Origin: a virus | Strand: one strand, 5' to 3' | Length of the DNA stretch: 41,290 bases | UHGV virus genome: UHGV-0387525 | Notes under the pieces: generated by a model | The model's input: only the letters and a program-made list of their open reading frames with translations | What the model was told of the DNA's origin: nothing | Database searches by the model: none | In this document: piece by piece, positions 1 through 41,290 of the stretch | Numbering within the stretch: the stretch's first letter is position 1 | Layout of the letters: each line of letters starts with the position of its first letter | Made by a program: the position numbers and the translations under genes

Positions 1-88
1 CTTCTACTCATGATATCTGGCAACAACCCTCTGTAGACCGCCATCCGGCGGTCTACAGAGGGTTGTTGCCAGATATCATGAGTAGAAG
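1..88. repeat. perfect inverted repeat, 42-bp arms (1-42 and 47-88) around centre ATCC
   Basis: 1-42 is the exact reverse complement of 47-88; 1-53 is also the exact reverse complement of 41225-41277, so the left arm may be an assembly foldback. Confidence 0.6.
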
Positions 89-306
89 AAGTATGCCAGT
101 TCCGCTTTTGAGCGCAGCCATTGTCTTGTTTTACAGGCTTTAAAAAGCCCATTCATCAATACCTTACCTGGCATTTTGCGCTTACCTGTTAAGTGAGTCT
201 GGATATAGTGACTCGTCGTTCCGGCTTCCTGTGCGAAGGCTTCACGCTCATCCGGAGTAAGTGCAAGCCAGTGCTTTTTGAAATCGAAATGTCCGTTATC
301 GCTCAT
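76..306 (-). CDS. small HTH DNA-binding protein, Cro/CII-like by position (first gene of minus-strand early arm)
   Basis: 76 aa; helix-turn-helix-like segment AQEAGTTSHYIQTHLTGKR; divergent from repressor candidate across an operator-bearing intergenic region. Confidence 0.5.
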   Translation of the reverse strand: MSDNGHFDFKKHWLALTPDEREAFAQEAGTTSHYIQTHLTGKRKMPGKVLMNGLFKACKTRQWLRSKAELAYFFYS

Positions 307-373
307 AGCTATTGCCTGATATTTATTTCAGATAATAAATATTCACCCATAAGGTAACAAAAATCAAGGATAG

Positions 374-388
374 TTACCTATGAGGTGC
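374..388. promoter_or_regulatory. variant operator site TTACC-TATGA-GGTGC
   Basis: left half matches the repeated palindrome, right half degenerate; in divergent promoter region 307-460. Confidence 0.35.
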
Positions 389-390
389 AT

Positions 391-405
391 TTACCTGTTG
401 GGTAA
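391..405. promoter_or_regulatory. operator-like palindrome TTACC-N5-GGTAA
   Basis: ttacctgttgggtaa; between divergent genes 76..306 and 461..1045. Confidence 0.6.
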
Positions 406-460
406 TATTGCTTTAAATTGAATCATCTACTGATTCATATATGAGGCGATTTTCCAGAAA

Positions 461-1045
461 ATGAAAAGTATCCAGGACGTCCGCAGGCAAAATCTCAACG
501 ACTTGATCGACCGTGAATTCAATGGTGTTCAGACGCGGATGGCAGAAAAACTTGGAACTCAGGCAAATCTGGTAAACCGCTGGGCTCTTGGCAAGAAGGT
601 TATCGGCGACCAGGTTGCACGAAAAATTGAAGCGGCCGCCAATAAACCCCGTAACTGGCTTGATATTGATCGTTCGCTTTCTCAGGAGGGTTTTCAGCCT
701 GTCGGCCCGAGCGATATAGGTCAGCTGGCGGCTCACAACCTGGAACGCTGGATGAGCGAAAGCCGCGACCTTTCAACACAGGGAAAACTTCACCGCGCAT
801 CCGGCGTCGCCCAGGTGACAATCAGCCGCCTGTTAAACAATGAGGTCAGCGTTTCCATTTCCACCCTGGAGAATGTTGCATCCGCATTCGGGCGTCACGG
901 ATATGAACTACTGATTCACCCGCACGACCCTGCGACTATCAACTATGACCGCTCACGCTACGCATTGTTACCCGAAACCGAGAAAGCAAAGATCGAAAGT
1001 TACATTGAATTTGTCATCAACCAGAACGAAAAAAGCAAACAATAA
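461..1045 (+). CDS. tandem-HTH transcriptional regulator; candidate non-cleavable immunity repressor
   Basis: 194 aa with two XRE-like HTH segments (RMAEKLGTQANLVNRWALGKK and ASGVAQVTISRLLNNEVSVSI); no S24 peptidase-like motif seen; monocistronic, followed by intrinsic terminator; weak RBS. Confidence 0.5.
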   Translation: MKSIQDVRRQNLNDLIDREFNGVQTRMAEKLGTQANLVNRWALGKKVIGDQVARKIEAAANKPRNWLDIDRSLSQEGFQPVGPSDIGQLAAHNLERWMSESRDLSTQGKLHRASGVAQVTISRLLNNEVSVSISTLENVASAFGRHGYELLIHPHDPATINYDRSRYALLPETEKAKIESYIEFVINQNEKSKQ

Positions 1046-1066
1046 AACTATAGTTTTCAGTAAGTA

Positions 1067-1090
1067 AGCCGCCTCATGGCGGCTTTTTTA
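1067..1090 (+). terminator. rho-independent terminator
   Basis: stem agccgcc/ggcggct, loop tcat, then TTTTT. Confidence 0.7.
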
Positions 1091-1102
1091 TTGCCAGATA
1101 GA

Positions 1103-1117
1103 TTACCTTACGGGTAA
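1103..1117. promoter_or_regulatory. operator-like palindrome TTACC-N5-GGTAA
   Basis: ttaccttacgggtaa; preceded by TTGCCA -35-like hexamer at 1091-1096. Confidence 0.6.
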
Positions 1118-1164
1118 TTTTTTTAACTCATATCTATTGACACCAAACCAAATAAGCATAATTA

Positions 1165-1179
1165 TTACCCCAACGGTAA
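1165..1179. promoter_or_regulatory. operator-like palindrome TTACC-N5-GGTAA at a promoter
   Basis: ttaccccaacggtaa; TTGACA at 1137-1142 upstream; site overlaps the predicted -10/+1. Confidence 0.6.
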
Positions 1180-1198
1180 CAGACCGAGGTAACAAGTT

Positions 1199-1351
1199 AT
1201 GCAGTGGAAAATCATCAACGGTTGGTACTGCGTTACTGCATGCGGATTCATGAGCTGGAAGTTCCGCACCTTACAGGAAGGCATTAAGTGGGCTTTCGTC
1301 AGCAAAGAAGCTCGCGATGTAGCCAACGATAACGAGATATGGGAGGGCTGA
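1199..1351 (+). CDS. small hypothetical protein (50 aa), not in the supplied ORF track
   Basis: ATG at 1199 with GAGG 8-9 nt upstream; TGA at 1349-1351 overlaps RBS of next gene. Confidence 0.3.
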   Translation: MQWKIINGWYCVTACGFMSWKFRTLQEGIKWAFVSKEARDVANDNEIWEG

Positions 1352-1353
1352 TA

Positions 1354-1653
1354 ATGAACGTTAATCAGCAGAAAAATCTTCAAAAAATCATGCTGGCATT
1401 CGACAAGGACTACCGCCTGTCAGAACAGCTATATGACCGACAAGTTGAACTGATTGAGAGCATCCGACTTCATCAACTGTCCTCAACTTTCGACGTTGTA
1501 ACAGGCAAAGGCGTTCGTCAGGAAGTGCTGGAGGCTGCTAAAGACAGCCCTGAGTTCGAAGAACTGATGGATGCCTACCGGCGCGAGGCAATGGCAATTA
1601 TAGCGCGCTGGGATCTGGCGGATCAGCTTGATGGGCAGAGGGACGCGGCATGA
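1354..1653 (+). CDS. hypothetical early protein
   Basis: ORF with GGGAGGG RBS 7 nt before ATG 1354; stop overlaps next start (ATGATG). Confidence 0.5.
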   Translation: MNVNQQKNLQKIMLAFDKDYRLSEQLYDRQVELIESIRLHQLSSTFDVVTGKGVRQEVLEAAKDSPEFEELMDAYRREAMAIIARWDLADQLDGQRDAA

Positions 1654-2549
1654 TGCGGAACGCTGGAATCATGGATAGAACAAAATACATCGGAGGAAGC
1701 GATGTTGCAGGGATTCTTGGAATTAGCCCATGGCGCACCCCGCTTGAGGTTTATCTGGATAAGGTCCAGCCACGTGTCAAACCAGTAGACCCAAGCAAGC
1801 AGAAAGTTTTCACGCGTGGCCAGCGTATGGAGCCATACGTAATAGACCTGCTTTCTGAGGAAACAGGGATGGAAATCGTTCATCGCGGAAACCGCTATAT
1901 CCACCGTGATTACGATTTTATTGCAGCTGAGATCGATGCAGAAGCAGCGTCAGGCGAGAACATTGAGATCAAAACAGTTAGTCCGTTCAAAGCCAAAGAA
2001 TGGGGAGAAATCCAGACAGATGCAATTCCTGTGCATTACACGGCCCAGGCCATGCACGGGTTGATGGTTACAAACAAACAGGTATGCGTTTTCGGTGTGC
2101 TTATCGGTGGCGACGACTTCCGAATCTATCGGGTTGAGCGTGATGAAGAAACTATCCAGGCGATCTTAGAAAAAGAAATCGCTTTCTGGGACCGAGTGAA
2201 AAATCTTAACCCGCCGGAAGCTACCAGCGTAAGCGATGTATCGCTGATGTTTGAGAAAGATGCCGGGACAAGTATCGAGGCTGACGGAAAGGCACTCGCA
2301 CTATTCAACGATCTACGAGACATGAAATCACGCAGAAAATCACTGGAAGAAGAAATAGCTATATCAGAAGAGAAGCTGAAGATGTACATGCAAGAGCACT
2401 CAGTCCTGACCCTGGACGGAAAGCCGCTCTGCACATGGAAATCTCAGATCAGCAACATATTCGACCAGAAGCTATTCCAGTCAGTACACCCTGAGTTATT
2501 CGAAAAATTCAAAACAACAACGACACAACGCGTCTTCAGAATGAAGTAA
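1650..2549 (+). CDS. YqaJ-type (lambda-Exo-fold) recombination exonuclease
   Basis: N-terminal GGSDVAGILGISPWRTPLEVY signature typical of YqaJ viral recombinase family; immediately upstream of RecT. Confidence 0.8.
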   Translation: MMRNAGIMDRTKYIGGSDVAGILGISPWRTPLEVYLDKVQPRVKPVDPSKQKVFTRGQRMEPYVIDLLSEETGMEIVHRGNRYIHRDYDFIAAEIDAEAASGENIEIKTVSPFKAKEWGEIQTDAIPVHYTAQAMHGLMVTNKQVCVFGVLIGGDDFRIYRVERDEETIQAILEKEIAFWDRVKNLNPPEATSVSDVSLMFEKDAGTSIEADGKALALFNDLRDMKSRRKSLEEEIAISEEKLKMYMQEHSVLTLDGKPLCTWKSQISNIFDQKLFQSVHPELFEKFKTTTTQRVFRMK

Positions 2550-2558
2550 GGAGAAAAA

Positions 2559-3581
2559 ATGTCTATCAATGCACTTAAGGCAGCGGCTACCGGTAACCAA
2601 GTTGCACATCATAATGAGAAACCAACAACTCTGGCCGGACTTCTGGCAGACCCAAAAATTAAAGCTCAGATGGCTTTGGCACTTCCAAAGCACATGACAG
2701 CAGACCGTCTGGCGCGCATAGCAACCACAGAGATCAGAAAGGTTCCAAAACTTGCATCATGCGACCAAGCCAGCTTCCTGGGGGCAATTATGCAATGTGC
2801 CCAATTGGGTCTTGAACCAGGCGGAGCTCTTGGACACGCTTACCTGATACCGTTCGACAAACGCCAGAAAGTAAATGGAAGATGGGAAACCGTATCTACA
2901 GAAGCACAGCTGATTATCGGCTATCGCGGAATGATTGACCTTGCCCGCCGCTCTGGGCAGATCCTGAGTATCTCGGCTCGTACCGTACATACAAACGACA
3001 AATTCAGCTACTCATACGGCCTGGAAGAAACGCTCGAGCATTTACCTTGCGAAACAGGTGACCGCGGAGAATTAACGCACGTTTACGCCGTTGCACGACT
3101 GAAAGATGGCGGAGTCCAATTTGAAGTTATGAGCCGGGCAGACGTTGAGAAAGTTCGTGCACTGAGCAAAGCCGGTAGCAGTGGCCCATGGGTTGATCAC
3201 TTCGATGAGATGGCTAAAAAAACAGTAATTCGCCGACTGTTCAAATATCTTCCTGTTTCTATTGAAATGCAGAAGGCTGTTGTTATGGATGAGCGCGCTG
3301 AAGCTGGACTTAGCCAAGATAACGCAGCTGTTATCACTGGTGAATATTCCGTAGTTGACGATGAGCGTCAACACCTGTCGCCAATTTCAGATTCAGAACG
3401 AGAAGAAGCTCGAGAATATATCATCGCGATACTTAATAGCCTGGATCCATCTGCTGAAGATGCAAAAACGATGTTCAAGCGCGCTGAAAATGAAATTAAC
3501 ACCATGGCTGAAAAGCTCGGTGATGAATATCACCAAAAATTCATGATGACGCTTAACGATATGCGTCCAGAATTCGAGTAA
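2559..3581 (+). CDS. recT: RecT single-strand annealing recombinase
   Basis: long stretches recalled as near-identical to Rac RecT (ATTEIRKVP, LGLEPG..LGHAYL, LIIGYRGMIDLARRSGQI, HVYAVARLKDGG, RRLFKYLPVSIE). Confidence 0.9.
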   Translation: MSINALKAAATGNQVAHHNEKPTTLAGLLADPKIKAQMALALPKHMTADRLARIATTEIRKVPKLASCDQASFLGAIMQCAQLGLEPGGALGHAYLIPFDKRQKVNGRWETVSTEAQLIIGYRGMIDLARRSGQILSISARTVHTNDKFSYSYGLEETLEHLPCETGDRGELTHVYAVARLKDGGVQFEVMSRADVEKVRALSKAGSSGPWVDHFDEMAKKTVIRRLFKYLPVSIEMQKAVVMDERAEAGLSQDNAAVITGEYSVVDDERQHLSPISDSEREEAREYIIAILNSLDPSAEDAKTMFKRAENEINTMAEKLGDEYHQKFMMTLNDMRPEFE

Positions 3582-3630
3582 CCACCACCGCGGCGCCACG
3601 TGCGCCGCACTGCAACCAAGAGAGGTATTC

Positions 3631-3879
3631 ATGAAAGGTGCATTAGGTAAGAAAGAACTCCTGGCGGTGGTGCCACTGTCATGGAGCACTATCGACCGTA
3701 TGGAGCGCGCAGGGGAATTTCCTAAACGCTGGTATATCACCGATAAACGCTGCGCATGGAACCGTGATGAAGTTGAGCGTTGGCTTGATGAACGTCAGGC
3801 AGCAAGCCCGGCAGAGTTCCAGGGTAAAAAGCCTCCTGTTCAGCAACGTGTATATCGTCCCGTGAGCAACGCTGCATGA
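3631..3879 (+). CDS. AlpA/Xis-like small DNA-binding protein (putative excisionase or regulator)
   Basis: 82 aa; LSWSTIDRMERAGEFPKRWYI and W..DEVERW pattern typical of AlpA family. Confidence 0.6.
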   Translation: MKGALGKKELLAVVPLSWSTIDRMERAGEFPKRWYITDKRCAWNRDEVERWLDERQAASPAEFQGKKPPVQQRVYRPVSNAA

Positions 3880-3988
3880 GTGCGCTGCTAAGGCACTGGA
3901 GCAAATGGTCAGGATGGTACTTATTCCTGGCCTCTGTTTCAGCATGGCTTTATCTGCTGGCATTAATTTTCAGAGAGGGTTGGATTAA

Positions 3989-4288
3989 GTGAGAAAGTTA
4001 AGCCGACTTGAAAAATATCACATGAATAAGGTTTCAATGCGCAGTCCGTCAAAGATTGTCGCCGTTACTCCTGCGGCGATAGAGATCGAAAAACGCGCGA
4101 TTGAAAGAGGGAAAAAAGGGCAATTCCGCATTGCCGCTCACCTTTGGCTTCAGTGTATGGATGTTGCTTCTGGTGATGTTGAACGTGCAAGGATCGCGGT
4201 TCGCAGGGACCAATGTATCACAAAAGGTAACGGCCTTCGCCGTGGCGACTATAGCGGCATAGGATGTTGTGGGGTGGTTTATGACTAA
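3989..4288 (+). CDS. hypothetical protein (GTG start)
   Basis: ORF with AGAGGG RBS 8 nt before GTG 3989; alternative ATG at 4022. Confidence 0.4.
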   Translation: MRKLSRLEKYHMNKVSMRSPSKIVAVTPAAIEIEKRAIERGKKGQFRIAAHLWLQCMDVASGDVERARIAVRRDQCITKGNGLRRGDYSGIGCCGVVYD

Positions 4289-4931
4289 TAAATACACACT
4301 AATCTATGCAGATCCACCCTGGGTATACCGGGACAAAGCCGCAGATGGTAATCGCGGTGCCGGTTTTAAATATCCGGTTATGAGTGTGCTGGATATCTGC
4401 CGCCTTCCTGTGTGGGATTTGGCCGATGAAAACTGTCTGTTGGCCATGTGGTGGGTGCCAACACAACCACTCGAAGCACTAAAAGTTGTTGAAGCCTGGG
4501 GATTCCGTCTGATGACGATGAAGGGCTTCACGTGGATAAAATGTGGTAGTCGACAACCAGATAAACTGGTTATGGGTATGGGACACATGACTCGCGCCAA
4601 TAGTGAAGATTGCCTGTTTGCGGTAAAGGGAAAACTACCTACGCGCATTAATGCAGGGATCGTTCAGTCATTTACCGCACCGCGGCTTGAGCATTCAAGA
4701 AAGCCAGATATCGTTCGTGAAAAACTTGTGCAATTATTAGGCGATGTTTCTCGCATTGAACTGTTCGCCAGCCAGACGTCTCATGGTTTCGATGTTTGGG
4801 GTAATCAGTGCGAAGACCCGGCAGTGCAACTACATCCTGGATACGCGTTGGATATTGGCGGATTAACAAATGCATTCAGCAATGCTCCGCTGTCACCAAC
4901 AGACAACCAGGGGCGGGAGCGTGCAGCATGA
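4281..4931 (+). CDS. MT-A70-family N6-adenine DNA methyltransferase
   Basis: DPPW motif ([10 protein letters not shown]); GGGGTGG RBS before ATG 4281; stop overlaps next start (ATGA). Confidence 0.8.
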
Positions 4932-5587
4932 ACCTATATCAACGCATCAATGGCGCTGACTGGTGCAATATCTTCGTCGTCGGCGATCTGCATGGGTGCT
5001 ACACACTGCTGATGAACGAACTCGACAAAGTTTCATTCGACCCGGCGCGCGATTTGCTTATTTCCGTTGGTGACCTTGTTGACCGCGGCGCTGAAAACGT
5101 CGAATGCCTGGATTTGATTACTATGCCGTGGTTCCGAGCTGTTCGTGGCAACCATGAGCACATGATGATTGATGGCTTATCAGAGCGTGGAAACGTCAAT
5201 CACTGGCTGCTTAATGGCGGTGGCTGGTTCTTTAATCTCGATTACGACAAAGAAATTCTGGCTAAAGCTCTTGCCCATAAAGCAGATGAACTTCCGTTAA
5301 TCATCGAACTGGTGAGCAAAGATAAAAAATATGTCATCTGCCACGCCGATTATCCTTGTGACGAATACGAGTTTGGAAAGCCAGTTGATCATCAGCAGGT
5401 AATCTGGAACCGCGAACGAATCAGCAACTCACAAGACGGGATCGTGAAAGAAATCAAAGGCGCGGACATGTTCATCTTTGGTCATACGCCAGCAGTGAAA
5501 CCACTCAAGTTTGCCAACCAGATGTATATCGATACCGGCGCAGTGTTCTGCGGAAATCTGACGCTTACCAAAGTCCAGGAAGGATAG
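4928..5587 (+). CDS. Ser/Thr protein phosphatase, lambda-phosphatase/PrpA-like
   Basis: metallophosphatase motifs GDLHG, GDLVDRG, GNHE; in-frame start at ATG 4928. Confidence 0.85.
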
Positions 5588-5589
5588 AA

Positions 5590-6846
5590 TTATTTATTAC
5601 TGTCTTCCATCCACTTCTCAAACTTCGACGGGGAGAACGGAATCAGATCCGTATGCTCCCCGTTAATCCAGGAATCAATCATATCGGCCCACTGCTGCAA
5701 CATGTAGGCGCGCTGTCTGGCGTATTCCGCTTTGTTATATACGGCGCGCACACCTTTCTGCTCGTGTGCCAGAGCCTTTTCAATCCAGTCTGAAGGATAA
5801 CCAGCCTCATGCAACAATGTACTGGCTGTACGGCGCATATCATGTACAGTAAAATCCTGAATATGCTCACCATCTTCATTTATTATTTTCACCGTTCTGT
5901 CGATCAGAGAGTTCAGCGCGGCATTAGATAATGGCTTCCGGAAATTGTAACGACCAGGAACCAGATATTCACTTCCACCAGCGCACATCTGCAACCCGAC
6001 TAATATATCCTGTGCCTGTTTAGGCAGGTAAATAACGTGCGCCCGACTTCCCTTCATGCGGTCTGAAGGAATTGTCCATGTCCATTTTTTAAAATCTATT
6101 TCATCCCACGTTGCATTGGTGAATTCTCCCTTACGAACCATGGTGATAAGCACCAGCTTTAAAGCCATTTTCATAGTGCCCATAGCACCAATGGCATCCA
6201 GCGTGCGGAAGAACAGGCCAATTTCTTCTGGTGTCAGTGTTCGCTCTCGTGGTTTAAATATGGCGATAGACGAAGGTTTAATGTCAGCCGCAGGATTAAA
6301 CAAACCATGACCACGGTCATTGGCGTGACGGTATACGCTGCTGATGATCTCCCTGGCCTGTACTGCTGTTGCCCGACCACCGCGTTCGACAATCCGGTCA
6401 CACAAATCACGAACCATTGATGTGGTAATTTCAGCCATCATTTTGTTGCCAAGAACCGGAAGTATGTCACGGTCGATCACCGCCTGCTTCATTGCGCGGG
6501 TACTGTCAGCCAGGATGACGTGTTTCATATAACTGTCGGTATGTACCGCAAACGTCTCGGCACCACGAATCTTTTTAATACCGTCACGTTTAGCCGCAGC
6601 CGGTGACTGGCCTGCTTTAAGCAGCTTCTTTGCAGCAATCAGTTCTTCTCGCGCTTCTGCCAGGCTGATACCGTCACGCCCATACTGCCCGATTACCAGT
6701 GTTTCGCGGCGACCGTTGATACGGTAGTCATAGCGAAACGAGACCGTGCCTGACGTAAGCACAGCTACATACAGCCCGTCACGATCGGAGACCTTGTACA
6801 GTTTGTCCTGCGGCTTGAGGTTTTTTAATTTTGTATCGGTAAGCAC
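5590..6846 (-). CDS. int: tyrosine-type phage integrase
   Basis: 418 aa; C-terminal catalytic region with HDMRRT and LAH...VRAVY motifs (R-H-R-Y pattern). Confidence 0.9.
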   Translation of the reverse strand: MLTDTKLKNLKPQDKLYKVSDRDGLYVAVLTSGTVSFRYDYRINGRRETLVIGQYGRDGISLAEAREELIAAKKLLKAGQSPAAAKRDGIKKIRGAETFAVHTDSYMKHVILADSTRAMKQAVIDRDILPVLGNKMMAEITTSMVRDLCDRIVERGGRATAVQAREIISSVYRHANDRGHGLFNPAADIKPSSIAIFKPRERTLTPEEIGLFFRTLDAIGAMGTMKMALKLVLITMVRKGEFTNATWDEIDFKKWTWTIPSDRMKGSRAHVIYLPKQAQDILVGLQMCAGGSEYLVPGRYNFRKPLSNAALNSLIDRTVKIINEDGEHIQDFTVHDMRRTASTLLHEAGYPSDWIEKALAHEQKGVRAVYNKAEYARQRAYMLQQWADMIDSWINGEHTDLIPFSPSKFEKWMEDSNK

Positions 6847-6888
6847 AATTCACCCGTATAGAAACCATTTTCATGACGGTATGAGAGT

Positions 6889-6903
6889 ATACCTTTAAGG
6901 TAA
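6889..6903. promoter_or_regulatory. operator-like palindrome ATACC-N5-GGTAA upstream of int
   Basis: atacctttaaggtaa; flanked by inverted copies of ATACCGTCA. Confidence 0.5.
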
Positions 6904-6957
6904 TACCGTCACCTGTACCGACGAAAAATATGGTGTAGAGTGAATAGAAATGAATAC

Positions 6958-6993
6958 ATAAAAACAAAAACCCTCTGTAAAAACAGAGGGTTA
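6958..6993 (-). terminator. rho-independent terminator ending the late/lysis operon
   Basis: 10-bp stem aaccctctgt/acagagggtt, loop aaaaa; on minus strand followed by TTTTTGTTTTT. Confidence 0.7.
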
Positions 6994-7163
6994 AATTAGT
7001 ATCTGAATAGGAATGAGTTGCTATGAGTTAGCTGTTAATCATTCCCACTCAATTATTTACGATAACCATAACCAATTGAGTGATAACATTTTTCCAAATC
7101 TCAATTTTTCCCGTACCGTTTTATATACCGTCACCGGAAATCAGTACCATGAAAAATGCCATG

Positions 7164-7646
7164 CTATCTGGTCAAAGTGTCGTACTGTTTTTCGCAGACT
7201 CTTCCGGCTTCGGCTGCCCGGTCAGCATACTCTGCCAGTTGTCTGTTTCTCTCGAGAGATTTGCTGAGCACGTCGGCAAGCAAAACTCCGGTGTCTGCGG
7301 CTGACGACCCAGCGCCGACAATGGCGTTATACTGCCTGAGCTGCTCACGGATGGCAAAGAGTTGTTGCTGCAACCGGCCAGCGCTAGCGGCAGCATCAAG
7401 AGCATCATTGCGCGCCTGGTCGATCCTCTGCTGAGCTTCACGTTCATTGGTCACTTTCTCCTGTTCGTAGTACTGACGAACTTTGTCTTCTTCGGCTTTG
7501 CGGTCTTCTTCCGCCTGAGCATACCCGGCATCGTACTGGCGACTGCCGTGTATATTCCAGGCAACAACTCCTGATATGACCAGAACAGCAAGCACTGCCA
7601 CGATAATCAACTGTTTCCAGTATGCTTTTACGAATGCCCAGATCAT
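7164..7646 (-). CDS. Rz-like i-spanin
   Basis: N-terminal TM helix, coiled-coil-rich body, C-terminal Cys; resembles lambda Rz; last gene of lysis cassette. Confidence 0.7.
7172..7408 (-). CDS. Rz1-like o-spanin lipoprotein embedded in Rz (+1 frame)
   Basis: lipobox LALAGC after short hydrophobic leader, Pro-containing mature region; exact start uncertain. Confidence 0.45.
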   Translation of the reverse strand: MMLLMLPLALAGCSNNSLPSVSSSGSITPLSALGRQPQTPEFCLPTCSANLSRETDNWQSMLTGQPKPEESAKNSTTL

Positions 7647-8272
7647 ACCGCCAGCACCTTACTGGCAGTGATGTACCGCGCTCGCCGGTCGTCGATGCCG
7701 TTCCGGCCACCATTGATAATCAGAGTTACACGTGCAATATCGCCGGTATACTTCATGCATCCTTTGCTGGCGAAGAACCACGCCGCGCTACGAGCCGCAT
7801 ATTCGTCCTGCGCCAGCAGTTCAGGGCTCTCCAGCAGGTCAACCTTCAGACCGTTTCCGCAATCACGATAGTTATTCAAACCGGTAATCTGGATAAGTCC
7901 GCGCCCTCGGTAATTCCAGCCATCACCAGGGGCATTGTTCCCCATGCGTTTGCTGTATACCAGATTTGCGATCGCGCGCTGGCGCTCAAGTGGCAATGGT
8001 GGTTCACCAGCACGGCGCCCCAGTGCATTAGCCTGCCCCTGAGTGAGACGCCCAGCCCGAACGAAGTTAGCCAGTCCGCTGACACTGTAGTTGAAATTCT
8101 CCTGCAACCTGGTGAAGCCCCCAGACTCATGCCCGACTTGAGCAATAAACATTGCCTGATCTTCTGCTTTGCTGATACCAAACTCTTTCATCGCAGAAGT
8201 TATATGCGAGAACCAGCGTGCGGCCAGTGCCTCGCTGATACCAGCAGCTCGCTGGAATTGTTTAATCTCCAT
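7643..8272 (-). CDS. endolysin, glycoside hydrolase family 19 (chitinase-like)
   Basis: GHESGGF and [13 protein letters not shown] motifs; start moved to MEIKQ (ATG 8272) with GAGGT RBS. Confidence 0.8.
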
Positions 8273-8561
8273 GTTTAGACCTCGATACTTTAAAAATTTG
8301 AACGACGTTACCGCGCGTTTTAATAACCGCAGCCAGCATGACAGCGTTGATAATGACCTCAGATAAATCCACAGCCATTGGCGTACGTAACCAGATTGCA
8401 TAGGCGACTCGAACAGGAATACTGGCCGCAGCAACAATCAGGAAATAAGCAAGCCATCCTCCCCACCTTCGATGTTGAGAGCCGTTACGCCGGAATGTGA
8501 CAACGCGAATTGCTATGCCAGTGCAAATAACTGCATTAGTGATAAGCAAAAAAAAACTCAT
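8262..8561 (-). CDS. small membrane protein in lysis cassette (holin/antiholin candidate)
   Basis: 99 aa with 2-3 hydrophobic helices; start overlaps upstream stop (ATGA). Confidence 0.4.
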
Positions 8562-8962
8562 GCGTTACCATCGTCTTTTCTCCCCGGAATTAACTCGCGT
8601 GGATTATCGGAACGGTGATAGAGCCATATACCAATACGCACAGCGACAATTGCTGACACGAATGCGCCTGCAGAGAAAACAATCCCTTTTTCAAAAGAGT
8701 CCTGCGTGATGGTAGGGATCAGGCTGGCTATGCCGATAAGAATTGATGCTGCTGGTTTGTAAAAGAGAAGGCCGCAAAGAAAGCTGAGCATCGACAGGAG
8801 CACCCGGCGACGGATGGGGTACTCTACTGCAGAGGTAACAAAAATTACCGCCCCAGCCAAAGCCCCTAAAGCAACCTCCGGAGGGACACCTGCAATAACT
8901 GCAGCAAGAGAACCAAAACTAAGCAACTGATTTAATTGCTCACTTGTTACTTGAGCAGACAT
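8558..8962 (-). CDS. putative holin
   Basis: 134 aa, several TM helices, charged C-terminus; first gene of lysis cassette. Confidence 0.45.
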   Translation of the reverse strand: MSAQVTSEQLNQLLSFGSLAAVIAGVPPEVALGALAGAVIFVTSAVEYPIRRRVLLSMLSFLCGLLFYKPAASILIGIASLIPTITQDSFEKGIVFSAGAFVSAIVAVRIGIWLYHRSDNPRELIPGRKDDGNA

Positions 8963-9242
8963 ACTTTCTCCTGTTTACTATCTATAAGCCAGTCAATTAT
9001 TGATGACTAAACCCGCATAGTAAACCATATATGAATCATTATTGTTCCATATCATATATCTCAATAAAAGTACTAATGATTTTACAGAACGAGCCAGCAG
9101 AGTGGGGGCAGTTGTACAGGAACCATAGACTTAATTTTGTATTTAATAATGCTATGGTGTAATAAACCTGAACATGTATTTAAAATACGTACTGATTCAT
9201 GATAGAATTCAAAGATAACTTTTCACCAACTCCGTTTTTGAT

Positions 9243-9270
9243 GCCCGCAATATTTTGCGGGCTTTTTTTT
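9243..9270 (+). terminator. plus-strand intrinsic terminator abutting the tailspike stop
   Basis: stem gcccgcaa/ttgcgggc, loop tatt, then eight T on plus strand. Confidence 0.55.
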
Positions 9271-12200
9271 AACGTTCTTCCAGAGACTGAACCCGCTCTT
9301 TTATCTTATCCATTTCTCTGCGCTGCCATGCTGCCTCGATATAGAATAAGAGATCAGGTCTGACCCCCCATCTAGATCCTGCTGGCGTTATTTCAACGCG
9401 CTCAATGATGTCTTCTATTACCATCACTGGATTATCATCCTCATCAACAATGATGCTCCCGTCATTATCAGTCAGCGGCATTTCCCTTTGGCCAGTAATG
9501 ACGTCATCATATACTGCGGGATAATCGTCATAGCAAAGAAAGGCATAGCGGCATGTTGTGCTTTCTTCTTCCATGAGTCCGTGAGAAATAAGAACATCAC
9601 GAAGTTGCTGCGCGATTACACCATGATGTATCCTCGCCCCTTCTTCCCCCTTTATAGCGACAGCGTTCAGCCATTTATAAGCGATATACCTGACGTCACC
9701 CCAGGCATCCAGCAATGCTTCGTCAGGAGAGACCGGCTCTGTCTTTAATGTTCCGTCACTGGTAACCACAGGATTGGAGCCAAGATAAACTGTCGAGAAC
9801 CTGTTTCCCGGACCACCAAGAGCATTTACATTATCAAGATAAGGTTTAACATCTCCGTTCTCAAAAAGATGTTCGAGTGCGTTATATACCGCGCGACGTG
9901 GAGTACTGCTTCCGGAACCATGCAACGTTATCATTGCACCATCTGCTGAAGACGTTGTTTCACCGCCGCTAACGATTAATCTCTGAGCGGTAACATCATC
10001 AGACGGTACTTTCTTCGCAATAATGGCGTAATTACCCTCAAGTTTGACTTCCGCGCGAACTTGTCCTGATGTACCTGCATGGACAGTCAGTGACTGGACG
10101 GCAACATCATCTGTGAAATCAACGGGTACAGGAACCGTCCTCACGCCTGACGTCGACATAAAAGTAGGAAGCGTTCTGTTAGGAGTGGCTCCGTAGACAA
10201 AATCCCTTGAAACAAATTCTTCCTGTTTAATTTTCACCCTGAAACAATACAAATCAGCCGGGTGACCATCGTGAACATAAGGATATTTTCTGTTGTTATC
10301 CCCTATGCTCCATGGGTTTAGAAAGTCTTCCCCACCGAAAATGTAGTACAGCCAGTTGTCTTTGATACAAACTGAACCAACACCAACCGCAGAGTTAACT
10401 ATTCCGCCCTGATAAATCTGATCAGTAACATTAACCCACTCTACATTATCCAGACTCCACTCATTGACGTTAACTCTGGTCATAAATGTTCTTGGATAAT
10501 TTCCTGCATAACGGTTATCAGGTTCTCCTCCTTCCCACTCACCAAATGCGCGCTCACTGCCAAAAATAATCAGCTCATCGCCAACTTTGGCAAAAGGAAG
10601 GTTTGAGTGATGAACATTATTTGGGAAGCGAAGAGAATTCCATGATGTACCTAAATCAGAGCTTCTGTGCAATGAACTACCGGGTTGAGTACTTAATGTC
10701 CCCCTGGTCGTCAGATACAGAATGCCATCATAATATTTTACACATGGCTCAGATGCATTCGCCTCATATTCTACAGGTATGCGTCTGCGAACAAAGCTAC
10801 CAGGAGAACCGAAAGCATCAGAGAAATAGAGTATCCCAAGCTCGCGTGGACCAATATCACCATTATGGTAGCCAACAGCAAAACTGTTATCGCTAATCGT
10901 CGCAAAACTGTGAATCTCAGTAACAGGAGTGCTTCCGTCAACAAAAGAAGGAATAGTTCCAAGACTGGTTTTTCTCCATGGTGACGAGTGAAATGATGTG
11001 CCAAAACTCCAGTATCTACCCTCGTTATTCTGATCCACATCCTGGGTATTTTGCGTCGTAACTGTAAAGGTATTTTTATCAATAACAGTAGTCACCGTCA
11101 TATTCCCGGTAACACCTGTAACACCAGAGTTTGAGAAGTTGACAAAATCACCAGCAAATAATCCGTGATCAGTAATGCGAATATAAGCGACTTGCTGATT
11201 TGCTGCTTTCGTTATACCACCATAAACGCGAAGGCTGCGACTCATTGGGCGATCCCACAACTCTGCAACCTGCAGTTTATTTCCTCTCACGGTCCGCGTC
11301 TCAATTACAGCAAAAAGGCGATTTCTGACAACCCCCATACTCATGCAGTGATAGTTAACTGTGGGATAGTTTTCATGTAAATCTGTAAGCCATTCCGGCG
11401 TTGTCCAGGTCTTCCCGTCATCTCCTGAGCGAACCCATGCAACATGGAGGTTATTCACACCATGGCGGTCTCCAGCCATAAAAGGCGCATAGATGACATT
11501 GTCATATACAAACGTTTTATCCTGCGTCCAGGCGTTGTACCACGGTGTATCTGTAATTTTAAATAACTCTCCCTGGATAAAATCTTCAGAAGCATAAAAA
11601 AGAGGCTGGCCCGGTATTCTCTCAAATAAAAAACGAGCATTTTTAAATCGACTGACATCCGGAAGAGTTGATACTTTAAAAGTAAGCCCTAATCCGTCAA
11701 TTTTATAACCTGGAGATGAGGCTTCAAGGCACGCGCTTATTGCAGTGGAATCGTCATTTATACCATCACCAACAGCTCCAAAATCTTTGGGGCTAATAGC
11801 ATCACGCATTTTATCCTGGAACGTTCGGTACACAGCCCCAGAACCATACTGAATAAACCAACCAAAACCACCAACAACTCCGGCGATTGCAGCATCGACA
11901 TAATTACGCATTGAGCGATTATTTACAGCGTCCTGCTCAAATGATGGATCTGCAAGGTTAGAAATTTTGTTTTGCTTTGCATCGTAATATTTTGCAAGCA
12001 AAGATGGTTTCATCAATGCACGTCTGAACCACCCAAAACATTGCTGGATCAGCATCGTCAGGTAGTCAAAGGCATCTTCATGCACTTCGGGGAAAAATTT
12101 TCCCTGATTGCGAAGGTCTGTGTCCTGCACTACATCAAGCACACGATCTATCGTAATTCGCCATCCAGTAGCAAGCGGAGACGGAAGAACCACAGAACCG

Positions 12201-12388
12201 CCACTATAAGTGCCCGCCCCAGTTACCGTATAACCGGTATCCAGGACCAATTCTGTTACGTTCCCGTTCAGGTCAGACACCTGAACAACCAGGTCTGATT
12301 TTCTGAAAATTCGAAAAGTATACGGAAACGATGTCGTAACGCCGTTACCGGTGTATTCGTTGTGGTCAACTTCGGTTGAGACCGTCAT
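9269..12388 (-). CDS. tail fibre/tailspike with predicted glycan depolymerase body and C-terminal S74-type intramolecular chaperone
   Basis: 1039 aa; N-terminus shows T7 gp17-like adaptor pattern (YTGNGVTTSFPYTF...VVQV); DFGAVGDGINDDSTAI pectate-lyase-like motif; Asp-box-like SGDDGKTW and SSDLGTSW; C-terminal ...ARIHHGVIAQQL chaperone-like segment. Confidence 0.75.
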   Translation of the reverse strand: MTVSTEVDHNEYTGNGVTTSFPYTFRIFRKSDLVVQVSDLNGNVTELVLDTGYTVTGAGTYSGGSVVLPSPLATGWRITIDRVLDVVQDTDLRNQGKFFPEVHEDAFDYLTMLIQQCFGWFRRALMKPSLLAKYYDAKQNKISNLADPSFEQDAVNNRSMRNYVDAAIAGVVGGFGWFIQYGSGAVYRTFQDKMRDAISPKDFGAVGDGINDDSTAISACLEASSPGYKIDGLGLTFKVSTLPDVSRFKNARFLFERIPGQPLFYASEDFIQGELFKITDTPWYNAWTQDKTFVYDNVIYAPFMAGDRHGVNNLHVAWVRSGDDGKTWTTPEWLTDLHENYPTVNYHCMSMGVVRNRLFAVIETRTVRGNKLQVAELWDRPMSRSLRVYGGITKAANQQVAYIRITDHGLFAGDFVNFSNSGVTGVTGNMTVTTVIDKNTFTVTTQNTQDVDQNNEGRYWSFGTSFHSSPWRKTSLGTIPSFVDGSTPVTEIHSFATISDNSFAVGYHNGDIGPRELGILYFSDAFGSPGSFVRRRIPVEYEANASEPCVKYYDGILYLTTRGTLSTQPGSSLHRSSDLGTSWNSLRFPNNVHHSNLPFAKVGDELIIFGSERAFGEWEGGEPDNRYAGNYPRTFMTRVNVNEWSLDNVEWVNVTDQIYQGGIVNSAVGVGSVCIKDNWLYYIFGGEDFLNPWSIGDNNRKYPYVHDGHPADLYCFRVKIKQEEFVSRDFVYGATPNRTLPTFMSTSGVRTVPVPVDFTDDVAVQSLTVHAGTSGQVRAEVKLEGNYAIIAKKVPSDDVTAQRLIVSGGETTSSADGAMITLHGSGSSTPRRAVYNALEHLFENGDVKPYLDNVNALGGPGNRFSTVYLGSNPVVTSDGTLKTEPVSPDEALLDAWGDVRYIAYKWLNAVAIKGEEGARIHHGVIAQQLRDVLISHGLMEEESTTCRYAFLCYDDYPAVYDDVITGQREMPLTDNDGSIIVDEDDNPVMVIEDIIERVEITPAGSRWGVRPDLLFYIEAAWQRREMDKIKERVQSLEER

Positions 12389-12492
12389 GTTAAATCTCCA
12401 GATAGTCGCAGCACCCGTTGCGCCGCATATCTGGTTATTCTATTACCTAAAAAACCATATATGGATAAAAAGACTATAAATACCAATAGATA

Positions 12493-12507
12493 TTACCTTT
12501 CGGGTAA
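12493..12507. promoter_or_regulatory. operator-like palindrome TTACC-N5-GGTAA
   Basis: ttacctttcgggtaa upstream of gene 12584..12841. Confidence 0.6.
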
Positions 12508-12544
12508 TTTGCAAAACGTGCTGGATAGCAAACAAATTATTTGT

Positions 12545-12564
12545 TACTGTATAAACATACAGTT
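12545..12564. promoter_or_regulatory. LexA (SOS) box
   Basis: TACTGTATAAACATACAGTT: CTGT-N8-ACAG, 17/20 match to TACTGTATATATATACAGTA. Confidence 0.7.
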
Positions 12565-12583
12565 ATTGCATGGAGAAGATAAG

Positions 12584-12841
12584 ATGCAGCAGTATCACTA
12601 TCCACTGGAAGACGGATTTACCGAAAGGATTCACACGCCGGGAGGCGTCAGGTCACTGGTGGAGGGATCGCACTTGATGAAATTACTCCGGGATCTCGAT
12701 AAGGATGGATTTAATGTCGATGGCCCACTTGCCGAACTGACTGCACTGATTAACTACGTCACCAGCTCACAGATGTCTATGCAGGATCTGCAAACACATC
12801 TCGACTATTGTGCCGAACAATTACGAAAACAAACCCGGTAA
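12584..12841 (+). CDS. small antirepressor-like protein (Tum-like), paralogous to C-terminus of Ant
   Basis: 85 aa; GGAGAAG RBS before ATG 12584; LMKLLRDLDKDGFNVDGPLAELTAL...MQDLQTHLDY aligns by eye with LMNLLNQLQEDGHDVSGAAAELTTM...LRDIQTHAEY at the end of 13990..14685. Confidence 0.55.
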   Translation: MQQYHYPLEDGFTERIHTPGGVRSLVEGSHLMKLLRDLDKDGFNVDGPLAELTALINYVTSSQMSMQDLQTHLDYCAEQLRKQTR

Positions 12842-12847
12842 ATTTAA

Positions 12848-12865
12848 AGGCCGCAAGAGCGGCCT
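12848..12865. terminator. bidirectional hairpin between convergent genes
   Basis: stem aggccgc/gcggcct, loop aaga; T-rich on both sides. Confidence 0.45.
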
Positions 12866-13592
12866 ATCGTTTCGCTTTGTGCTCGTCCCAGCACGTTTTG
12901 CACCATGCCATTAAGCCGTCCGCATTTTGATTATTAGGGTAAAAGCTGGTCCGTTTTCTGCGGACATTACAAATTGGGCACCACTTCATATGGCGTGTAT
13001 TCTTTGGGCCATCGAGACACCTTGCACACCACTTAGTCAATCCATCTGGATTTTTTGACGATTTCCGGAATTTGTCATATGGAAGGTTTATTCTGCATCG
13101 CAAACACTGCTTGCGGCCACTTGAAACTCTGTTAGCTGATTCTTCTTTTGGCGGCGATACAGAAGGTATTCTTGCTGGCTCTGATACTGCCTGAGGTGCT
13201 TTATTAGATGACTGAGACGATATGTCATCACCAGGGAATCTTCCATGATATGCCGGACGCGTTGACACTCCAGGTGGAAGCTCAGCTGTAAACGGCTTTG
13301 GCTGAATCAGTTGCCTCTCTTTTGCTAACTCCTGCTGTTTATAATATGTCTGGATTACCGCACTATCATAAGCAGGAGGTGCGGAAATATTAGGCGCATT
13401 ACCTCCAGTTTTTTGAAACTGAGTAGAGGTGTGTTCTATCACCTGTGTACGATTAATCGTTATCTCCCCATCTTCGGTCTTTATCGTTTTGTTATGATTA
13501 ACGACCGTACGATCAGAGATCTTAGTCTTGTTCTGGTTGATAACGTAAATAATCACCGCAACCACACCAACAACTATCCAGAAAACTTCCAT
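12864..13592 (-). CDS. membrane-anchored protein with tandem Cys-rich (zinc-ribbon-like) repeats
   Basis: 242 aa; N-terminal TM helix; two copies of C..C..N.DGL..WC..C pattern near C-terminus. Confidence 0.45.
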   Translation of the reverse strand: MEVFWIVVGVVAVIIYVINQNKTKISDRTVVNHNKTIKTEDGEITINRTQVIEHTSTQFQKTGGNAPNISAPPAYDSAVIQTYYKQQELAKERQLIQPKPFTAELPPGVSTRPAYHGRFPGDDISSQSSNKAPQAVSEPARIPSVSPPKEESANRVSSGRKQCLRCRINLPYDKFRKSSKNPDGLTKWCARCLDGPKNTRHMKWCPICNVRRKRTSFYPNNQNADGLMAWCKTCWDEHKAKR

Positions 13593-13612
13593 TGCTTTTC
13601 CTCACAATAACA

Positions 13613-13627
13613 TTACCTTAAAGGTAA
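13613..13627. promoter_or_regulatory. operator-like palindrome TTACC-N5-GGTAA
   Basis: ttaccttaaaggtaa, 21 bp upstream of the minus-strand start at 13592. Confidence 0.6.
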
Positions 13628-13705
13628 TATCTTGCTTTCAGGTGATCAAGCGTTAAACGCAATCAACCAAATACGGTTGATTTTAATATTTCTTCGCGTT
13701 TATCA

Positions 13706-13720
13706 TTACCTTTGCGGTAA
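13706..13720. promoter_or_regulatory. operator-like palindrome overlapping promoter -10
   Basis: ttacctttgcggtaa; TTGATT (13677-13682), 18-nt spacer, TATCAT (13701-13706). Confidence 0.6.
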
Positions 13721-13989
13721 ATTTACATCGCACTCCTCTTGTGCCATAGTAATCGGGCACTGGCAAAATCCAGTGCCGGGATTGGCGTCCCGGATTACTA
13801 AAAGGCGCATTCACCGCGCAAGCGGTTTTTTTATGCGTATAGCACGGCCACATTCGTATTATGGTGGGCTGTGTGGGGGCACCGAAAGGTGCGCCGGGTC
13901 CTTTTAGCCGGTTACGCCAACCCTGCACAGTTCACCACCAACCGATTGGCGTCGGTAGTGGTGATTAACCAGACTAAAAGGTAACCACT
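13721..13989 (+). ncRNA. candidate structured leader / small RNA upstream of ant
   Basis: no credible ORF; hairpins at 13757-13778 and 13776-13793; terminator-like hairpin accgc-gcaa-gcggt + T7 at 13813-13832; decoy SD-like actaaaagg 13797-13805; anti-SD ccttttag 13900-13907. Confidence 0.35.
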
Positions 13990-14685
13990 ATGACAGCTAC
14001 AAAAAGCACGTCCATTTTTTCTTTCGAATCCCAAGCCGATATACGGGTAATCGTCATTAATGGTGAGCCATGGTTTATCGCTTCAGATGTTTGTCGGGCT
14101 ATAGGCATAGCAAACCATCGAGATGCTGTTCGAAAACTTGATGATGATGAGAAGGGCGTCGCTTCAACCGACACCCCTGGCGGTGAGCAAGAATCGATCA
14201 TCATCTCCGAGTCAGGCCTCTACACACTGATCCTCCGCTGCCGCGACGCAGTGACACCAGGCACTATCCCCTACCGCTTTCGCAAATGGGTTACAGGTGA
14301 GGTTCTTCCTCAGATCCGCCGCACCGGAAGTTACATTAAAAACTCGCTCCCGCAGGAAGAACGCATAAAGATGGTTGCCGACCAGGTAGCCAACGCCACA
14401 GCATCAGCAGTAATGCAGGCGATGAAGATAGAGAACAAAACCTACAGCGCCCCACTGAAGCCCGGCTACCGCAGCCTGATTCATTCTCCGTCTGGTGTTC
14501 TCGGCCTGACGGAGAACTCACTGCTGATGAATTTGCTGAACCAGTTGCAGGAAGACGGGCACGATGTATCGGGCGCGGCGGCGGAGCTGACAACCATGTT
14601 TTGCTACATCGTTGGTGTGAGTAAATGCCTGCGTGATATCCAGACTCACGCGGAGTACATCAACGACAAAGCAGGATTCTTCTGA
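13990..14685 (+). CDS. ant: antirepressor with N-terminal Bro-N domain
   Basis: 231 aa; Bro-N-like N-terminus (IRVIVINGEPWFIASDVCRAIGI...ESGLYTLILRCR); C-terminal segment paralogous to 12584..12841. Confidence 0.75.
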   Translation: MTATKSTSIFSFESQADIRVIVINGEPWFIASDVCRAIGIANHRDAVRKLDDDEKGVASTDTPGGEQESIIISESGLYTLILRCRDAVTPGTIPYRFRKWVTGEVLPQIRRTGSYIKNSLPQEERIKMVADQVANATASAVMQAMKIENKTYSAPLKPGYRSLIHSPSGVLGLTENSLLMNLLNQLQEDGHDVSGAAAELTTMFCYIVGVSKCLRDIQTHAEYINDKAGFF

Positions 14686-14757
14686 CGGGCGGCGGCACAG
14701 GGATGTGCCTTTAAATAATTCTGTACAGATTGCAGACCGGGGGTGAATAGCGTACTA

Positions 14758-14772
14758 TTACCTTAAAGGTAA
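14758..14772. promoter_or_regulatory. operator-like palindrome overlapping promoter
   Basis: ttaccttaaaggtaa; TTGCAG 14730-14735, 17-nt spacer, TACTAT 14753-14758. Confidence 0.6.
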
Positions 14773-14798
14773 ACCATGTGTTTACATGAGGAGGAGAT

Positions 14799-15008
14799 AT
14801 GGGATTTTGGTTCGCTCGTACAAAAACGAGGGATAATGCACCCAGCCCTCAGGCAAAAAATACAGAAGTTCCGGCGTCAGCGCAGGTTAACAAGCGTGGT
14901 GGTGTGTATATCTCATCACAGCAAATTTCTGAGCTTCCTGAGGTTAAGGAGATGCGTCGTCTCGCTGCTGCAATCGTTAAACAGGATCTTGCCACTGTAA
15001 GGAAATAG
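14799..15008 (+). CDS. small hypothetical protein
   Basis: 69 aa; GAGGAGG RBS before ATG 14799. Confidence 0.5.
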   Translation: MGFWFARTKTRDNAPSPQAKNTEVPASAQVNKRGGVYISSQQISELPEVKEMRRLAAAIVKQDLATVRK

Positions 15009-15871
15009 TGTTGTTAGCTCTTCTAATTATCCCCATTCTGGTTAGTGGTTATATTATGATAACCGCTAACCAGTATCATTATTTCCGTTTATACCGACAT
15101 GAAGGCCAGCTTCTTTATATGAAAGTAGCTGCATTAGGTACATATTGCCTTGTTGCTTCTGTAATAATTGCCACATTTATAAAATATAAATATCCTGATT
15201 TTCACCTAGTTCACGATATGGTGGAAACTTTTAATGTAACGTCAAAACCAGAAACAGATAGAATTTACATGTGGCTACTTCTTCTGTCAGTCACATCAAT
15301 TTGCTTCTCTTTGTGTTATGTATCTTTTGTTTGGCTAAAAGATCTTCTTTTAGGTTGTTTTTATAAACGTGATATTTATGACAAAATATCAGAGGCAATG
15401 AAAGCTAGGGTATTGCGAAAAACGTACTCCCAGGGTTCTTTAGATTTGCTATTGCTTGATGCAATCGAATCAGATCCTAAGAAACCAATGTTAATTACTT
15501 TATCATCAAATAAAGTATACGTTGGAATAATAAATGGTTCTGGTGAGCCAACGGAAAATCAAGGGCCACACCAACACATATCTTTTGTTCCTTTAATGTC
15601 AGGGTACAGAAACAAAGAAAATTTATCTGTTACATTTACAAACGCTTACCCAGGTGAAATCCAAATTAAGCGCAGTGCTGCGATAAAAGGGATAAGCAAA
15701 AAGAAAGTTCAAGGTCTAGAAATTATGGTATCTATAGACGAAATAAGTCATATATCATGGTTTGACTTTGAAGTATATAAGGCAACAAATAACAAAGTAG
15801 AAACAAAGGGTCATGTTGTTAATGTGACCAAAAATGGTCGCAACATATACTACAGAAGTGGCAGGAAATAA
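15008..15871 (+). CDS. polytopic membrane protein of unknown function (accessory gene)
   Basis: 287 aa; about three N-terminal TM helices then soluble domain; AT-rich; GTG start overlapping upstream stop, alternative ATG 15056. Confidence 0.5.
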   Translation: MLLALLIIPILVSGYIMITANQYHYFRLYRHEGQLLYMKVAALGTYCLVASVIIATFIKYKYPDFHLVHDMVETFNVTSKPETDRIYMWLLLLSVTSICFSLCYVSFVWLKDLLLGCFYKRDIYDKISEAMKARVLRKTYSQGSLDLLLLDAIESDPKKPMLITLSSNKVYVGIINGSGEPTENQGPHQHISFVPLMSGYRNKENLSVTFTNAYPGEIQIKRSAAIKGISKKKVQGLEIMVSIDEISHISWFDFEVYKATNNKVETKGHVVNVTKNGRNIYYRSGRK

Positions 15872-15895
15872 ATTTTACGCAGTTTAGGTGGCTTA

Positions 15896-16400
15896 TATGG
15901 ATAATACTATCTTAGGCGCATTGATAGGTGCTGTTATTGCTATAGTTTCCACTTATATAAATGCAGGACAAGGATACAAAAACAGCATAAGATTAGAGCG
16001 ACAAAAAATATTAAGGGATAAACGCGAGCAATTATTTATAAATTGTATACTTACTAAAAAAGTCATAGATTCAAGCACAATTACCATTCTCAATTTCGTA
16101 AAAAATGCCAGATACCACTCTGATAGTAAATTTGACGTATCAAGAGCGAATCCGTTGCAAACGATGGAAATGCTAATAAACATATACCTTCCTGAGTATA
16201 AAAAAGACTTACAAGAACTCAATAATGCGTATCAAGAATTTCACAAATACTACTCTCAATATACATGTGCACATACCTTCAAAAATATGCCTGATAATGA
16301 GAAGTCGAGGTTTATTGAGGAGGCTGATTTTTATGCAAAAAAGATATATGGCAAACTTAATGATATTAAGGACAAGATATCATTAAACTCAATAGTATAA
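15896..16400 (+). CDS. single-pass membrane protein of unknown function (accessory gene)
   Basis: N-terminal TM helix ILGALIGAVIAIVSTYI; AGGTGG RBS 5 nt before ATG 15896; AT-rich. Confidence 0.5.
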
Positions 16401-16476
16401 CAGCGATACTGCCGCTGACGGCTCCCGCTGCGGTGGGCGTTCTGCGGATTCCCGCCCGGGTGGCGGTGGCATTCGT

Positions 16477-16507
16477 TAAAAACAAGGCCGCGAAAGCGGC
16501 CTGTTTG
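16477..16507. terminator. bidirectional rho-independent terminator
   Basis: A-run, stem aggccgc/gcggcct with gaaa loop, T-rich tail; between convergent genes. Confidence 0.6.
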
Positions 16508-16508
16508 A

Positions 16509-17360
16509 TCACTGTGCAGTTTTCGCTGATCGATTTTCAGCTCTAAATTCAAGAACCGTTTCAATATTTCTTTCCTTCAGCATATCAATAACATTTTTAT
16601 TCATTTGACTATCACTGGTTAATAACTGGTAAACGTTGCTTCTCTCTTTATCAGAGTTTTCTTTAACAGCTGCTTTGCATGCCAAATGCTTATTGAAATT
16701 TTCTACATCGCTAGTACAGGAATTTACGGCTGCTGATGAAATATCAGACGCTGAAGAAACACCGTCATCCAAACGTTTTATAGCATTTTCTATACATGAG
16801 TTAAGGGAATAAACGACAACTGAGCGATACCCTTCAGACGCACACCATTCTAAATTTCTTGAAGGATCGAGTGGTTTTACTTCGCTGGATTGAATTAACT
16901 TGTCAAAAACTGACTTATATTCAATCTGTTTTTTATCTATAGCCCATACTTCAGTAGCTGATTTATAATTCCCCGTATGCCTATTAACATCAAATCCATG
17001 TTTTATAAGCAAATCTGCCCATGAAAGATTTATTGATTCATTGTTATGAGGCCATTTTCCTGTCAGAACCGCCCCCATAGACCCCATATATCCGCCATAT
17101 GATGGTATAGCACCATGGCTCAGTAACTTCTCTGCAACCACAGGGCAATTAATTACATAAGAGGCGTAAAGCCCATTCCATAAAGCCCCTCTATAGTAAT
17201 CGCCACGATTAGGTTCTTTTAAGTCGATAGCCTTTGATAATTGTTCGCACGTTTTGCATGCATCAAAGTTATCCTTATTGCATTGCAATGAACTGGCAGC
17301 TGTAGGATTTACAGAGACTATTGAAAGCACTATGCCAAAAAACAAATTTATTTTTTTCAT
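16509..17360 (-). CDS. secreted Cys-rich protein of unknown function
   Basis: 283 aa; Sec-type signal peptide MKKINLFFGIVLSIVSVNPTAAS; AT-rich; start 1 nt after the upstream virion gene. Confidence 0.5.
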   Translation of the reverse strand: MKKINLFFGIVLSIVSVNPTAASSLQCNKDNFDACKTCEQLSKAIDLKEPNRGDYYRGALWNGLYASYVINCPVVAEKLLSHGAIPSYGGYMGSMGAVLTGKWPHNNESINLSWADLLIKHGFDVNRHTGNYKSATEVWAIDKKQIEYKSVFDKLIQSSEVKPLDPSRNLEWCASEGYRSVVVYSLNSCIENAIKRLDDGVSSASDISSAAVNSCTSDVENFNKHLACKAAVKENSDKERSNVYQLLTSDSQMNKNVIDMLKERNIETVLEFRAENRSAKTAQ

Positions 17361-17361
17361 C

Positions 17362-20300
17362 CTATTTCATCTGCTCTTCAACTTTATTTAGTAATGGTGA
17401 TATCGCCCACAGATTCTGAAAAGGTAGCATTTTACGGACAGCGTGGGTTTGCTGGCTGTCAAATTCTCCGTTAAGTACACCATTTGCAACCGTCGCGGCA
17501 TCACCGCCAAGATCAAAGGTAGGACCAAGTAAAGCACCAATAGCATTACGACTCTGAAACCTTGATACCGGAGGCGCACCAAACATCGCGCCAAGACCAA
17601 ACCTACCGCCGCTTATGTTCTCAACGGTATTCAGCGGCTCAGAGAGCCAGCCAAGCATTCCGCCCCGGTCGATCCCCTCTTTCACAAGGTTATTCCAGCT
17701 GTAGTCGATATCGCGACCGCTTAACTTCTGTTTCATCATATAGACCATTGAGCCAAGCGCAATCGTGCCAAGCGCACCAAGATAGAATGCAGCATCGCCC
17801 TGCTGGATACCAGATACCAGCACCCTGTTATGCTGTGCGAAGATAAACGTTTTGAACTGCGTGATCATCTTCCAGCCTTCTTTACTAAAAAACAGCGGTG
17901 TATCACCTACGCCAGGCGTTACAATCACTGAGTCTACATCTTTCAGCACTGCAGACTGGAAAATCTCTCTAGCGAAACGGTCATCCCACAGATGACTATG
18001 CCCGGTTAACAGCCCGCCCATATCCTCTCCGTGCTTCCCGAATTGCTCCCCGATTCGGCGCAGAACATCTTCATTGATGCCGACCTGTGCCATCTTCCGC
18101 ATTTCACTTTTGGAGAGCGTGCCACCAGCAGAAACTTGGCGAGCCGCGTCAAGTATCCTCGACTGCACTATCATCCCAGACCATGATTTAAGTGCGCTGT
18201 TCCACTGATTCATCAGCGTCCAGTTACCGAATTTCTGCGTCATCCAGTTCAGACCTCGCTCAGCGGCGCTTCTCCGGCTATAGGGGTCAGTAAGATCCGC
18301 TATAGCCTTTGTACGCGTAGACAGGACATAATCAAGCCCAACTGCCATTTCTCGCAAATCCCTGGTTGCAATTTTCACTGAGTCCATATTTTTAAGCATG
18401 CTTACCATTGGTCCGAGAGATTTTCTCAGGCCATGCTGCATCATCGGTCGCATCAGATCAGTTGCAGCGGAGACAGTCATTCCACCAAGCAAACGGAGGA
18501 AGTTAATATTCCTAGCAACTCGCCCGGCACGAACAAAGAAACTGCGTGGATCTTGAGGTGCACCGTAAGTACCAAGCAGTCGATCACGCATAGCCGTAAT
18601 ATCCCTAATATCAGCCTCCCGTTGCTTCTCAAGAACTGCACGTCGTTTAGGTGTTTTAGCCTCTTTTATTAGCCGGGTATATTCCTCACTAACCTGACGG
18701 ATTTGCTCCCCCATATCTTTACGGCCAAACTGCGCAGTCAGCTCAATTTCTGGTGCCACCTGCCGGAGATAACTTTCCATGATGTAGTTAACATCTGATT
18801 CAAGAAAATCTTCTATACGCTCATCAGGAATAAGCAGCGTTCTGCTTTTAGTGAAACCAGCCCGACCAACGAGTCTCTCTGGGATAATATCGGCTGGTAC
18901 AAGCCCGGAAGGTGCGCCTATTATTTTATTCACGATCTCGTCAGCAGCGTCCTCTGCTTCCTCTCGGGATAGAGGCTCCATCTGCTTCAGTGCTCGCTCG
19001 CGGCTTGCATTCAGCCTTGTGGTTGAATTTGCCCGTTTTTGCAGTCGGCGAAGCTCAGAACGATATTTCCGTGGATTATCCAGCAACTCCATATGGCGCT
19101 GATAGACAGGAAGCTCACTCTTTGCCTGCGCTATATCATCAAGGCGTGTTTTAAGGTCAGAGCTTTCTTTCATCATTCTTGCCTGAAGTTTTTCTGATGA
19201 AGTCTCGGCCAACTCTTTTTCTATTCTTGTAAGACGCGCCTGTGTGTCAGTCTCCTGAGATATAAGCTTATTTCGTTTATCCAGTTCTTCCATGAGTAGA
19301 ATTTTTTTACCAGACCATTTCTCCGCTTCAGCGATTTCACTAGCGAGAGCATCAGCGCGCGGTGCTGATTCCTCTGCAGTTTTTAGCAATGAATTTATCT
19401 TTTCAATTCGCTGACCTGCTTTGTCAGCACCTTTGGCACTAATCCCTTGTATCCAGTTGGCAATTCGCCCTCTGAATTCAGTGCGGTCGGAAAGTATCTT
19501 ATCGAACTTATAAATGCGGGGAAGATAACTCTTCGCCGTCACGACATCGATATCCTCAGGAAGGATCCCCAATTCCTGCATACGGGCTTTTGTGGTCTCA
19601 AAAATGGGGCGGATTCTGGCGGCTGCTTGTGAAACCTCAGGAATATCACTCTGATCACCACGGCGCATAGCCATGCCAACAGCTTCATTGAAATCAATAA
19701 AGTTCATCCTCTTCACGCCGCGGGCGCTGACAGATTTGCTGTACTGCTGGTAAGCATCACGAGTAGCTTCCATCTGCTTATAAAGCATGGCGTCGTATTG
19801 CTTAATCTTAGTCTCGACTGCCGTAAACGTAGCCAACCCCTCATCATTTTTGGCGAAGAAATAGTTATTTTCGGCAAGCTGCTGGTTAATCTGACGGGAG
19901 ACAAGAGATGGTGATTGCGCCAAGCGGCCAGCAGGAGTGACACTCAACGTTTTGTTAGCAAGTCCAAGTCCAGCGAGCTGTTCCTGATCGAGTGTGGTAT
20001 TGAAAACCTGAGCTGCACCAATGCTTTGAGGAGAATCCATACCTCGCAAATGATTACCTACTGAGTTAACCACTGCCTCGCGCGCGCTAGGTCCAGCAAG
20101 TAGCTGTGCACCAGCACCAAGGATCCCACCAACGAGAGCATCAACAACAACGTTCGATACGCTCTCCATCGGTGAGCGAGCTTCCTGAGTGGCCTGTAAT
20201 GCGGCTTCTGATACTCCCCCACCAGCAGCATTCGCCAGGGCAAAACGCCCTGCCGTCTCAGCAATACTTCCTCCACGCGCTACCGCCCCTACAGGGATGA

Positions 20301-20751
20301 ACATTGCAGCCACATTAACCGGGTCTATCATTCCCATTGCTAAGCTTGAAATAGTACCAGCACCACCCATTTCAGATAGATATTCTCTATCTGTTCTTTG
20401 CTTATCGATTCGATGTTTAATTGCCATTGTTTCTTCATGCGAACCGGAGTTGATAAACGAATCTGCAAAATCTTCATAGCCTTTAATATCTGCTGCATCG
20501 TTATCAAATGGGTTATATCCTTCAACCCTGTCAAACTGACTGAAAGGAGCACTGGCAATAAAGCTACCCAGCGTGTTATCTATACGAAATGCTGCTTGTC
20601 TAGACCTTTGAACGCGTTGATCACTGGTAAATGGGTTCACAGCAGAAAGCAAAGAAGGTGTTTCCATATAGAAATTACTGTCATCAGGTGCTGCTATTTG
20701 CTGAATATCCTCGCCAAGCAACTCTTTAGGATCCTGTTCATATATCGGCAT
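17362..20751 (-). CDS. large internal virion/ejection protein (T7 gp16-like by size and position)
   Basis: 1129 aa; Gly/Ala-rich and coiled-coil segments; last gene of virion block. Confidence 0.45.
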   Translation of the reverse strand: MPIYEQDPKELLGEDIQQIAAPDDSNFYMETPSLLSAVNPFTSDQRVQRSRQAAFRIDNTLGSFIASAPFSQFDRVEGYNPFDNDAADIKGYEDFADSFINSGSHEETMAIKHRIDKQRTDREYLSEMGGAGTISSLAMGMIDPVNVAAMFIPVGAVARGGSIAETAGRFALANAAGGGVSEAALQATQEARSPMESVSNVVVDALVGGILGAGAQLLAGPSAREAVVNSVGNHLRGMDSPQSIGAAQVFNTTLDQEQLAGLGLANKTLSVTPAGRLAQSPSLVSRQINQQLAENNYFFAKNDEGLATFTAVETKIKQYDAMLYKQMEATRDAYQQYSKSVSARGVKRMNFIDFNEAVGMAMRRGDQSDIPEVSQAAARIRPIFETTKARMQELGILPEDIDVVTAKSYLPRIYKFDKILSDRTEFRGRIANWIQGISAKGADKAGQRIEKINSLLKTAEESAPRADALASEIAEAEKWSGKKILLMEELDKRNKLISQETDTQARLTRIEKELAETSSEKLQARMMKESSDLKTRLDDIAQAKSELPVYQRHMELLDNPRKYRSELRRLQKRANSTTRLNASRERALKQMEPLSREEAEDAADEIVNKIIGAPSGLVPADIIPERLVGRAGFTKSRTLLIPDERIEDFLESDVNYIMESYLRQVAPEIELTAQFGRKDMGEQIRQVSEEYTRLIKEAKTPKRRAVLEKQREADIRDITAMRDRLLGTYGAPQDPRSFFVRAGRVARNINFLRLLGGMTVSAATDLMRPMMQHGLRKSLGPMVSMLKNMDSVKIATRDLREMAVGLDYVLSTRTKAIADLTDPYSRRSAAERGLNWMTQKFGNWTLMNQWNSALKSWSGMIVQSRILDAARQVSAGGTLSKSEMRKMAQVGINEDVLRRIGEQFGKHGEDMGGLLTGHSHLWDDRFAREIFQSAVLKDVDSVIVTPGVGDTPLFFSKEGWKMITQFKTFIFAQHNRVLVSGIQQGDAAFYLGALGTIALGSMVYMMKQKLSGRDIDYSWNNLVKEGIDRGGMLGWLSEPLNTVENISGGRFGLGAMFGAPPVSRFQSRNAIGALLGPTFDLGGDAATVANGVLNGEFDSQQTHAVRKMLPFQNLWAISPLLNKVEEQMK

Positions 20752-23498
20752 TATTTGCCCCCTGCGTATATATTGCTCGGAAGGTAATTGGCTGAACCAT
20801 AACCGAATGGTTTGGTCAGATCTGGAGGAGTATATCCATCTTTATTGCTGAACTGCGGCAGCGGATTGCCTTCTCTCCGCACTCTAGCCTCATCAACACG
20901 CTGTTGCTGGAACTGAATGGTTTGCCTGTACATTGGAGATGTCAGCTGATCCGGCTTGAAACGAACAGGGAGACCATTTTCTCCAATATAATTTCTCGGT
21001 TCTATCGCTCCGTTTGCGTCAGGCTGTAAAACCATAACAGCATAACTCCTATCCCTTGCCGTAAGGCCATCAGAAACAAGTATTAAGTCCGTATCACTGC
21101 GAGGACCGCCAAAGGATTTTGATTTAAGCTCGCGTTTTTCCTGCTCCCACTGCCCCTGTATCCAGTTACCAGCACCATTATTTACTCCGTACAATGCCTC
21201 AGGTGCATACTTCATAACCTCTGCTTTGCCATTAACTGTAGAAACTCCCCAGGTGGTTCTGATCATGGCATTGGTCATTTTCTCAGCCTGTTCTGCATCG
21301 CCACCTGTCTGTACAAAGTTAGCATCGTAAATTGTCTGGTAATCTCGCTGATAGGCCGCATTTGATTTTCCTGGATCGGTAATATCCGGAGACCACGAAC
21401 CAAAGGAAGTCAGACTGCTGGCGTTATTTTGTGCAGCAGTTGCCCTCGCCGCGACATATTTTTTGTCTCGCATGGCAGTGGAAAGCATCTGTTTCATTCG
21501 GTCATCCTGTTGGAACACCTGGCTGTAAGCCATATCAACAGCCTTATCCTCCGGCACGCCAGCGCGGGAATAATCATAAACCTTGCCGTAAAATGCCATC
21601 GTACTTTTATCAAGTGTTGCCGCTGCCGCCGGATTATTATCGAATAACTGACCGTAGAATTTTGCCATCGGGACAACCAGCGCAGGATCTCTTGATGTTG
21701 CTCCACTGTTAAGCATTGTTTTAACCTGAGTTGGTATCATGCCGCTTTTAGTTGTGACGGTGACCAGTGTATTGATGCTCTGCGGATCAGATATGGAAAA
21801 CGAAGGCGCGATATCCTGCGCGAAATAACGGTCTACCGCTGCCTGATTGTTTTTGTCGTTAGGGTCCAGCGGGAAGTTATTTTGCATTGAAGACACGAAC
21901 CTGTTTCTTCCCTGCTGAATCTCCCACTCCCTATCCATCTCTTTAAATTTGGCCTGCATTTTCTCCCAGCGTTGCTGGTTAGCTGCAAATCCAGGAGCGT
22001 TTGGATCCTGTGGACGTAAACGTTCAAGAATGTCTTGTCGTCCTTCTGGAGTGAGGTCTTTAGCGGCACCAATGACACCTCCATATTGTATCTGCGCCTG
22101 CATATCCTTCCACTTCATAGCGCCAATGCGCGGACCATTGGCCCGGATAAAATCGTCCTCAGAAGGTAACTTCTCAGGTTTCAATCCTTCATCAAGGGCT
22201 GAATATGCATCTTTAACTACGGTGCTAAGCTGGTCCGCATACTGCTGGCGGTACTGATTTCTCAGCTCATTAGCCTGCCTCAATGCCTGTATTTGCATTT
22301 GAGGGCTCATAGCGTCAAATGCCGCATTGCCCGTATAACGCTTAGGTGAATCAAGGTTAGTTAGACCAAGGGCTGCCGAGATACCAGTTTCAAGCTGTTC
22401 GGTGCTATAAGGCATACTGCCATTTTCGTGTTTAATAATCCCAGCACATAAAGCAGCTAGTGTCTTTGGGTTAGAGATATCAAGCTGATCATTCTCCCCA
22501 ACACCAAGCTCACTACACAATGCCCTAATATAAGCATCAGTATTATTACCATCACTAGCCGGAGCATAGCGATTAACAATCTCGCTAACGGTGTCATAGC
22601 CTTGACGCTGGTAAGACAACATATTTTTACCCAACGCGCGGATTCCATGCTCAGGGGTAGCAAACGTTGCAAAACGTCCATCGCTACCGATCTGACCTTC
22701 CCACGGGTTAGATTTGCTCGCTTCAATATTGCCAGGGTTATTATTACGTAAACCACGAGCATCCAATGAATTACCATGTGATATTGCACGACTCACACCA
22801 TCAAGATCCCCTGGCTCTCCATTAACCTGAAGAAACTCGTTGTATTTTTGAGCGATATTTCCTATCCATGCTTGCTGCCCCATTTGTTCCTTGAGCTGAG
22901 TTTTCTGCTGAACACGCCACTCATCAGGAAGCCCATGCGCATCAGCGTATTGATCAATAGATTCAAATCGCTGCTTGGCTAAATCGACAAATGCTTGGTT
23001 ATCGCTATATAGCCCCGCAGACTGAGTGACAGCCAATGCATTTCCTGACAAATACGTTTGATCTTGGAATTGCTGAAACTGCCCAACTTCATATCGACGT
23101 GCCTGATTGTAATAAGACTGCATAGACTGCTGGAGTTGAAAGGATAATTTATTCCTTTCCTCACTTTCAGGAATTGAGCCTAATAATGCCTGAGCCCTTT
23201 CCTGCATATTTTTCATAACAGCGTCACTCTGACCAAGAGCGTTTTTACCCTGTTTAGAAATCAGCCCATTTTCAGGGTTGTTAATCTGGTCATCTGCAAA
23301 TTGGTTAAATTGCAGTAACGCCTCCTGGGCCATAGCAACATTCGCTTTCTGCCTAGCTTCACCATATGCCACCGCATACTGATCTGCGACATTCGCCAGC
23401 ACCTGACCTGCTTGAGGAACATCGAAGGTCTGAAAACCACCGGTTTGCACACCACGACTTTGCACCTGGCGTCCGGATGTAGTAGGAACAACAGGCAT
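20751..23498 (-). CDS. internal virion protein (T7 gp15-like by position), possible muralytic segment
   Basis: 915 aa; segment RGLRNNNPGNI...FATFATPEHGIRALG resembles virion-associated cell-wall hydrolases (unverified). Confidence 0.4.
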   Translation of the reverse strand: MPVVPTTSGRQVQSRGVQTGGFQTFDVPQAGQVLANVADQYAVAYGEARQKANVAMAQEALLQFNQFADDQINNPENGLISKQGKNALGQSDAVMKNMQERAQALLGSIPESEERNKLSFQLQQSMQSYYNQARRYEVGQFQQFQDQTYLSGNALAVTQSAGLYSDNQAFVDLAKQRFESIDQYADAHGLPDEWRVQQKTQLKEQMGQQAWIGNIAQKYNEFLQVNGEPGDLDGVSRAISHGNSLDARGLRNNNPGNIEASKSNPWEGQIGSDGRFATFATPEHGIRALGKNMLSYQRQGYDTVSEIVNRYAPASDGNNTDAYIRALCSELGVGENDQLDISNPKTLAALCAGIIKHENGSMPYSTEQLETGISAALGLTNLDSPKRYTGNAAFDAMSPQMQIQALRQANELRNQYRQQYADQLSTVVKDAYSALDEGLKPEKLPSEDDFIRANGPRIGAMKWKDMQAQIQYGGVIGAAKDLTPEGRQDILERLRPQDPNAPGFAANQQRWEKMQAKFKEMDREWEIQQGRNRFVSSMQNNFPLDPNDKNNQAAVDRYFAQDIAPSFSISDPQSINTLVTVTTKSGMIPTQVKTMLNSGATSRDPALVVPMAKFYGQLFDNNPAAAATLDKSTMAFYGKVYDYSRAGVPEDKAVDMAYSQVFQQDDRMKQMLSTAMRDKKYVAARATAAQNNASSLTSFGSWSPDITDPGKSNAAYQRDYQTIYDANFVQTGGDAEQAEKMTNAMIRTTWGVSTVNGKAEVMKYAPEALYGVNNGAGNWIQGQWEQEKRELKSKSFGGPRSDTDLILVSDGLTARDRSYAVMVLQPDANGAIEPRNYIGENGLPVRFKPDQLTSPMYRQTIQFQQQRVDEARVRREGNPLPQFSNKDGYTPPDLTKPFGYGSANYLPSNIYAGGK

Positions 23499-24073
23499 CA
23501 GTAACCTCCTATTTTGAATCGGGAGTCAGAATTCATAAAACCTGAGTTAGATAACATTGGCGTCCCACCACTAGATGTACTTCCTTTAGAGAACGGACTC
23601 CACGTCCCACCAAACATCTGGTACGCACCGTATGCCTTCAGAGGCGCAGTGAGCAATGTTGTTGCTGCTCCCACATTCCCCTGTTTACGGGCTGAACTGG
23701 CTTCTGCTTTATAGTTGGCAGCCTGAACCTGATAACCGTAAGCCTCGCGTTGCGCGTTATTCACCGTCGTCAGAGAATCAAGAGCGCCAAACTGGGCAGT
23801 GTCGCCAAATATATCCAGCGCGTTACCTGTAGATAAATCGGCGCCGGTCGCCCCCATTGTCGCCGCCTGTGTACCAAGCCGCTGTCGGGTCTCTCTGCGC
23901 CGTTGCTCAGCTTCAGCGTTACCTCTGTTTATTGCATCATTTGCCTGAGCTGTGGCTATATCTGCGTTCGCTTCTGCAACCTTCGAGGCATACTTTCCCT
24001 GTTGGTACTGGGTGTATGCCTGAATGCCACTCATGGCGAGCATTGCGCCACCAGCAATAACCGGATCGCACAT
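23498..24073 (-). CDS. internal virion protein (gp14-like by position)
   Basis: 191 aa, Ala/Gln-rich; overlapping start/stop with neighbours. Confidence 0.35.
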   Translation of the reverse strand: MCDPVIAGGAMLAMSGIQAYTQYQQGKYASKVAEANADIATAQANDAINRGNAEAEQRRRETRQRLGTQAATMGATGADLSTGNALDIFGDTAQFGALDSLTTVNNAQREAYGYQVQAANYKAEASSARKQGNVGAATTLLTAPLKAYGAYQMFGGTWSPFSKGSTSSGGTPMLSNSGFMNSDSRFKIGGY

Positions 24074-24537
24074 TATTTTCTCTCCATGTGAAATCTGTGG
24101 AAATTAAGACCAAGAGCACCATAAGGCGCGGCTTCTTCAAGCCTGAATCCAAGCCAGTGCAGCCATGCTTTGGCAACATGGTTTCGCTCGTCGACATAGT
24201 TTTCCAGGCGCGGATAAACTGCCAGCATCTGCTGCAATACAGGGCGGCAGTGGCGAAGAAATGTCTTCTGATATTTTTCGATACGGCTGGTTCCGACCAG
24301 CCAGGGCGTACCATTGCCACCGATCATTGACGCCGGAGATACGCCAAACATGGTTACCAGTTCTCCGTTCGCAAATCCTGACCAGGCCATAGTCGCAGTA
24401 CGCAGACCAACACGCAGCGCATCTTCGGTAGTCATCAGTGATACCGCATACAGTTCGTCAATATCAGCCTGACGAACATCCGGCAAAATCATCTGAAGAT
24501 GCTCTTCGGTTGCGGGAATAATTTGAACATCGATCAT
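24073..24537 (-). CDS. internal virion protein (gp13-like by position)
   Basis: 154 aa; translationally coupled within structural operon. Confidence 0.35.
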   Translation of the reverse strand: MIDVQIIPATEEHLQMILPDVRQADIDELYAVSLMTTEDALRVGLRTATMAWSGFANGELVTMFGVSPASMIGGNGTPWLVGTSRIEKYQKTFLRHCRPVLQQMLAVYPRLENYVDERNHVAKAWLHWLGFRLEEAAPYGALGLNFHRFHMERK

Positions 24538-27008
24538 CAGAATCCCCCAACAGTAAGGCGAGGAATAACGGCAAGAACAGACAGCGGCAACGGGTCAAGC
24601 TGACGGATTTTTACACGTTCGTTTTTGCCCCAGTTACTGTCCAGTTTCACTTCTACTTTTCCGGTAGCATCATCAACAGGATCATCGTAGAACTCGAATT
24701 CACGCTGTGGATATTCGTACCATTTGCCGCCGGGCGTAGTCGCCCAGATGCCGCGACTGGCATTCACAACCAGAGTAACGGACGGGATCACCTGTTTTTT
24801 GTCCAGCAGCGTTTCCTGTCCGTTAATGTTGATATCCAGTGTTTCGAATTCAGCAGTTATTGGCAGGCCGATGTGCACAACAGCCCCAGGTGATTCCAGC
24901 GTGACGGCACCTCCGGAAACCACTTTCTGTGGTTCCACGTTCGCATCAGAGAGAATGTTTACGGTCTGGCCTTCAAGATGAGACAGGCCTCCAAATGTCC
25001 GGCGCGCCATCTGCCAGTTCGTGGTAGCCACATTCCTGAGGGATGGTGGGACGTTCCTGTTAGGACGAACCACTACAGCGGTATTGCTGGTTACAGAAAT
25101 AATGTCGCAACGTAATTCTTTTGACACTTCATCGCCAGTATCAGGATCAGTTCCGGTATAAGGGAACTGTAGTTGCGCGCCGACATCACTACTGGTGAAG
25201 TACGCACCACCAGAAACACTGATTGTATATTCCTCGCGGTAATCCCATTCGCCAGAACCACCAGTGATGATCATCGTTCTGTCAGACGTATTTCTTCCAT
25301 CATAGCTAAGGCCAGAATCAACAAAGAAAGCATCTTCATCGCTGGTAAATAAACGGCTGGACAGTCGCTCGATGTATCTCACTGTTTGCCCGTTAACGGT
25401 TCGGTTAACGACGAAATACACCGCATCTTCATTGCCTTCGCTGATACTGCATGTGCTTTCATATTTTCCGGTACTGGATTGTGGTGCCCATGCAAAAACC
25501 TGCTGATCACGCAAATAGGTCATCACCAGTAATTTACCGTCATCACGGATGCAGAAGGCGCTGGAGTAAGGGACTATTGAGAAGCACCAGTCAACAATGC
25601 TGTGCTTCTGAAAAAGATGATTGGCAAGGATAGTAAGGTCGTTCCCCTGATAGCCGTCAACATCGAATGAGTAGGCCAGATCACGGACAACACTGCCTTT
25701 CTCCTGGACGAACAGAGCAATATTCGCCACGGCAATTGGTGGGACATTGCTCGAGCCATTTGATCCCTGAGAGCTGAATGCAAATGATGATGGGGTAAGC
25801 ACTTTGTTCTGGTCGCCAGTGATGACGTACTCACCTCCGGAAGTCAGCGCCACCAGCGAACCAACATCAATCAGGTGGCGGATCTCATTAACCTGACGCC
25901 CGGCATAGGTGTAGATAATTCTGTCGTCATCCTGCGTAGGATTGCTTTTGCCAAAATCCTTATAATCCCCGGTACGGCTGGCCCAGATAGTCTGAGGAAA
26001 CGCAGTCGATGCGGCGAAGTAAAGACGTTGTTGATAATAAACAACAGTGCCAGGATAACCATTAACACTGTTCCAGGCATATTTAGCCCATTTATAGCTG
26101 GCATTATCCTCGCCAACTACCTGCGAAGGGATATAGGAAATCACCTCGGCAGTTGCAGTAGTTCCATTTGCAGCAGAGATACGGGCAATGCCAAAACCAC
26201 TGTGCAGATACTCCCACTCAATGCCGGTATCATCATCACCGGATCCGCCCCAGCCATCCCATGATGTGCCTTCTGTATGCGAAGGGCGCAAAGTGCCTGT
26301 TTTGCCTACTGTAACGGCGCGATAGTAGTTACTGTCTGCACGGCGAATATCGCCAATTGACGTACTCTTACTGGTTTCCCATACCGGCACAGAATCCACT
26401 GCAGGCTGTTCCAGATAGAACAATTTGCCTACCTGCTCCGCGCCAAAAATAGAGGCGCTTGCCGTTAACGTAATTGTCCCGGTGCTGGCGCTGGCATAAA
26501 CCGTCACTGACTCGTCAATATTGATATCTTCAAATGGTCCGTTCTTCGTTACCACATCAACCAGTTGCCAGTTGTCATGCGCATAGCGACGCAACTCTTT
26601 CGGCGGGTATGCCGGATGAACAAGCGTAAGCACGTCGGCGCTTTGCGTGAATTTAATTCGGAACAGATCGGCTTCAGTATATGGCGTGGCAATTTCATAA
26701 ATAACATTGCTGCTGTTCAGCACCAACGCACCATCTTTGATAACGCGCATGTACTGGTGTCCGAACTCCAGAGCATAGGTCTGAACCGTCGAGAACTGGA
26801 ACGGGATCAGGCGGCATTTCCGATTTGGGTATTTGGCGGCACCGACAAAACGCGTACCTGGTCGATTCTCAACGCCGCCATACTGCCGCACGATAAAGTT
26901 ATCGCACTTGCGCAATGCCACCTGGTACTTCGCCATGTCAATACGCCCGTACAACGACGGTCCAATCTCACCACCGGCAAAGCTGGGCTGGATCCAACTG
27001 ATAGCCAT
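24537..27008 (-). CDS. tail tubular protein B / nozzle (T7 gp12-like)
   Basis: 823 aa; size, position after gp11-like gene, N-terminal GGEIGPSLYGR pattern. Confidence 0.55.
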   Translation of the reverse strand: MAISWIQPSFAGGEIGPSLYGRIDMAKYQVALRKCDNFIVRQYGGVENRPGTRFVGAAKYPNRKCRLIPFQFSTVQTYALEFGHQYMRVIKDGALVLNSSNVIYEIATPYTEADLFRIKFTQSADVLTLVHPAYPPKELRRYAHDNWQLVDVVTKNGPFEDINIDESVTVYASASTGTITLTASASIFGAEQVGKLFYLEQPAVDSVPVWETSKSTSIGDIRRADSNYYRAVTVGKTGTLRPSHTEGTSWDGWGGSGDDDTGIEWEYLHSGFGIARISAANGTTATAEVISYIPSQVVGEDNASYKWAKYAWNSVNGYPGTVVYYQQRLYFAASTAFPQTIWASRTGDYKDFGKSNPTQDDDRIIYTYAGRQVNEIRHLIDVGSLVALTSGGEYVITGDQNKVLTPSSFAFSSQGSNGSSNVPPIAVANIALFVQEKGSVVRDLAYSFDVDGYQGNDLTILANHLFQKHSIVDWCFSIVPYSSAFCIRDDGKLLVMTYLRDQQVFAWAPQSSTGKYESTCSISEGNEDAVYFVVNRTVNGQTVRYIERLSSRLFTSDEDAFFVDSGLSYDGRNTSDRTMIITGGSGEWDYREEYTISVSGGAYFTSSDVGAQLQFPYTGTDPDTGDEVSKELRCDIISVTSNTAVVVRPNRNVPPSLRNVATTNWQMARRTFGGLSHLEGQTVNILSDANVEPQKVVSGGAVTLESPGAVVHIGLPITAEFETLDININGQETLLDKKQVIPSVTLVVNASRGIWATTPGGKWYEYPQREFEFYDDPVDDATGKVEVKLDSNWGKNERVKIRQLDPLPLSVLAVIPRLTVGGF

Positions 27009-27613
27009 CAGGACAACCTCGCAATGGTAAACTCGTCAACCGGTGGCTGTGGTTCCTGTGATTCATTCTGGCTATGCGAGCCAGCACTAAGAATCACGCG
27101 ATTGTACATATTGAGAGCAAATGTACCGAGATCCGCATTCCCAGTCAGCGCCATGTTAATGGCTGCCGCAAGACGCCAGGCCAGCGCCTCCATAAAAATG
27201 GCATCAAACATGTTTACATCTGAAACGCGAGAGACATACTTGAGCCATGCCTGCGGCTGGTCTGTGTAGATCAATTTTCCTGTTCCGTTGGTGTCTGCAC
27301 CAACTTCGTACTGAACGCGCATTGCTGCTGTTGGATTGCGTACACCAGGAAGCATAATTTCAGTAATGCGCAGACAATCTGACGGGTACTGGTACGCATA
27401 TTCCCAGTCAGGCGGTGGATTGCTCGTATCTGCAAGCGCCACGCGTTTGGTAGCAAAGTTCCAGTCAAAATCAGAAAGCACAGCATCACGGCAGGCCTCA
27501 AAGTGCAGCGAACATTCCCCCGCTTCCTTGCTGGCTTCCGTCAGGCTGTTAATGCTGCGGCTGTTGCCAATATTGGACAGCGCACGATTGCAGATCTCTA
27601 CTACAGAGGCCAT
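27008..27613 (-). CDS. tail tubular protein A / adaptor (T7 gp11-like)
   Basis: 201 aa; ALSNIGNSRSINSLTE resembles gp11 N-terminal ILASIGEPPVSTLEG. Confidence 0.55.
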   Translation of the reverse strand: MASVVEICNRALSNIGNSRSINSLTEASKEAGECSLHFEACRDAVLSDFDWNFATKRVALADTSNPPPDWEYAYQYPSDCLRITEIMLPGVRNPTAAMRVQYEVGADTNGTGKLIYTDQPQAWLKYVSRVSDVNMFDAIFMEALAWRLAAAINMALTGNADLGTFALNMYNRVILSAGSHSQNESQEPQPPVDEFTIARLS

Positions 27614-27669
27614 AAGTTTCTATACTCCTGCAATAAAGGGGCCGAAGCCCCTTGTCTGATTCGCGAGGC

Positions 27670-28014
27670 TTACACGCCCAGTTCTTTACGCTTATCTGCG
27701 ATCTTCTCGCGTAGCGTTTCGGCTTTGGCGTTATGGTGTGGCTTCTCGTTAAAGAGCAATTCGTACTCTTCACGGAGCTTATCCAGTTCACCATCATCTG
27801 ACACATCGTTGATGATTTTGGTGCTGGTTGCTGCCATTGACACCTTTCCTGCAACTTTTGCTTTTGCCTGTCTGGCTGCATCGTTAACAGGTTCCAGTGC
27901 GCTACCAGGCTCACCTTCGTATTCGATTTCTGCCCCCTCCGGCCACAGAGTGTTATGGATATGAGAGAGGCGCAGAACGCGGTATCTTGGTTTCTCACCT
28001 GACATCGATATCAC
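27670..28014 (-). CDS. hypothetical virion-module protein
   Basis: 114 aa ORF between capsid and tail genes. Confidence 0.35.
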   Translation of the reverse strand: MISMSGEKPRYRVLRLSHIHNTLWPEGAEIEYEGEPGSALEPVNDAARQAKAKVAGKVSMAATSTKIINDVSDDGELDKLREEYELLFNEKPHHNAKAETLREKIADKRKELGV

Positions 28015-28015
28015 C

Positions 28016-28453
28016 TTAACCAGTTACTTTTGAGCGGATCGGGTACGGCGTATTGGCATCAACATCCAGACTGATACCCGCAGTGAATTTGCCAGCCGTT
28101 AGTGGGCCAGTTGCGACGGAGTAGTTAACACGCAGATATCGCTGAACACCGGCAGGCACCTTTGCAGAAACAACTCGTTTACCTGCTGTCAGGGCGGTCT
28201 TTGCCAGTGCGCCACTATCATAAATAGTGGTCCATGAGCTGTTATTCTCACTCGTCTGCAACTGGATGTTTACAGTTGCATCACCGCTTGCCGCGGCGGC
28301 TGCGTTAACCAGCGCCCAAAACTCAAGCGGGTAACCCACGCCGATATCACGACGTTTTCCGTCAATTGGACCGAGATCGATTACGTCAGTAGAAGCCGCG
28401 GTATTCGTAACCGCCTGAGCTTCGGAGAACATCAACAGTTTGTCGGTGATCAT
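28016..28453 (-). CDS. hypothetical virion-module protein (possible minor capsid/decoration)
   Basis: 145 aa ORF immediately downstream of major capsid gene. Confidence 0.35.
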   Translation of the reverse strand: MITDKLLMFSEAQAVTNTAASTDVIDLGPIDGKRRDIGVGYPLEFWALVNAAAAASGDATVNIQLQTSENNSSWTTIYDSGALAKTALTAGKRVVSAKVPAGVQRYLRVNYSVATGPLTAGKFTAGISLDVDANTPYPIRSKVTG

Positions 28454-28504
28454 CTTCTTTCTCCATTAGTGGGTCTGTTACGACCCACAGGTTAATAACA
28501 GGCG

Positions 28505-29497
28505 TTACACCACGCGGGCTTCTGTTTCCAGAAGCGCATCAGTTTCACGGATTGGTACACCACGGAATGAAGTCCACCACTCGCCTTCAGTCTCTTTTAC
28601 GCTGATAGCCAGAGATGTTTTCTCCAGAGATTGCAGATCAAGAGCCTGGCCTACAGTGCGGTTCATGTAGAACACCGGGCGGCCCATGCCACGGTTTGGA
28701 ATGCGATGCAGTGCCTTAACCATCAACTTGGCAATATTTGCGGCAGAGGATGGTTCTGAAAGATTGCTGACATCGATGTTTGCAATGCGAACAACATAAC
28801 GCCAGTCACGCAGAGCAAGTCCGTTGTCCCATTTATAATGGGTGCGATAACCTTCGTACTTGCCGCCATTAGCATCTTCCAGTGTCACCTGGCCTTTATC
28901 TTCCATCTGGATGCCAGCCTTCTTCCCTTTCGGGAAGATGCCATGCACGGTGTTTTCGCCCCACACCACTAACCAGATTGAGGTGTTATCTGTACCCGTG
29001 CCACCAGCATCAATGATGTTCTGAGCATTACCCGCAGACAGGCTGGAATAGCGGGAGGACAGTCCCATAAACTGCTGAGGGTTAACGCTGGAATCACCAT
29101 AAAACAGCGTCTGCGCCATCTGCTGATTCATCGCTTCAATAAATGCGCGGTCTTCAGACAGGCGGAATTCAGCGGTATTGCCGTTCAGATCAGCCAGTGA
29201 CTTATCGACTTCAGCATAGGTTTCCAGCATGCCAACGGAATCGGTTACCTGCACTGTGGTTGATTTGCTTGGCTGTACGCCATAGTTCAGCAAACGCCAG
29301 GTAGCTGAAGGTAAACCAGAACGAATGGTGGTTCGGTGTCCGGTAGGAAGGTTCCCTTCGACAAAAGGCATATCCTGAAGGATCGGGTTAGTTTGACCGA
29401 GAAGCTCGATAATCTTATCGACTTTCCCGTTTGGATCGACGCGCTTACCCCAGTCAGCCAGCGTCAGCGCAGTTAAGCCTTTAACAGCCATTGTCAT
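28505..29497 (-). CDS. major capsid protein
   Basis: 330 aa; position after scaffold; strong AGAGAGGAA RBS. Confidence 0.65.
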   Translation of the reverse strand: MTMAVKGLTALTLADWGKRVDPNGKVDKIIELLGQTNPILQDMPFVEGNLPTGHRTTIRSGLPSATWRLLNYGVQPSKSTTVQVTDSVGMLETYAEVDKSLADLNGNTAEFRLSEDRAFIEAMNQQMAQTLFYGDSSVNPQQFMGLSSRYSSLSAGNAQNIIDAGGTGTDNTSIWLVVWGENTVHGIFPKGKKAGIQMEDKGQVTLEDANGGKYEGYRTHYKWDNGLALRDWRYVVRIANIDVSNLSEPSSAANIAKLMVKALHRIPNRGMGRPVFYMNRTVGQALDLQSLEKTSLAISVKETEGEWWTSFRGVPIRETDALLETEARVV

Positions 29498-29505
29498 TTC
29501 CTCTC

Positions 29506-30207
29506 TTATTTGCCATAGAGCACTTCGGCCGCACTACGCTGGCCTTCATTACCACCGGTGACCATGCCATCTTCAGACATCGCCTTTCCGATTTTCACGA
29601 ACGTTTTGACCAGATCAGGGTGATTACCCAGCCCGGTGGTGTTCAGATATTCTTTGAGTTCAGGTGTCCCGAACTGGTCAAGCGCACGCTGTGCGGCGCT
29701 AAGGTTAGAAATCAACTTGTCGCCACCGATTTCTTTGTCAGCTTTTACATCAGCAGCCCACTGCTCGGTTGTTTTCTGCCAGGCTTCTGCCTGGCGCTGC
29801 TGCACACCTGCCAGAATCTTCGGATAAGCATCAACCAGCTTTTGCGCTTGCTCGTTGGTCAGGTTTAGTTCTCGCGCCACCGGCTCGAATTCCTTCAACG
29901 CTTCTGTATCCAGCTCTACGCCTTCGGCAGCCTGAAACTCGTACTTCTCAGGCGCACCCTCTGGTTTATCGCCGCCCTTTTTTTCATCCTGCTTATCGTT
30001 TTCAGGCTTTTTGTCATCAGCAGGTTTATCGCCATCAGCAACAGGTTGTGGCTTATCACCTTCCTGTTGTGATTGATCACCAACTGGAGCAGGGTTATCA
30101 CCTGCAGGCGCTGACGGTTCTGACGCAGCAGGAGCTGCTCCACCATCGACTGGTTGCTCATTGCAAAGACGGCGATACAGCAAACGCTCAAATAAATTCA
30201 TGATCAC
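29506..30207 (-). CDS. scaffolding protein
   Basis: acidic, low-complexity, Pro/Asp/Lys-rich N-half with helical C-half; between portal and capsid; start may be ATG 30201. Confidence 0.55.
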   Translation of the reverse strand: MIMNLFERLLYRRLCNEQPVDGGAAPAASEPSAPAGDNPAPVGDQSQQEGDKPQPVADGDKPADDKKPENDKQDEKKGGDKPEGAPEKYEFQAAEGVELDTEALKEFEPVARELNLTNEQAQKLVDAYPKILAGVQQRQAEAWQKTTEQWAADVKADKEIGGDKLISNLSAAQRALDQFGTPELKEYLNTTGLGNHPDLVKTFVKIGKAMSEDGMVTGGNEGQRSAAEVLYGK

Positions 30208-30500
30208 TCCTGTTCACTGGCCTCTTTGGCCATCTTCAAATACTGTTCAGGGCAATGCGCCATAACGCGCTGAAACAGTTCCAGCGCCAGATTGCGTTGC
30301 CCCTCATTAAATGCCATTGCCATAGCGTCCATCGGTGAGATAGCGGAAAACACACGGCCTTTCTCCAGCACCGACCAGACAACGCGACGCCCCTGTTCAC
30401 TGCTCATGACAAAGCGAATGTCATCAATTTCACGCTGTGCCATGTCACGTTGCTTACGGGCGTTTTCTTCTTTCAGTTGATCGTCTTCGTAATCTGTCAT
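30204..30500 (-). CDS. hypothetical head-assembly protein
   Basis: 98 aa, charged; coupled between portal and scaffold. Confidence 0.35.
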   Translation of the reverse strand: MTDYEDDQLKEENARKQRDMAQREIDDIRFVMSSEQGRRVVWSVLEKGRVFSAISPMDAMAMAFNEGQRNLALELFQRVMAHCPEQYLKMAKEASEQE

Positions 30501-32176
30501 TGTGATTGCCCACCCTGACCACTAACTGCATTCGCCATAGCTGACAAAACACTCGGATCCGAAGTTTTAGCTTCGCTTAGCGTCTTGGCACCCTGTGCCG
30601 CCGCCATCCCCATCGCCATCATTTGTTGCTGCTGTTGTTGCTGTGCCCGTTGCTGGCGAGCCTGCTCAACCTGTTCCTGCGGAACAATGACGGTTGGAGA
30701 CACTCCGGACATATCAGCGAATGCATCGATCGCCTGATCAACGTTGAGTTTGTCGAGAGCTTCTGGTTTCGCTTGCGCAAGTTGACCAATGAAGTTAACC
30801 GTGGACGCCAGACTGGACAGGCCGATAGACTTCTGCGCCTGAGCCATGACGGAAATGTATTCGACCTTCAGGGGCATGCCTTCCATCGCGTCAGGCGGTG
30901 GCGGCAGCATGTTTTTACGCACCATCATCGAGAAAGAGCGATCAATGAGAGGATTAAGACATTCGTCGTTCAGGCGCTCCAGAACCGGCCCCAACATCAG
31001 AAGTTTTTCTTCTTTCATTTCGATCACCGCTTCCACAGGCATCGAGCGGGTATTGATGTTCTGCAACATCATGAACAGATCGACAAAGTAGGCGCTGTTA
31101 ATGATTTGACGAGTGTCCTGAATGTCTGCCACCAAATCTGCTGTACTGGGGTTAACCAGATAAGCAGGCCTGAAACCATCCTGACCAGTAATCTGATCGA
31201 TATACGTGATGTCGCCAGGAAGAAGGGAGGCACGCTGATTCTTGAGGGAATTCGGAGCAACCATCGGCGGATTGGTGGCTTTATCAATCAACTGCGACTT
31301 GCGCTTCTGGAGAAGCTGCAATGCCTTAACAGGTCCAAGCGCCAGCATACCCGGGCATGATGATCCATAAACATCTTCGCCGTTAACTTCCCAGCGCGGG
31401 GCCATAATTGGAAACTCATCGAATCCGGACTCACGCAACAACTTGTCGTTATCGCCACCAACCTCGTAATAAACCGATTTGAATGGCTTGTTCTTGCTAT
31501 CCAGCTTCGATGTATCGCGGTCAATGTTCGGGTAAACCGAATGCATCACTTCAATCCACTTCTCGTAGGTTCCGCTTTCCCACATGCTTTTTACGGATTC
31601 GCTGACGTTATTTAGCCCGAACTCCTGAACAAGCTGACGAACAGTCATAGAGAACTTGCGAAAACAGGTGTCCACACTGCCACGAGGTGAGTTAGCCAGG
31701 TAGTAACTGCCTATCGGGAATGGCATTGTGCGAATGATGTCCTCGTCATCCTCCAGCACTGCCATTGCACCAGTGCTGTATGTGCCGAGGCTTCCGTATA
31801 ACTGCGGCAGCGACTGATAGAGATTCGACTTATTGAACATATCGTTCATGCGGTTCTGCACCGCCTCAAGCCACAACTTAACAGGGCCATAATCCATCAT
31901 TTCAGGATCTGGCGTAGCCAGGCGAAACCACGGACGCGCGGGGCTTGTGATGCCTGACATCATGCCGCTGGCGAGAGTGCGCGCCGCCATAGTCCCGGTC
32001 GAATCAATAATGCGTGTATTGCGTCGATCGTTACGGTTAACCTCAGAAGCCAGAAAGCGGGAACCACGCGGGTTGATGTAATCACTCAACTCGCGCCAGT
32101 GCGGCTCGAACGACTGACGCTCGCTTTCAAGTTGTGCGAACTGTTTGTTCAATCGCTCTTTAGTTGTTTCCGCCAT
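30497..32176 (-). CDS. portal protein (T7 gp8-like)
   Basis: 559 aa; Gln/Ala/Met-rich C-terminal tail resembles T7 gp8; follows terminase. Confidence 0.8.
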   Translation of the reverse strand: MAETTKERLNKQFAQLESERQSFEPHWRELSDYINPRGSRFLASEVNRNDRRNTRIIDSTGTMAARTLASGMMSGITSPARPWFRLATPDPEMMDYGPVKLWLEAVQNRMNDMFNKSNLYQSLPQLYGSLGTYSTGAMAVLEDDEDIIRTMPFPIGSYYLANSPRGSVDTCFRKFSMTVRQLVQEFGLNNVSESVKSMWESGTYEKWIEVMHSVYPNIDRDTSKLDSKNKPFKSVYYEVGGDNDKLLRESGFDEFPIMAPRWEVNGEDVYGSSCPGMLALGPVKALQLLQKRKSQLIDKATNPPMVAPNSLKNQRASLLPGDITYIDQITGQDGFRPAYLVNPSTADLVADIQDTRQIINSAYFVDLFMMLQNINTRSMPVEAVIEMKEEKLLMLGPVLERLNDECLNPLIDRSFSMMVRKNMLPPPPDAMEGMPLKVEYISVMAQAQKSIGLSSLASTVNFIGQLAQAKPEALDKLNVDQAIDAFADMSGVSPTVIVPQEQVEQARQQRAQQQQQQQMMAMGMAAAQGAKTLSEAKTSDPSVLSAMANAVSGQGGQSQ

Positions 32177-32190
32177 TTCAATGACTCCGG

Positions 32191-32397
32191 TTACTGACCA
32201 AGCAGCGTTTTACCGCTGGTATTAGCGGTTGATGTGTCGCCCTGAGAACCGGTAAGCAGCGTAGAACTACGACCAGCAGCAGCGCGACGGCGACGAGTTT
32301 CTTCGTCGCGGGCATCAACAACGGCGGCATCCTGCTCCTGTGGTGCTGCCTGAACTTCTGGTGTTGCAGGCACTGATGGTGAGCTACCCATGCACAT
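32191..32397 (-). CDS. small low-complexity hypothetical protein
   Basis: 68 aa; its initiation region CGGAGTCATTGA-ATG is repeated at the portal start. Confidence 0.3.
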   Translation of the reverse strand: MCMGSSPSVPATPEVQAAPQEQDAAVVDARDEETRRRRAAAGRSSTLLTGSQGDTSTANTSGKTLLGQ

Positions 32398-32487
32398 ATC
32401 AATGACTCCGTACGCAATTAAATTATTACCAATTTAACCACATATGATTTATTTATCGTAGGTGGTTGACATTTAACGCACAAATTA

Positions 32488-32502
32488 TTACCTTTCAGGT
32501 AA
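32488..32502. promoter_or_regulatory. operator-like palindrome with upstream TTGACA
   Basis: ttacctttcaggtaa; TTGACA at 32466-32471. Confidence 0.6.
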
Positions 32503-32824
32503 CAAAAGAGTTCATTCCGGTTACTAACCTGACTGGCTTGTCGTTAAATTGAACAGGTGGAGTGAGCTTTTATTTTGAGCAGTACGGCGTATGGCACATG
32601 CGCCGATAGCGGTCTGGATACGTTTAAGGGGCACCCTCCCTGGCTGTGGCAAACGAACCAGGTAGCCGGAATGTGCAAGTCGAGCGGTTTTATTCCGCGC
32701 ACGGGGATTCACCATCCCGGCGATTCGGTGTGACGCCTCGGAAGAGACGAGGGTACAACGATGAGAGCATTTATGGAGCCGCGACAAAGTGTGGCGCCTT
32801 AACAGGCTAAGTGCTCTCAGCGTT

Positions 32825-32901
32825 GTGGCATTAGCTCAGTTGGACAGAGCAACCGCCTTCTAAGCGGTTGGTCGCAGGTTCGAATCCTGCATGCCACGCC
32901 A
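32825..32901 (+). tRNA. tRNA-Arg (anticodon UCU)
   Basis: manual cloverleaf: acceptor GTGGCAT/ATGCCAC, D-arm GCTC/GAGC, anticodon stem ACCGC/GCGGT with loop CTTCTAA, T-arm GCAGG-TTCGAAT-CCTGC, discriminator G, encoded CCA. Confidence 0.9.
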
Positions 32902-33062
32902 GAATCACGCCTAAGGACCGTGATGCCAGAAGTTCCAGGTGCTTGGCGGTGATAGTTTCCCTTGAAGGACTATCACCGCCCTTTTTACAGCAGGACGCCA
33001 TTGCGATGACTTCATGCTGTAAACCCGTACAGCCACGGAAGGCATAACTCATTGCTTCCAGT

Positions 33063-33088
33063 TCGCCCGGTTCGCCGGGCATTTTTTA
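33063..33088 (+). terminator. rho-independent terminator downstream of tRNA
   Basis: stem gcccgg/ccgggc, loop ttcg, then six T. Confidence 0.7.
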
Positions 33089-33098
33089 AGGTGAGATC

Positions 33099-33518
33099 AT
33101 GAAGACAATTGATATGTTGGCTAAGTATCTAAATGAATGGCCATTAAAATATTCTCGTATCGTTCAGGCTGAAGACTGCATTTTTTATGGCGTTTTTGCT
33201 GGTAATGAAATGCATTACGAAGTAATTCAGAGTGAGGGACTGGCCGGGTTAACTCTTAGCGAAGACCATGGTACTAGCGTTACGTTCCATGACTGGATAA
33301 CAGCACAACGTTCTGAAATGGAAAAAGGCGATGTTTTTGATATTTCTCGCGCTGTTTACGCTAAAGCAAAAAGTGATAATGATTACATGAGCGAACACTT
33401 ATACAACATGAAGTTACAATGCCTGCATGCGGCGCTTATTCAGAATGGGCACTTCGATAAAACAAGTGCCATCAATATTGCGGAAGCCATCAACGCTGGA
33501 TTTAATGCCATTAAGTAA
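33099..33518 (+). CDS. hypothetical accessory protein
   Basis: 139 aa; AAGGTGA RBS before ATG 33099; opposite strand to flanking structural genes. Confidence 0.5.
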   Translation: MKTIDMLAKYLNEWPLKYSRIVQAEDCIFYGVFAGNEMHYEVIQSEGLAGLTLSEDHGTSVTFHDWITAQRSEMEKGDVFDISRAVYAKAKSDNDYMSEHLYNMKLQCLHAALIQNGHFDKTSAINIAEAINAGFNAIK

Positions 33519-33522
33519 CACC

Positions 33523-33534
33523 GTGACATGTCAC
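33523..33534. repeat. 12-bp palindrome GTGACATGTCAC (copy 1)
   Basis: identical to 35974-35985; intergenic. Confidence 0.6.
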
Positions 33535-33538
33535 AAAC

Positions 33539-33566
33539 AGCCAGCCGATGAGCTGGCTTTGTTTTA
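33539..33566 (+). terminator. rho-independent terminator
   Basis: stem agccagc/gctggct, loop cgatga, then TTGTTTT. Confidence 0.55.
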
Positions 33567-33608
33567 TCCTCATCAGAGGATATCAACGACATTATCCCCA
33601 CCAGCGGA

Positions 33609-35084
33609 TTAAGCATATGGATCGTAATCTGTGATGGCCTTGCCTTGCTGGTTCTGCTGCCCGGGAATTCGCAGACGCTTCGACACAGGGAACGCAAACG
33701 TCAGCAGTAGCGCATCGCCTTTACCAGGAGAACGCCCAAGCCGCTCCTTGATATCTTCCTTCGGTTCGATAACGATTTTACCGTCCACTCGAACTTTGTA
33801 CTCTGCCGCAGACAGGTCGTCCGCTGTTTCCTGGTCATCCAGCATGCCGCCCAGCCTCAGCCATGTCTTGCATGAGTTGAACATCTCCCCACGCTTGTTG
33901 AGCATCTGCGGGTCAGTAGACGCGCCACCGAACGGAACAAGTTGCCATGTACGACCCCAGCCATCACCGATTGACTTCAGACCAGTTCCGTAACCGAAGT
34001 CGATGAACACTGCGTCAGCCTGGTACTGGTCTTCAAAGTCAGCGATACGCTTCGCCATAATCAGATCGTCAGTGGTCTTGTTGCCAGTCCACAGCACCTT
34101 ACTGTGCAGCCCCTGCCGCAGGTATATCACAGCGTCATCAACGCCGGAGTATGCCGGGTCAACGCCGATTATCACCGGAGCATGTGCAACCTGCGCAGCG
34201 GTTACCACCCGTTTCATTGCCTCGTCAGTAAGGCCGGTAGGGATAAACTGCAATTCAGATGCATCCGGGAATATGCCGCGCACACGGATTTTAACGAAGT
34301 CGCTGTCTTCCCCGTAGTCATCAACCCATTTCTGCAACTGCTGTTTGTTAGTGCCTTCCACCGTCCGGCTGTCAATCTGCGCAGTTTTCCAGCGGTGTTT
34401 ATATTTGCGGAAACATTCGCGAAAACGCCCGGTGTTACGTGTAGGGTTTCCGAACGCCACCCAGATAATCTCAGTGTCTTCGTCCGTAAGCGCACCCTCA
34501 GCAACTTCCCACACCAGATCCGCAATGTTCGACGCTTCATCGAATACCACGATGATGCGTTTGCGCTCGTTGTGTAGTCCGGCGAATGCCTCAGTGTTGT
34601 GCTCAGACCAGGGTATTGCGTCAGCCCGCCACCGCTTGTCGTGCCCAGGGTCATTGCTGTACATCGCGGTAGCGGTACAGGTAAACCAGTCTTTCGTGAT
34701 AGCAAGGTTCGACCACTTGATAATTTCCGGCCAGGTCTTCGTTCGTAGCTGGTTGTCGGTGTTGGCGGTCACCACGACCTTACAATCCTCGCAAGTGGAC
34801 ATGCCCCAGTTGATCAGCATTGAGATGAATGCGGATTTACCAATACCGTGACCAGAAGCGCGTGCCAACATAAGCGGCTGATAGCGCGTCTCTGGATTCT
34901 GCAGGTGATCACGTATCTCTCGGAACGCATCAGCCTGCCACTGACGTGGGCCGGTAGCATGTGCCAGTTCAGTCCCCTCTTCCCCCCACGGGAACGCATA
35001 GAGGGCATAGCCAAGCGGATCGTGAGTGAACCCTGCAATATCCTCGATTAACTGCTCTTCAGGAGATAACGCTGTATCTGTCAC
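33609..35084 (-). CDS. terminase large subunit
   Basis: 491 aa; Walker A-like ARASGHGIGKS; acidic nuclease-type C-terminal half. Confidence 0.85.
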   Translation of the reverse strand: MTDTALSPEEQLIEDIAGFTHDPLGYALYAFPWGEEGTELAHATGPRQWQADAFREIRDHLQNPETRYQPLMLARASGHGIGKSAFISMLINWGMSTCEDCKVVVTANTDNQLRTKTWPEIIKWSNLAITKDWFTCTATAMYSNDPGHDKRWRADAIPWSEHNTEAFAGLHNERKRIIVVFDEASNIADLVWEVAEGALTDEDTEIIWVAFGNPTRNTGRFRECFRKYKHRWKTAQIDSRTVEGTNKQQLQKWVDDYGEDSDFVKIRVRGIFPDASELQFIPTGLTDEAMKRVVTAAQVAHAPVIIGVDPAYSGVDDAVIYLRQGLHSKVLWTGNKTTDDLIMAKRIADFEDQYQADAVFIDFGYGTGLKSIGDGWGRTWQLVPFGGASTDPQMLNKRGEMFNSCKTWLRLGGMLDDQETADDLSAAEYKVRVDGKIVIEPKEDIKERLGRSPGKGDALLLTFAFPVSKRLRIPGQQNQQGKAITDYDPYA

Positions 35085-35677
35085 TGATTACCATCCTGAC
35101 GTTCTTTGAGTCGCTTCCTGGCTGCTGCTATGCGATCAGCAATTGTCACATTCACATTAACATCCAGGCGTTCTTTGAATGCGTTGACGTCGACGTGCTT
35201 ACCAATCAGTTCGAGGTTCTTCACCTTGTCAGGCCATTTAATTTTTTTGAGGATTGTCTCTATCGAATCCTCGTTCATGTTCATGATGGTCGATGACAGA
35301 TCAAAGCCGCTAAGCGTAGTGCGCCAGATTTTCGGCCACTCGCGGATTGGCTTAAGGCTCCCATCGTCGTTGAGGATGTCGATCACGTCCATCTGGTCGA
35401 TCTCCACCAGGCGCATGAGAACGTAATCAGCACTGACGCGCATTCGTTTGTTGCGCTCCTCCATCAACTCGGCAATCCGTTTCTGAATGCGTTCATCGCG
35501 CATCATGACACTGGCTTTAACTGCCGCTGTATTTGGGGAGAATCCTGCGTTAATCGCAGCCTGAGTCTGATTTTCAGGCGTTTTGATGTATGACTGGCAA
35601 TAAGCCTCCTGCATTGCTGTTAGTGGCTTAAATTGCGTTGATTTGCGTTTATAGGTTTTAGGTTCAGCAGGCATCAT
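35081..35677 (-). CDS. terminase small subunit
   Basis: start moved to MMPAEP (ATG 35677, GGTGG RBS); AAINAGFSPNTAAVKASVMMRDERIQKRI resembles small-terminase DNA-binding region; overlaps terL start. Confidence 0.65.
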   Translation of the reverse strand: MMPAEPKTYKRKSTQFKPLTAMQEAYCQSYIKTPENQTQAAINAGFSPNTAAVKASVMMRDERIQKRIAELMEERNKRMRVSADYVLMRLVEIDQMDVIDILNDDGSLKPIREWPKIWRTTLSGFDLSSTIMNMNEDSIETILKKIKWPDKVKNLELIGKHVDVNAFKERLDVNVNVTIADRIAAARKRLKERQDGNQ

Positions 35678-35684
35678 AACCACC

Positions 35685-35716
35685 GTGGTAATAGTTACCG
35701 TTGTGGTAATAGTACC
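35685..35716. promoter_or_regulatory. two direct repeats GTGGTAATAGT(T)ACC upstream of terS
   Basis: 35685-35699 and 35703-35716; contain GGTAA..TTACC half-sites in reversed order. Confidence 0.4.
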
Positions 35717-35720
35717 ATGC

Positions 35721-35746
35721 AAAATAAAGCCGCCATAGTTGGCGGC
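35721..35746 (-). terminator. terminator between small gene and terS
   Basis: stem gccgcca/tggcggc, loop tagt; on minus strand followed by TTTATTTT. Confidence 0.55.
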
Positions 35747-35751
35747 AGTAT

Positions 35752-35964
35752 TCAAAGTCCATCAAATTCATCGTAAAAACTCTCGTCAAGATACCCTTTC
35801 CATTTACCGCGAATGAAAATTACATCCTCGCCGCAAGGGTGCTGACTGTCGATAACTATATCCCTCCTGGCGCAACCATACTTATGCATGAGAAATTTAA
35901 CCTCTTTCGGAAAATTAGCTGAGTTATCTCTCATATCTTCAAGGTCGTAGCGTATTTTTGGCAT
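35752..35964 (-). CDS. small hypothetical protein
   Basis: 70 aa from ATG 35964 with AAGGTG RBS. Confidence 0.4.
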   Translation of the reverse strand: MPKIRYDLEDMRDNSANFPKEVKFLMHKYGCARRDIVIDSQHPCGEDVIFIRGKWKGYLDESFYDEFDGL

Positions 35965-35973
35965 AACACCTTC

Positions 35974-35985
35974 GTGACATGTCAC
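35974..35985. repeat. 12-bp palindrome GTGACATGTCAC (copy 2)
   Basis: identical to 33523-33534; between genes 35982..36323 and 35752..35964. Confidence 0.6.
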
Positions 35986-36323
35986 ACTATTAATTTCGTT
36001 TCATGCCAGCCTTTGGTCACCCAGCATTGCGAGTCACCATTACACGGGCATGAATTAACTGGAACTCTCTCGCCGCACTTACCGCAACGTTTTCTGCTGA
36101 TCGATTTTATACGCCCGCGCACCCGGGCATCATCCTGGCGGATCAGCAGCGCGATGTACTCGGCCATTTCATAGGGATCTCGACCAGGGCGCCGGGCGGC
36201 GCAGTTCCGCTCCAGCATTTCAATTTCCTGAGCATCAAGCACAATCTCCAGCTTACGCACACCAGATGCAGCTTGTCTGGCTCTCTGAGCGGCTTTGCGC
36301 TCTGCTGCTGATTTAGCCATCAA
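35982..36323 (-). CDS. basic protein with C-terminal Cys cluster (possible zinc-binding regulator)
   Basis: 113 aa; CGKCGERVPVNSCPCNGDSQC; upstream of packaging genes. Confidence 0.4.
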   Translation of the reverse strand: MMAKSAAERKAAQRARQAASGVRKLEIVLDAQEIEMLERNCAARRPGRDPYEMAEYIALLIRQDDARVRGRIKSISRKRCGKCGERVPVNSCPCNGDSQCWVTKGWHETKLIV

Positions 36324-36594
36324 TATTTACCTTTATCGCGTATACCTTTACCGGTTTATCGCCGAAGTGGGGATGTGTGATTGTCTTGATTTCATATCCG
36401 TCATACGGGACGTCAATTCTACGACTGGAGTCGTCGCGCTTCGGATATCCCTTTGTGATAATCAGTCGGTCATAATCCCTGAACATAATTCGCTTATTCC
36501 AGTAGTCATTACACAGGCGATACTCTTCCGTTTTCTCTTCGCGAATGATGGCATCGAAGTATTCACCTTTAACGGCTAGTTGCAGGTTAGCCAC
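36313..36594 (-). CDS. ASCH-like domain protein
   Basis: GTG start with AGGAGG RBS; LAVKGEYFDAIIREEKTEEYR matches ASCH-like pattern as I recall it. Confidence 0.45.
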   Translation of the reverse strand: MANLQLAVKGEYFDAIIREEKTEEYRLCNDYWNKRIMFRDYDRLIITKGYPKRDDSSRRIDVPYDGYEIKTITHPHFGDKPVKVYAIKVNIDG

Positions 36595-37237
36595 GATTAA
36601 CCTCCTGCTGCGGTGCTGCTGGCAGTGGCATCCAGTGGGTAATACTACCTGGATATAAACTCTTTGCTGGCCCCCAGTAGCCATCTGTATTAACACGCAT
36701 AACCTCACAGCCATCAAAACCATCAGTTACAAGAACGTATTCATAAGGTTCCGGCATCCTTTCGCTTACCGGAATCCAACCATCCGGAGTTACCGGATAG
36801 TTGCCAGCCAGCTCGTTCAACTTGTAAGTCTGGCTTACAGGTTCGGCACCATGAAGCATGGCGGCGCGGCAGGAGTTCCAGGCAAATAGTGCGGCTTCTT
36901 CCACTGAAGGCGGAGAGTATCGCTCGATAAACGCCTGTGCATTTGACAGCCTCCACTCATGAGGCAATACCGGCGCTGGCGGGGCGATGCGTCCAAGCAA
37001 CTTATTTACCTCTTTCGCCATCGCGTCATATTTATCTAAATAGCGATTAGCTTCTAAGCAGACTCGGTGCATCTGATCTGAGTTAACTCGTTTAACGGGA
37101 TCTGCTTCCAGCGATGCCAGTGCAATCCGTGCCAGTTCTTCCGCTTCTTCTGCTGGCAGTACAACGTTGCTACCCGGTCCGTATGTTTCGCGCCACTGCT
37201 TGATTGTCAGCAGTCGCCCTTTGGTAATAGTGATCAT
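36587..37237 (-). CDS. DUF551-like phage protein
   Basis: C-terminal WIPVSERMPEPYEYVLVTDG...THWMPLPAAP pattern. Confidence 0.5.
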   Translation of the reverse strand: MITITKGRLLTIKQWRETYGPGSNVVLPAEEAEELARIALASLEADPVKRVNSDQMHRVCLEANRYLDKYDAMAKEVNKLLGRIAPPAPVLPHEWRLSNAQAFIERYSPPSVEEAALFAWNSCRAAMLHGAEPVSQTYKLNELAGNYPVTPDGWIPVSERMPEPYEYVLVTDGFDGCEVMRVNTDGYWGPAKSLYPGSITHWMPLPAAPQQEVNRG

Positions 37238-37749
37238 GCCGCGTTTCCTTCTTTCTTATTAACAATCACACCGTCATATATTTCATTAAGGTGCCCTCTC
37301 AACTCCATGCGCCTTAATGCAGATAACATGTAATCGCATTCAACCTGCTTATTCCCGGTAAATGGCTTATCGTCAGGATTACCCCAACAGCAATTACCCC
37401 TGGGCCATCCATGTACTTTCCGTACTCTTCCGTTAACAACGTGAAGTAATCCCCAGCCGGGAGGTAAATCCTCAACTGAAATAATTTCCGGCTCACTAAT
37501 AAAGAATCGCCAGTCGCCCATGCCAAGTGAGGGATTTTTACGGAAACGCTTTTTTCTATCTGCCAACAAGTCAGCACGAGAACACTTCGCCTCTATCAGG
37601 CATGATGCTGAATTTCTGAATCCCATAGCATCTGGCTGTTCTCCGGTACTGGTTACAGCAACAAAGCGGTCATGAAAGCAAACCTTGAACCCGTTGCGCT
37701 TAAGGAACTTGTACGCAATCTGACAGAGTTCGTGGTGTGTTAACGCCAT
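37234..37749 (-). CDS. putative PD-(D/E)xK nuclease-like protein
   Basis: start at ATG 37749 with AAGGAGAG RBS; PDAMGF...IEAKCS resembles D-x(n)-E-x-K motif. Confidence 0.4.
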   Translation of the reverse strand: MALTHHELCQIAYKFLKRNGFKVCFHDRFVAVTSTGEQPDAMGFRNSASCLIEAKCSRADLLADRKKRFRKNPSLGMGDWRFFISEPEIISVEDLPPGWGLLHVVNGRVRKVHGWPRGNCCWGNPDDKPFTGNKQVECDYMLSALRRMELRGHLNEIYDGVIVNKKEGNAA

Positions 37750-37750
37750 A

Positions 37751-38275
37751 TCACTCTCCTTTGATGCGAATGCCAGCGACGCGTGGCACATTAACTTCCA
37801 CGATGCGCACAGTTGGTTTGTACATCTCAATCGCTGTCAGCCAGTCAGCGCCAGTCATGCGCTTTTCTGCATCGCCATTAGTCCACTTAACCGGTACACC
37901 AATAGCCTTCATCGCGATTTCTATTTCCCCGGCAATGGCGCTTTTTCCGCAACCAGTAAAACCAGAAACAACGACAAGAACTTCGCCTTTGGCTGGTTTT
38001 ATTTCCCGCGCTTCCAGTTCTGCAATGCGCTTTTTTGCTGCTTCCAGTTCATCCAGTAATTCCAGCACGGTAGCCGGATTAGCCTTGGCAACAAAATCCC
38101 GGACTGGCTTACAATCAATCTCCGCAATGGGTTGATACGATGTGTAGCCATGCTGTCTTGTATAACTACCGTGACGAATAACGAAAAAATCACCATTTAT
38201 TTTTTTAGCCTGCCACTTATCTTCACCGGCTTTCTCTGCCGCTTCACGCAGTGCCTGATAGTCAATCTTGCTCAC
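37751..38275 (-). CDS. Ead/Ea22-like protein
   Basis: N-terminus MSKIDYQALREAAEKA... typical of lambdoid ead/Ea22-like proteins (from memory). Confidence 0.45.
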   Translation of the reverse strand: MSKIDYQALREAAEKAGEDKWQAKKINGDFFVIRHGSYTRQHGYTSYQPIAEIDCKPVRDFVAKANPATVLELLDELEAAKKRIAELEAREIKPAKGEVLVVVSGFTGCGKSAIAGEIEIAMKAIGVPVKWTNGDAEKRMTGADWLTAIEMYKPTVRIVEVNVPRVAGIRIKGE

Positions 38276-38784
38276 TGGTTGCCTCCTTTGCGAAGCTGGG
38301 CGGCGATATCTTCGAGAACGCCATCAGAGAATGAGCGGTCAAAATCGCCTTCCGGCGCATTAGCCATAAACTCAGTAGAGGTAAGAATCATCCGGGCAAT
38401 ATCCGCGGCGTTCTTCGCAGTATCATCAATAAAACCAGCTTCCCAGGCAGCCAGCATTCTGTTCGCCACAAAGTAAGCGCCCTCCTTGCGTGCTTCAGTC
38501 TTCACTTCAGCCAGGAAAGCGTCGGTGGCTGGGGTTTCCGTGAAGTTGTCCTCCCAACCGTAGTACTCCTGACGACAGAAGTTATTAAATTCCTTCTCCG
38601 ACTGTTTAAGCCCCGCATTCTCCGCCGCCAGCGCATTAGCACGCACCAGTTGCACTTCCAGTTGCGTTGCCAAATCGCTGATCAGCTTTGCCACACTGCG
38701 CATATCAACGGCACCACATTCTGCTTTCAGTTCCGAAGCCATCTCATGCCCGGCGGAAACTAACCCTTTGATATTACTTTCCAT
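38272..38784 (-). CDS. hypothetical nin-region protein
   Basis: 170 aa ORF, coupled to neighbours. Confidence 0.4.
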   Translation of the reverse strand: MESNIKGLVSAGHEMASELKAECGAVDMRSVAKLISDLATQLEVQLVRANALAAENAGLKQSEKEFNNFCRQEYYGWEDNFTETPATDAFLAEVKTEARKEGAYFVANRMLAAWEAGFIDDTAKNAADIARMILTSTEFMANAPEGDFDRSFSDGVLEDIAAQLRKGGNQ

Positions 38785-38845
38785 CTTTACCCTCGCTTAT
38801 CCACATAACTTATTGATTACATTGATAACTAAAAAGATCGTCGAT

Positions 38846-39190
38846 TTAGAACTCTTCGATGTTCCAGCCACCACCTGCTTTCTTTGGCTTAACCGTTACC
38901 CCGATGATTCGGAACGGATACTGATCTGCGGCGACTTTGGTTTTCACCCTGGCGTCGTCGGTCCAGAAACCTTTCACTTCGTGCAGTTCCATCTCGCCGG
39001 TGGCGAGCATCACAGCGAAATCTGGCGTATAAAACGTGTTATCAGCTAACCGCAGCTTGATACCCTCGAACCGATACCAGGCGATTTCCCCTGCACGTTT
39101 ACGCTGCTCAAGGTGCTGGCAATACGCAGATTCTGTTTTGTTCATCTGGCCTGTTTTGAGTCGACCAAGAGCCTGTATCTGTTTTCTCAT
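38846..39190 (-). CDS. DUF1064-like small nuclease-fold protein
   Basis: 114 aa; YTPDFAV...ELHEVKG pattern. Confidence 0.45.
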   Translation of the reverse strand: MRKQIQALGRLKTGQMNKTESAYCQHLEQRKRAGEIAWYRFEGIKLRLADNTFYTPDFAVMLATGEMELHEVKGFWTDDARVKTKVAADQYPFRIIGVTVKPKKAGGGWNIEEF

Positions 39191-39193
39191 GAT

Positions 39194-39208
39194 TTACCCC
39201 TGAGGTAA
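39194..39208. promoter_or_regulatory. operator-like palindrome overlapping start region of gene 38846..39190
   Basis: ttacccctgaggtaa directly upstream of the minus-strand ATG. Confidence 0.6.
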
Positions 39209-39255
39209 TTAAAAACCACATAAGACACTAAATCAATAGATTTTAGAATATTTTA

Positions 39256-39270
39256 TTACCCAGTAGGTAA
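39256..39270. promoter_or_regulatory. operator-like palindrome
   Basis: ttacccagtaggtaa; on minus strand upstream of TTGATT-N17-TTTAAT promoter-like element. Confidence 0.6.
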
Positions 39271-39282
39271 TCATCGAGACGT

Positions 39283-39302
39283 AAAAAAATGCGCTATCGC
39301 GC
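39283..39302 (-). terminator. weak terminator-like hairpin after P-like gene
   Basis: stem gcgc/gcgc with tetraloop; on minus strand followed by A-TTTTTTT; only 4-bp stem. Confidence 0.3.
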
Positions 39303-39307
39303 TGGTA

Positions 39308-40090
39308 TTACTTGATAAATCCTGCCGCCTTTCCCCGCCTGTATTCCTCCATCAGCCACTGCGCCGGTGTTATTCCCCCAAGGGTGGCGGCGTTAGGCAT
39401 GCACCCGAAACTTCGCCCTGGTGGATGGTAAACGTCTCTCCCTGTGTCCGGAGGTGTACTCATGGGTTCTGGCTTTGCCTGTATGCTGATCACCGGATCG
39501 GGTATCTGCTGTCCGGAAGCCACCTTTTTCGCCCAATCATCGAGCAGCCTGCGCGCGTGTTTCTCAACCTCAATCTCGCTAAGCTGGCGCTGATACATTG
39601 CACGGCGGGTATCACATACGACCCAGTACATAACCGGATGTCGCCACGGGAATCTTTCGGGACCACCAGGATATAAACTTTTTTCCTTGCTGTACCGGTG
39701 AAACTCCGCCATCACATCGTCAATGGTGACGCCAAGAACCATCTTGCTGTCTTTGCACCACTTGATGAATTGCCCAGGCGACGGCCAGAACGGAGATTCA
39801 CTGGCGCGGGCGTGGCGCATACCAGCGTTAACCTGTTCCATTGTTGTGATCCCATTCTCCAGAAACGCAAGCATCCATTGTTTTCGAAATTCGTTTAGCT
39901 TTCCTTGCTCGCTGATAGCAGCGATGCTGCCTGGAAATGCAGCCTGTAACTGGACAAACATTTCGTTGAAAATTCTTGCAACCTGCTCCTTCTTTGCCCT
40001 TTCATCGTCAGCAGAAGCAACCGCCGTCGAGTGGTCATGCCCACCACGAAAGCGATCGTACTCATTAAGAAGTTCTGGAGTTGATTTCAT
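39308..40090 (-). CDS. replication protein P-like helicase loader
   Basis: RKQWMLAFLENGITTMEQVNAGMRHAR...PSPGQFIKWC closely matches lambda P as recalled; start at ATG 40090 with GAGGTG RBS. Confidence 0.85.
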   Translation of the reverse strand: MKSTPELLNEYDRFRGGHDHSTAVASADDERAKKEQVARIFNEMFVQLQAAFPGSIAAISEQGKLNEFRKQWMLAFLENGITTMEQVNAGMRHARASESPFWPSPGQFIKWCKDSKMVLGVTIDDVMAEFHRYSKEKSLYPGGPERFPWRHPVMYWVVCDTRRAMYQRQLSEIEVEKHARRLLDDWAKKVASGQQIPDPVISIQAKPEPMSTPPDTGRDVYHPPGRSFGCMPNAATLGGITPAQWLMEEYRRGKAAGFIK

Positions 40091-40898
40091 CCCACACCTC
40101 ATCTATCCAGTCAGTGTTATGCCAGTCAAGGCTCTTTCTGACTTCACCTGATTTCTGTCTACAGAACTGGATGCGCCTTGCCAGCTTCTGCTCCCACTGT
40201 GCCTGATGGTATGCCTTACCCTCAGCCATCCAGTAAATTCTGAACTCTGCAAGTTCCTGTGCCGTTGGCAGACTGTCCAGGTAGATTCCCTGCAATGAGC
40301 TTTTCCGAAGAAAGTCATCTGATGGCTGCCATTGTTCATGCATGACAAATTTACCTAATTGCCCTGGCCCACCAGGAGGAACAAAGTTATTCATCACGGC
40401 GTTGTTTGCGACGGGGTCATGAGGCACAGAATCCCCGGTTTTTGTCCTGCTCTCCCTCTCTTGGTTAAATGACTGGTTATATGACTGGTTCTGGATCCCG
40501 TTTTTGGGATCATTCAACATCCCGTTTTTGGGATCATTCAACATCCCGTTTTTGGGTATATTCCCGTTTTCGGTAACATTACCGTTTTCGGGTTCATTGC
40601 CCCCCTCCCGGTTGCCTTTAATGTTCCCGTTTTTGGTTATATTAAGAGAGAAAACCCGCACTCTTTTTGTCGCTCCCTTTCTCTCTCCGGTATCTGAAAT
40701 AAGCCCCATTTTCATGAGCGATATAAGCCCGGCCTGCACGGTTTTTTTATTCAGGCAAGTGTCTTTAACGAGGCGTTCTATGCTGGGGTAGCAGAGGTTA
40801 TATTCATCGGCTCTGTCAGCCATCGAGAGCAGTATGAGCTTTAATGATGAGCTACCTGGATCTGTCTCCCAGGCCCAATCTGTTGCATGTCTGCTCAT
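40065..40898 (-). CDS. replication initiator, lambda-O-like, with internal ori iterons
   Basis: upstream of and overlapping P-like gene; repetitive peptide region (NGNI/NGML NDPK) coincides with nucleotide iterons. Confidence 0.6.
   Translation of the reverse strand: MSRHATDWAWETDPGSSSLKLILLSMADRADEYNLCYPSIERLVKDTCLNKKTVQAGLISLMKMGLISDTGERKGATKRVRVFSLNITKNGNIKGNREGGNEPENGNVTENGNIPKNGMLNDPKNGMLNDPKNGIQNQSYNQSFNQERESRTKTGDSVPHDPVANNAVMNNFVPPGGPGQLGKFVMHEQWQPSDDFLRKSSLQGIYLDSLPTAQELAEFRIYWMAEGKAYHQAQWEQKLARRIQFCRQKSGEVRKSLDWHNTDWIDEVWDEINSRTS
40471..40650. repeat. origin-like iteron array inside O-like gene
   Basis: gactggtt x2, then about seven copies of CCCGTTTT(T)GG at 18-24-bp spacing (two perfect 24-bp tandem copies at 40495-40542). 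Confidence 0.65.
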
Positions 40899-40913
40899 GA
40901 TTAATCTCCGCTA

Positions 40914-41114
40914 TCAGCTTGAGTGTTGTGGGGAGGAATTAATCATGATCTGCTTAATCTCTGCCCTGATGCGACGGTTTGACTCCATGGTGCACTCAAC
41001 ACAGTGTCCGTTGTAAACCCAGCGTTCACTGTCATGTCCGTGCTTACATGGTTTTCCGGTGTAGTAGCGTTTAAGTCCGCGCTTTGCGGCATCAATACGT
41101 GTAATGATTTCCAT
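40914..41114 (-). CDS. small Cys/His-rich protein in cII position
   Basis: 66 aa from ATG 41114; KPCKHGH...HCVEC. Confidence 0.4.
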   Translation of the reverse strand: MEIITRIDAAKRGLKRYYTGKPCKHGHDSERWVYNGHCVECTMESNRRIRAEIKQIMINSSPQHSS

Positions 41115-41194
41115 GGTAAGCCCTGTTATTAGTATTGGGATTACGGTTATTTTGTGCTGACACAAAAAAAAGATCAACCAGATTTGGTTTTTTA

Positions 41195-41209
41195 TTACCT
41201 TTGAGGTAC
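41195..41209. promoter_or_regulatory. operator-like palindrome TTACC-N5-GGTAC
   Basis: ttacctttgaggtac between cro-like terminator and zinc-finger gene. Confidence 0.5.
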
Positions 41210-41220
41210 GAATAGATATG

Positions 41221-41243
41221 AAAAGACCGCCGGATGGCGGTCT
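41221..41243 (-). terminator. terminator after cro-like gene (across the circular junction)
   Basis: 8-bp stem agaccgcc/ggcggtct with 4-nt loop; on minus strand followed by TTTTC. Confidence 0.5.
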
Positions 41244-41290
41244 ACAGAGGGTTGTTGCCAGATATCATGAGTAGAAGAAGTATGCCAGTT
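41224..41290. repeat. terminal direct repeat of 35-101, identical except the 4-nt hairpin loop is inverted (GGAT vs ATCC)
   Basis: direct comparison of the two window ends; 41236-41290 equals 47-101 exactly. Confidence 0.85.

What the first reader, a model, noticed from the sequence alone, without database searches (positions are those of the whole stretch)
76..1090. Immunity switch with a tandem-HTH repressor lacking a recognisable autocleavage domain
Genes 76..306 (Cro-like) and 461..1045 are divergent across a 150-bp region carrying operator palindromes. The 461..1045 product has two HTH-like segments and no peptidase-like C-terminus that I can see; the gene is monocistronic and has a poor RBS. 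Together with the two antirepressor genes this points to antirepressor-mediated rather than RecA-mediated induction.
Basis: partly seen in the sequence, partly recalled or inferred. Interest (0 to 1): 0.55.

Follow-up and report, generated by a model that had tools for sequence, protein, structure and literature searches.

The report
Known phage repressor–antirepressor immunity switch
This is the immunity switch of a common E. coli phiV10/epsilon15-type prophage, whose non-cleavable repressor is switched off by a small DNA-damage-induced antirepressor; the mechanism is already solved in the sister phage SPC32H, so the finding is correct but ordinary.

Summary
Genes 76..306 (-) and 461..1045 (+) diverge across 154 bp that carry three TTACC-N5-GGTAA palindromes. 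The 194-aa product has two HTH-type domains plus a C-terminal helix and no S24 peptidase. The gene ends at its own terminator and lacks a well-placed Shine-Dalgarno.

The window is a Uetakevirus genome. The protein is 99.5% identical to phiV10 p40 / vB_EcoP_ZX5 ORF21, which blocks lytic growth when overexpressed. It matches the SPC32H Rep over its full length (PDB 5D50/5D4Z).

The window encodes an 85-aa orthologue of SPC32H Ant (12584..12841) behind a conserved LexA box. A second Ant-domain protein fused to BRO-N (13990..14685) sits behind Rep operators and an isrK/C4 antisense-RNA module. Antirepressor-mediated induction is therefore supported. It still depends on RecA, through LexA cleavage.

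Fifteen sites with at most one mismatch, all non-coding, lie at about ten places in the genome, several in pairs 62 bp apart. The same layout is seen in SPC32H, Tyrion and BUCT711.

Verdict: already known, low interest. The dispersed operators and the dual antirepressor wiring are the only parts I could not find described.

The parts
76..306 (-). Cro-like gene (76 aa), first gene of the rightward early unit; orthologue of PhiV10p41 and SPC32H_042
   Evidence: ORF. PHROG 35 'transcriptional repressor', E 5.6e-13. No Pfam or PDB sequence hit. AF2 five-helix model, pLDDT 87. Best folds are the YdaS N-terminal domain and the 434 and P22 c2 DNA-binding domains, TM about 0.65 but E only 0.5. 76% identical to SPC32H_042.
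343..405 (.). Right operator cluster: TTACC-N5-GGTAA at 343-357, 374-388 and 391-405 (start-to-start spacings 31 and 17 bp)
   Evidence: Half-sites are invariant and the central 5 bp variable in the alignment with SPC32H, Tyrion and BUCT711.
332..367 (-). Rightward promoter for the Cro-like gene. The scan gives -35 TTGTTA 360-355 and -10 TATTAT 337-332. By eye, an alternative -35 is TTGATT 367-362, inside an invariant AAAAATCAA block. Operator 343-357 fills the spacer in either reading.
461..1045 (+). rep: 194-aa immunity repressor with an N-terminal HTH domain, a linker, a second HTH-like domain and a C-terminal tetramerisation/Ant-binding segment; no S24 peptidase
   Evidence: 5D50_A E 3.5e-42 over the full length and 5D4Z_A E 3.6e-20 for residues 89-190. 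Foldseek top hits are 5D50 and 5D4Z. Pfam gives HTH families only. 99.5% identical to phiV10 p40 and ZX5 ORF21. Functional test in PMC9782041.
1066..1093 (+). Intrinsic terminator ending the rep transcript
   Evidence: 8-bp stem with 6 GC pairs, T-run. Annotated as a terminator in phiV10.
1103..1179 (+). Leftward early promoter with two flanking operators: O 1103-1117, -35 TTGACA 1137-1142, -10 AATTAT 1160-1165, O 1165-1179 (operators 62 bp apart)
   Evidence: Conserved in four phages.
41220..41243 (-). Intrinsic terminator directly after the Cro-like gene, seen in its true form at the window end. The copy at the window start (about 36-53) lies inside a fold-back artefact.
   Evidence: Annotated as a terminator in phiV10.
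12493..12507 (.). Rep operator between the divergent tailspike and ant genes
   Evidence: Syntenic sites in SPC32H (20013), Tyrion (21776) and BUCT711 (16965).
12545..12563 (+). LexA box TACTGTATAAACATACAGT upstream of ant (17 of 20 matches to the consensus over 12545-12564)
   Evidence: Conserved in SPC32H and Tyrion, with a 1-mismatch version in BUCT711. SPC32N carries ACAG to AAAG here.
12584..12841 (+). ant (Ant1): 85-aa small antirepressor, orthologue of SPC32H Ant
   Evidence: 5D50_E E 4.1e-47. 88% identical to the SPC32H ant product. GGAG lies 8 nt upstream of the ATG. PHROG 450 is labelled 'unknown function'.
13613..13720 (+). Control region of the second antirepressor operon: operators 13613-13627 and 13706-13720 (93 bp apart) and promoter TTGATT-18-TATCAT at 13677-13706, whose last base is the first base of the downstream operator
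13757..13832 (+). isrK-type RNA element carrying copies of the two C4 target sequences (TTGGCGT 13782-88, CTAAAAGG 13798-805) and a terminator
   Evidence: Rfam RF01394, 77.9 bits. Complementarity.
13857..13942 (+). C4-type antisense RNA. Its CCUUUUAG (13900-07) and ACGCCAA (13914-20) are complementary to the ant2 leader and SD (13946-52, 13974-81).
   Evidence: Rfam RF01695, 77.7 bits. Complementarity; CTAAAAGG occurs only at these two places in the window.
13990..14685 (+). ant2: 231-aa BRO-N domain fused to an Ant-like C-terminal domain; identical to ZX5 ORF4
   Evidence: Bro-N E 2.3e-21. Residues 150-226 match 5D50_E, E 1e-13. 42% identical to Ant1. 100% identical to ZX5 'anti-repressor'. 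Overexpression data in PMC9782041.
39194..39270 (-). Operator pair 62 bp apart (39194-39208 and 39256-39270), between the replication gene P and the downstream early genes
   Evidence: Syntenic 62-bp pairs in SPC32H (35972/36034), Tyrion (37265/37327) and BUCT711 (4210/4272). A by-eye promoter TTGATT-17-TTTAAT on the - strand falls below the scan threshold.
35677..35709 (-). Two adjacent operators (18 bp apart) immediately upstream of the small-terminase start
   Evidence: Syntenic in SPC32H (12) and Tyrion (67/85).
32488..32502 (.). Operator between the tRNA/moron unit and the gene preceding portal
   Evidence: Syntenic in SPC32H 3175, Tyrion 3969 and BUCT711 34570.
14758..14772 (+). Operator upstream of the moron cluster 14799..16400
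   Evidence: Non-coding.
6889..6903 (.). One-mismatch operator upstream of integrase
   Evidence: The same one-mismatch site is present in SPC32H 26960, Tyrion 28568 and BUCT711 12620.
41195..41209 (-). One-mismatch operator just downstream of the cro terminator, ahead of the replication genes
   Evidence: Syntenic one-mismatch sites in Tyrion 35365 and BUCT711 6032.

Best explanation
The region is the primary immunity switch of a phiV10/epsilon15-type (Uetakevirus) temperate podophage. It works like the solved Rep/Ant system of Salmonella phage SPC32H.

Rep (461..1045) is made from a weak, poorly translated, monocistronic gene. By homology it binds as a tetramer to 15-bp TTACC-N5-GGTAA operators through its N-terminal HTH domain. 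One operator fills the spacer of the rightward promoter that drives the Cro-like gene. Two operators bracket the leftward early promoter. Further operators sit at about eight other transcription-unit starts, so Rep silences the prophage directly at many promoters.

Rep has no protease domain and is not cut by RecA*. Instead, DNA damage activates RecA and LexA cleaves itself. The LexA box at 12545-12563 is vacated and the 85-aa Ant (12584..12841) is made. Ant binds the C-terminal half of Rep, breaks the tetramer and releases the DNA.

A second Ant-domain protein (BRO-N fusion, 13990..14685) is itself behind Rep operators and is gated by a P1-type C4 antisense RNA. It probably reinforces derepression once Rep starts to fail.

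What is shown here: the homologies, the sites, their enrichment, synteny and conservation. What is shown in the literature for near-identical or homologous proteins: repression by Rep, antagonism by Ant, and the tetramer and its disassembly. What is inferred: operator occupancy at each site, looping between paired sites, and the feedback role of Ant2.
For: - Window identity: about 97% DNA identity to phiV10, ZX5 and TL-2011b.
- Rep matches 5D50_A over its full length, E 3.5e-42, and 5D4Z over the C-terminal half. Foldseek top hits are 5D50 and 5D4Z.
- No S24 domain in Rep or in 18 relatives, nor in the precomputed Pfam of 86 homologues.
- Ant1 matches 5D50_E, E 4e-47. The Ant2 C-terminus matches 5D50_E, E 1e-13.
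- Rep and Ant co-occur in essentially the same 35-37 phage records.
- The LexA box is conserved in four divergent phages. SPC32N has a point change inside it.
- Operators: 15 sites against 0.73 expected, all non-coding. The same motif is found at syntenic places in SPC32H (18 sites vs 0.52 expected), Tyrion (15 vs 0.51) and BUCT711 (13 vs 0.49). Half-sites are invariant while the spacers vary.
- PL, PR and the terminators.
- Function: ZX5 ORF21 overexpression gave 0 free phage and a 99.99% drop in endolysin transcript (99.97% for holin). ORF4 overexpression lowered prophage titre from 1e9 to 1e6 (PMC9782041).
- Mechanism of the SPC32H Rep tetramer and Ant tetramer: PMC9638917 and PMC9986798. 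LexA-controlled Ant: PMC7380047.
Against: - No experiment exists on this exact genome.
- Rep is only 44% identical to the solved SPC32H Rep, and 33% in the middle domain, so details of the Ant interface could differ.
- The rep promoter could not be assigned. Nothing reaches the scan threshold on the + strand of 307-460.
- Several of the promoters I read next to operators fall below the scan threshold.
- The role of the operator 40 bp upstream of the LexA box at ant is unclear. If it represses ant, LexA cleavage alone would not suffice.
- The primary SPC32H papers could not be read here, so parts of the mechanism rest on secondary citations and on my memory of the abstracts.
Confidence: 0.87

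Rival explanations
1. Classical lambda-type switch: Rep is inactivated by RecA*-stimulated self-cleavage, through a divergent or cryptic protease or cleavage site, and the Ant proteins are accessory.
For: The gene layout is lambda-like: rep, terminator, PL with operators, divergent PR with three operators. SOS involvement is indicated by the LexA box.
Against: No S24 domain by Pfam in this protein or in 18 relatives. The whole 194 aa is accounted for by two helical HTH-type domains plus a C-terminal helix. It matches a solved repressor with no protease fold. Reviews state that SPC32H-type repressors are inactivated by Ant and not cleaved.
Confidence: 0.03
2. The BRO-N fusion Ant2 (13990..14685), not the small LexA-controlled Ant1, is the main inducer. 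This is what the ZX5 study assumed. Induction would then respond chiefly to whatever relieves C4 RNA and Rep control, rather than to SOS.
For: Ant2 is identical to ZX5 ORF4, which reduced lysogeny when overexpressed. It carries an Ant-like domain. ZX5 lysogens induce spontaneously at a high level.
Against: Ant2 is absent from SPC32H, which still has a working Rep/Ant switch. Its promoter carries Rep operators and its SD is complementary to C4 RNA, so it should be off in a lysogen. Ant1 is the conserved partner, present in all Rep-bearing records, and it has the LexA box.
Confidence: 0.07
3. Both HTH domains of Rep read DNA (a true tandem-HTH repressor). Each monomer would contact two sites, and the dispersed and paired operators would reflect this rather than tetramer bridging.
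For: The second domain gives the stronger Pfam HTH_3 match (residues 106-147, E 1.2e-09). Operators often come in pairs.
Against: The operator is a simple two-fold palindrome. The homologous segment, 92-198 in SPC32H, was crystallised as the tetramerising, Ant-binding part (5D4Z; PMC9986798). The middle domain is the least conserved part (33%) while the operator half-sites are identical between the two phages.
Confidence: 0.05

Closest known systems
Rep/Ant antirepression system of Salmonella podophage SPC32H (Kim & Ryu 2013 J Virol; Kim et al. 2016 PNAS; PDB 5D50, 5D4Z)
   Same: Same genus, gene order and Rep architecture. Ant is 88% identical. The LexA box sits in front of ant. The operator half-sites are identical, with the same 17-bp and 62-bp operator spacings at OR and OL.
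   Different: Rep is only 44% identical. This phage adds a second, BRO-N-fused Ant with an isrK/C4 RNA module that SPC32H lacks. SPC32H has a third operator downstream of PL that is missing here.
Escherichia phages vB_EcoP_ZX5 and phiV10 (ORF21/p40 repressor, ORF4 anti-repressor; PMC9782041)
   Same: Rep is 99.5% identical, and Ant1 and Ant2 are 100% identical to ZX5. About 97% DNA identity across the switch. The prophage sits at guaA.
   Different: Essentially none for the switch. The ZX5 paper did not recognise the small LexA-controlled Ant (annotated as hypothetical). It does not describe the operators beyond a generic statement.
LexA-controlled antirepressors Tum of coliphage 186 and GfoA/GfhA of the Gifsy prophages (PMC3121763; reviewed in PMC7380047)
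   Same: Same logic: a non-cleavable repressor, an SOS signal relayed by LexA to a small antirepressor, and protein-protein inactivation.
   Different: Unrelated repressor and antirepressor folds. From my memory of the Kim & Ryu abstract, SPC32H-type Ant is described as structurally distinct from the earlier antirepressors.
Phage P1/P7: C1 repressor with many dispersed operators, plus the ImmI region (c4 antisense RNA - icd - ant)
   Same: One repressor acts on operators scattered over the genome. A secondary immunity module places an antirepressor gene behind a C4 RNA that pairs with two short sequences upstream and at the RBS. The P1 layout is from my own knowledge (Citron & Schuster 1990).
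   Different: Rep is unrelated to C1. No icd-like leader ORF was identified. The ant product is BRO-N plus an SPC32H-type Ant domain. The module's promoter is also under Rep control.
Lambda CI/Cro switch
   Same: Divergent repressor and Cro-like genes across a three-operator region. The repressor gene is followed by a terminator and then an operator-flanked PL. Repressor translation signals are weak.
   Different: No S24 autocleavage domain. The repressor is a tetramer with a p53-like tetramerisation element. There is a terminator right after the Cro-like gene, and operators lie outside OR and OL.

Membership tests
SPC32H-type Rep/Ant antirepression system | Repressor of about 195 aa homologous over its full length to SPC32H Rep (N-terminal HTH, C-terminal oligomerisation/Ant-binding part) | tested here: met
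   5D50_A E 3.5e-42, residues 1-190. Foldseek 5D50_A E 3.7e-10; 5D4Z target-normalised TM-score 0.75.
SPC32H-type Rep/Ant antirepression system | Small (about 86 aa) Ant homologous to SPC32H Ant encoded in the same genome | tested here: met
   12584..12841 matches 5D50_E, E 4.1e-47. Same position between tailspike and tail genes as in SPC32H.
SPC32H-type Rep/Ant antirepression system | LexA box at the ant promoter | tested here: met
   TACTGTATAAACATACAGT at 12545-12563, 17 of 20 to the consensus. Conserved in the genus. The SPC32N variant is mutated at the ACAG arm. LexA binding itself was not tested.
SPC32H-type Rep/Ant antirepression system | Rep stays intact during SOS; Ant binds Rep and releases it from DNA | not testable with these tools
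   Only literature on SPC32H is available. This needs a western blot, pull-down and EMSA.
SPC32H-type Rep/Ant antirepression system | Same palindromic operators at the rep/cro and PL regions | tested here: met
   ATTACC-N5-GGTAAT in SPC32H at the equivalent places. Window sites; alignments.
LexA/CI-type autocleavable repressors (Peptidase S24) | C-terminal S24 peptidase domain with a Ser/Lys dyad and an Ala-Gly type cleavage site | tested here: not met
   No PF00717 hit at E up to 1. None in 18 relatives or in the precomputed Pfam of 86 homologues. The model is all-helical. No S24 fold among the Foldseek hits.
Cro/CI-type small HTH lytic regulators (for 76..306) | Small lambda-repressor-like HTH fold | tested here: inconclusive
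   Five-helix AF2 model, pLDDT 87. Top folds are YdaS-NTD, 434 and P22 c2 DNA-binding domains, TM 0.53-0.66, but the best E is 0.5. PHROG 35 E 5.6e-13. No Pfam hit.
Cro/CI-type small HTH lytic regulators (for 76..306) | First gene of the early promoter, divergent from the repressor gene and sharing its operators | tested here: met
   Position and promoter/operator overlap. Binding to the operators was not tested.
P1/P7 ImmI-type secondary immunity (c4 RNA - ant) | C4 antisense RNA gene upstream of an antirepressor gene on the same strand | tested here: met
   RF01695, 77.7 bits at 13857-13942, and RF01394 isrK at 13757-13832, upstream of 13990..14685.
P1/P7 ImmI-type secondary immunity (c4 RNA - ant) | Two short C4 segments complementary to sites upstream and at the RBS of the downstream gene | tested here: met
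   CCUUUUAG and ACGCCAA pair with 13798-805 / 13782-88 and with 13974-81 / 13946-52. The latter pair covers the ant2 SD.
P1/P7 ImmI-type secondary immunity (c4 RNA - ant) | icd-like leader ORF coupling translation to ant transcription; P1-type Ant protein | not tested
   No leader ORF was looked for systematically. The Ant here is BRO-N plus an SPC32H-type Ant domain.

The most novel reading that the evidence does not exclude
Rep may be a genome-wide silencer rather than a two-promoter switch. About ten conserved operator loci, several as pairs spaced 62 or 93 bp apart, could each be bridged by one Rep tetramer whose two DNA-binding pairs come from different dimers, giving short DNA loops. Induction would then run through a two-stage antirepressor relay. 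SOS-released Ant1 starts it. The Rep-repressed, C4-RNA-gated Ant2 then locks it in as positive feedback. I could not find either feature described for this phage group in the papers I could reach.
Probability: 0.35. Interest if true: 0.4.

Novelty: already known. Interest (0 to 1): 0.15.

Why it matters
The switch itself adds nothing new. The same protein was tested in ZX5, and the mechanism was solved structurally in SPC32H.

Three practical points follow.
- This prophage module sits in about 10% of complete E. coli genomes (540 of 5,426).
- The small Ant that actually links it to the SOS response is still labelled 'hypothetical' or 'unknown function' in the records and in PHROGs. Annotation-based surveys will therefore misjudge how these prophages are induced.
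- The ZX5 study attributed antirepression to the BRO-N protein alone.

The dispersed, phase-spaced operators and the C4-gated second Ant give concrete, cheap hypotheses for anyone engineering phiV10-type reporter or therapeutic phages.

Tried and rejected
- I tried to read the primary papers (Kim & Ryu 2013, Kim et al. 2016, Kropinski et al. 2007). None is held. Statements about them therefore rest on secondary papers and on my memory of the abstracts.
- A de novo palindrome-enrichment script across four genomes failed because loci fetched by accession were not exported to /data. I replaced it with pattern searches per locus.
- I could not assign the rep promoter. No + strand hit reaches the scan threshold in 307-460. 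Candidates read by eye (TTTACC-18-TAAATT, or TTTAAA-17-TCATAT) are weak and only partly conserved.
- Promoters read by eye at 14727-14758 and on the - strand at 39209-39237 are not called by the scan. I keep them as suggestions only.
- A possible shared late-promoter motif upstream of the tailspike gene and of gene 4 was searched with a pattern that found nothing. The pattern was probably mis-spaced.
- The other two CTGT-N8-ACAG matches (28475 and 33017) have GC-rich centres. I did not pursue them as LexA boxes.
- PADLOC found nothing for the morons next to ant2.
- NCBIfam gave no informative hit for Rep, the Cro-like protein or the Ants.
- The 88-nt 'perfect palindrome' at the window start is rejected as biology. 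It is a fold-back at the terminator hairpin plus a 55-nt terminal overlap.
Full report
**What the window is.** The first 1.4 kb is about 97% identical to Escherichia phages phiV10, vB_EcoP_ZX5, TL-2011b and relatives (genus Uetakevirus, epsilon15-like podophages), and 77% identical to Enterobacter phage Tyrion. In phiV10, 461..1045 is p40, annotated 'putative transcriptional repressor, two helix-turn-helix motifs', and 76..306 is the hypothetical p41. The same module occurs at 95% identity or more in 540 of 5,426 complete E. coli genomes, as a prophage next to guaA. The window is a circular or terminally redundant assembly. Its last 55 nt repeat positions 47-101, and positions 1-46 are a reverse-complement fold-back of 47-88 around a terminator hairpin. 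The striking 88-nt palindrome at the window start is therefore an artefact.

**Check of the observation.** Both ORFs exist and diverge across 307..460, a 154-bp gap. The gap holds three copies of TTACC-N5-GGTAA, at 343-357 (1 mismatch), 374-388 (2 mismatches) and 391-405 (perfect).

- *Domains.* The 194-aa product has a YdaS/Cro-type HTH match at residues 21-61 and an HTH_3 match at 106-147, and nothing else. The AlphaFold model is all-helical, with domains at 4-59 and 85-151, a disordered linker at 72-84 and a C-terminal helix at 172-193.
- *No peptidase.* None of 18 family members, and none of 86 database homologues, carries a Peptidase_S24 domain.
- *Monocistronic.* The gene ends at an intrinsic terminator (1066-1085 plus a T-run), followed by an independent strong promoter, TTGACA-17-AATTAT at 1137-1165.
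- *Poor RBS.* The only GAGG upstream of the ATG is 14 nt away. The absence of a well-placed SD is shared by SPC32H, Tyrion and BUCT711.

**What it is.** The protein aligns end to end with the repressor of Salmonella phage SPC32H (PDB 5D50 chain A, E 3.5e-42), and residues 89-190 align with the crystallised C-terminal fragment 5D4Z. The structure model finds the same entries first. Overall identity is 44%: 54% in the N-terminal HTH domain, 33% in the middle domain and 54% in the C-terminal segment. Secondary literature describes SPC32H Rep as binding DNA as a tetramer. Its antirepressor Ant is also a tetramer. It binds two Rep dimers and breaks up the Rep tetramer (PMC9638917). The Rep C-terminus carries a p53-like tetramerisation element that also contacts Ant (PMC9986798). 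For the E. coli version there is direct evidence. ZX5 ORF21 differs by one residue. When overexpressed it abolished free phage and cut lysis-gene transcripts by 99.97-99.99% (PMC9782041).

**The first antirepressor, Ant1.** At 12584..12841 there is an 85-aa protein that matches SPC32H Ant (5D50 chain E, E 4e-47, 88% identity). Most records, including ZX5 and phiV10, annotate it as hypothetical, and PHROGs lists its family as 'unknown function'. Twenty bases upstream of its start lies TACTGTATAAACATACAGT, a 17/20 match to the LexA consensus. The box is conserved in SPC32H and Tyrion, and BUCT711 has a one-mismatch version, while the flanks diverge. SPC32N is the sister of SPC32H. From my memory of the Kim & Ryu 2013 abstract, it cannot keep lysogeny because Ant is made constitutively. 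In this region it differs from SPC32H by a single base, inside that box (ACAG to AAAG). A review states that in these Salmonella phages, LexA self-cleavage releases an Ant that inactivates the repressor by protein-protein contact (PMC7380047).

**The second antirepressor, Ant2.** The gene 13990..14685 encodes a BRO-N domain fused to an Ant-like C-terminal domain (E 1e-13 to 5D50_E; 42% identity to Ant1). It is identical to ZX5 ORF4, whose overexpression lowered lysogeny a thousand-fold. It is controlled differently from Ant1.

- Its promoter, TTGATT-18-TATCAT at 13677-13706, ends on the first base of an operator at 13706-13720. A second operator lies 93 bp upstream.
- Its leader holds Rfam isrK (13757-13832) and C4 antisense RNA (13857-13942) elements.
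- Two C4 segments are complementary to sequences inside isrK and, again, to the ant2 leader and Shine-Dalgarno. The 8-mer CTAAAAGG occurs only at those two places in the window.
- From my own knowledge of Citron & Schuster 1990, this is the layout of the phage P1/P7 ImmI region.

SPC32H lacks this module. Tyrion and several E. coli relatives have it.

**Operators beyond the switch.** The palindrome is not confined to the rep/cro gap. Fifteen sites with at most one mismatch occur in the window against 0.73 expected, and all lie in the roughly 8.5% of the window that is non-coding. Their positions are:

- two bracketing PL (1103 and 1165);
- upstream of integrase (6889);
- between tailspike and ant (12493);
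- at ant2 (13613 and 13706);
- before a moron cluster (14758);
- before the gene preceding portal (32488);
- two adjoining the small-terminase start (35677 and 35695);
- two after the replication genes (39194 and 39256);
- just past the cro terminator (41195).

The same motif is equally enriched, and sits at the same syntenic places, in SPC32H (18 sites vs 0.52 expected), Tyrion (15 vs 0.51) and BUCT711 (13 vs 0.49). In alignments the half-sites are invariant while the central five bases vary.

Start-to-start spacings within clusters are 17-18, 31, 62, 62 and 93 bp. The 62-bp pairs at PL and after gene P recur in all four phages. This suits a tetramer with two DNA-binding pairs and a tetramerisation element of a type linked to DNA looping. 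Looping itself is my inference. At PL and at the ant2 promoter, the last T of the -10 hexamer is the first T of the downstream operator.

**Mechanism.** In a lysogen, Rep is made at a low level from a weak, poorly translated, self-contained gene. It occupies the operator in the spacer of the rightward promoter, the two operators flanking PL and the dispersed sites, and so keeps every early and late unit off. DNA damage activates RecA and LexA cleaves itself. Ant1 is then made and strips Rep from DNA. Derepression also frees the ant2 operon, whose product probably reinforces the switch, subject to C4 RNA. Induction therefore bypasses Rep cleavage but is still RecA-dependent.

- *Shown here:* the homologies, motifs, statistics and conservation.
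- *Shown elsewhere for near-identical or homologous proteins:* repression, antagonism and quaternary structure.
- *Inferred:* occupancy of each site, looping and the Ant2 feedback.

**The Cro-like gene.** The 76-aa product has no Pfam or PDB sequence match, and its homologues form a narrow family, all annotated hypothetical. It does hit PHROG 35, 'transcriptional repressor'. A confident five-helix model (pLDDT 87) resembles the YdaS N-terminal domain and the 434 and P22 c2 DNA-binding domains, with TM about 0.65 but a best E-value of only 0.5. It is 76% identical to its SPC32H counterpart, far more conserved than Rep. It is followed at once by its own terminator. 'Cro-like' is reasonable by position and fold but remains untested.

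**Comparison and verdict.** This is a member of the SPC32H-type Rep/Ant system. Every sequence-level defining feature was tested and met, and the biochemical ones cannot be tested here. It fails the defining feature of LexA/CI-type autocleavable repressors. In logic it resembles 186 Tum and the Gifsy antirepressors, and in its dispersed operators and C4-gated second Ant it resembles P1. Interest is low. The parts I could not find described in the literature available to me are the genus-wide dispersed operator set with phased pairs and the two differently wired Ant genes. They are worth a short experimental follow-up but do not change the classification.

Noticed in passing
window 1-101 and 41236-41290: Bases 1-46 are the reverse complement of 47-88, with the 4-nt hairpin loop inverted, and the last 55 nt repeat 47-101. 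This looks like a fold-back plus a k-mer overlap of a circular assembly. The real genome is about 41.19 kb, and the 88-nt perfect palindrome is not biological.
   Followed up: yes
window 13757-13981: An isrK-type and a C4-type RNA lie upstream of the BRO-N antirepressor. C4 segments CCUUUUAG and ACGCCAA are complementary to paired sites in isrK and at the ant2 SD, which is a P1 ImmI-like arrangement. It is not mentioned in the ZX5 paper.
   Followed up: yes
L007 (SPC32N) versus L003 (SPC32H), aligned to window 12545-12563: SPC32N differs from SPC32H by one base in the ant upstream region, ACAG to AAAG in the LexA box. The window has the intact box.
   Followed up: yes
window 12584..12841: The small Ant family is PHROG 450, 'unknown function'. 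It is annotated hypothetical in phiV10, ZX5, TL-2011b, epsilon15 and Tyrion, an annotation gap for a structurally characterised protein.
   Followed up: partly
window 40490-40650 (inside 40065..40898, - strand): Tandem repeats of about 23 bp (catcccgtttttgggatcattcaa and variants) lie inside the DnaT/HTH_36 replication-initiator gene. They are probably origin iterons, as in the lambda O gene.
   Followed up: no
window 12438-12466 and 32420-32447: A similar block (ATT ATTACC n AA..AACC n (A)TATG) lies upstream of the tailspike gene and of the gene preceding portal. The first copy is conserved in SPC32H, Tyrion and BUCT711. It may be an activator-dependent late-promoter motif containing an operator half-site. 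My pattern search for further copies found none.
   Followed up: partly
window 32825-32898: A tRNA gene with anticodon UCU in the Rfam alignment (annotated tRNA-Arg in relatives) lies between the terminase and portal regions, on the strand opposite the late genes. It is followed by a Gp49-family moron (33099..33518) preceded by a weak CTGT-N8-ACAG match at 33017.
   Followed up: no
window 461..1045 versus 76..306 and 12584..12841: Divergence from SPC32H is uneven. Rep is 44% identical, but the Cro-like protein is 76%, Ant is 88% and the operator half-sites are identical. Cross-immunity or cross-induction between E. coli and Salmonella members may be possible.
   Followed up: partly
window 14799..16400 and 12864..13592: A moron cluster sits next to the antirepressor genes. 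It includes two conserved proteins of unknown function (PHROG 3630 and 36918) behind a Rep operator, and a 242-aa membrane-anchored protein with zinc-finger/endonuclease VII-like repeats. No PADLOC defence hit.
   Followed up: partly
window 4808..5587: An extra ORF between the methylase and integrase genes has a metallophosphoesterase-like sequence (GDLHG, GDLVDRG, GNHE motifs, read by eye). No domain search was run on it and it was not compared with phiV10.
   Followed up: no

What the first reader, a model, noticed from the sequence alone, without database searches (positions are those of the whole stretch)
1..101. Window ends: 67-bp terminal repeat with flipped hairpin loop and a 42-bp-arm palindrome at the left end
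Positions 35-101 recur at 41224-41290 except that the 4-nt loop is ATCC at the left and GGAT at the right. Positions 1-53 are the exact reverse complement of 41225-41277, making 1-88 a perfect palindrome. The simplest reading is a circular genome linearised with an overlap plus a foldback artefact at an 8-bp-stem terminator hairpin. A genuine flip/flop hairpin or terminal redundancy cannot be excluded from sequence alone.
Basis: seen in the sequence. Interest (0 to 1): 0.5.

Follow-up and report, generated by a model that had tools for sequence, protein, structure and literature searches.

The report
Assembly foldback at a phage terminator
The odd repeat and long palindrome at the two ends of this 41-kb phage sequence are by-products of how short reads were assembled (a circular genome closed with a 55-base overlap, plus a 46-base chimeric "foldback" spur at an ordinary transcription-terminator hairpin), not real DNA ends.

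Summary
Positions 35-101 equal 41224-41290 except for the 4-nt loop, and 1-88 is a 42+4+42 palindrome. The interpretation [quoted passage not shown] is strongly supported.

The window is a phiV10/epsilon15-like temperate podophage (Uetakevirus) with a K1 endosialidase tailspike. Its unit genome is 102-41290 (41,189 bp).

The right-hand copy is the native one. 124 related phage and prophage loci, and closed E. coli chromosomes (99.9% identity over 800 nt), read straight through ...GATATGAAA-AGACCGCC-GGAT-GGCGGTCT-ACAGAGGG.... Their loop is GGAT or a point variant and never ATCC. The long palindrome has 0 hits in the viral, genome and metagenome collections.

The hairpin is the intrinsic terminator, read on the minus strand, just after a cro-like gene. 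phiV10's record annotates it as such.

A single parameter, k=55, predicts both window ends. The 55-mers starting at 1-46 are the only ones absent from the circle. The only 55-mer visited twice is 47-101 = 41236-41290, the last one. So the contig is a 46-nt foldback spur plus one full turn closing on the junction k-mer.

There is no protelomerase. The terminase genes and the attachment site lie kilobases away. Low interest; not a real biological feature.

The parts
1..46 (+). Foldback spur. Positions 1-34 are the reverse complement of 55-88 (= 41244-41277). Positions 35-46 are the left stem plus the flipped loop (ATCC). This is the only part of the window that is not in the 41,189-bp circle.
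   Evidence: The 55-mers starting at 1..46 are the only window k-mers absent from the circle. No public contig carries this context.
1..88 (.). Palindrome of 42 + 4 + 42 nt. As single-stranded DNA it folds at -53.8 kcal/mol. It is built from the native hairpin plus an inverted copy of the 34 nt on its right side.
47..101 (+). Left copy of the exact 55-bp closure overlap (= 41236-41290). It starts at the right stem, the first k-mer shared by the spur and the circle.
   Evidence: At k=55 this is the only k-mer visited twice, and it is the last k-mer of the window.
41236..41290 (+). Right copy of the exact 55-bp closure overlap. After 41290 the circle continues at position 102.
   Evidence: Continuity 41290->102 is confirmed in phiV10, phiv142-3, PH444 and PAS61 and in closed E. 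coli chromosomes.
102..41290 (+). One full turn of the phage genome (41,189 bp): a Uetakevirus (phiV10/epsilon15-like), temperate, with a K1 endosialidase tailspike.
41214..41243 (-). Native intrinsic terminator, read on the minus strand. The stem is AGACCGCC/GGCGGUCU (8 bp, 6 G-C), the loop is AUCC and the tail is UUUCAUAUCU. It sits between the cro-like gene and the replication genes.
   Evidence: the only terminator-like site in 40700-41290. (RNA fold). (annotated as a rho-independent terminator in phiV10). (in phage Tyrion the stem pairs fully only in the minus-strand RNA, through a G.U pair).
76..306 (-). Cro-like small regulator gene (76 aa, homologue of phiV10 p41). Its last 13 nt, including the stop codon, lie inside the right palindrome arm (55-88) and are copied in inverted form into 1-13.
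   Evidence: ORF; phrog_35, transcriptional repressor, E=5.6e-13.
461..1045 (+). Divergently transcribed HTH repressor, part of the immunity region that contains the window ends.
   Evidence: HTH_3; phiV10 p40, putative repressor.
40914..41114 (-). First gene downstream of the terminator (phiV10 p42 homologue, about 66 aa). It is followed by a DnaT-like gene (40065-40898) and a lambda-P-like gene (39308-40102).
33609..35755 (-). Terminase large (33609-35084) and small (35081-35755) subunit genes. They mark the packaging region and lie about 5.5-7.7 kb from the window ends.
   Evidence: Terminase_2; phrog_2, terminase large subunit.
5590..7040 (-). Tyrosine integrase (5590-6846) and the inferred attP region. 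Prophage ends in lysogens fall here, not at the window ends.
   Evidence: In one search, prophage matches in K1 strains start at about window 7037. One search shows a prophage next to guaA.

Best explanation
The window is a short-read de Bruijn-graph contig (largest k = 55) of a circular or circularly permuted phage genome of 41,189 bp. The graph held the genome as a cycle. It also held one short extra branch made of chimeric 'foldback' reads. In those reads the minus strand runs through the terminator hairpin (RC(D)-AGACCGCC-ATCC-GGCGGTCT) and then, instead of continuing, snaps back on its own 8-bp stem and copies itself (-D). The contig path entered through this branch (positions 1-46), joined the cycle at the first shared 55-mer (47-101), went once around, and stopped on reaching that 55-mer again (41236-41290).

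The '67-bp terminal repeat with a flipped loop' is therefore a 55-bp k-mer closure overlap, plus 4 loop bases read from the opposite strand, plus the 8-nt self-complementary stem. The '42-bp-arm palindrome' is the native 8-bp hairpin extended by 34 nt (k-21) of inverted copy.

Shown: the geometry, the k=55 fit, the native junction in relatives, and the terminator character of the hairpin. Inferred: the foldback k-mers came from in-vitro chimeras (hairpin-primed self-extension or template switching during amplification or end repair) rather than from molecules made in the cell.
For: (1). k=55 is the only k at which the window begins exactly at the first k-mer absent from the circle (one base further left would already be a circle k-mer) and ends exactly at the first k-mer visited twice. 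The predicted arm beyond the stem is k-21 = 34 and the predicted apparent repeat is k+12 = 67. Both are observed.
(2). 124 related loci (4 GenBank phages and 120 IMG/VR contigs) carry the native context. Their loops are GGAT (66), GGGT (55), GAGT (2) and AGGT (1), never ATCC, and none has the palindromic context.
(3). The palindromic context and the flipped loop have 0 hits in the viral, genome and metagenome contig collections.
(4). The circularised junction (41290->102) is intact at 99.9% over 800 nt in closed E. coli chromosomes, and 424 genomes hold at least 80% of it.
(5). The hairpin is a minus-strand intrinsic terminator after a cro-like gene, one of about five equally stable perfect hairpins in the genome.
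(6). The palindrome arm contains the last codons and the stop of a conserved gene and is a 42/42 perfect copy carrying the window's own variants. Relatives differ at 4 of the 34 arm positions beyond the stem. That marks the copy as very recent.
(7) Literature. Inverted chimeras primed on 2-21 nt of complementarity dominate MDA products (PMC1855051). Sonication libraries yield chimeric reads at inverted repeats (PMC10908179).
Against: There are no reads, so the origin and abundance of the foldback k-mers are unknown. In an edge-centric graph such as SPAdes (vertices of 55, edges of 56 or more; from my own knowledge of the program) the spur edge would be expected to start one base further left. 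The fit is exact for a node-centric graph and off by one base for that convention. Four other hairpins of equal stability did not produce spurs, so the event is sporadic and not explained in detail. The assembler and library method are not known. That k=55 is a common default (SPAdes and metaSPAdes use 21, 33, 55) is from my own knowledge.
Confidence: 0.9

Rival explanations
1. The foldback molecules are real in-vivo products. During phage replication the nascent minus strand switches template at the terminator hairpin. This produces inverted-dimer or snap-back genomes that form a minor sub-population of the sequenced DNA. The assembler then reported them as a spur.
For: The 46 foldback-specific 55-mers must have existed in reads; no graph ambiguity can create them from an 8-bp stem. 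The hairpin is among the most stable in the genome. Template switching at short inverted repeats is an established in-vivo mechanism (for example PMC10766183 and PMC7467729, listed; read as title and abstract only).
Against: The same product arises readily in vitro. No other assembly of more than 120 relatives, nor any contig in three public collections, shows it. The other equally stable hairpins give nothing. Nothing in the sequence calls for a biological role.
Confidence: 0.06
2. A genuine covalently closed hairpin telomere (N15/PY54/phiKO2-like linear plasmid-prophage), or a parvovirus-like flip/flop terminal hairpin. Sequencing around the closed end would give the palindrome, and the two loop orientations would be flip and flop.
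For: Reading around a closed hairpin end does give a perfect palindrome with an asymmetric centre. The two loop orientations formally resemble flip and flop.
Against: No protelomerase or Rep/NS1-type gene was found. The gene set is a standard integrase, terminase and repressor temperate podophage. Only the left end is palindromic, and the right end runs on into unique upstream sequence. The native site in circular and prophage form has only an 8-bp stem, not a resolvable palindrome of about 50 bp or more. Relatives integrate next to guaA through a tyrosine integrase. The end coordinates are fixed by k=55.
Confidence: 0.01
3. A true direct terminal repeat (T7-like short exact terminal redundancy) of about 55-67 bp at the physical virion ends.
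For: There is an exact 55-bp repeat near both window ends. Tools that detect direct terminal repeats would flag such a contig.
Against: The repeat is offset 46 nt from the left end and its length equals a standard k. It lies inside the immunity/early region and includes the 3' end of the cro-like gene, 5.5 kb from the nearest terminase gene (terS). The linear phiV10 record is opened upstream of terS, not here. Prophages carry a single copy.
Confidence: 0.03

Closest known systems
k-mer closure overlap of circular contigs from de Bruijn-graph assemblers (as in SPAdes/metaSPAdes with largest k = 55)
   Same: The exact repeat length equals k (55 bp). The repeat marks closure of a cycle. Removing one copy gives the unit genome (41,189 bp), which is colinear with relatives across the join.
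   Different: The overlap is not flush with the left end. A 46-nt spur from a foldback branch precedes it, so the simple test 'first k = last k' fails and the repeat looks like 67 bp with a flipped loop.
Inverted (foldback) chimeras from library preparation or amplification at short inverted repeats (MDA chimeras, PMC1855051; sonication/end-repair chimeric reads, PMC10908179)
   Same: The product is an inverted duplication whose junction sits on a short stretch of self-complementarity (here 8 nt, within the reported 2-21 nt). The loop is kept in the orientation of the strand that folded.
   Different: I could not inspect reads or the library method, so the link is by product structure only.
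Rho-independent terminator between cro and the replication genes in lambdoid-style immunity regions (position analogous to lambda tR1; annotated in phiV10, DQ126339.2 33078-33100)
   Same: An 8-bp G+C-rich stem, a 4-nt loop and a U-rich tail on the transcribed (minus) strand, directly after a cro-like gene and before DnaT-like and P-like genes.
   Different: Termination has not been tested experimentally for this phage group as far as I could find. The U tract is short (UUUCAUAU).
Hairpin telomeres of N15-like linear plasmid-prophages, and flip/flop termini of parvoviruses
   Same: Only the formal appearance: a palindrome at a sequence end with an asymmetric centre seen in two orientations.
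   Different: No resolvase or nickase gene, only one palindromic end, a native site with only an 8-bp stem, and an integrating temperate podophage lifestyle.

Membership tests
Circular-contig k-mer overlap (assembly by-product) | An exact repeat whose length equals the assembler's k, closing a cycle | tested here: met
   The exact repeat 47-101 = 41236-41290 is 55 bp. At k=55 it is the only k-mer visited twice, and it is the terminal one.
Circular-contig k-mer overlap (assembly by-product) | Removing one copy gives a sequence colinear with independent genomes across the join | tested here: met
   Four GenBank phages read straight through 41290->102, as do closed E. coli chromosomes (99.9% over 800 nt; 424 genomes hold at least 80% of the query).
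Circular-contig k-mer overlap (assembly by-product) | Assembler and k documented as 55 | not testable with these tools
   No assembly metadata or reads are available.
Foldback (inverted) chimera artefact | An inverted duplication whose breakpoint lies in a short self-complementary sequence | tested here: met
   The switch from the reverse-complement copy to the forward copy lies within the 8-bp stem and 4-nt loop hairpin.
Foldback (inverted) chimera artefact | Absent from independent assemblies of the same or related genomes | tested here: met
   Searches give 0 hits in viral, genome and metagenome contigs. One search gives 0 of 124 related loci.
Foldback (inverted) chimera artefact | Supported by a minority of reads, and dependent on the library or amplification method | not testable with these tools
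   No reads are available.
Intrinsic (rho-independent) terminator | A G+C-rich stem-loop followed by a U-rich tract on the transcribed strand, downstream of a gene | tested here: met
   minus strand, 8 pairs, 6 G-C, tail TTTCATATCT; fold; 21 nt after the stop of the cro-like ORF; annotated in phiV10.
Intrinsic (rho-independent) terminator | Pairing conserved in relatives in the RNA sense | tested here: met
   stems are identical in 124 loci, but the search pattern required exact stems, so this alone is not informative; in phage Tyrion the one stem change is G.U in the minus-strand RNA (-16.0 kcal/mol) but A.C in the plus strand (-11.4). This rests on a single informative relative.
Intrinsic (rho-independent) terminator | Termination shown experimentally | not testable with these tools
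   This needs transcript mapping.
Hairpin-telomere phage (N15-like) | Encodes a protelomerase (telomere resolvase) | tested here: not met
   Pfam scans of 20 ORFs, covering the larger ORFs of the segments that do not match phiV10, gave none; none of the 55 annotated phiV10 genes is one. Not every small ORF was scanned.
Hairpin-telomere phage (N15-like) | A long palindromic resolution site in the circular or replicated form, and both linear ends palindromic when read through | tested here: not met
   the native site has only the 8-bp stem; the right end is not palindromic beyond the stem.
Flip/flop terminal hairpins (rolling-hairpin replication, parvovirus-like) | A linear ssDNA genome with terminal palindromes at the ends and a Rep/NS1 nickase | tested here: not met
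   this is a dsDNA tailed-phage gene set with terminase, portal and integrase. The palindrome is at one end only.
Short exact direct terminal repeats (T7-like packaging) | Identical repeats flush with both physical ends | tested here: not met
   the exact repeat is offset 46 nt from the left end; there is a single copy in prophages.
Short exact direct terminal repeats (T7-like packaging) | Physical ends mapped on virion DNA | not testable with these tools
   This needs virion DNA or read-start statistics. The held literature gave nothing on Uetakevirus termini.

The most novel reading that the evidence does not exclude
The foldback junction reflects real molecules made in infected cells. These would be hairpin-primed template switching of the nascent minus strand at the cro-proximal terminator, giving inverted-dimer or snap-back phage genomes as a replication by-product abundant enough to enter an assembly.
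Probability: 0.05. Interest if true: 0.35.

Novelty: not a real feature. Interest (0 to 1): 0.07.

Why it matters
Mainly as quality control. The contig should be trimmed to 102-41290 (41,189 bp, circular or permuted) before annotation, deposition or completeness scoring. The first 46 nt are not phage sequence order, and they create a spurious inverted copy of the 3' end of the cro-like gene. The case is also a compact, checkable recipe. For a hairpin with stem s and loop l, a foldback spur on a k-mer-closed circle gives an apparent terminal repeat of k + s + l with a flipped loop, and palindrome arms of k - s - l - 1 + s. That lets a scanner recognise and discount this class of window-end oddity automatically. 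No open biological question is touched.

Tried and rejected
(1) I searched for the palindromic context and for the flipped loop in viral, genome and metagenome contig collections. There were no hits, so there is no sign of a recurrent or natural structure.

(2) I looked for published virion-end data on phiV10, epsilon15 and Uetakevirus. The held library had nothing usable, so the packaging type remains unverified. I therefore rely only on the positions of the terminase genes and on where the phiV10 record is opened.

(3) The terminase large subunit against PDB sequences gave no hit and Pfam gave none either. Only PHROGs names it. No packaging class could be assigned.

(4) The simple terminator scan did not flag the Tyrion homologue, although ViennaRNA folds it well on the minus strand. 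I used the fold.

(5) I considered whether the 8-bp inverted repeat alone could create the spur in silico. I rejected this because the arms are far shorter than any usual k, and 46 novel 55-mers are needed, so chimeric reads must have existed.

(6) I considered a natural loop inversion polymorphism (small hairpin-flanked inversions, as known from plastid genomes; from my own knowledge). I rejected it because 0 of 124 relatives have ATCC, and the flipped loop occurs only together with the inverted flank.

(7) I looked for a near-identical full-length record to confirm the unit length independently. The best hits cover only 67-73% of the first 25 kb because the phage is mosaic. The unit length therefore rests on the closure overlap and on colinearity at the join.

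Full report
OBSERVATION. I read both ends of the window and compared them by script and with the repeat finder.
- Positions 35-101 and 41224-41290 are identical except for the four loop bases (ATCC on the left, GGAT on the right).
- Positions 1-54 are the exact reverse complement of 41224-41277.
- Positions 1-42 and 47-88 are perfectly complementary arms around a 4-nt loop.
- These are the only direct repeat of 25 nt or more, and the only long perfect inverted repeats, in the 41,290-bp window, so chance is not an issue.
- The strictly exact direct repeat is 47-101 = 41236-41290, exactly 55 bp. The remaining 12 nt of the reported 67-bp repeat are the loop (all four bases differ) and the 8-nt left stem. 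That stem is shared only because it is the reverse complement of the right stem.

WHAT THE GENOME IS. Megablast of both ends against GenBank phages gives 97-99% identity to phiV10, phiv142-3, PAS61, the O157 typing phages 9 and 10, ZX5 and others of the genus Uetakevirus, the epsilon15-like temperate podophages. The genome is mosaic relative to phiV10. The genes found are:

| Window position (strand) | Gene |
|---|---|
| 76-306 (-) | cro-like regulator |
| 461-1045 (+) | HTH repressor |
| 1650-2549 (+) | YqaJ-type exonuclease |
| 2559-3581 (+) | RecT |
| 5590-6846 (-) | P4-type tyrosine integrase |
| 9269-12388 (-) | endosialidase tailspike, so a K1-capsule host |
| 32825-32901 (+) | tRNA-Arg |
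| 33609-35084 (-) | terminase large subunit |
| 35081-35755 (-) | terminase small subunit |
| 39308-40102 (-) | lambda-P-like replication gene |
| 40065-40898 (-) | DnaT-like replication gene |

No protelomerase or Rep-type nickase was found in the ORFs scanned, and the phiV10 annotation has none.

WHICH COPY IS NATIVE. In phiV10, phiv142-3, PH444 and PAS61 the sequence runs without interruption from the homologue of the window's right end into the homologue of position 102 onwards...gaatagatatgaaa AGACCGCC GGAT GGCGGTCT acagagggttg....
Counting all 124 loci, the loop is GGAT in 66, GGGT in 55, GAGT in 2 and AGGT in 1. It is never ATCC, and none has the inverted left flank.
- The palindromic context (CCCTCTGT-hairpin-ACAGAGGG, any loop) has no exact match in the viral, genome or metagenome contig collections. 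The flipped loop followed by the right flank has none in the viral collection.
- The circularised join (400 nt on each side) is present intact at 99.9% identity in closed E. coli chromosomes, and 424 genomes hold at least 80% of it.
- In such lysogens the prophage is integrated beside guaA through the integrase end, and prophage matches in K1 strains begin at about window 7037. The hairpin region is therefore internal to the prophage.

The right-hand copy is the real sequence. The unit genome is 102-41290 (41,189 bp). Only positions 1-46 are foreign to it.

WHAT THE HAIRPIN IS. On the minus strand the native copy reads AGACCGCC-AUCC-GGCGGUCU followed by UUUCAUAUCU.
- It is the only terminator-like site in 40700-41290, and it forms in the RNA fold.
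- It lies 21 nt after the stop codon of the 76-aa cro-like ORF (76-306, minus; phrog_35) and ahead of the p42, DnaT-like and P-like genes.
- The phiV10 record annotates the homologous site as a putative rho-independent terminator on the same strand.
- In the more distant Enterobacter phage Tyrion the one stem substitution gives G.U in the minus-strand RNA (-16.0 kcal/mol) but A.C in the plus strand (-11.4). This fits an RNA element read on the minus strand, although it is a single informative relative.
- The left-end copy has no U tract and is not scored as a terminator.
- The hairpin is one of about five perfect hairpins of similar stability in the genome, so it is not exceptional.

WHY THE ENDS LOOK AS THEY DO. 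I took the circle 102-41290 and asked, for a range of k, which k-mers of the window (strand-neutral) are absent from the circle and which are visited twice.

At k=55, and only there, two things hold together:
- The absent k-mers are exactly those starting at 1..46. The window therefore starts at the first foldback-specific k-mer, and extending the palindrome one base to the left would give a k-mer already in the circle.
- Exactly one k-mer is visited twice, the one at 47, which is also the very last k-mer of the window (41236-41290).

At k=54 additional k-mers repeat. At k=56 none do.

In graph terms, the contig enters through a short branch of 46 foldback-specific nodes. It joins the genome cycle at the first node shared by the branch and the cycle (right stem plus 47 nt). 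It then goes once around and stops on returning to that node. For a stem of 8 and a loop of 4 this predicts an apparent repeat of k+12 = 67 and an inverted arm beyond the stem of k-21 = 34, and both are observed. Two independent coordinates fixed by one common assembler parameter is strong evidence that neither window end is a physical DNA end. That 21, 33, 55 is the SPAdes/metaSPAdes default k series is from my own knowledge.

One caveat applies. With an edge-centric convention (vertices of 55, edges of 56 or more) I would expect the spur to start one base further left. The fit is exact for a node-centric graph.

WHERE THE SPUR CAME FROM. An 8-bp inverted repeat cannot confuse a k=55 graph by itself, so the 46 novel 55-mers must have been present in reads.
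- Their structure is RC(D)-stem-ATCC-stem-D. That is what results when a minus-strand 3' end finishing at the hairpin folds back on its own stem and is extended, or when a polymerase switches from its template to the nascent strand at the stem.
- Such inverted chimeras, primed on 2-21 nt of complementarity, make up more than 85% of MDA rearrangements (PMC1855051). Chimeric reads at inverted repeats are also described for sonication and enzymatic libraries (PMC10908179).
- The arm is a 42/42 perfect copy carrying the window's own variants, where relatives differ at 4 of the 34 positions beyond the stem. It also includes the last codons and stop of the cro-like gene. Both points mark it as a very recent copy, not an evolved palindrome.
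- Whether the copy arose in the tube or in the cell cannot be decided without reads. I rate in-vitro origin far more likely because the structure is unique to this assembly.

RIVALS.
- Hairpin telomere or flip/flop terminus. There is no resolvase or nickase, only one end is palindromic, the native site has only an 8-bp stem, and the phage integrates. This is rejected on tested features.
- True short direct terminal repeat. The exact repeat is offset 46 nt from the left end, it equals k, it lies in the immunity region over the 3' end of a gene, and prophages carry it once. The linear phiV10 record is opened upstream of terS, not here. This is very unlikely.
- Natural loop inversion polymorphism. 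It occurs in 0 of 124 relatives, and the flip never occurs without the inverted flank. Rejected.

VERDICT. The feature is an assembly and library by-product sitting on an already annotated, ordinary terminator. The window should be treated as a circular or permuted 41,189-bp genome, with positions 1-101 trimmed, or equivalently 1-46 and 41236-41290. Interest is low.

Noticed in passing
window 33523-33534 and 35974-35985 (1-mismatch copy at 30437-30448): The perfect 12-bp palindrome GTGACATGTCAC occurs twice (0.07 expected by chance), bracketing the terS-terL pair. One copy sits just after the terL terminator and the other about 220 nt upstream of terS. phiV10 has the same motif after terL, and its linear GenBank record is opened in the middle of the homologous site upstream of terS (...AGTGTGA | CATGTTAC...). 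It could be a packaging or late-regulator site.
   Followed up: partly
window 9269-12388 (-): The tailspike is a full endosialidase (N-terminal extension, beta-propeller, beta-barrel, tail-spike domain and S74 chaperone; E down to 1.7e-232). This Uetakevirus should therefore target K1-capsulated E. coli. Matching prophage segments occur in K1 strains such as IHE3034 and APEC O18.
   Followed up: partly
window 12864-13592 (-), 15008-15871 (+), 15888-16400 (+), 16509-17360 (-): A block of genes absent from phiV10 lies between the tailspike/anti-repressor region and the internal virion protein genes. It includes a 242-aa protein with weak endonuclease VII and Lar-like matches, and two plus-strand ORFs known only as PHROG families of unknown function. 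G+C is low here (0.41-0.43), so this is possible moron cargo.
   Followed up: no
window 16505-23591 (-): The three large internal virion/ejection protein genes (283, 1129 and 915 aa) have no nucleotide match to phiV10, although the flanking structural genes are 97-98% identical. This is a sharp mosaic replacement of the ejection-protein module.
   Followed up: no
window 32825-32901 (+): A tRNA-Arg (anticodon TCT) is encoded between the portal-side genes and terL. It is also annotated in the related E. coli 4/0 prophage.
   Followed up: no
NZ_CP079771.1 (hit H47): A 41,027-bp separate replicon record in the complete genome of E. coli HL15 (duck) carries the same immunity-region junction at 99.6%. 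A Uetakevirus-sized element has apparently been deposited as a plasmid or episome. Two other 'plasmid' places were also reported.
   Followed up: no
related loci L001-L124, loop of the terminator: The terminator loop is dimorphic among relatives (plus-strand GGAT in 66 and GGGT in 55 of 124 loci) while the stems are unchanged. The search pattern required exact stems, so stem variation was not sampled.
   Followed up: partly
window 6969-6992: A perfect 10-bp-stem hairpin AACCCTCTGT-AAAA-ACAGAGGGTT lies just beyond the integrase gene, in the inferred attP region. Its arm shares the octamer CCCTCTGT/ACAGAGGG with the sequence flanking the terminator hairpin at the window ends.
   Followed up: no

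What the first reader, a model, noticed from the sequence alone, without database searches (positions are those of the whole stretch)
374..41209. Genome-wide set of ATTACC-N5-GGTAAT palindromes at promoters
At least 12 intergenic copies of TTACC-N5-GGTAA (391, 1103, 1165, 6889, 12493, 13613, 13706, 14758, 32488, 39194, 39256, 41195, plus a half-degenerate copy at 374). A fixed 10-base palindrome is expected about 0.04 times in 41 kb, so the enrichment is far beyond chance, and I have not scanned coding regions exhaustively. Most copies extend to ATTACC...GGTAAT and abut a TAnnAT -10-like hexamer, often with a TTGACA-like -35 at 17-18 bp. The sites precede the repressor candidate, the early-left operon, int, both antirepressor genes, the accessory genes, the tRNA, the nin/late arm and the cII-position gene, and the units are separated by intrinsic terminators. 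This looks like one regulator controlling many operons, in the manner of P1 C1 operators or mycobacteriophage stoperators, rather than a lambda-style OL/OR pair. I do not recognise the motif as a described operator; it loosely resembles the MqsA palindrome (ACCT-N3-AGGT). Candidate binders are the tandem-HTH protein 461..1045 or the Cro-like protein 76..306.
Basis: seen in the sequence. Interest (0 to 1): 0.85.

Follow-up and report, generated by a model that had tools for sequence, protein, structure and literature searches.

The report
Known epsilon15-type phage repressor operators
The repeated ATTACC-N5-GGTAAT palindromes are real and far beyond chance, but they are the already-annotated binding sites of the main lysogeny repressor of epsilon15/phiV10-like phages, so this is a correct rediscovery, not a new regulator.

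Summary
TTACC-N5-GGTAA occurs 11 times exactly (0 in 100 shuffles). All 12 copies of the 17-mer with at most 1 mismatch lie in the 7.7% of the window that is non-coding (0.016 expected). None lies in 38 kb of coding DNA.

The window is a phiV10/epsilon15-like podovirus (Uetakevirus), 97-99% identical to published E. coli phages. The epsilon15 GenBank record already annotates seven ATTACC-N5-GGTAAT sites as "repressor" binding sites, at matching genome positions.

The protein at 461..1045 is a homologue of the crystallised SPC32H repressor Rep (PDB 5D50_A, E 3.5e-42). The window also encodes Rep's small antirepressor Ant (12584..12841; 5D50_E, E 2.7e-46), with a perfect LexA box 22 nt upstream.

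The same motif occurs 8-12 times per genome in six relatives from Escherichia, Salmonella, Enterobacter and Klebsiella, and never in lambda.

Pairs spaced exactly 62 bp bracket a conserved sigma-70 promoter. Abutting 17/18-bp pairs and single sites guard the other transcription units.

Its claim that the operator is undescribed is wrong.

Novelty: already known. Interest is low.

A second conserved motif (CATATRTGGTT, candidate late promoter) was noticed in passing.

The parts
461..1045 (+). Rep, the lysogeny repressor. N-terminal DNA-binding HTH domain (about residues 1-70) plus a C-terminal HTH_3-fold domain.
   Evidence: PDB 5D50_A (SPC32H repressor), E 3.5e-42 over residues 1-190. Pfam HTH_3 at 106-147 and no S24 peptidase domain. 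99.5% identical to phiV10 gp40 and the ZX5 repressor, 43% to epsilon15 gp38.
76..306 (-). Cro-like small regulator (epsilon15 gp39 / phiV10 gp41 homologue), transcribed divergently from rep.
   Evidence: phrog_35 'transcriptional repressor', E 5.6e-13. 58-84% conserved across the genus. No PDB, Pfam or NCBIfam hit.
342..358. Degenerate operator (3 mismatches), lying in the spacer of the cro-like gene's promoter (-35 TTGATT at 366-361 by my alignment; the scan's TTGTTA at 360-355 is an alternative).
   Evidence: A site at the matching position is present in all six relatives, following a conserved TTGATT.
373..389 (.). Half-degenerate operator (GTTACC / GGTGCA) abutting the 390 site, 17 bp centre to centre.
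   Evidence: The corresponding site in epsilon15 and SPC32H is a good operator, also at 17-bp spacing.
390..406 (.). Operator (1 mismatch) between the rep and cro-like genes.
1102..1118 (.). Distal operator of the early-left promoter module (perfect 17-mer).
   Evidence: Its position matches the epsilon15 sites annotated 'repressor' at 32554/32616.
1137..1165 (+). Early-left sigma-70 promoter: TTGACA, 17 nt, AATTAT. The last 2 nt of the -10 hexamer are the first 2 nt of the proximal operator.
   Evidence: Best promoter match in the scan, 10 of 12. The architecture is conserved in 14 modules from 7 genomes.
1164..1180 (.). Proximal operator of the early-left promoter, covering -10/+1; 62 bp from the distal site.
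6888..6904 (.). Weaker operator-like site (2 mismatches), 50 nt upstream of int (5590..6846, - strand).
   Evidence: The same ATTACCYTAAAGGTATA-type site lies upstream of int in all 7 genomes.
12492..12508 (.). Perfect operator in the divergent ant / tail-fibre intergenic region.
   Evidence: Its position matches the epsilon15 annotated repressor site 19895-19911.
12547..12562 (+). LexA box CTGTATAAACATACAG, 22 nt upstream of the ant start codon.
12584..12841 (+). Ant, the small antirepressor of Rep.
   Evidence: PDB 5D50_E 'Anti-repressor protein', E 2.7e-46. 85-aa ORF preceded by a GGAGAA Shine-Dalgarno sequence.
13612..13628 (.). Perfect operator, 19 nt upstream of orf242 (12864..13592, - strand).
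13705..13721 (.). Operator (1 mismatch) heading the rightward unit that contains the Bro-N antirepressor-like gene 13990..14685.
   Evidence: A counterpart is present in phiV10 (20496) and Tyrion (21392).
14757..14773 (.). Operator (1 mismatch) immediately upstream of the accessory operon 14776..16400 (three ORFs of unknown function).
32487..32503 (.). Operator (1 mismatch) in the divergent region between gp3/portal (- strand) and tRNA-Arg/orf139 (+ strand).
   Evidence: Its position matches the epsilon15 annotated repressor site 2931-2947.
35676..35692 (.). Operator (1 mismatch) ending 1 nt before the terS start codon. Forms an abutting pair with 35694 (18 bp).
35694..35710 (.).
   Evidence: Its position matches the epsilon15 annotated repressor site 12-27.
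39193..39209 (.). Proximal operator of the nin-region promoter module, abutting the start codon of the DUF1064 gene (38846..39190, - strand).
39255..39271 (.). Distal operator of the nin-region module (perfect), 62 bp from 39193. The promoter between them on the - strand is TTGATT, 17 nt, TTTAAT.
   Evidence: Its position matches the epsilon15 annotated repressor site 35906-35922.
41194..41210 (.). Weaker operator-like site (2 mismatches) upstream of the gp40-like gene (40914..41114, - strand), just after the terminator at 41243-41224.
   Evidence: A site at the matching position is present in all relatives.

Best explanation
What it is. The palindromes are the operators of the phage's lysogeny repressor Rep (461..1045). 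This is the epsilon15 gp38 / SPC32H Rep family found in Uetakevirus podoviruses.

How recognition works (inferred). Two N-terminal HTH domains read the two ATTACC half-sites, whose centres are 11 bp apart (one helical turn).

Oligomeric state (taken from SPC32H). Rep works as a tetramer, so one tetramer can hold two operators.

Three site layouts in the window:
- Pairs spaced exactly 62 bp bracket a sigma-70 promoter. The distal operator lies upstream of the -35 element. The proximal operator overlaps -10/+1. Examples are the early-left operon (1102 + 1164) and the nin-region operon (39255 + 39193).
- Abutting 17/18-bp pairs occur at terS and in the rep/cro-like region.
- Single sites head the int, ant/tail-fibre, gp3/tRNA, gp40-like and accessory units.

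Consequence in a lysogen (inferred). Rep occupies these sites and silences nearly every terminator-bounded transcription unit directly.

Induction (inferred from homology). DNA damage removes LexA from the box in front of ant. Ant then binds Rep's C-terminal domains and strips it from the DNA.

Status of each step:
- Shown here: motif enrichment, its restriction to intergenic DNA, matching genome positions with annotated epsilon15 repressor sites, the Rep and Ant homologies, the LexA box, and the conserved geometry.
- Inferred: physical binding by this Rep variant, simultaneous binding of both sites of a 62-bp pair by one tetramer (looping or wrapping), and repression at the late and accessory units.
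For: 1. Enrichment and exclusively intergenic location.
2. The window is a phiV10/epsilon15-like phage.
3. The epsilon15 records AY150271.2 and NC_004775.2 annotate seven 'protein_bind: repressor / lysogeny' features. Every one reads ATTACC-N5-GGTAAT, and they sit at the same positions as the window's sites: terS, gp3, ant/tail fibre, early-left and nin.
4. Rep matches PDB 5D50_A (E 3.5e-42) and Ant matches 5D50_E (E 2.7e-46).
5. Published descriptions read here state that SPC32H Rep binds palindromic DNA as a tetramer and is dismantled by a tetrameric Ant, and that its C-terminal domain is a tetramerisation domain of a fold linked to DNA looping in other regulators.
6. A perfect LexA box lies 22 nt before ant.
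7. The motif occurs 8-12 times (<=1 mismatch) in each of six relatives from four host genera, and never in lambda.
8. A 62-bp spacing is seen 13 times and a 17/18-bp spacing 8 times across 7 genomes. The 62-bp modules align as distal operator, 18 nt, TTGAC/TT, 17 nt, -10, proximal operator, while the sequence in between diverges.
9. The Rep N-terminal domain keeps an invariant ANLVNRW stretch although overall identity falls to 43%.
10. A Pseudomonas siphovirus CI shares only this N-terminal domain (39% identity, residues 4-68). It has the same ATTACC/GGTAAT half-sites, with N4 spacing, on both sides of its cI gene.
11. Over-expression of the 99.5%-identical ZX5 repressor abolished free phage and cut holin and endolysin mRNA by more than 99.9%.
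Against: - No binding data exist for this Rep variant, which is only 43% identical to the crystallised SPC32H Rep.
- The three primary papers could not be read here (Kropinski 2007; Kim & Ryu 2013; Kim et al. 2016). What they show about operators rests on the GenBank annotation, on citing papers and on my recollection.
- At several single sites no convincing overlapping sigma-70 promoter was found. At gp3 and tail fibre the best promoter-like element lies roughly 40-70 bp downstream of the operator, so simple occlusion is not established there.
- The Cro-like protein is as conserved as Rep's N-terminal domain, so sequence conservation alone cannot exclude it as a co-binder.
- The window lacks the operator that relatives carry upstream of the lysis cassette.
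Confidence: 0.9

Rival explanations
1. The palindromes are bound mainly by the small Cro-like protein (76..306) rather than by Rep. Rep would then recognise something else.
For: The protein matches phrog_35 'transcriptional repressor'. It is divergently placed next to rep, with three graded sites in between. It is highly conserved across the genus, as is the motif.
Against: - The epsilon15 depositors assigned the sites to the repressor gp38.
- A Pseudomonas CI that shares only Rep's N-terminal domain has the same half-sites around its own gene.
- Over-expressing the Rep homologue alone silences lytic genes.

Co-binding of a subset of sites by the Cro-like protein, as in lambda, remains plausible and is not a true rival.
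Confidence: 0.05
2. The palindromes act as RNA hairpins (terminators or processing sites), or are copies of a small mobile palindromic element, and are not protein operators.
For: They are perfect inverted repeats in intergenic DNA. The epsilon15 record annotates RNase III sites in some of the same regions.
Against: - The predicted hairpins are weak, -2.2 to -4.5 kcal/mol with 6-bp A/U-rich stems, and have no T-tract.
- The arms are invariant in sequence with no compensatory changes, while the loop varies.
- The sites lie upstream of promoters and genes, after separate GC-rich terminators.
- Spacing relative to the -35 and -10 elements is fixed.
Confidence: 0.02
3. The sites are targets of a host factor, for example an MqsA-like antitoxin that recognises ACCT-N3-AGGT, and not of a phage protein.
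For: Five of the 14 sites with at most 2 mismatches (13612, 14757, 32487, 6888, 41194), plus the degenerate 373 site, contain ACCT-N3-AGGT.
Against: - The conserved positions are TTACC/GGTAA. Positions 7 and 11 are variable.
- The motif tracks phage genomes that encode Rep's N-terminal domain across four host genera and into a Pseudomonas phage.
- The motif is absent from lambda.
Confidence: 0.02

Closest known systems
Salmonella phage epsilon15 repressor gp38 and its annotated binding sites (GenBank AY150271.2 / NC_004775.2; Kropinski et al. 2007, paper recalled but not readable here)
   Same: - The 17-bp consensus ATTACC-N5-GGTAAT is identical.
- The genome positions match: terS, gp3, ant/tail fibre, early-left and nin.
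- The two-domain repressor and the gene order are the same.
   Different: - Rep is only 43% identical; the window belongs to the phiV10 immunity type.
- The window has 2 rather than 3 early-left sites and lacks the lysis-cassette site.
- The window has extra sites in its own accessory region (13612, 13705, 14757).
- The epsilon15 record annotates 7 sites, whereas my scan finds 11 at <=1 mismatch plus conserved weaker ones upstream of int and gp40.
Salmonella phage SPC32H Rep-Ant switch (PDB 5D50, 5D4Z; Kim & Ryu 2013; Kim et al. 2016)
   Same: - Both Rep and Ant have homologues in the window.
- SPC32H carries 12 copies of the same motif at the same positions.
- Rep has no S24 autocleavage domain.
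- A LexA box lies in front of ant.
   Different: - The window's Rep C-terminal domain is divergent, while Ant is nearly identical over its length.
- Tetramer formation and stripping of Rep by Ant are not shown for this variant.
Phage P1 C1 repressor with many dispersed operators
   Same: One repressor with more than 10 operators scattered over the genome, guarding many separate transcription units, including late and accessory functions.
   Different: - From established knowledge, P1 operators are asymmetric 17-mers read by a C1 monomer, and C1 is an unrelated protein.
- Here the sites are palindromes read by paired HTH domains of a 5D50-type repressor.
Cluster A mycobacteriophage stoperators
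   Same: Many copies of one repressor site spread across the genome.
   Different: - From established knowledge, stoperators are asymmetric, oriented with transcription, and often lie inside operons where they block elongation.
- Here the sites are symmetric, and none of the 12 good sites lies in coding DNA.
Lambda CI/Cro with OL and OR
   Same: - Divergent repressor and cro-like genes with three graded sites between them (390, 373, 342).
- Paired sites at the early-left promoter.
- A Pseudomonas CI with the same N-terminal domain shows a pure OL/OR layout.
   Different: - Rep has no RecA-dependent S24 domain; induction runs through a LexA-controlled antirepressor.
- At least 9 further operator positions lie outside the immunity region.

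Membership tests
epsilon15/SPC32H-type Rep-operator-Ant immunity system (Uetakevirus) | Repressor homologous to SPC32H Rep / epsilon15 gp38: an N-terminal DNA-binding domain plus a C-terminal HTH_3-fold domain, with no S24 peptidase domain. | tested here: met
   5D50_A, E 3.5e-42 over residues 1-190. Pfam shows HTH_3 at 106-147 and no Peptidase_S24. Alignment with four family members.
epsilon15/SPC32H-type Rep-operator-Ant immunity system (Uetakevirus) | 17-bp operator ATTACC-N5-GGTAAT, as annotated for the epsilon15 repressor. | tested here: met
   4 perfect, 8 one-mismatch and 2 conserved two-mismatch intergenic copies. The epsilon15 annotated sites read the same.
epsilon15/SPC32H-type Rep-operator-Ant immunity system (Uetakevirus) | Operators at the same intergenic positions as in other members. 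| tested here: met
   The terS, gp3, ant/tail-fibre, early-left, rep/cro-like, nin, int and gp40 positions are shared with 6 relatives. The lysis-cassette site is missing here and in EC.W1-9.
epsilon15/SPC32H-type Rep-operator-Ant immunity system (Uetakevirus) | Small (about 86 aa) Ant antirepressor under LexA control. | tested here: met
   5D50_E, E 2.7e-46. CTGTATAAACATACAG lies 22 nt upstream of the start codon. Actual LexA regulation was not tested.
epsilon15/SPC32H-type Rep-operator-Ant immunity system (Uetakevirus) | Physical binding of tetrameric Rep to the operators, and release by Ant. | not testable with these tools
   Known for SPC32H only through citing papers and recollection. The primary papers are not held.
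P1 C1-type dispersed operator network | Asymmetric operator bound by a monomeric C1-family repressor. | tested here: not met
   The sites are symmetric palindromes. The repressor is a 5D50/HTH_3 protein.
P1 C1-type dispersed operator network | More than 10 operators dispersed over the genome at many transcription units. | tested here: met
   14 intergenic sites at 10 positions. This is a functional analogy only.
Mycobacteriophage cluster A stoperators | Asymmetric sites, oriented with transcription, commonly within operons. | tested here: not met
   The sites are palindromic, and 0 of 12 good sites lie in coding DNA.
Lambda-type OL/OR immunity region | Multiple graded operators between divergent repressor and cro genes and at the early-left promoter; CI with an S24 autocleavage domain. 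| tested here: inconclusive
   The operator layout is met (390/373/342 and 1102/1164). The S24 domain is absent. Binding by the Cro-like protein is untested.
MqsA operator palindrome (ACCT-N3-AGGT) | Conserved ACCT-N3-AGGT core recognised by MqsA. | tested here: not met
   Only 5 of the 14 sites with at most 2 mismatches (plus the degenerate 373 site) contain it. Positions 7 and 11 carry almost no information.

The most novel reading that the evidence does not exclude
Beyond what is annotated, Rep may act as a genome-wide direct silencer with a fixed architecture. Roughly 14-16 operators per genome would cover every terminator-bounded unit, including int, ant, the late head and terS units, and horizontally acquired accessory cassettes. 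A strictly conserved 62-bp promoter-sandwich pair would match the geometry of one tetramer. At the late operons, Rep would work together with a second, unannotated palindrome (CATATRTGGTT, 7 nt upstream of a -10-like hexamer), which would be the target of a phage late activator. If this layered circuit has not been described, it would be a compact example of direct global repression plus activator-dependent late promoters in a podovirus.
Probability: 0.3. Interest if true: 0.4.

Novelty: already known. Interest (0 to 1): 0.15.

Why it matters
It matters little as a discovery. The operator consensus, the repressor and the antirepressor mechanism are already in the public record for epsilon15 and SPC32H, and the window is 97-99% identical to sequenced phiV10-like phages.

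The value lies in annotation. phiV10-type records carry no operator features, and this census gives them:
- 14 intergenic sites at 10 positions;
- the conserved 62-bp and 17/18-bp geometries;
- the LexA box in front of ant.

The census also shows that a repressor only 43% identical to the studied one keeps the same half-site. That bears on predicting cross-immunity among O157-typing phages and related prophages.

Tried and rejected
- Primary papers. I tried to read Kropinski 2007, Kim & Ryu 2013 and Kim et al. 2016 by PMID, PMC id and DOI. None is held. A full-text search for the motif letters found nothing relevant.
- Cro-like protein 76..306. A PDB search found no hit. Pfam and NCBIfam found none. 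Only phrog_35 matched.
- RNA-hairpin reading. Rejected: the hairpins are weak and there is no covariation.
- MqsA resemblance. Rejected as incidental.
- Alternative spacings. N3, N4, N6 and N7 versions of the palindrome are absent from the window.
- Accessory genes downstream of 13612 and 14757. I tested them for defence-system membership and found no PADLOC hits. They belong to PHROGs of unknown function, apart from a zinc-ribbon/endonuclease-VII-like C-terminus in orf242.
- Origin of the accessory cassette. I checked whether it travels with its operator. The region is a mosaic among E. coli Uetakevirus prophages, and I did not resolve this.
- Promoter assignment at single sites. I could not assign sigma-70 promoters to the single sites (gp3, tail fibre, orf242, accessory operon) with any confidence.

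Full report
**Observation.** The pattern TTACC-N5-GGTAA occurs 11 times exactly in the 41,290-bp window, and 0 times in 100 dinucleotide-preserving shuffles. The full 17-mer ATTACC-N5-GGTAAT with up to 2 mismatches occurs 17 times against 1.23 expected. Sites 6889 and 41195 each carry one core mismatch.

I built a gene map from ORFs supported by tblastn against three annotated relatives. On that map, all 12 sites with at most 1 mismatch lie in the 3,193 bp (7.7%) of non-coding DNA. Shuffling only the non-coding DNA 1000 times gives 0.016 such sites on average. The 38.3 kb of coding DNA has none at <=1 mismatch and three at 2 mismatches, which is about chance.

**What the window is.** Megablast identifies a phiV10/epsilon15-like temperate podovirus (genus Uetakevirus). 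It is 97-99% identical over most of its length to Escherichia phages EC.W1-9, vB_EcoP_ZX5, phiV10 and TL-2011b, and about 81% identical to Salmonella phage epsilon15. The window is a circularly permuted assembly. Bases 41236-41290 repeat 47-101, and bases 1-46 are an inverted copy of 47-92, which is an end artefact.

**The motif is already annotated.** The epsilon15 records (NC_004775.2 and the depositors' AY150271.2) carry seven 'protein_bind' features labelled 'repressor / lysogeny'. Extracting them shows that every one is ATTACC-N5-GGTAAT. They lie upstream of terS, upstream of gp3, between gp19 and the tail-fibre gene, three between rep and the early-left operon, and one in the nin region. 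The window's sites occupy the same positions.

My recollection is that this operator consensus comes from Kropinski et al. 2007 (Virology 369:234), and that the Rep-Ant switch was worked out in the epsilon15-like phage SPC32H (Kim & Ryu 2013, J Virol; Kim et al. 2016, PNAS). None of these three papers is held in the library, so this part is marked as recollection. Two citing papers that I could read describe SPC32H Rep. It binds palindromic DNA as a tetramer, with the DNA-binding domain pairs drawn from different dimers. A tetrameric Ant dismantles it. Its C-terminal domain is a tetramerisation domain of a fold linked to DNA looping in other regulators.

**The proteins.**
- The ORF 461..1045 (194 aa) matches the SPC32H repressor chain 5D50_A at E 3.5e-42 over residues 1-190. 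It has an HTH_3 domain at 106-147 and no S24 peptidase domain. It is 99.5% identical to the repressors of phiV10 and ZX5 but only 43% identical to those of epsilon15 and SPC32H.
- The last 85 codons of the ORF 12461..12841 match the SPC32H antirepressor chain 5D50_E at E 2.7e-46. The real gene is 12584..12841, preceded by a GGAGAA ribosome-binding site. The perfect LexA box CTGTATAAACATACAG lies at 12547-12562, 22 nt upstream.
- The small protein 76..306 has no solved relative. It matches phrog_35 'transcriptional repressor' and is 58-84% conserved across the genus. It is a reasonable Cro analogue.
- For the 99.5%-identical ZX5 repressor, over-expression abolished free phage and cut holin and endolysin transcripts by more than 99.9%.

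**Site census and geometry.** The window has 14 intergenic sites with at most 2 mismatches, plus two degenerate ones, at ten positions:

| Position | Sites | Notes |
|---|---|---|
| rep / cro-like | 390, 373, 342 | spacings 17 and 31 bp |
| early-left | 1102, 1164 | 62-bp pair |
| int | 6888 | 2 mismatches |
| ant / tail fibre | 12492 | perfect |
| orf242 | 13612 | perfect |
| Bro-N unit | 13705 | 1 mismatch |
| accessory operon | 14757 | 1 mismatch |
| gp3 / tRNA-Arg | 32487 | 1 mismatch |
| terS | 35676, 35694 | 18-bp pair |
| nin region | 39193, 39255 | 62-bp pair |
| gp40-like gene | 41194 | 2 mismatches |

Across the window and six relatives (epsilon15, SPC32H, phiV10, EC.W1-9, Enterobacter phage Tyrion, Klebsiella phage BUCT711), the motif occurs 8-12 times per genome at <=1 mismatch. 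It never occurs in lambda, even at 2 mismatches. Neighbouring sites are spaced exactly 62 bp in 13 cases and 17/18 bp in 8 cases.

Aligning the fourteen 62-bp modules gives one architecture: distal operator, 18 nt, TTGAC/TT (-35), 17 nt, a -10 hexamer whose last two bases are the first two of the proximal operator. The intervening sequence diverges between genera. In the window the early-left example (TTGACA-17-AATTAT, 1137-1165) is also the best promoter match in the consensus scan. The weaker int and gp40 sites are conserved in all seven genomes, so they are probably functional low-affinity sites. Strong terminators sit just before several operator-promoter units: 1066-1085, 6992-6969, 35746-35729 and 41243-41224.

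**Which domain reads the site.** The arms TTACC/GGTAA are nearly invariant. The outermost base is A/T in 75% of sites. The 5-bp spacer carries almost no information, apart from an A/T preference at its centre.

The Rep N-terminal domain keeps an invariant ANLVNRW stretch across proteins that are otherwise 43% identical. The only hit outside the genus is the CI of Pseudomonas phage PseuP_224, which shares just residues 4-68 (39% identity) and otherwise carries an S24-type C-terminus. That genome has ATTACC-N4-GGTAAT sites only on the two sides of its cI gene: 10905 and 10931; and 11767, 11782 and 11806. So the half-site goes with the N-terminal domain. The dispersal to ten or more positions is a feature of the Uetakevirus lineage.

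**Mechanism.** The enrichment, location, homologies and geometry are shown here. The following steps are inferred:
- Paired N-terminal domains read the two half-sites one helical turn apart.
- A tetramer can occupy the two operators of a 62-bp pair (about six turns) and hold the promoter between them. The proximal site blocks -10/+1.
- Abutting pairs and single sites repress the other units.
- After DNA damage LexA leaves the ant promoter, and Ant removes Rep.

At gp3 and tail fibre the operator lies roughly 40-70 bp upstream of the best promoter-like element, so the way repression works there is open.

- The binder assignment and the 'many operons, one repressor' idea are right.
- A lambda-like rep/cro core does exist.
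- The lytic-switch antirepressor is the small LexA-controlled Ant, not the large ORFs. Gene 13990..14685 is a Bro-N antirepressor-like protein. Its ZX5 homologue lowered prophage titre when over-expressed.
- The ORF 12864..13592 is not an antirepressor.
- The MqsA likeness is incidental.
- The tRNA claim holds. tRNA-Arg(tct) lies at 32825-32901 on the + strand, with its own terminator at 32945-32980.

**Rivals.**
- Sole binding by the Cro-like protein is unlikely given the epsilon15 assignment, the Pseudomonas N-terminal-domain comparison and the ZX5 experiment. Co-binding at the rep/cro region is plausible.
- An RNA-hairpin or mobile-element reading is rejected. The hairpins are weak (-2.2 to -4.5 kcal/mol), lack T-tracts and show no compensatory changes.
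- A host-factor reading has no support.

**Comparison and novelty.** The system is a member of the epsilon15/SPC32H Rep-operator-Ant family on every feature testable here. It works like P1 C1 or the mycobacteriophage stoperators only in having many dispersed sites, and it fails their defining features (asymmetric sites, unrelated repressors, sites inside operons).

The finding is therefore already known. My census adds unannotated sites, the conserved spacings and the extension to the phiV10 immunity type. These are increments.

**Limits.** There are no binding data for this Rep variant. The primary literature was not readable here. Promoters at the single sites remain unassigned.

Noticed in passing
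window 9023-9033, 12453-12463, 32436-32446 (all - strand); 1-mismatch copy at 39214-39224: A second conserved motif, CATATRTGGTT, often forms part of the palindrome AACCATATATGGTT. It lies upstream of the lysis cassette, the tail-fibre gene and gp3/portal. There are 6 copies at <=1 mismatch against 1.39 expected. The same motif sits at the same three late-operon positions in six relatives, followed 7 nt later by a -10-like hexamer and with no -35. It looks like an activator-dependent late promoter, by analogy with P1 Lpa-type late promoters. It is not annotated in the epsilon15 record. The candidate activator is the gp49-like regulator 35982..36323 (phrog_536).
   Followed up: partly
L009 (Pseudomonas phage PseuP_224) 10905-10946 and 11767-11821: A siphovirus CI shares only Rep's N-terminal 65 residues and has an S24-type C-terminus. 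It is flanked by ATTACC-N4-GGTAAT sites in a classical OL/OR layout. The half-sites are the same as in the window, with a spacer one base shorter.
   Followed up: partly
window 8963-9268: The Rep operator that epsilon15, SPC32H, phiV10 and Tyrion carry upstream of the lysis cassette is absent here and in EC.W1-9. Only the CATATATGGTT motif remains.
   Followed up: partly
window 1-101 and 41236-41290: The window ends look like an assembly artefact. Bases 41236-41290 are identical to 47-101, which indicates circular closure. Bases 1-46 are the reverse complement of 47-92, an inverted end duplication.
   Followed up: yes
window 32825-32901 (+): tRNA-Arg(tct), with its own terminator at 32945-32980. 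It overlaps the ORF 32831..33082 (- strand), which phiV10 and EC.W1-9 annotate as a hypothetical protein. That ORF is probably spurious.
   Followed up: partly
window 33017-33032: A second CTGT-N8-ACAG match (CTGTAAACCCGTACAG) lies 67 nt upstream of orf139 (33099..33518, + strand). It is a weak LexA-box candidate with a GC-rich centre and could be chance, since 0.48 matches are expected.
   Followed up: no
window 40462-40598: Iteron-like tandem repeats lie inside the DnaT-like replication gene 40065..40898. One array has a 24-bp unit in 2.6 perfectly matching copies, and adjacent arrays have 12- and 18-bp units. This is a candidate replication origin, like the lambda ori inside gene O.
   Followed up: no
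window 12864-16400: The accessory region differs between close relatives. It contains orf242 (zinc-ribbon / endonuclease-VII-like or Lar-like C-terminus), a Bro-N antirepressor-like gene and a three-gene operon of unknown function with no PADLOC hit. Each unit is headed by its own Rep operator. The cassette occurs in other E. coli prophages.
   Followed up: partly

What the first reader, a model, noticed from the sequence alone, without database searches (positions are those of the whole stretch)
6847..7163. Candidate attP and int control region
The 317-bp non-coding region upstream of int contains an operator palindrome flanked by inverted ATACCGTCA copies (6874-6882, 6903-6913), a third ATACCGTCACC at 7125-7135, and an inverted repeat CCCACTCAATT / AATTGAGTG (7046-7080). 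These could be integrase arm-type or core sites. Int carrying its own operator suggests direct repressor control of integration/excision.
Basis: inference. Interest (0 to 1): 0.45.

Follow-up and report, generated by a model that had tools for sequence, protein, structure and literature searches.

The report
Phage attachment site next to integrase
This 317-base gap is the already published site where a phiV10/epsilon15-type E. coli phage recombines into the end of the host guaA gene, and it probably also holds the integrase gene's control elements, so it is real but ordinary.

Summary
The window is a Uetakevirus (phiV10/epsilon15 group). The gap is 99.7% identical to phage vB_EcoP_ZX5.

- **Core:** prophage junctions in 569 E. 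coli genomes, and a base-by-base attP/attB/attL/attR comparison, place the 17-bp core at 7037-7053 (AATCATTCCCACTCAAT). This is the last codons of guaA and the sequence published for ZX5, phiV10 and epsilon15.
- **Arm sites:** ATACCGTCAC is the Int arm-type motif. There are five exact copies within 810 bp and none elsewhere. The two gap copies at 6903 and 7125 are invariant in 8 phages. Its GACGGTA core clusters upstream of int in 32 relatives, down to 47% identity.
- **CACTCAATT/AATTGAGTG repeat:** the left arm lies inside the core. The right arm is only partly conserved and looks like an IHF-type site.
- **Palindrome 6888-6904:** it is a one-mismatch copy of TTACC-N5-GGTAA, annotated as the repressor site in epsilon15. 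There are 15 such sites against 0.73 expected, all intergenic. It lies between two arm sites and over a weak candidate int promoter.
- **Not shown:** repressor control and Int autoregulation of int are plausible but untested.
- **Terminator 6969-6992:** it insulates int and copies the host terminator downstream of guaA.

The parts
5590..6846 (-). [quoted passage not shown]
   Evidence: Pfam hits are Arm-DNA-bind_3 (3.9e-20), Phage_int_M and Phage_integrase (1.4e-19). It is 99-99.8% identical to the ZX5 and phiV10 integrases.
6847..7163 (.). Non-coding gap between int and the Rz-like gene. It holds attP (P arm, core, P' arm) plus the int upstream control region.
   Evidence: It is 99.7% identical to the ZX5 gap. 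No Rfam match. The 8-phage alignment A1 shows blocks of invariant sequence.
7037..7053 (.). 17-bp common core AATCATTCCCACTCAAT. It is the reverse complement of the guaA 3' end (ATT GAG TGG GAA TGA tt).
   Evidence: Junctions in 569 genomes. Base-by-base attP/attB/attL/attR comparison. Published core for ZX5, phiV10 and epsilon15 (PMC9782041).
7044..7050 (.). Inferred 7-bp overlap (crossover) region CCCACTC. It is flanked by the imperfect inverted repeats AATCATT (7037-7043) and AATTATT (7051-7057), which are candidate core-type sites.
   Evidence: Inference from the sequence: 6 of 7 positions are complementary. Columns up to 7060 are invariant in all 8 phages although identity with attB stops at 7053. 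Not tested.
6903..6912 (+). P-arm arm-type Int site ATACCGTCAC. A degenerate tandem copy GTACCGACGA lies at 6915-6924.
   Evidence: Invariant in 8 phages. The homologous 10-mer is annotated as integrase-binding in epsilon15. Klebsiella locus L021 has both tandem copies perfect, 12 bp apart.
6873..6882 (-). P-arm inverted arm-type site (ATACCGTCAT on the minus strand). It lies at about the predicted transcription start of int.
   Evidence: It is the least conserved of the gap's arm sites, with 1-2 changes in BUCT554, Tyrion and BUCT711.
7113..7134 (+). P'-arm arm-type sites: GTACCGTTTT (7113-7122) and ATACCGTCAC (7125-7134)
   Evidence: The 21-nt block TACCGTTTTATATACCGTCAC is invariant in all 8 phages. 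The 10-mer is annotated as integrase-binding in epsilon15.
6888..6904 (.). Repressor-type operator-like palindrome TATACC-TTTAA-GGTAAT. It has one mismatch to the core consensus TTACC-N5-GGTAA.
   Evidence: 15 such sites against 0.73 expected. They have the same form as the seven sites annotated 'repressor' in epsilon15. The half-sites are invariant and the 5-nt spacer varies in 8 phages and 10 prophages.
6886..6912 (-). Candidate int promoter: -35 GTGACG (6912-6907, inside the arm-type site), 15-nt spacer, -10 TATACT (6891-6886, inside the operator half-site)
   Evidence: Relaxed scan, 9 of 12 matches. The -10 reads TATAAT in epsilon15. The stricter scan found nothing. Inferred only.
6969..6992 (-). 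Intrinsic terminator: 10-bp stem followed by TTTTTGTTTTT on the minus strand. It stops late-operon transcripts in the phage and guaA transcripts in the prophage before they reach int.
   Evidence: Annotated as a terminator in phiV10 and epsilon15. Its stem is the same as that of the K-12 terminator downstream of guaA.
7069..7081 (-). IHF-like site ACTCAATTGGTTA (one mismatch to WATCAANNNNTTR). A second one-mismatch match lies at 7047-7059 (+).
   Evidence: The homologous sequences are annotated as IHF sites in epsilon15. TAA and ATTGA are invariant. The consensus matches are not enriched genome-wide.
6941..7016 (+). Two copies of a 13-bp direct repeat, TGAATAGAAATGA (6941-6953) and TGAATAGGAATGA (7004-7016), one on each side of the terminator. 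Their function is unassigned.
   Evidence: Both copies are conserved across genera. One-mismatch copies lie next to operators at 1128-1140 and 41209-41221, giving 4 hits against 0.41 expected.
6535..6677 (.). Arm-like motifs inside the int coding sequence: 6535-6548, 6578-6587 and 6668-6677
   Evidence: They account for three of the four longest invariant runs in the first 567 nt of int. 5 of 6 third-codon positions in the two 10-mers are invariant, against 41 of 189 overall. Two are annotated as integrase-binding in epsilon15. The copy at 6325-6334 is not conserved.
3631..3879 (+). AlpA-family gene, the candidate excisionase (recombination directionality factor)
   Evidence: Pfam Phage_AlpA, 3.1e-05, above its cut-off. 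Annotated as AlpA family in ZX5 and phiV10. Its role was not tested.
461..1045 (+). Rep, the immunity repressor presumed to bind the TTACC-N5-GGTAA sites
   Evidence: Full-length homologue of the SPC32H repressor, PDB 5D50 (E 3.5e-42). HTH_3 domain. Operator-type sites lie on both sides of the gene.

Best explanation
The gap is the attP of a phiV10/epsilon15-type podovirus, and the upstream control region of its integrase gene lies inside the P arm.

**Shown here**
- Recombination takes place in the 17-bp core 7037-7053, which is identical to the last codons of guaA.
- The prophage order is guaA - core - P arm - int ... Rz - P' arm - core - yfgI. guaA is left intact.

**Inferred: the recombination machinery**
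- Int has an arm-binding N-terminal domain. It would bind the ATACCGTCAC-type sites on both sides of the core: 6873-6882, 6903-6924 and 7113-7134, and perhaps the conserved copies inside int.
- Its catalytic and core-binding domains would act at the core, probably AATCATT / CCCACTC / AATTATT.
- IHF-like sites beside the core would bend the arms.
- The AlpA-family gene product would direct excision.

**Inferred: control of int**
- int reads away from the core, so any dedicated promoter must lie between the terminator (6969-6992) and the start codon.
- The best candidate has its -35 inside an arm-type site and its -10 inside a near-consensus repressor-type palindrome.
- Int would then repress its own promoter, as in KplE1 and P4. 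The immunity repressor Rep would silence int in the lysogen until the antirepressor removes it.
- The terminator shields int from late-operon read-through in the phage and from guaBA read-through in the prophage.
For: **Identity of the region.** The window is 96.7-98.9% identical to ZX5 and phiV10 over int-gap-Rz, and the gap itself is 99.7% identical to ZX5.

**Junctions.** 569 of 5426 E. coli genomes hold split matches that meet at 7037-7053, next to guaA. attL, attR and the empty K-12 attB reconstruct exactly. The same core is published for ZX5 (PCR and Sanger sequencing), which also cites phiV10 and epsilon15 (PMC9782041).

**Arm sites.**
- The motif is strongly over-represented and clustered.
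- The two gap copies at 6903 and 7125 are invariant across phages of four host genera.
- Int carries an Arm-DNA-bind_3 domain.
- GACGGTA/TACCGTC occurs 1-7 times within 450 bp upstream of int in 31 of 32 Int relatives, from 91% down to 47% identity. These include beta- and alpha-proteobacteria whose flanking sequence is otherwise unrelated.

**Operator.**
- 15 sites against 0.73 expected. By my reading of the gene map all of them fall in intergenic gaps.
- They have the same form as the sites annotated 'repressor' in epsilon15.
- They lie on both sides of rep in 10 prophages of other genera.
- Rep is a homologue of the studied SPC32H repressor.
- The int-upstream copy keeps its half-sites while its spacer varies.
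- Pantoea locus L024 carries such a site at a different position (-43) upstream of int.

**Other elements.** Terminator. Promoter candidate. Overlap of an int promoter with attL, and the resulting negative autoregulation, were shown experimentally for KplE1 intS and are described there as widespread (PMC2951348).
Against: - No promoter passes the standard sigma-70 scan in 6700-7300. The candidate has a short 15-nt spacer. In the upstream sequences printed, its -10 loses the final T in two prophages (L020 TATATC, L022 TATATG).
- The int-upstream palindrome always carries one mismatch in its int-proximal half-site (GGTAT instead of GGTAA), so it may bind weakly or not at all.
- Epsilon15's annotators did not mark it as a repressor site. 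They marked an RNase III site there instead.
- Rahnella locus L038 has Rep-type operators but no such site upstream of int. Scandinavium locus L018 has the site but no Rep homologue within 9 kb.
- The IHF matches each carry one mismatch, and such matches are not enriched genome-wide.
- No binding data were available. The SPC32H and epsilon15 papers that would define the operator are not in the library.
Confidence: 0.85

Rival explanations
1. The arm-site/palindrome/arm-site block (6873-6912) acts as an RNA hairpin in read-through transcripts. It would be an RNase III processing site that controls int mRNA stability, as annotated in epsilon15, and not a DNA operator.
For: The minus-strand RNA 6920-6866 folds to -16.1 kcal/mol with z = -2.96, and 2 of 200 shuffles fold as well. 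The epsilon15 GenBank record marks the homologous 39 nt as an RNase III site.
Against: Changes in the left arm are not compensated in the invariant right arm: TGTCGCTAT in BUCT554, TGTCGGTAT in Tyrion and TGACGGTAC in BUCT711. The conservation pattern (fixed half-sites, free 5-nt spacer) is that of a dimer-bound DNA site. The same 15-mer recurs at 14 other intergenic positions without flanking inverted repeats. The terminator lies upstream, so little read-through RNA is expected.
Confidence: 0.12
2. The palindrome belongs to the recombination machinery. It would be a site for the AlpA-type excisionase, or a pair of truncated Int arm half-sites, since TACC/GGTA is shared with ATACCGTCA. On this view the repressor has no role at int.
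For: It sits between two arm-type sites in the P arm, where lambda Xis and Fis bind (established knowledge). It overlaps the arm site by one base at 6903. Its left half, TATACC, contains the first five bases of the arm motif.
Against: The same TTACC-N5-GGTAA sequence is found at 14 other intergenic positions, including both sides of rep. Int relatives that lack Rep-type operators keep the arm motif but lack the palindrome: L023, L025-L027, L029 and L034.
Confidence: 0.15
3. int has no promoter of its own in the gap. It is expressed only by read-through or antitermination from the late lysis operon (or from guaA in the prophage), and the palindrome acts at most as a roadblock.
For: No consensus promoter was found. 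int is co-directional with holin, endolysin and Rz, and with guaA after integration.
Against: A strong, conserved terminator stands between those genes and int. Establishing lysogeny needs Int early, before late transcription (established knowledge of temperate phages). The candidate -10 is a perfect TATAAT in epsilon15.
Confidence: 0.2

Closest known systems
attP of Escherichia phage vB_EcoP_ZX5, phiV10 and Salmonella phage epsilon15 (Uetakevirus), integrating at the 3' end of guaA
   Same: The 17-bp core is the same. The int-gap-Rz arrangement is the same. The gap is 99.7% (ZX5), 96.8% (phiV10) and 83.2% (epsilon15) identical. The 10-mers annotated as integrase-binding, the IHF sites and the terminator of the epsilon15 record are all present.
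   Different: Nothing of substance differs. This window carries a different cargo gene next to int (a Ser/Thr phosphatase at 4808-5587). The palindrome 6888-6904 is not annotated as a repressor site in any of those records.
Phage lambda attP (arm-type sites P1, P2 and P'1-3, core C-O-C', IHF H1/H2/H', Xis sites)
   Same: It is a site for a heterobivalent tyrosine integrase. Arm-type repeats lie on both sides of a short core, across about 260 bp (6873-7135). There are IHF-like sites next to the core and a likely 7-bp overlap region flanked by imperfect inverted repeats.
   Different: int reads away from the core rather than toward it, so the P arm doubles as the int upstream region. The target is the end of a protein-coding gene. 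The RDF candidate is AlpA-type and is encoded 1.7 kb beyond the far end of int, on the other strand. There is no sib-type element downstream of int.
KplE1 (CPS-53) intS/attL and phage P4 Pint: integrase promoters that overlap the attachment region and are repressed by Int and the RDF
   Same: The geometry is the same: target gene, core, P arm with arm-type sites, then int in the same orientation. The integrase is P4-like with an arm-binding domain. Arm sites fall on the predicted -35 and +1 positions (PMC2951348; P4 from my own knowledge of Piazzolla et al. 2006).
   Different: The promoter and autoregulation are only predicted here. There is an extra repressor-type operator between the arm sites, which is not part of the KplE1 or P4 schemes. 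The target is guaA, not a tRNA gene.
Repressor (Rep) and antirepressor (Ant) immunity system of Salmonella phage SPC32H, with the sites annotated 'repressor' in epsilon15 (ATTACC-N5-GGTAAT)
   Same: Rep is a full-length homologue (E 3.5e-42). A Bro-N antirepressor gene is present at 13990-14685. The palindrome consensus is identical and is scattered at operon starts.
   Different: The int-upstream copy deviates in one half-site and is not among the seven sites annotated in epsilon15. Binding has not been shown for any site in this phage.

Membership tests
Uetakevirus guaA-specific attP (ZX5 / phiV10 / epsilon15) | Core sequence attgagtgggaatgatt present about 190 bp upstream of the int start | tested here: met
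   An exact match lies at 7037-7053, 191 nt from the int start at 6846. The published sequence is quoted in PMC9782041.
Uetakevirus guaA-specific attP (ZX5 / phiV10 / epsilon15) | Prophage junctions at the 3' end of guaA, with the core duplicated at both ends | tested here: met
   569 genomes show split matches. In strain WP4-S17-ESBL-03, attL and attR each hold the core, and together with K-12 attB they reconstruct attP.
Uetakevirus guaA-specific attP (ZX5 / phiV10 / epsilon15) | Near-identical flanking genes and gap sequence | tested here: met
   The gap is 99.7% identical to ZX5. Int is 99.8% identical to ZX5 Int over residues 1-413.
Lambda-type attP of a heterobivalent tyrosine integrase | Adjacent tyrosine integrase with a separate arm-binding N-terminal domain | tested here: met
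   Pfam Arm-DNA-bind_3, Phage_int_M and Phage_integrase.
Lambda-type attP of a heterobivalent tyrosine integrase | Repeated arm-type sites, unlike the core sequence, on both sides of the core | tested here: met
   ATACCGTCAC-type sites lie at 6873, 6903 (plus 6915), 7113 and 7125. The 6903 and 7113-7134 sites are invariant in 8 phages, while 6873 varies at 1-2 positions in three of them. The motif is retained with the Int clade across three proteobacterial classes.
Lambda-type attP of a heterobivalent tyrosine integrase | Sites for IHF or another bending protein between the core and the arm sites | tested here: inconclusive
   Only one-mismatch matches to WATCAANNNNTTR were found, at 7047-7059, 7069-7081 and 7073-7085. 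Such matches are not enriched genome-wide. The homologous sequences are annotated as IHF sites in epsilon15.
Lambda-type attP of a heterobivalent tyrosine integrase | Int binds the arm and core sites and catalyses attP x attB recombination | not testable with these tools
   This needs EMSA or footprinting and a recombination assay. Integration of the 99.7%-identical ZX5 at this site is reported in PMC9782041.
KplE1/P4-type autoregulated integrase gene (promoter inside attL) | int is transcribed away from the core, so that its upstream region is the P arm | tested here: met
   The order guaA - core - P arm - int, all on one strand, is seen in attL.
KplE1/P4-type autoregulated integrase gene (promoter inside attL) | A mapped promoter whose -35, -10 or +1 overlaps Int binding sites | tested here: inconclusive
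   The strict scan found none. The relaxed scan gave GTGACG-15-TATACT, which overlaps arm site 6903-6912 and places the start near arm site 6873-6882.
KplE1/P4-type autoregulated integrase gene (promoter inside attL) | Negative regulation of the promoter by Int and by the RDF | not testable with these tools
   This needs reporter fusions with and without Int and AlpA.
Uetakevirus Rep operator (TTACC-N5-GGTAA) | 15-17 bp dyad matching the consensus of the sites that flank rep | tested here: met
   6889-6903 ATACCTTTAAGGTAA matches 9 of the 10 specified bases. The sites flanking rep in this window and in 10 other prophages share the consensus.
Uetakevirus Rep operator (TTACC-N5-GGTAA) | Half-sites conserved and spacer free among relatives; promoter-proximal intergenic position | tested here: met
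   TATACC and GGTAAT are invariant, and the spacer reads TTTAA, TTTAG, TTTCG or GTAAT in the 8 phages. The site is present at -57 in 10 enterobacterial prophages.
Uetakevirus Rep operator (TTACC-N5-GGTAA) | Bound by Rep, with repression of the adjacent promoter | not testable with these tools
   No binding data could be reached. Kim & Ryu 2013 and Kim et al. 2016 are not held in the library.

The most novel reading that the evidence does not exclude
The immunity repressor Rep binds the near-consensus operator 6888-6904. That operator lies inside the P arm, between two Int arm-type sites, and over the int promoter. In the lysogen, Rep would then both silence int and occupy attL. Excision would be gated directly by removal of Rep by the antirepressor. 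This is a third layer on top of the Int/RDF autoregulation known from KplE1 and P4, and it differs from the PL/N/sib scheme of lambda. The conserved one-base defect of the operator would be the price of sharing bases with the -10 box.
Probability: 0.4. Interest if true: 0.4.

Novelty: already known. Interest (0 to 1): 0.17.

Why it matters
Little is at stake. The attachment site, its target (guaA) and its core sequence are published for near-identical phages. The arm-type, IHF and terminator features are already annotated in the epsilon15 record. The confirmation helps annotation in three ways:

- It shows that the window is the unintegrated (attP) form.
- It gives exact prophage boundaries.
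- It explains why guaA stays intact and stays followed by a terminator after integration.

The one point that could add knowledge is the repressor-type operator between the arm sites. If Rep binds there, this phage group couples integrase supply, and perhaps attL accessibility, directly to the immunity switch. That would be a modest extension of the known schemes of integrase regulation.

Tried and rejected
- **Strict promoter scan of 6700-7300:** no sigma-70 site was found. Only a relaxed scan gave a candidate.
- **Rfam search of 6600-7400 at E up to 1:** only chance-level hits, all far below their gathering scores. A structured RNA gene is rejected.
- **IHF consensus:** only one-mismatch hits, and no genome-wide enrichment. 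These are kept as 'IHF-like' only.
- **Literature that would define the Rep operator and the epsilon15 and phiV10 attP experiments:** Kim & Ryu 2013, Kim et al. 2016 and Kropinski et al. 2007 are not held in the library. I tried no identifier for Perry et al. 2009; it is known here only from the ZX5 reference list. The operator assignment therefore rests on the epsilon15 GenBank annotation and on sequence statistics.
- **Search for phages with this Int but a different repressor, as a co-variation test:** the phage collection holds only Uetakevirus-type relatives. The genome scan gave partial help, but the loci with the palindrome at -57 form one clade, so the association is weak evidence.
- **Intragenic copy at 6325-6334:** not conserved, so it is rejected as a functional site.
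- **The CACTCAATT/AATTGAGTG repeat as a pair of core-type sites:** rejected. Its arms are 19 bp apart, the right arm lies outside the attP/attB identity, and it is degenerate in epsilon15.
- **The 13-bp repeat TGAATAGNAATGA as a promoter element:** at the early-left promoter it overlaps a perfect TTGACA, but no matching -10 follows either copy in the gap. It is left unassigned.
Full report
**1. What the window is**

The region int-gap-Rz is 98.9% identical to Escherichia phage vB_EcoP_ZX5 and 96.7% identical to phiV10. It is about 83% identical to Salmonella phage epsilon15. All three belong to the genus Uetakevirus.

The integrase gene lies on the minus strand at 5590-6846, with a GTG start. 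The next gene on that strand is an Rz-like spanin at 7164-7646, followed by endolysin, holin and a tail fibre. The finding therefore covers exactly the 317-bp gap between the start of int and the end of the lysis cassette. The P arm, core and P' arm are contiguous, so the window shows the unintegrated form of the phage.

**2. Check of the observation**

- TGACGGTAT lies at 6874-6882.
- ATACCGTCACC lies at 6903-6913 and at 7125-7135.
- The palindrome TACCTT-T-AAGGTA lies at 6890-6902.
- The inverted repeat is CACTCAATT 7046-7054 / AATTGAGTG 7074-7082. The stated coordinates were off by two bases at each end.

The motifs exceed chance.
- ATACCGTCAC with at most one mismatch gives 10 hits against 1.74 expected. 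All five exact copies lie in 6325-7134.
- The palindrome family gives 10 hits against 0.99 expected.
- Its core form TTACC-N5-GGTAA gives 15 hits against 0.73 expected.
- The 9-bp CACTCAATT inverted repeat is borderline on its own.

**3. Where the phage recombines**

A search of 5426 complete E. coli genomes found 569 with split matches. Window 6600-7053 is contiguous with guaA, and 7037-7400 lies at the other end of a prophage of about 40 kb.

I fetched attL and attR from one lysogen and the empty site from K-12 and compared the four sequences base by base.
- attP and attB share exactly 17 bp, AATCATTCCCACTCAAT (7037-7053).
- attL is the attP left arm joined to the attB right arm. attR is the converse.
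- The core is the reverse complement of ATT GAG TGG GAA TGA tt, the last four codons and the stop of guaA. guaA therefore stays intact.

The ZX5 paper gives the same 17-mer as attP and attB, verified by PCR and Sanger sequencing. It states that the same sequence was shown for phiV10 and epsilon15 (PMC9782041). The main interpretation is therefore correct and already published.

**4. Anatomy of the attachment site**

I aligned the gap from eight phages of Escherichia, Salmonella, Enterobacter and Klebsiella. The invariant blocks are:
- (a) 7038-7060, which is the core plus seven bases on the phage side;
- (b) GGTAATACCGTCA with TGTACCG just downstream (6898-6922);
- (c) TACCGTTTTATATACCGTCAC (7114-7134);
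- (d) the two half-sites of the palindrome;
- (e) the terminator stem;
- (f) two copies of TGAATAGNAATGA.

Several lines of evidence mark the ATACCGTCAC motif as the Int arm-type site.
- Int has an Arm-DNA-bind_3 domain.
- The epsilon15 GenBank record annotates the homologous 10-mers as integrase-binding.
- A scan of one genome per species returned 47 loci encoding relatives of Int, and I examined 32 of them (91% to 47% identity). In 31 of the 32, GACGGTA/TACCGTC occurs one to seven times within 450 bp upstream of int. These include Chromobacterium, Rhodocyclaceae, Cupriavidus, Caulobacter and Phenylobacterium, whose flanking sequence is otherwise unrelated.
- The usual pattern is a tandem direct pair 12 bp apart plus an inverted copy 30-40 bp downstream. 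In this window the second member of each tandem pair is degenerate (6915-6924 and 7113-7122).

The site spans about 6873-7135. That is roughly -165 to +90 from the core centre, close to the size of lambda attP.

Inside the core, AATCATT and AATTATT are 6-of-7 inverted repeats that flank CCCACTC. This would give a lambda-like 7-bp overlap region. It would also explain why bases 7054-7060 are invariant although they are not shared with attB. This is inference only.

**5. The CACTCAATT / AATTGAGTG repeat**

The left arm lies in the core. The right arm lies 19 bp away, outside the identity with attB. It is degenerate in epsilon15 (TATTGAATT), and only ATTGA is invariant. On the minus strand it reads ACTCAATTGGTTA, one mismatch from the IHF consensus. 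The homologous sequence is annotated as an IHF site in epsilon15. I read it as an IHF-like site and not as a core-type site. Confidence is low, because one-mismatch IHF matches are not enriched genome-wide.

**6. The palindrome and control of int**

*Link to the repressor.*
- The epsilon15 record annotates seven ATTACC-N5-GGTAAT sites as repressor-binding.
- This window has 15 matches to TTACC-N5-GGTAA with at most one mismatch.
- By comparison with the gene map, all 15 lie in intergenic gaps. Those gaps lie on both sides of rep, upstream of the tail-fibre gene, around the antirepressor gene, and upstream of terS, the portal operon and the replication genes.
- Rep (461-1045) is a full-length homologue of the SPC32H repressor whose structure is solved (E 3.5e-42).
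- The same consensus lies on both sides of rep in ten prophages of other genera.

*The copy upstream of int.*
- It reads TATACC-TTTAA-GGTAAT at 6888-6904 and matches 9 of the 10 specified bases.
- Its half-sites are invariant while its spacer varies, both in the eight phages and in ten enterobacterial prophages, where it sits at -57.
- The Pantoea prophage L024 carries such a site at a different place (-43).
- Int relatives without Rep-type operators lack it: L023, L025-L027, L029 and L034.
- There are two exceptions. L038 has the operators but no site upstream of int. L018 has the site but no Rep within reach.

*The candidate promoter.*
- On the int-sense strand the sequence reads GGTGACGGTAT TACCTTAAAGG TATACT CTC ATACCGTCA.
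- A relaxed scan gives -35 GTGACG, a 15-nt spacer and -10 TATACT. The -10 is TATAAT in epsilon15.
- The -35 lies in arm site 6903-6912. The -10 lies in the deviant half-site of the palindrome. The predicted start lies in the inverted arm site.
- The candidate is weak. The strict scan found nothing, and two prophages lose the final T of the -10 (L020 TATATC and L022 TATATG, read).
- Geometry nevertheless requires that any dedicated int promoter lie between the terminator and the start codon, and the palindrome sits in the middle of that stretch.

*Comparison with known systems.* The arrangement matches the KplE1/P4 type. There the int promoter overlaps attL, and Int and the RDF repress it (PMC2951348). 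Here there is an added repressor-type operator.

**7. The terminator**

A 10-bp stem followed by a T run on the minus strand lies at 6992-6969. It is conserved in all relatives. It stands between the lysis genes and int. After integration it stands between guaA and int. Its stem and A tract (AAAAACCCTCTGT..ACAGAGGGTT) are the same as those of the K-12 terminator that lies 26 bp downstream of guaA. The prophage therefore replaces the host terminator with a near copy, while the host copy moves to attR.

**8. The rival RNA reading**

The block folds as RNA to -16.1 kcal/mol with z = -2.96, and epsilon15 annotates an RNase III site there. Substitutions in the left arm are not compensated in the right arm. 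The fixed-half-site, free-spacer pattern points to a DNA site. I give this rival about 0.12.

**9. Intragenic motifs**

Within the first 567 nt of int, three of the four longest invariant runs across the eight phages contain arm-like motifs: 6535-6548, 6666-6677 and 6578-6585. In the two 10-mers, 5 of 6 third-codon positions are invariant, against 41 of 189 overall. By my own binomial estimate this has a probability of about 0.002. Both 10-mers encode the peptide R-D-G-I, so protein constraint explains part of this but not the synonymous positions. Whether they serve recombination or regulation is open. The copy at 6325 is not conserved.

**10. Verdict**

The site is already known, from experiments on ZX5 and reportedly on phiV10 and epsilon15. 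The arm-type and IHF assignments repeat the epsilon15 annotation, now backed by wide conservation. The repressor-type operator between the arm sites is a reasonable addition that appears not to be annotated, but it is untested and modest in scope. Interest is low.

Noticed in passing
window 6969-6992; L011 (E. coli K-12) about 26-50 nt left of the core: The phage terminator has the same stem and A tract as the host terminator between guaA and yfgI. The phage reads AAAAACCCTCTGTAAAAACAGAGGGTT and the host reads AAAAACCCTCTGTAGTAACAGAGGGTT. After integration the phage copy sits behind guaA and the host copy moves to attR. This may be an old capture of host sequence, or mimicry.
   Followed up: partly
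window 343, 391, 1103, 1165, 6889, 12493, 13613, 13706, 14758, 32488, 35677, 35695, 39194, 39256, 41195: There are fifteen TTACC-N5-GGTAA sites (0.73 expected). By my reading of the gene map, all lie in gaps between genes at operon starts. The repressor of this phage group seems to act on nearly every transcription unit, not only on an immunity region.
   Followed up: partly
window 12547-12562: A near-consensus LexA box, CTGTATAAACATACAG, lies 40 nt from operator 12493. It is in the gap between the tail-fibre gene and the oppositely oriented operon that leads to the Bro-N antirepressor (13990-14685). This fits SOS control of the antirepressor, as I recall was reported for SPC32H.
   Followed up: no
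window 6535-6548, 6578-6587, 6666-6677 (inside int): Arm-like motifs inside the int coding sequence are conserved at synonymous positions across eight phages. They account for three of the four longest invariant runs in the 5' third of the gene. Two of them are at the same codons (+171, +261) in relatives as distant as Tolumonas.
   Followed up: partly
loci L013-L051, 450 nt upstream of int: The 7-mer GACGGTA/TACCGTC clusters upstream of int in 31 of 32 relatives, down to 47% identity. These include beta- and alpha-proteobacteria. The arm-site specificity of this integrase clade is therefore very old and independent of the integration target.
   Followed up: partly
window 6941-6953 and 7004-7016; also 1128-1140 (-) and 41209-41221 (+): A 13-bp motif, TGAATAG(A/G)(A/T)ATGA, occurs twice in the P arm, on either side of the terminator, and both copies are conserved across genera. 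One-mismatch copies lie next to repressor-type operators at the early-left promoter, where it overlaps a perfect TTGACA, and upstream of the replication genes. That gives 4 hits against 0.41 expected. The binding protein is unknown.
   Followed up: partly
L018 (Scandinavium manionii) and L038 (Rahnella sp.): These are exceptions to the link between the operator and int. L018 keeps the palindrome at -57 but shows no Rep homologue or operators within 9 kb. L038 has Rep and operators but no matching site upstream of int.
   Followed up: no
window 12864-13592 (-): A 242-aa ORF has no convincing Pfam family (only a sub-threshold Stc1 hit). It sits between the tail-fibre side and the antirepressor, with two consensus operators just upstream (13613 and 13706). 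No ORF of that size is annotated at the corresponding place in ZX5.
   Followed up: no

What the first reader, a model, noticed from the sequence alone, without database searches (positions are those of the whole stretch)
8963..9270. AT-rich spacer and plus-strand terminator between tailspike and lysis cassette
A strong plus-strand terminator (9243-9270) ends exactly at the tailspike stop although both flanking genes are on the minus strand; the minus-strand context lacks a U-run. The ~300-bp AT-rich spacer probably holds the lysis promoter. The terminator may stop antisense transcription entering the tailspike gene or end a small plus-strand transcript.
Basis: seen in the sequence. Interest (0 to 1): 0.4.

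Follow-up and report, generated by a model that had tools for sequence, protein, structure and literature searches.

The report
Orphan plus-strand terminator, possible prophage sRNA
A real one-directional transcription stop signal sits, with no gene to stop, in the slot where related phages keep their host-modifying genes; it most likely ends a tiny non-coding RNA or is a leftover of a lost gene, which is modestly interesting but needs RNA data.

Summary
An 8-bp GC-rich hairpin (9243-9262) followed by T8 (9263-9270) is a textbook intrinsic terminator on the plus strand only. Its T-run overlaps the tailspike stop codon by 2 nt, and on the minus strand AUCAAAAACGG follows the hairpin.

The window is an epsilon15/phiV10-type temperate phage (about 99% identical to vB_EcoP_ZX5) carrying a K1 endosialidase tailspike. 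The spacer lies in the family's variable lysogenic-conversion slot. In epsilon15, phiV10 and Tyrion this slot holds O-antigen-modifying genes transcribed on this same anti-late strand.

In the K1 lineage the cassette is replaced by an ORF-less, 33% GC block (9037-9297). I found no homologue of this block outside the lineage, which comprises 72 E. coli genomes, 3 phage records and 29 viral or metagenome contigs.

An extended -10 promoter-like site (9180-9208) lies 35 nt upstream of the hairpin. It would give a roughly 56-nt RNA laid out like an Hfq-type sRNA. This is my best guess (0.4), and a relic terminator is the main rival.

The holin-proximal 75 nt is the family's conserved lysis leader. 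However, the relatives' lysis promoter hexamers and repressor operator are missing here, so the lysis genes are probably read through from the tailspike promoter. There are no expression data, and the copies are too similar to test for selection.

The parts
9243..9262 (+). Terminator hairpin: 8-bp stem GCCCGCAA/TTGCGGGC with 4-nt loop TATT
   Evidence: Most other copies read ACCCGCAA-AATA-TTGCGGGC (7-bp stem, loop inverted). No stem-breaking change was seen in about 38 aligned copies.
9263..9270 (+). T8 tract of the terminator; overlaps the tailspike stop codon (complement of 9269-9271)
   Evidence: The tract is T7 in 2 copies.
9180..9208 (+). Sigma-70 promoter-like site with extended -10: TTAAAA - 17 nt - TGaTAGAAT
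   Evidence: Invariant in all copies. A TG-extended match occurs in 3.9% of shuffles of the 206-nt block, and in 2% within 100 nt of its 3' end.
9215..9270 (+). Candidate ~56-nt non-coding RNA: 28 unpaired nt ending in GUUUUUGAU, then the hairpin and U8
   Evidence: Inferred. No Rfam family matches. No ORF lies in this stretch apart from the implausible 9199..9363 one, which starts inside the -10 region and runs through the terminator. Site 9227 is polymorphic, C or A, 15:15.
9037..9297 (.). Lineage-specific AT-rich block, including the last ~10 codons of the endosialidase chaperone domain
   Evidence: Family homology ends near 9036. 99% identity to CUS-3 starts at 9298. No similar DNA occurs in any other context. 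The C-terminal peptide differs from CUS-3.
8973..9025 (-). Conserved inverted repeat (GTTTACTAT ... ATAGTAAAC) just upstream of the holin Shine-Dalgarno sequence. The equivalent element is annotated as an RNase III processing site in epsilon15.
   Evidence: 3 pairs with compensatory changes across 8 phages.
9021..9034 (.). Palindromic family motif TAAACCATATATGA (consensus AACCATATATGGTT)
   Evidence: The same motif lies upstream of the tailspike (12451-12468) and of the portal block (32434-32451). Alignment.
9010..9038 (-). Position of the relatives' lysis promoter (phiV10 TTAACC-17-TATAAT). Here it reads TGATTC-17-CGGGTT, i.e. degenerate. Sites 9010-9014 are the most polymorphic patch of the spacer.
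8558..8962 (-). First lysis gene (Phage_holin_8, putative holin); AGGAG Shine-Dalgarno sequence at the complement of 8967-8971
9269..12388 (-). K1 endosialidase tailspike, 1039 aa
12451..12507 (-). Tailspike promoter module: CCATATATGG motif (12455-12464) plus TTACC-N5-GGTAA operator (12493-12507). Likely source of minus-strand transcription crossing the spacer.
   Evidence: The equivalent 17-mer is annotated as a repressor site in epsilon15.
6969..6992 (-). Minus-strand terminator after Rz (also the attP hairpin); first minus-strand terminator downstream of the tailspike

Best explanation
The hairpin plus T8 is a genuine intrinsic terminator that works on the plus strand only. It sits in the slot between the tailspike and lysis genes, where epsilon15-family phages keep their lysogenic-conversion cassette. 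In epsilon15, phiV10 and Tyrion that cassette is transcribed on this same strand, opposite to the late genes. In the K1-specific lineage the cassette has been replaced by a ~260-bp AT-rich block with no ORF.

The most likely reading is that this block is a very small plus-strand transcription unit, an 'ORF-less moron'. RNA polymerase would start at the extended -10 promoter (9180-9208), at about 9215, and the terminator would release a ~56-nt non-coding RNA. That RNA has 28 unpaired nucleotides at its 5' end, a U-rich stretch, the hairpin and a U8 tail, which is the layout of an Hfq-binding sRNA. It is also perfectly antisense to any tailspike-to-holin read-through mRNA.

The hairpin has no U-tract on the minus strand, so late transcription from the tailspike promoter can pass it and reach the lysis genes, whose own family-type promoter is degenerate here.

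Shown: the terminator, its polarity, its invariance in all copies, the slot homology, the absence of an ORF or of homologues, and the promoter-like motif. Inferred: that the promoter fires, that the RNA accumulates, and anything about its targets.
For: - The terminator is far beyond chance and is one of only two of its quality in the window. It is plus-strand only.
- Relatives have a plus-strand transcription unit in this slot: phiV10 oac, typing phage 9, Tyrion acetylase, and epsilon15 gp21/gp22.
- The block is 33% GC against 47.8% for the window, which fits acquired moron DNA.
- The only plus-strand promoter-like site in the spacer has an extended -10 and lies 35 nt before the hairpin. Such a site arises in 2-4% of shuffles and is invariant in all copies.
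- The predicted RNA has an unstructured 5' part and the sequence GUUUUUGAU-hairpin-U8. From my own knowledge, this matches the Hfq-binding module described by Otaka 2011 and Ishikawa 2012.
- No ORF with a ribosome-binding site lies upstream of the terminator, and no coding relic was found.
- Host read-through is already stopped at attR by the yfgI terminator, so transcripts that reach this terminator most plausibly start nearby.
- There is no minus-strand terminator between the tailspike and Rz.
- Prophage sRNAs have precedents, including svsR (PMC12803456) and DicF (PMC5069750), both listed.
Against: - There are no expression data of any kind.
- The promoter is a consensus match found post hoc in AT-rich DNA, where a 9/12 match without the TG extension occurs in 49% of shuffles.
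- The putative seed carries a 15:15 C/A polymorphism at 9227. The candidate RNA region is no more conserved than the rest of the spacer: 5 variable sites in 56 nt against about 12 in 252 nt.
- All copies are 97-100% identical, so neither covariation nor purifying selection can be shown.
- No Rfam family matches.
- No convincing trans target at a ribosome-binding site exists within the phage.
- The ZX5 study found no phenotype of lysogeny (PMC9782041).
Confidence: 0.4

Rival explanations
1. Relic or hitch-hiker. The terminator is what remains of a plus-strand conversion gene cassette that was lost, or it arrived with the foreign DNA that also supplied the last codons of the endosialidase gene. 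It has no present function. Any short RNA made is incidental.
For: The slot is highly variable among relatives, and several carry plus-strand genes that end at the tailspike stop. The block boundary (9297/9298) lies inside the tailspike ORF, so the block is one recombination product. The adjacent family lysis promoter and operator look broken by the same event. There is no sign of extra conservation. Lysogeny gave no phenotype in ZX5.
Against: No trace of a coding relic and no donor sequence anywhere. The terminator stem and T-run are intact in all ~100 copies, and one variant even perfects the stem, though the time elapsed is short. None of the three relatives with a plus-strand gene in this slot (epsilon15, Tyrion, phiV10) shows a plus-strand terminator of this kind. 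Their hairpins carry the U-tract on the tailspike strand, so this is not simply the family's ancestral signal.
Confidence: 0.3
2. Insulator. The terminator stops spurious plus-strand (antisense) transcription that arises in the AT-rich spacer or inside the lysis cassette before it runs antisense into the 3.1-kb tailspike gene.
For: The terminator abuts the tailspike stop codon exactly. AT-rich DNA is rich in promoter-like sites: 5 of the 13 in 7500-11000 lie in the spacer. One plus-strand site lies inside the endolysin gene at 7725-7752.
Against: Host read-through, the obvious source, is already blocked by the yfgI/attR terminator. epsilon15, Tyrion and phiV10 tolerate a whole convergent operon with no plus-strand terminator. 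This rival overlaps the best explanation, since the only good plus-strand promoter is 35 nt away.
Confidence: 0.15
3. Minus-strand RNA role. On the late transcript the hairpin sits directly after the tailspike stop codon. It acts as a 3' exonuclease barrier after RNase III cleavage at the conserved leader hairpin (8973-9025), stabilising tailspike mRNA.
For: A stable hairpin forms on the minus strand too. epsilon15 annotates the conserved inverted repeat upstream of the lysis genes as an RNase III site. There is no minus-strand terminator between the tailspike and Rz.
Against: This does not explain the perfect T8 and the upstream T-rich run on the plus strand, which are the signature of plus-strand termination. 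epsilon15, phiV10 and Tyrion use ordinary tailspike-strand terminator-like hairpins at this position instead.
Confidence: 0.1
4. Small protein gene. The 43-codon plus-strand ORF 9031..9162 is a moron gene, and the terminator is its terminator.
For: The ORF is intact in ZX5 and the Phi05 phages and lies 80 nt upstream of the terminator.
Against: There is no Shine-Dalgarno sequence. Its ATG lies within the conserved palindromic family motif. It has no homologues outside the lineage. It is not annotated by GenBank or PGAP in any copy examined. One of the few substitutions in it is non-synonymous: G/A at 9105, ORF nucleotide 75.
Confidence: 0.03

Closest known systems
Lysogenic-conversion cassettes of epsilon15-type phages (epsilon15 gp21/gp22, phiV10 oac, Tyrion O-antigen acetylase)
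   Same: Same genomic slot between the tailspike and the first lysis gene, same anti-late strand, AT-rich, convergent with the tailspike and ending at its stop codon.
   Different: There is no ORF here and no sequence similarity. The repressor operator next to the relatives' cassette is absent. The relatives' junction hairpins carry the U-tract on the tailspike strand, whereas here it is on the opposite strand.
Prophage-encoded Hfq-type sRNAs (e.g. DicF, IsrK, Esr41, svsR)
   Same: A short non-coding unit in accessory prophage DNA. The predicted layout is an unpaired 5' region, a U-rich stretch, a GC hairpin and a long U tail. isrK itself is present elsewhere in this window.
   Different: No sequence or covariance-model match to any of them (best Esr41 hit 19 bits against a 102-bit cutoff). 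Expression, Hfq binding and targets are unknown.
Cis-antisense RNAs of temperate phages (lambda oop, P22 sar)
   Same: The candidate would be a short RNA transcribed against a longer phage mRNA and ended by its own intrinsic terminator. It would be perfectly complementary to the tailspike-lysis intercistronic RNA.
   Different: It does not overlap a ribosome-binding site and reaches only the stop codon of an ORF. No RNase III-dependent effect has been shown. The resemblance is recalled from my own knowledge and was not tested.
Morons (promoter-gene-terminator insertions in phage late regions)
   Same: Inserted between genes that are adjacent or differently separated in relatives. Composition is atypical. 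It carries its own terminator and a candidate promoter.
   Different: It has no protein-coding gene.

Membership tests
Intrinsic (Rho-independent) terminator, plus strand | GC-rich stem of 5-12 bp with a short loop | tested here: met
   8-bp stem with 6 GC pairs, 4-nt loop, -15.6 kcal/mol, z = -4.2.
Intrinsic (Rho-independent) terminator, plus strand | U-tract of at least 6 immediately 3' of the stem | tested here: met
   T8 at 9263-9270 directly after the stem.
Intrinsic (Rho-independent) terminator, plus strand | Actual termination of transcription | not testable with these tools
   Needs Term-seq or an in vitro termination assay.
Bidirectional terminator / terminator of the tailspike gene (minus strand) | U-tract after the hairpin on the minus strand | tested here: not met
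   The minus strand reads hairpin-AUCAAAAACGGAG. The scan reports no minus-strand terminator between 9269 and 6992.
Hfq-dependent sRNA | Own promoter at a short distance from the terminator | tested here: inconclusive
   TTAAAA-17-TGaTAGAAT at 9180-9208. The chance rate is 2-4%. Activity has not been measured.
Hfq-dependent sRNA | Terminator hairpin preceded by a U-rich stretch and followed by a long poly-U tail | tested here: met
   GUUUUUGAU-hairpin-U8. The criterion comes from my own knowledge of the literature.
Hfq-dependent sRNA | Conserved seed and identifiable mRNA targets | tested here: inconclusive
   Site 9227 is C or A, 15:15, in the unpaired region. No ribosome-binding-site target exists within the phage. 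The host genome could not be scanned.
Hfq-dependent sRNA | Detected transcript and Hfq binding | not testable with these tools
   No data found.
Any Rfam family | Score at or above the family's gathering threshold | tested here: not met
   Nothing at gathering thresholds in 8850-9400. The best sub-threshold hits of 13-24 bits match only the terminator.
Moron | Insertion between genes that are otherwise linked in relatives, with atypical composition | tested here: met
   Variable slot; 33% against 47.8% GC.
Moron | Contains a protein-coding gene | tested here: not met
   Only a 43-codon ORF with no ribosome-binding site, homologues or annotation.
Family-type lysis promoter of Uetakevirus (as in phiV10) | The -35 and -10 hexamers flanking the CCATATATGG motif, and the TTACC-N5-GGTAA operator about 30 nt upstream | tested here: not met
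   phiV10 has TTAACC-17-TATAAT. The window has TGATTC-17-CGGGTT at the aligned positions and no operator. The motif itself and the leader hairpin are retained.
Type I toxin-antitoxin | Small hydrophobic ORF with an overlapping antisense RNA | tested here: not met
   The only hydrophobic ORF (9199..9363) starts inside the -10 region and runs through the terminator.

The most novel reading that the evidence does not exclude
A previously undescribed ~56-nt Hfq-type sRNA is carried only by the K1-capsule-specific epsilon15-like prophages of extraintestinal pathogenic E. coli (IHE3034, CE10, APEC O18, IAI39 and others). It occupies the place of the serotype-conversion genes. It acts either in trans on host mRNAs, for example surface or receptor functions as a form of RNA-based lysogenic conversion, or in cis to uncouple tailspike and lysis expression.
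Probability: 0.25. Interest if true: 0.55.

Novelty: new member of a known kind. Interest (0 to 1): 0.3.

Why it matters
If the RNA exists, it would be a lineage-specific regulatory RNA of prophages found in about 1.3% of complete E. coli genomes (72 of 5426). Among the hits listed, K1 neonatal-meningitis, avian-pathogenic and other clinical isolates are prominent. It would sit exactly where related phages carry surface-antigen conversion genes. That would make it an example of a conversion cassette replaced by an RNA and a candidate modifier of host or phage gene expression.

If it is only a relic, the locus still shows how one recombination event rewired the transcription map of a phage. The tailspike-strand terminator and the dedicated lysis promoter were lost, so lysis genes became dependent on read-through. 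A one-directional terminator permits that read-through.

Tried and rejected
- **Rfam:** searched at gathering thresholds over the whole window and at E <= 10 over 8850-9400. No family matched at the site; the sub-threshold hits match only the terminator.
- **Donor or other context for the block:**
  - megablast and blastn against phages and E. coli genomes;
  - exact and degenerate pattern scans of viral, genome and metagenome collections;
  - tblastn with the tailspike C-terminal 30 aa.
  Only the same lineage turned up, plus one chance Bacteriovorax hit.
- **Coding relic:** tblastn of the seven slot proteins of relatives against the spacer gave only noise. The best hit was 20 bits, 13/37 identities, and was not shared by the homologous PAS61 protein.
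- **43-aa ORF:** no homologues. I ran no further search on it.
- **Covariation or selection:** about 38 copies were aligned but are 97-100% identical, so the test is not informative.
- **Trans targets within the phage:** RNAduplex found nothing at a ribosome-binding site. Host-wide prediction was not possible with the data held.
- **Insulator against host read-through:** rejected, because the yfgI terminator/attR hairpin already stands at the prophage end.
- **Literature:** the ZX5 paper has no transcript mapping of this region, and no paper links sRNA, Hfq, prophage and endosialidase.

Full report
**1.

The plus strand reads ...CCGTTTTTGAT-GCCCGCAA-TATT-TTGCGGGC-TTTTTTTT-AACG.
- The stem is 8 bp with 6 GC pairs, the loop is 4 nt, and the T-run of 8 occupies 9263-9270.
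- The hairpin folds at -15.6 kcal/mol, z = -4.2 against dinucleotide shuffles.
- The tailspike ORF is 9269..12388 on the minus strand. Its TAA is therefore the complement of 9269-9271 and shares two bases with the T-run.
- On the minus strand the same hairpin is preceded by A8 and followed by AUCAAAAACGGAG, so it is not a minus-strand or bidirectional terminator.
- I applied a strict definition: perfect 8-bp stem, at least 5 GC pairs, and at least 7 T in 8. Only two sites in the 41-kb window qualify, this one and the minus-strand terminator after Rz at 6969-6992. None appeared in 200 shuffles.
- The spacer (8963-9268) is 33% GC against 47.8% for the window.

**2. What the window is**

The window is an epsilon15/phiV10-type temperate podophage (genus Uetakevirus), about 99% identical to Escherichia phage vB_EcoP_ZX5. 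Its tailspike is a K1 endosialidase, 99% identical to the CUS-3 tailspike over window 9298-11690.

The minus strand downstream of the spacer carries:
- two holin-family genes (8558..8962, Phage_holin_8; 8262..8561, Phage_holin_3_7);
- the endolysin and Rz genes;
- a terminator at 6969-6992;
- the integrase gene.

The spacer occurs in 72 of 5426 complete E. coli genomes. Among those listed are K1 and other extraintestinal or avian pathogenic isolates such as IHE3034, CE10, APEC O18 and IAI39. It also occurs in 3 phage records, 21 IMG/VR contigs and 8 metagenome contigs. It always lies between the endosialidase gene and the holin gene. No other context was found at any sensitivity available.

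**3. The slot**

In relatives the same interval is a variable accessory slot.
- epsilon15 has the serotype-conversion genes gp21 and gp22.
- phiV10 and O157 typing phage 9 have oac.
- Tyrion has an O-antigen acetylase.

In all four, the genes are on the strand opposite to the tailspike, which is the plus strand in the window's orientation. TL-2011b and PAS61 carry acetyltransferases on the tailspike strand. EC.W1-9 and phiv142-3 carry small ORFs.

Plus-strand transcription ending at the tailspike stop codon is therefore normal for this family. What differs in the K1 lineage is that there is no gene. The only ORF is 43 codons long. It has no Shine-Dalgarno sequence, no homologue and no annotation, and its ATG is part of a conserved DNA motif. 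Translated comparison with the seven slot proteins of relatives gave only noise.

**4. Two parts of the spacer**

*(a) 8963-9036 is conserved across the genus.*
- It holds an inverted repeat (8973-8981 / 9017-9025) with compensatory changes among eight phages. The epsilon15 RefSeq record annotates the equivalent element as an RNase III processing site.
- It also holds the palindromic motif AACCATATATGG.
- The same motif is paired about 30 nt away with a TTACC-N5-GGTAA palindrome. That palindrome has 11 perfect copies in the window, against about 12 expected matches at up to 2 mismatches and essentially none perfect. epsilon15 annotates it as a repressor site.
- This motif-operator module heads the tailspike gene (12451-12507) and the portal block (32434-32502) in the window. 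It also heads the lysis cassette of phiV10, Tyrion and epsilon15.
- In phiV10 the motif lies inside a good minus-strand promoter, TTAACC-17-TATAAT. At the aligned positions the window reads TGATTC-17-CGGGTT and has no operator.
- The former -10 position (9010-9015) is the most polymorphic patch of the spacer.
- The family's dedicated lysis promoter therefore looks degenerate here. A weaker candidate, TTTACT-17-AATAAT (9024..8996), exists.

*(b) 9037-9297 is lineage-specific.*
- It is AT-rich and includes the last ~10 codons of the endosialidase chaperone domain. These codons differ from CUS-3 and have no closer relative elsewhere.
- The block is therefore one recombination product with unknown donor.

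**5. Transcription map**

In epsilon15, Tyrion and phiV10 the hairpin at the tailspike end carries its U-tract on the tailspike strand. There the tailspike is a separate unit and the lysis genes need their own promoter.

In the window this is reversed. No minus-strand terminator exists between the tailspike and 6992, and the lysis promoter is degenerate. Lysis genes are therefore probably transcribed by read-through from the tailspike promoter (inference). A terminator that works only on the plus strand is compatible with that read-through.

In lysogens the prophage end next to Rz abuts the host genes yfgH and yfgI, which point into the prophage. However, the yfgI terminator hairpin is itself the attachment core and stands at the junction. 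Host read-through is therefore not what the 9243 terminator stops.

**6. What ends at the terminator**

The only plus-strand promoter-like site in the spacer is TTAAAA-17-TGaTAGAAT (9180-9208), which has an extended -10 and optimal spacing.
- Such a site arises in 3.9% of shuffles of the 206-nt block, and in 2% within 100 nt of its 3' end.
- It is invariant in all copies.
- Initiation near 9215 would give a ~56-nt RNA: AUAACUUUUCACCAACUCCGUUUUUGAU-hairpin-U8.
- The 5' 28 nt are predicted to be unpaired.
- From my own knowledge of the literature, the U-rich stretch, hairpin and long U tail match the Hfq-binding module of enterobacterial sRNAs.
- The RNA would be perfectly antisense to the tailspike-holin read-through RNA.
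- I found no good trans target at a ribosome-binding site within the phage and could not scan a host genome.
- No Rfam family matches.

**7. Limits**

The roughly 38 copies I aligned are 97-100% identical.
- The candidate RNA region has 5 variable sites in 56 nt, against about 12 in the other 252 nt. This includes a 15:15 C/A polymorphism at 9227 in the putative seed.
- There is therefore no evidence of purifying selection, and covariation cannot be tested.
- The stem is never broken.
- Most copies read ACCCGCAA-AATA-TTGCGGGC. About a quarter, including the window, have the loop as its exact reverse complement (TATT). A few, including the window, also have G at 9243, which perfects the palindrome.
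- This pattern fits hairpin-mediated template switching rather than selection.
- No transcript data exist. The ZX5 paper measured only holin, endolysin, integrase, repressor and anti-repressor mRNA by qPCR, and reported no phenotype of lysogeny (PMC9782041).

**8. Verdict**

The terminator is real and polar, and its location is explained by the family's conversion-gene slot. Confidence in each reading:

| Reading | Confidence |
|---|---|
| Ends a tiny ORF-less plus-strand unit, a candidate sRNA | 0.4 |
| Functionless relic or hitch-hiker of the recombination that created the block | 0.3 |
| Insulator against local antisense transcription | 0.15 |
| Minus-strand mRNA-stabilising hairpin | 0.1 |
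| Terminator of a small protein gene | 0.03 |

Its 'small plus-strand transcript' option is favoured. Its 'lysis promoter' idea applies only to the holin-proximal 75 nt, where the family promoter appears decayed.

In kind, the feature is a new member of a known class (prophage moron or sRNA-type unit) if it is expressed, and an ordinary relic if it is not.

Noticed in passing
window 1-101 and 41236-41290: The window ends overlap: 47-101 is identical to 41236-41290, as expected for a circular contig. In addition, bases 1-42 are the exact reverse complement of 47-88. This fold-back looks like an assembly artefact rather than biology.
   Followed up: partly
window 391, 1103, 1165, 12493, 13613, 13706, 14758, 32488, 35695, 39194, 39256 (15-mers): There are eleven perfect copies of the palindrome TTACC-N5-GGTAA, all in intergenic regulatory regions, far above chance. 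The same 17-mer is annotated as the repressor binding site in epsilon15. None lies in the spacer under study.
   Followed up: partly
window 12451-12507, 32434-32502, 9021-9034; L003 5485-5556; L048 7700-7770: A shared module heads each minus-strand late block (tailspike, portal block, lysis cassette) in this family. It consists of the operator, about 30 nt, the AACCATATATGG palindrome, and a -10-like element. It is probably a repressor-controlled late promoter design.
   Followed up: partly
window 9243-9262 and the same position in about 38 other copies: The terminator loop is polymorphic as an exact inversion: AATA in most copies and TATT in about a quarter. A few copies also have A-to-G at 9243, which makes the palindrome perfect. 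This is the signature of template switching at a quasi-palindrome.
   Followed up: yes
window 13757-13832 and 13857-13942 (+): Rfam isrK (77.9 bits) and C4 antisense RNA (77.7 bits) lie in tandem just upstream of an antirepressor gene (13990-14685). This is a P1/P7-type immI-like RNA-controlled antirepressor module inside an epsilon15-type phage.
   Followed up: no
window 32825-33560 (+): A tRNA-Arg(tct) and a 139-aa plus-strand ORF with no Pfam match are inserted between the 491-aa (33609-35084) and 559-aa (30497-32176) minus-strand late genes, probably terminase and portal. Three plus-strand terminator-like hairpins accompany them. This is a second opposite-strand accessory insertion in the late region.
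   Followed up: partly
window 6969-6992; L018 7048-7075: The phage terminator hairpin after Rz (AACCCTCTGT....ACAGAGGGTT) is a copy of the terminator of the host gene yfgI. It appears to be the attachment core, so integration regenerates a terminator at the prophage-host junction.
   Followed up: partly
L003 5436-5470 (phiV10) and the equivalent in Tyrion, PAS61 and epsilon15; window 8963-8990: phiV10, Tyrion and PAS61, and probably epsilon15, have a 6-codon mini-ORF (ATG CAC AGT AAA CGG TGG TAA in phiV10) with a strong AAGGGGG Shine-Dalgarno sequence. It ends 2 nt before the start codon of the first lysis gene, which suggests translational coupling. The window lacks the mini-ORF and has a canonical AGGAG instead.
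   Followed up: no
window 12864-13592 (-) with terminator 12848-12865: A 242-aa minus-strand gene with its own terminator and only a sub-threshold Stc1 match sits between the tailspike promoter region and the antirepressor module. IHE3034 carries a YafO-family toxin pair at this place, so this is another variable slot.
   Followed up: no

What the first reader, a model, noticed from the sequence alone, without database searches (positions are those of the whole stretch)
9269..12388. Composite tailspike: gp17-like adaptor, depolymerase body with Asp-box-like motifs, and S74-type chaperone
The N-terminus follows the T7 tail-fibre adaptor pattern. The body carries a pectate-lyase-like DFGAVGDGINDD motif and two S-x-D-x-G-x-T/S-W motifs. 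The C-terminus looks like an autocleaving intramolecular chaperone. Receptor specificity cannot be read from sequence; an endosialidase-like activity was considered but is not supported well enough to assert.
Basis: partly seen in the sequence, partly recalled or inferred. Interest (0 to 1): 0.5.

Follow-up and report, generated by a model that had tools for sequence, protein, structure and literature searches.

The report
K1 capsule-degrading phage endosialidase tailspike
This gene encodes an already described phage tailspike that cuts the polysialic-acid (K1) capsule of E. coli, here mounted on an epsilon15/phiV10-type temperate phage, so it is real but ordinary.

Summary
It is a three-part tailspike.

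- **aa 1-~196, virion anchor.** It is of the epsilon15 gp20 type (71% identity). It resembles T7 gp17 only at the fold level.
- **aa 205-877, endosialidase (GH58).** It has the N-terminal cap, a six-bladed beta-propeller with an inserted beta-barrel, and the stalk. Pfam E is 1e-232. Identity is 66% to the crystallised K1F EndoNF and 97% to the experimentally active CUS-3 SiaK1. Every catalytic residue reported for EndoNF is conserved.
- **aa 878-1039, self-cleaving chaperone (S74).** The Ser877/Lys882 dyad is intact.

The two "Asp-boxes" are exactly the two EndoNF Asp-boxes. The "pectate-lyase-like" motif is the start of the endosialidase N-terminal cap, not a beta-helix lyase.

The gene is 100% identical in DNA to a RefSeq gene annotated as an endosialidase. 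It is 99.7% identical to ORF7 of phage vB_EcoP_ZX5, whose host is a K1 strain and whose three-domain architecture was published in 2022. It is already known and of low interest.

The parts
9269..12388 (-). Complete tailspike gene, 1039 aa plus stop. The precursor is 115.7 kDa. Predicted products after cleavage are a 97.2 kDa mature spike and an 18.6 kDa chaperone.
   Evidence: 100.0% nt identity to RefSeq gene MW398_RS07285 / WP_016236143.1
11801..12388 (-). N-terminal virion anchor, aa 1-~196. It has a beta-sandwich (aa 9-82, pLDDT 85-91) followed by a long helix and neck. It is of the Uetakevirus (epsilon15 gp20) type.
   Evidence: 71% identity to epsilon15 gp20 over aa 1-165 and 98.3% nt identity to phiv142-3 over nt 1-582. 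PDB Dpo31/Carin-1 fibre E 3e-35. AF2 model plus Foldseek: 8ck1_B E 3e-12; T7 gp17 N-terminus 7ey9/7boz E 4e-5 to 2e-4.
11690..11800 (-). Junction segment, aa ~197-233, containing DFGAVGDGINDD. It diverges from both the phiv142-3-type and the CUS-3-type parents. Variable bodies are joined to the conserved anchor after '...FQDKMRD'.
   Evidence: 30-nt identity scan and multiple alignment
11576..11776 (-). Endosialidase N-terminal cap domain, aa 205-271
   Evidence: Pfam PF12218 E 5.9e-32
10226..11575 (-). Six-bladed beta-propeller catalytic domain (GH58), aa 272-721. It carries two Asp-boxes and catalytic residues H309, R515, E547, R562, R613.
   Evidence: Pfam PF12217 E 1.7e-232; EndoNF alignment; residue list from PMC12632334
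10994..11242 (-). Beta-barrel (lectin-like) domain inserted in the propeller, aa 383-465
   Evidence: Pfam PF12195 E 3.2e-46; 100% identical to CUS-3
9758..10225 (-). Stalk (triple beta-helix / tail-spike domain), aa 722-877, ending at the cleavage serine S877. R863 corresponds to EndoNF R897.
   Evidence: Pfam PF12219 E 8.4e-78
9269..9757 (-). C-terminal intramolecular chaperone (peptidase S74), aa 878-1039 plus stop. The catalytic dyad is S877/K882 in NPVVT-S|DGTLK.
   Evidence: Pfam PF13884 E 1.7e-10; PDB 3gw6 E 2e-93; dyad conserved; dyad role from PMC8326128
9243..9262 (.). GC-rich hairpin GCCCGCAAAATATTGCGGGC, 6 nt after the stop codon. It is a likely transcription stop or stabiliser. 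The T-run lies on the + strand side only.

Best explanation
The gene encodes the single tailspike of a temperate epsilon15/phiV10-like podovirus (Uetakevirus type) that infects K1-encapsulated E. coli.

Inferred by homology to EndoNF: the protein folds as a homotrimer. [quoted passage not shown] It then removes itself by Ser877/Lys882-dependent autoproteolysis between S877 and D878.

The mature ~97 kDa trimer is anchored through its N-terminal beta-sandwich/neck (aa 1-~196) to the adaptor/nozzle of the short tail (inferred). [quoted passage not shown] This lets the virion tunnel through the K1 capsule to the outer membrane (inferred).

The gene is a recombinant. It joins a Uetakevirus anchor to the enzyme-plus-chaperone block that is otherwise found, 99.3% identical in DNA, in the P22-like prophage CUS-3.

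Shown here: the domain architecture, residue conservation, near-identity to characterised enzymes, the mosaic junctions, and the phage context. Inferred: enzymatic activity, self-cleavage and tail attachment of this particular protein.
For: Domains and structures:
- Four endosialidase Pfam domains plus S74 cover aa 205-937, with E from 1e-10 to 1e-232.
- EndoNF crystal structures 1v0e/3gvl match at E=0 over aa 205-876. Phi92 endosialidase 4hiz matches at E 9e-271. EndoNF chaperone 3gw6 matches at E 2e-93.

Identity to characterised enzymes:
- Identity over the catalytic part, aa 205-876, is 97.0% to CUS-3 SiaK1 and 65.7% to EndoNF.
- The CUS-3 record marks endo-alpha-sialidase activity as directly assayed.

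Conserved residues:
- EndoNF H350, R549, E581, R596, R647, plus Q330, D331, H527, S528, K585 and N699, are all conserved.
- The cleavage residues S911, K916 and R897 are also conserved.

Relatives and hosts:
- The gene is 99.7% identical in nt (4 aa changes) to ORF7 of the plaque-forming phage vB_EcoP_ZX5. Its host is O87:H52:K1, and its authors describe the same three domains.
- Full-length copies occur in 72 complete E. coli genomes, including CE10, whose record name gives O7:K1. RefSeq names them as endosialidase.

Phage context:
- The rest of the window is phiV10/epsilon15-like.
- It has tail-tubular and internal-virion proteins, a lysis cassette next to the spike, and an intact attP core at 7037-7053.

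Anchor:
- It is 71% identical to epsilon15 gp20.
- The fold matches fibre anchors seen in situ in the Carin-1 and T7 tails.
- Dpo31 domain D1 is the domain linked to the virion base.
Against: No activity, trimerisation or cleavage was measured for this exact protein. Q853 of EndoNF, which I recall as part of a stalk polySia-binding site (from memory, not checked), is Met819 here and in CUS-3. Sequence cannot tell how the enzyme handles O-acetylated K1 or K92 (alternating 2,8/2,9) polymers. The attachment partner on the tail is inferred only from the fold.
Confidence: 0.93

Rival explanations
1. The body is a pectate-lyase-fold (right-handed beta-helix) depolymerase of unknown capsule or O-antigen specificity, as the DFGAVGDGINDD motif suggested to the first reader.
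For: There is a sub-threshold PF12708 hit on aa 201-221 (E 0.035, 14.3 bits against a cut-off of 27). Sister prophages with a 97%-identical anchor do carry PF12708 bodies that start with the same motif.
Against: The match is 21 residues long and falls inside PF12218 (E 5.9e-32). The following 600 residues are a GH58 beta-propeller, barrel and stalk at E=0 to EndoNF structures. Similarity to phiv142-3 ends at about aa 227.
Confidence: 0.01
2. The protein is a catalytically dead, binding-only polysialic-acid fibre, or a decaying prophage remnant.
For: The gene is mostly seen in prophages. Some copies are disrupted, for example by IS3 in strain 23CRST038 (H36).
Against: The reading frame is intact. 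All listed catalytic and cleavage residues are conserved. There are only 4 aa differences from the spike of the plaque-forming phage ZX5. The propeller is 99.6% identical to the assayed CUS-3 enzyme.
Confidence: 0.04
3. The enzyme is an endosialidase whose natural substrate is a polysialic acid other than plain K1, such as K92 or O-acetylated forms. The host range would then differ from that of classical K1 phages.
For: Phi92 endosialidase is also a strong match (E 9e-271). This phage has no neuO-like gene next to the spike, unlike CUS-3.
Against: The match to EndoNF is better than to phi92 (1046 against 904 bits). The ZX5 host and hosts of near-identical prophages are K1.
Confidence: 0.1

Closest known systems
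vB_EcoP_ZX5 ORF7 (QTH80017.1) and RefSeq WP_016236143.1
   Same: Same gene. ZX5 ORF7 is 99.7% identical in nt, with 4 aa changes (D89E, V539A, I991M, V1033I). The GN02050 prophage copy is 100.0% identical in nt. The three-domain architecture, the Uetakevirus backbone and the neighbouring lysis cassette are the same.
   Different: The rest of the window shares only about 50-70% of its length with ZX5. The phage is a mosaic relative, not the same isolate.
CUS-3 SiaK1 endosialidase tailspike (ABQ88383.1, P22-like prophage of E. coli K1 RS218)
   Same: Nt 699-3091 are 99.3% identical. The propeller is 99.6% identical in aa, the barrel 100%, the stalk 98.7% and the chaperone 92.6%.
   Different: The N-terminal ~190 aa are unrelated. 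CUS-3 has a P22-type head-binding domain; this protein has an epsilon15-type anchor. The last ~14 aa differ. CUS-3 has neuO downstream, whereas here the lysis genes follow.
K1F EndoNF (gp17; PDB 1v0e, 3gvl, 3gw6)
   Same: Same domain order from the cap to the chaperone. Identity is 65.7% over the crystallised part. The catalytic, Asp-box and cleavage residues are identical.
   Different: The EndoNF anchor is a true T7 gp17 N-terminus (PF03906), and K1F is a lytic T7-like phage. There is a 7-residue insertion here (FVDGSTP, aa 482-488).
epsilon15 gp20 and phiV10 / phiv142-3 tailspikes
   Same: Same N-terminal anchor: 71%, 68% and 92-97% identity. Same gene position in the genome.
   Different: Their distal parts are other enzymes (O-antigen or other depolymerases, PF12708-type in phiv142-3 relatives) and show no similarity beyond aa ~165-227.
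Carin-1 Dpo31 tailspike (PDB 28lx, 8ck1)
   Same: The N-terminal D1 beta-sandwich plus the start of the coiled-coil neck is homologous (E 3e-35; Foldseek E 3e-12, 47% id). It also sheds an 18 kDa C-terminal domain.
   Different: Its host is a marine Cobetia phage and its catalytic domain is unrelated.

Membership tests
Phage endosialidase (endo-N-acetylneuraminidase, GH58) | Six-bladed beta-propeller catalytic domain with inserted beta-barrel, preceded by the N-terminal cap and followed by the stalk | tested here: met
   PF12218, PF12217, PF12195 and PF12219 are all far above their gathering scores. EndoNF and phi92 structures match at E=0 and 9e-271.
Phage endosialidase (endo-N-acetylneuraminidase, GH58) | Catalytic residues (EndoNF H350, R549, E581, R596, R647) and two Asp-boxes | tested here: met
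   H309, R515, E547, R562 and R613 are conserved. The Asp-boxes lie at 321-328 and 576-583, in the same alignment columns as in EndoNF. The residue list comes from PMC12632334.
Phage endosialidase (endo-N-acetylneuraminidase, GH58) | Endolytic cleavage of alpha-2,8-polysialic acid | not testable with these tools
   Inferred from 97% identity to CUS-3 SiaK1, which is annotated as directly assayed, and from the K1 host of ZX5.
Peptidase S74 / C-terminal intramolecular chaperone domain | Domain homology and the Ser-Lys dyad at the S|(D/N)Gxx-K junction, with the stalk Arg | tested here: met
   PF13884 E 1.7e-10; 3gw6 E 2e-93. S877, K882 and R863 align to EndoNF S911, K916 and R897 (roles from PMC8326128).
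Peptidase S74 / C-terminal intramolecular chaperone domain | Actual self-cleavage and release of the ~18.6 kDa fragment | not testable with these tools
   Needs SDS-PAGE of wild type against S877A.
T7 gp17 N-terminal tail-fibre domain (Pfam PF03906) | Sequence match above the Pfam gathering score | tested here: not met
   16.0 bits against a cut-off of 25.2, covering only aa 135-161. BLASTP to T7 gp17 gives E 0.3. The A1 profile does not find T7 gp17 in the PDB at E<=10. hhalign gives probability 6%, although the alignment is collinear over 121 columns.
T7 gp17 N-terminal tail-fibre domain (Pfam PF03906) | Same fold as the gp17 anchor seen on the T7 tail | tested here: met
   The AF2 model (beta-sandwich pLDDT 85-91; overall 63) hits T7 gp17 N-terminus chains 7ey9_a, 7boz_a and 8dsp_C at E 2e-5 to 2e-4, probability 1.00. 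It also hits anchors of the PhiM1, Kp7, Kp9 and P-SCSP1u fibres. TM scores are only 0.34-0.57, so the evidence is moderate.
epsilon15 gp20-type (Uetakevirus) tailspike anchor | N-terminal ~165 aa homologous to epsilon15 gp20, in a genome with the epsilon15/phiV10 structural module | tested here: met
   70.9% identity to epsilon15 gp20 and 67.9% to phiV10. The structural genes are 97-98% identical to phiV10-like phages.
Pectate-lyase-like beta-helix depolymerase (PF12708) | Right-handed beta-helix domain match above threshold | tested here: not met
   Only aa 201-221 match, at 14.3 bits against a cut-off of 27.

The most novel reading that the evidence does not exclude
The conserved '...RD-x(3-4)-(D/G)(F/W)-GAxGDGxxDD' stretch may act as a recombination joint. 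It opens both the endosialidase cap and the pectate-lyase-type bodies. Through it, whole enzyme-plus-chaperone cassettes could move between P22-like, T7-like and epsilon15-like podoviruses. In this gene the ~37-aa joint (aa 197-233) matches neither the anchor donor nor the CUS-3 donor. That suggests at least two exchange events or a third parent.
Probability: 0.4. Interest if true: 0.25.

Novelty: already known. Interest (0 to 1): 0.12.

Why it matters
Its value is practical rather than conceptual. It shows that the K1 capsule depolymerase module circulates on a third podovirus chassis (epsilon15-like), besides the T7-like/SP6-like lytic phages and the P22-like CUS-3. It also shows that 72 of 5426 complete E. 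coli genomes carry this exact chimera. This matters for K1 phage typing and therapy, and for using endosialidases as polySia reagents. All of it is already in the databases and in the ZX5 paper.

Tried and rejected
- I tested the gp17 claim four ways by sequence, and all were below significance: Pfam on the isolated N-terminus, BLASTP, a profile-versus-PDB search and hhalign against a T7/K1F alignment. Only the structure route gave a clear link.
- NCBIfam has no model for the spike.
- I looked for a capsule-modifying gene next to the spike, like neuO in CUS-3 or the O-antigen genes of epsilon15. None was found; the lysis genes follow directly.
- PADLOC, Pfam and NCBIfam gave nothing usable for the low-GC cassette at 15008-16400.
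- PMC2666599 (EndoNF processivity paper) is not held, so I took residue roles from PMC12632334 and PMC8326128 instead.
- I did not test co-occurrence with the K1 neu/kps genes across the 72 genomes, because I had no reference neuS sequence.
Full report
**Observation.** The coordinates 9269-12388 delimit one uninterrupted ORF on the minus strand. It has 1039 codons, an ATG start, a TAA stop and a GGAG about 8 nt upstream.
- DFGAVGDGINDD at aa 202-213;
- SGDDGKTW at aa 321-328;
- SSDLGTSW at aa 576-583;
- the junction NPVVT-S|DGTLK at aa 872-882.

**What the body is.** Pfam places four endosialidase-specific domains back to back:
- End_N_terminal, aa 205-271, E 5.9e-32;
- End_beta_propel, aa 272-721, E 1.7e-232;
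- End_beta_barrel, aa 383-465, E 3.2e-46, inserted in the propeller;
- End_tail_spike, aa 722-876, E 8.4e-78.

Peptidase_S74 follows at aa 877-937 (E 1.7e-10). The pectate-lyase family PF12708 touches only aa 201-221, below threshold (E 0.035), inside the endosialidase cap.

Against solved structures, aa 205-876 match K1F EndoNF (1v0e, 3gvl) at E=0 and the phi92 endosialidase (4hiz) at E 9e-271. Residues 757-1038 match the EndoNF stalk plus chaperone (3gw6) at E 2e-93.

In a three-way alignment, aa 205-876 are 65.7% identical to EndoNF and 97.0% identical to CUS-3 SiaK1. A recent deep mutational scan of the K1F spike lists catalytic or intolerant residues (PMC12632334). All are conserved here:
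- H350, R549, E581, R596 and R647 correspond to H309, R515, E547, R562 and R613;
- Q330, D331, H527, S528, K585 and N699 are also conserved.

The two Asp-boxes sit in the same columns as those of EndoNF, at residues 362 and 610. The CUS-3 GenBank record marks SiaK1's endo-alpha-sialidase activity as directly assayed. The body is therefore a GH58 endosialidase, not a beta-helix lyase.

**The chaperone.** PMC8326128 describes the cleavage centre of EndoNF as the Ser911/Lys916 dyad, helped by stalk residue Arg897. These residues correspond here to S877, K882 and R863. Cleavage would give a 97.2 kDa mature spike and an 18.6 kDa fragment. This is inferred, not measured.

**The anchor.** The first ~165 residues are 70.9% identical to epsilon15 gp20 and 67.9% to phiV10. 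They are 92-97% identical to phiv142-3 and many E. coli prophage spikes. They also match the D1/D2 start of the marine Carin-1 spike Dpo31 (E 3e-35). Dpo31 D1 is a beta-sandwich positioned at the virion base in the cryo-EM map (PMC13317679).

The link to T7 gp17 is not significant by sequence:
- PF03906 scores 16 bits against a cut-off of 25.2;
- BLASTP gives E 0.3;
- the family profile does not find T7 gp17 in the PDB;
- hhalign gives a probability of 6%, although the alignment is collinear over 121 columns.

An AlphaFold2 model has a confident beta-sandwich at aa 9-82 (pLDDT 85-91) and a less confident neck. With Foldseek it retrieves, as its first 24 hits, only fibre or spike anchors bound to podovirus tails:
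- Carin-1 (E 3e-12);
- PhiM1, LME-1, Kp7, Kp9, P-SCSP1u and HRP29;
- T7 gp17 itself (7ey9, 7boz, 8dsp; E 2e-5 to 2e-4, probability 1.00, TM 0.34-0.57).

The window also encodes tail-tubular-type proteins of 201 and 823 aa and T7-style internal virion proteins. 'gp17-like adaptor' is therefore acceptable as a fold and function analogy. The sequence family is the epsilon15 gp20 type, and Pfam membership in PF03906 is not met.

**Mosaic origin.** At the DNA level the gene has four segments:
- nt 1-570 follow the Uetakevirus phiv142-3 (98.3%);
- nt ~571-690 (aa ~191-230) resemble neither parent;
- nt 699-3091 are 99.3% identical to CUS-3 siaK1;
- the last ~40 nt (about 14 aa) diverge again.

An alignment of sister prophage spikes shows that the anchor is constant up to '...FQDKMRD'. 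After that point unrelated bodies begin, most of them with the GAxGDGxxDD motif. This is ordinary tailspike module shuffling. The joint coincides with a motif shared by endosialidase caps and pectate-lyase-type bodies.

**Context.**
- The window is a complete temperate phage in excised form.
- Its structural genes are 97-98% identical to phiV10, TL-2011b and EC.W1-9.
- The spike is followed by two holin-type genes, a GH19 endolysin and a DUF2514 protein, and then by the integrase.
- The 17-nt attP core reported for ZX5 is present once, at 7037-7053. E. coli chromosomal matches break at exactly that point.

**Prior knowledge.**
- The gene is 100.0% identical in DNA to a prophage gene of E. coli GN02050. 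RefSeq names that gene 'endosialidase catalytic beta-propeller domain-containing protein' (WP_016236143.1).
- Full-length copies are present in 72 of 5426 complete E. coli genomes, including CE10, whose record name gives O7:K1.
- The gene is 99.7% identical to ORF7 of vB_EcoP_ZX5, with four amino-acid changes.
- ZX5 was isolated on an O87:H52:K1 strain. Its paper states that ORF7 has a T7-like tail-fibre N-terminus, an endosialidase middle and the endosialidase chaperone C-terminus (PMC9782041).

**Verdict.** The feature is real and well delimited. This is a K1-capsule endosialidase tailspike on an epsilon15-like temperate phage. It is already annotated and published. The most novel reading left open is the recombination-joint idea, which is of modest interest.

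Noticed in passing
window 15008-16400 (+): A low-GC (34-37%) two-ORF cassette (287 aa and 170 aa) lies between the antirepressor and the internal-virion genes. There is no Pfam, PADLOC or NCBIfam family for it; only PHROGs of unknown function match (3630, 36918), plus a weak YtoQ / nucleoside-deoxyribosyltransferase-like hit. RefSeq calls the region 'hypothetical / transmembrane anchored protein'. The full cassette is in only 8 complete E. coli genomes. It looks like a moron and is possibly a defence or superinfection-exclusion cassette.
   Followed up: partly
window 12461-12841 (+) and 13990-14685 (+): The 126-aa ORF immediately upstream of the spike, on the opposite strand, is a paralogue of the C-terminal half of the Bro-N antirepressor (42% identity over 74 aa, E 3e-15). 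It lacks the Bro-N domain.
   Followed up: partly
window 12864-13592 (-): A 242-aa protein with an N-terminal transmembrane helix and a C-terminal cluster of CxxC motifs. It belongs to PHROG 6762 (unknown function) and has weak hits to endonuclease VII / Lar-like zinc-binding modules. It sits upstream of the tailspike on the same strand.
   Followed up: partly
window 7037-7053 (-): An exact copy of the 17-nt attP core (ATTGAGTGGGAATGATT) reported for ZX5 integration at the 3' end of guaA. It lies between the integrase (5590-6846) and the lysis genes, so the window is the excised (circular or packaged) form of the phage.
   Followed up: yes
window 32825-32901 (+): A tRNA-Arg (anticodon TCT) is encoded inside the phage, near the portal and terminase genes, as in the related prophage of strain GN02050.
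   Followed up: no
window 9243-9262: A perfect 8-bp GC-rich hairpin lies 6 nt after the tailspike stop. The T-run is only on the + strand side, so it would work as an intrinsic terminator for + strand transcription rather than for the spike gene itself.
   Followed up: partly
window 20751-23498 (-) and 17362-20751 (-): Two very large internal virion proteins (915 and 1129 aa) with transglycosylase / endolysin-type PHROG matches. They are the T7 gp15/gp16-like ejection proteins of this phage.
   Followed up: no
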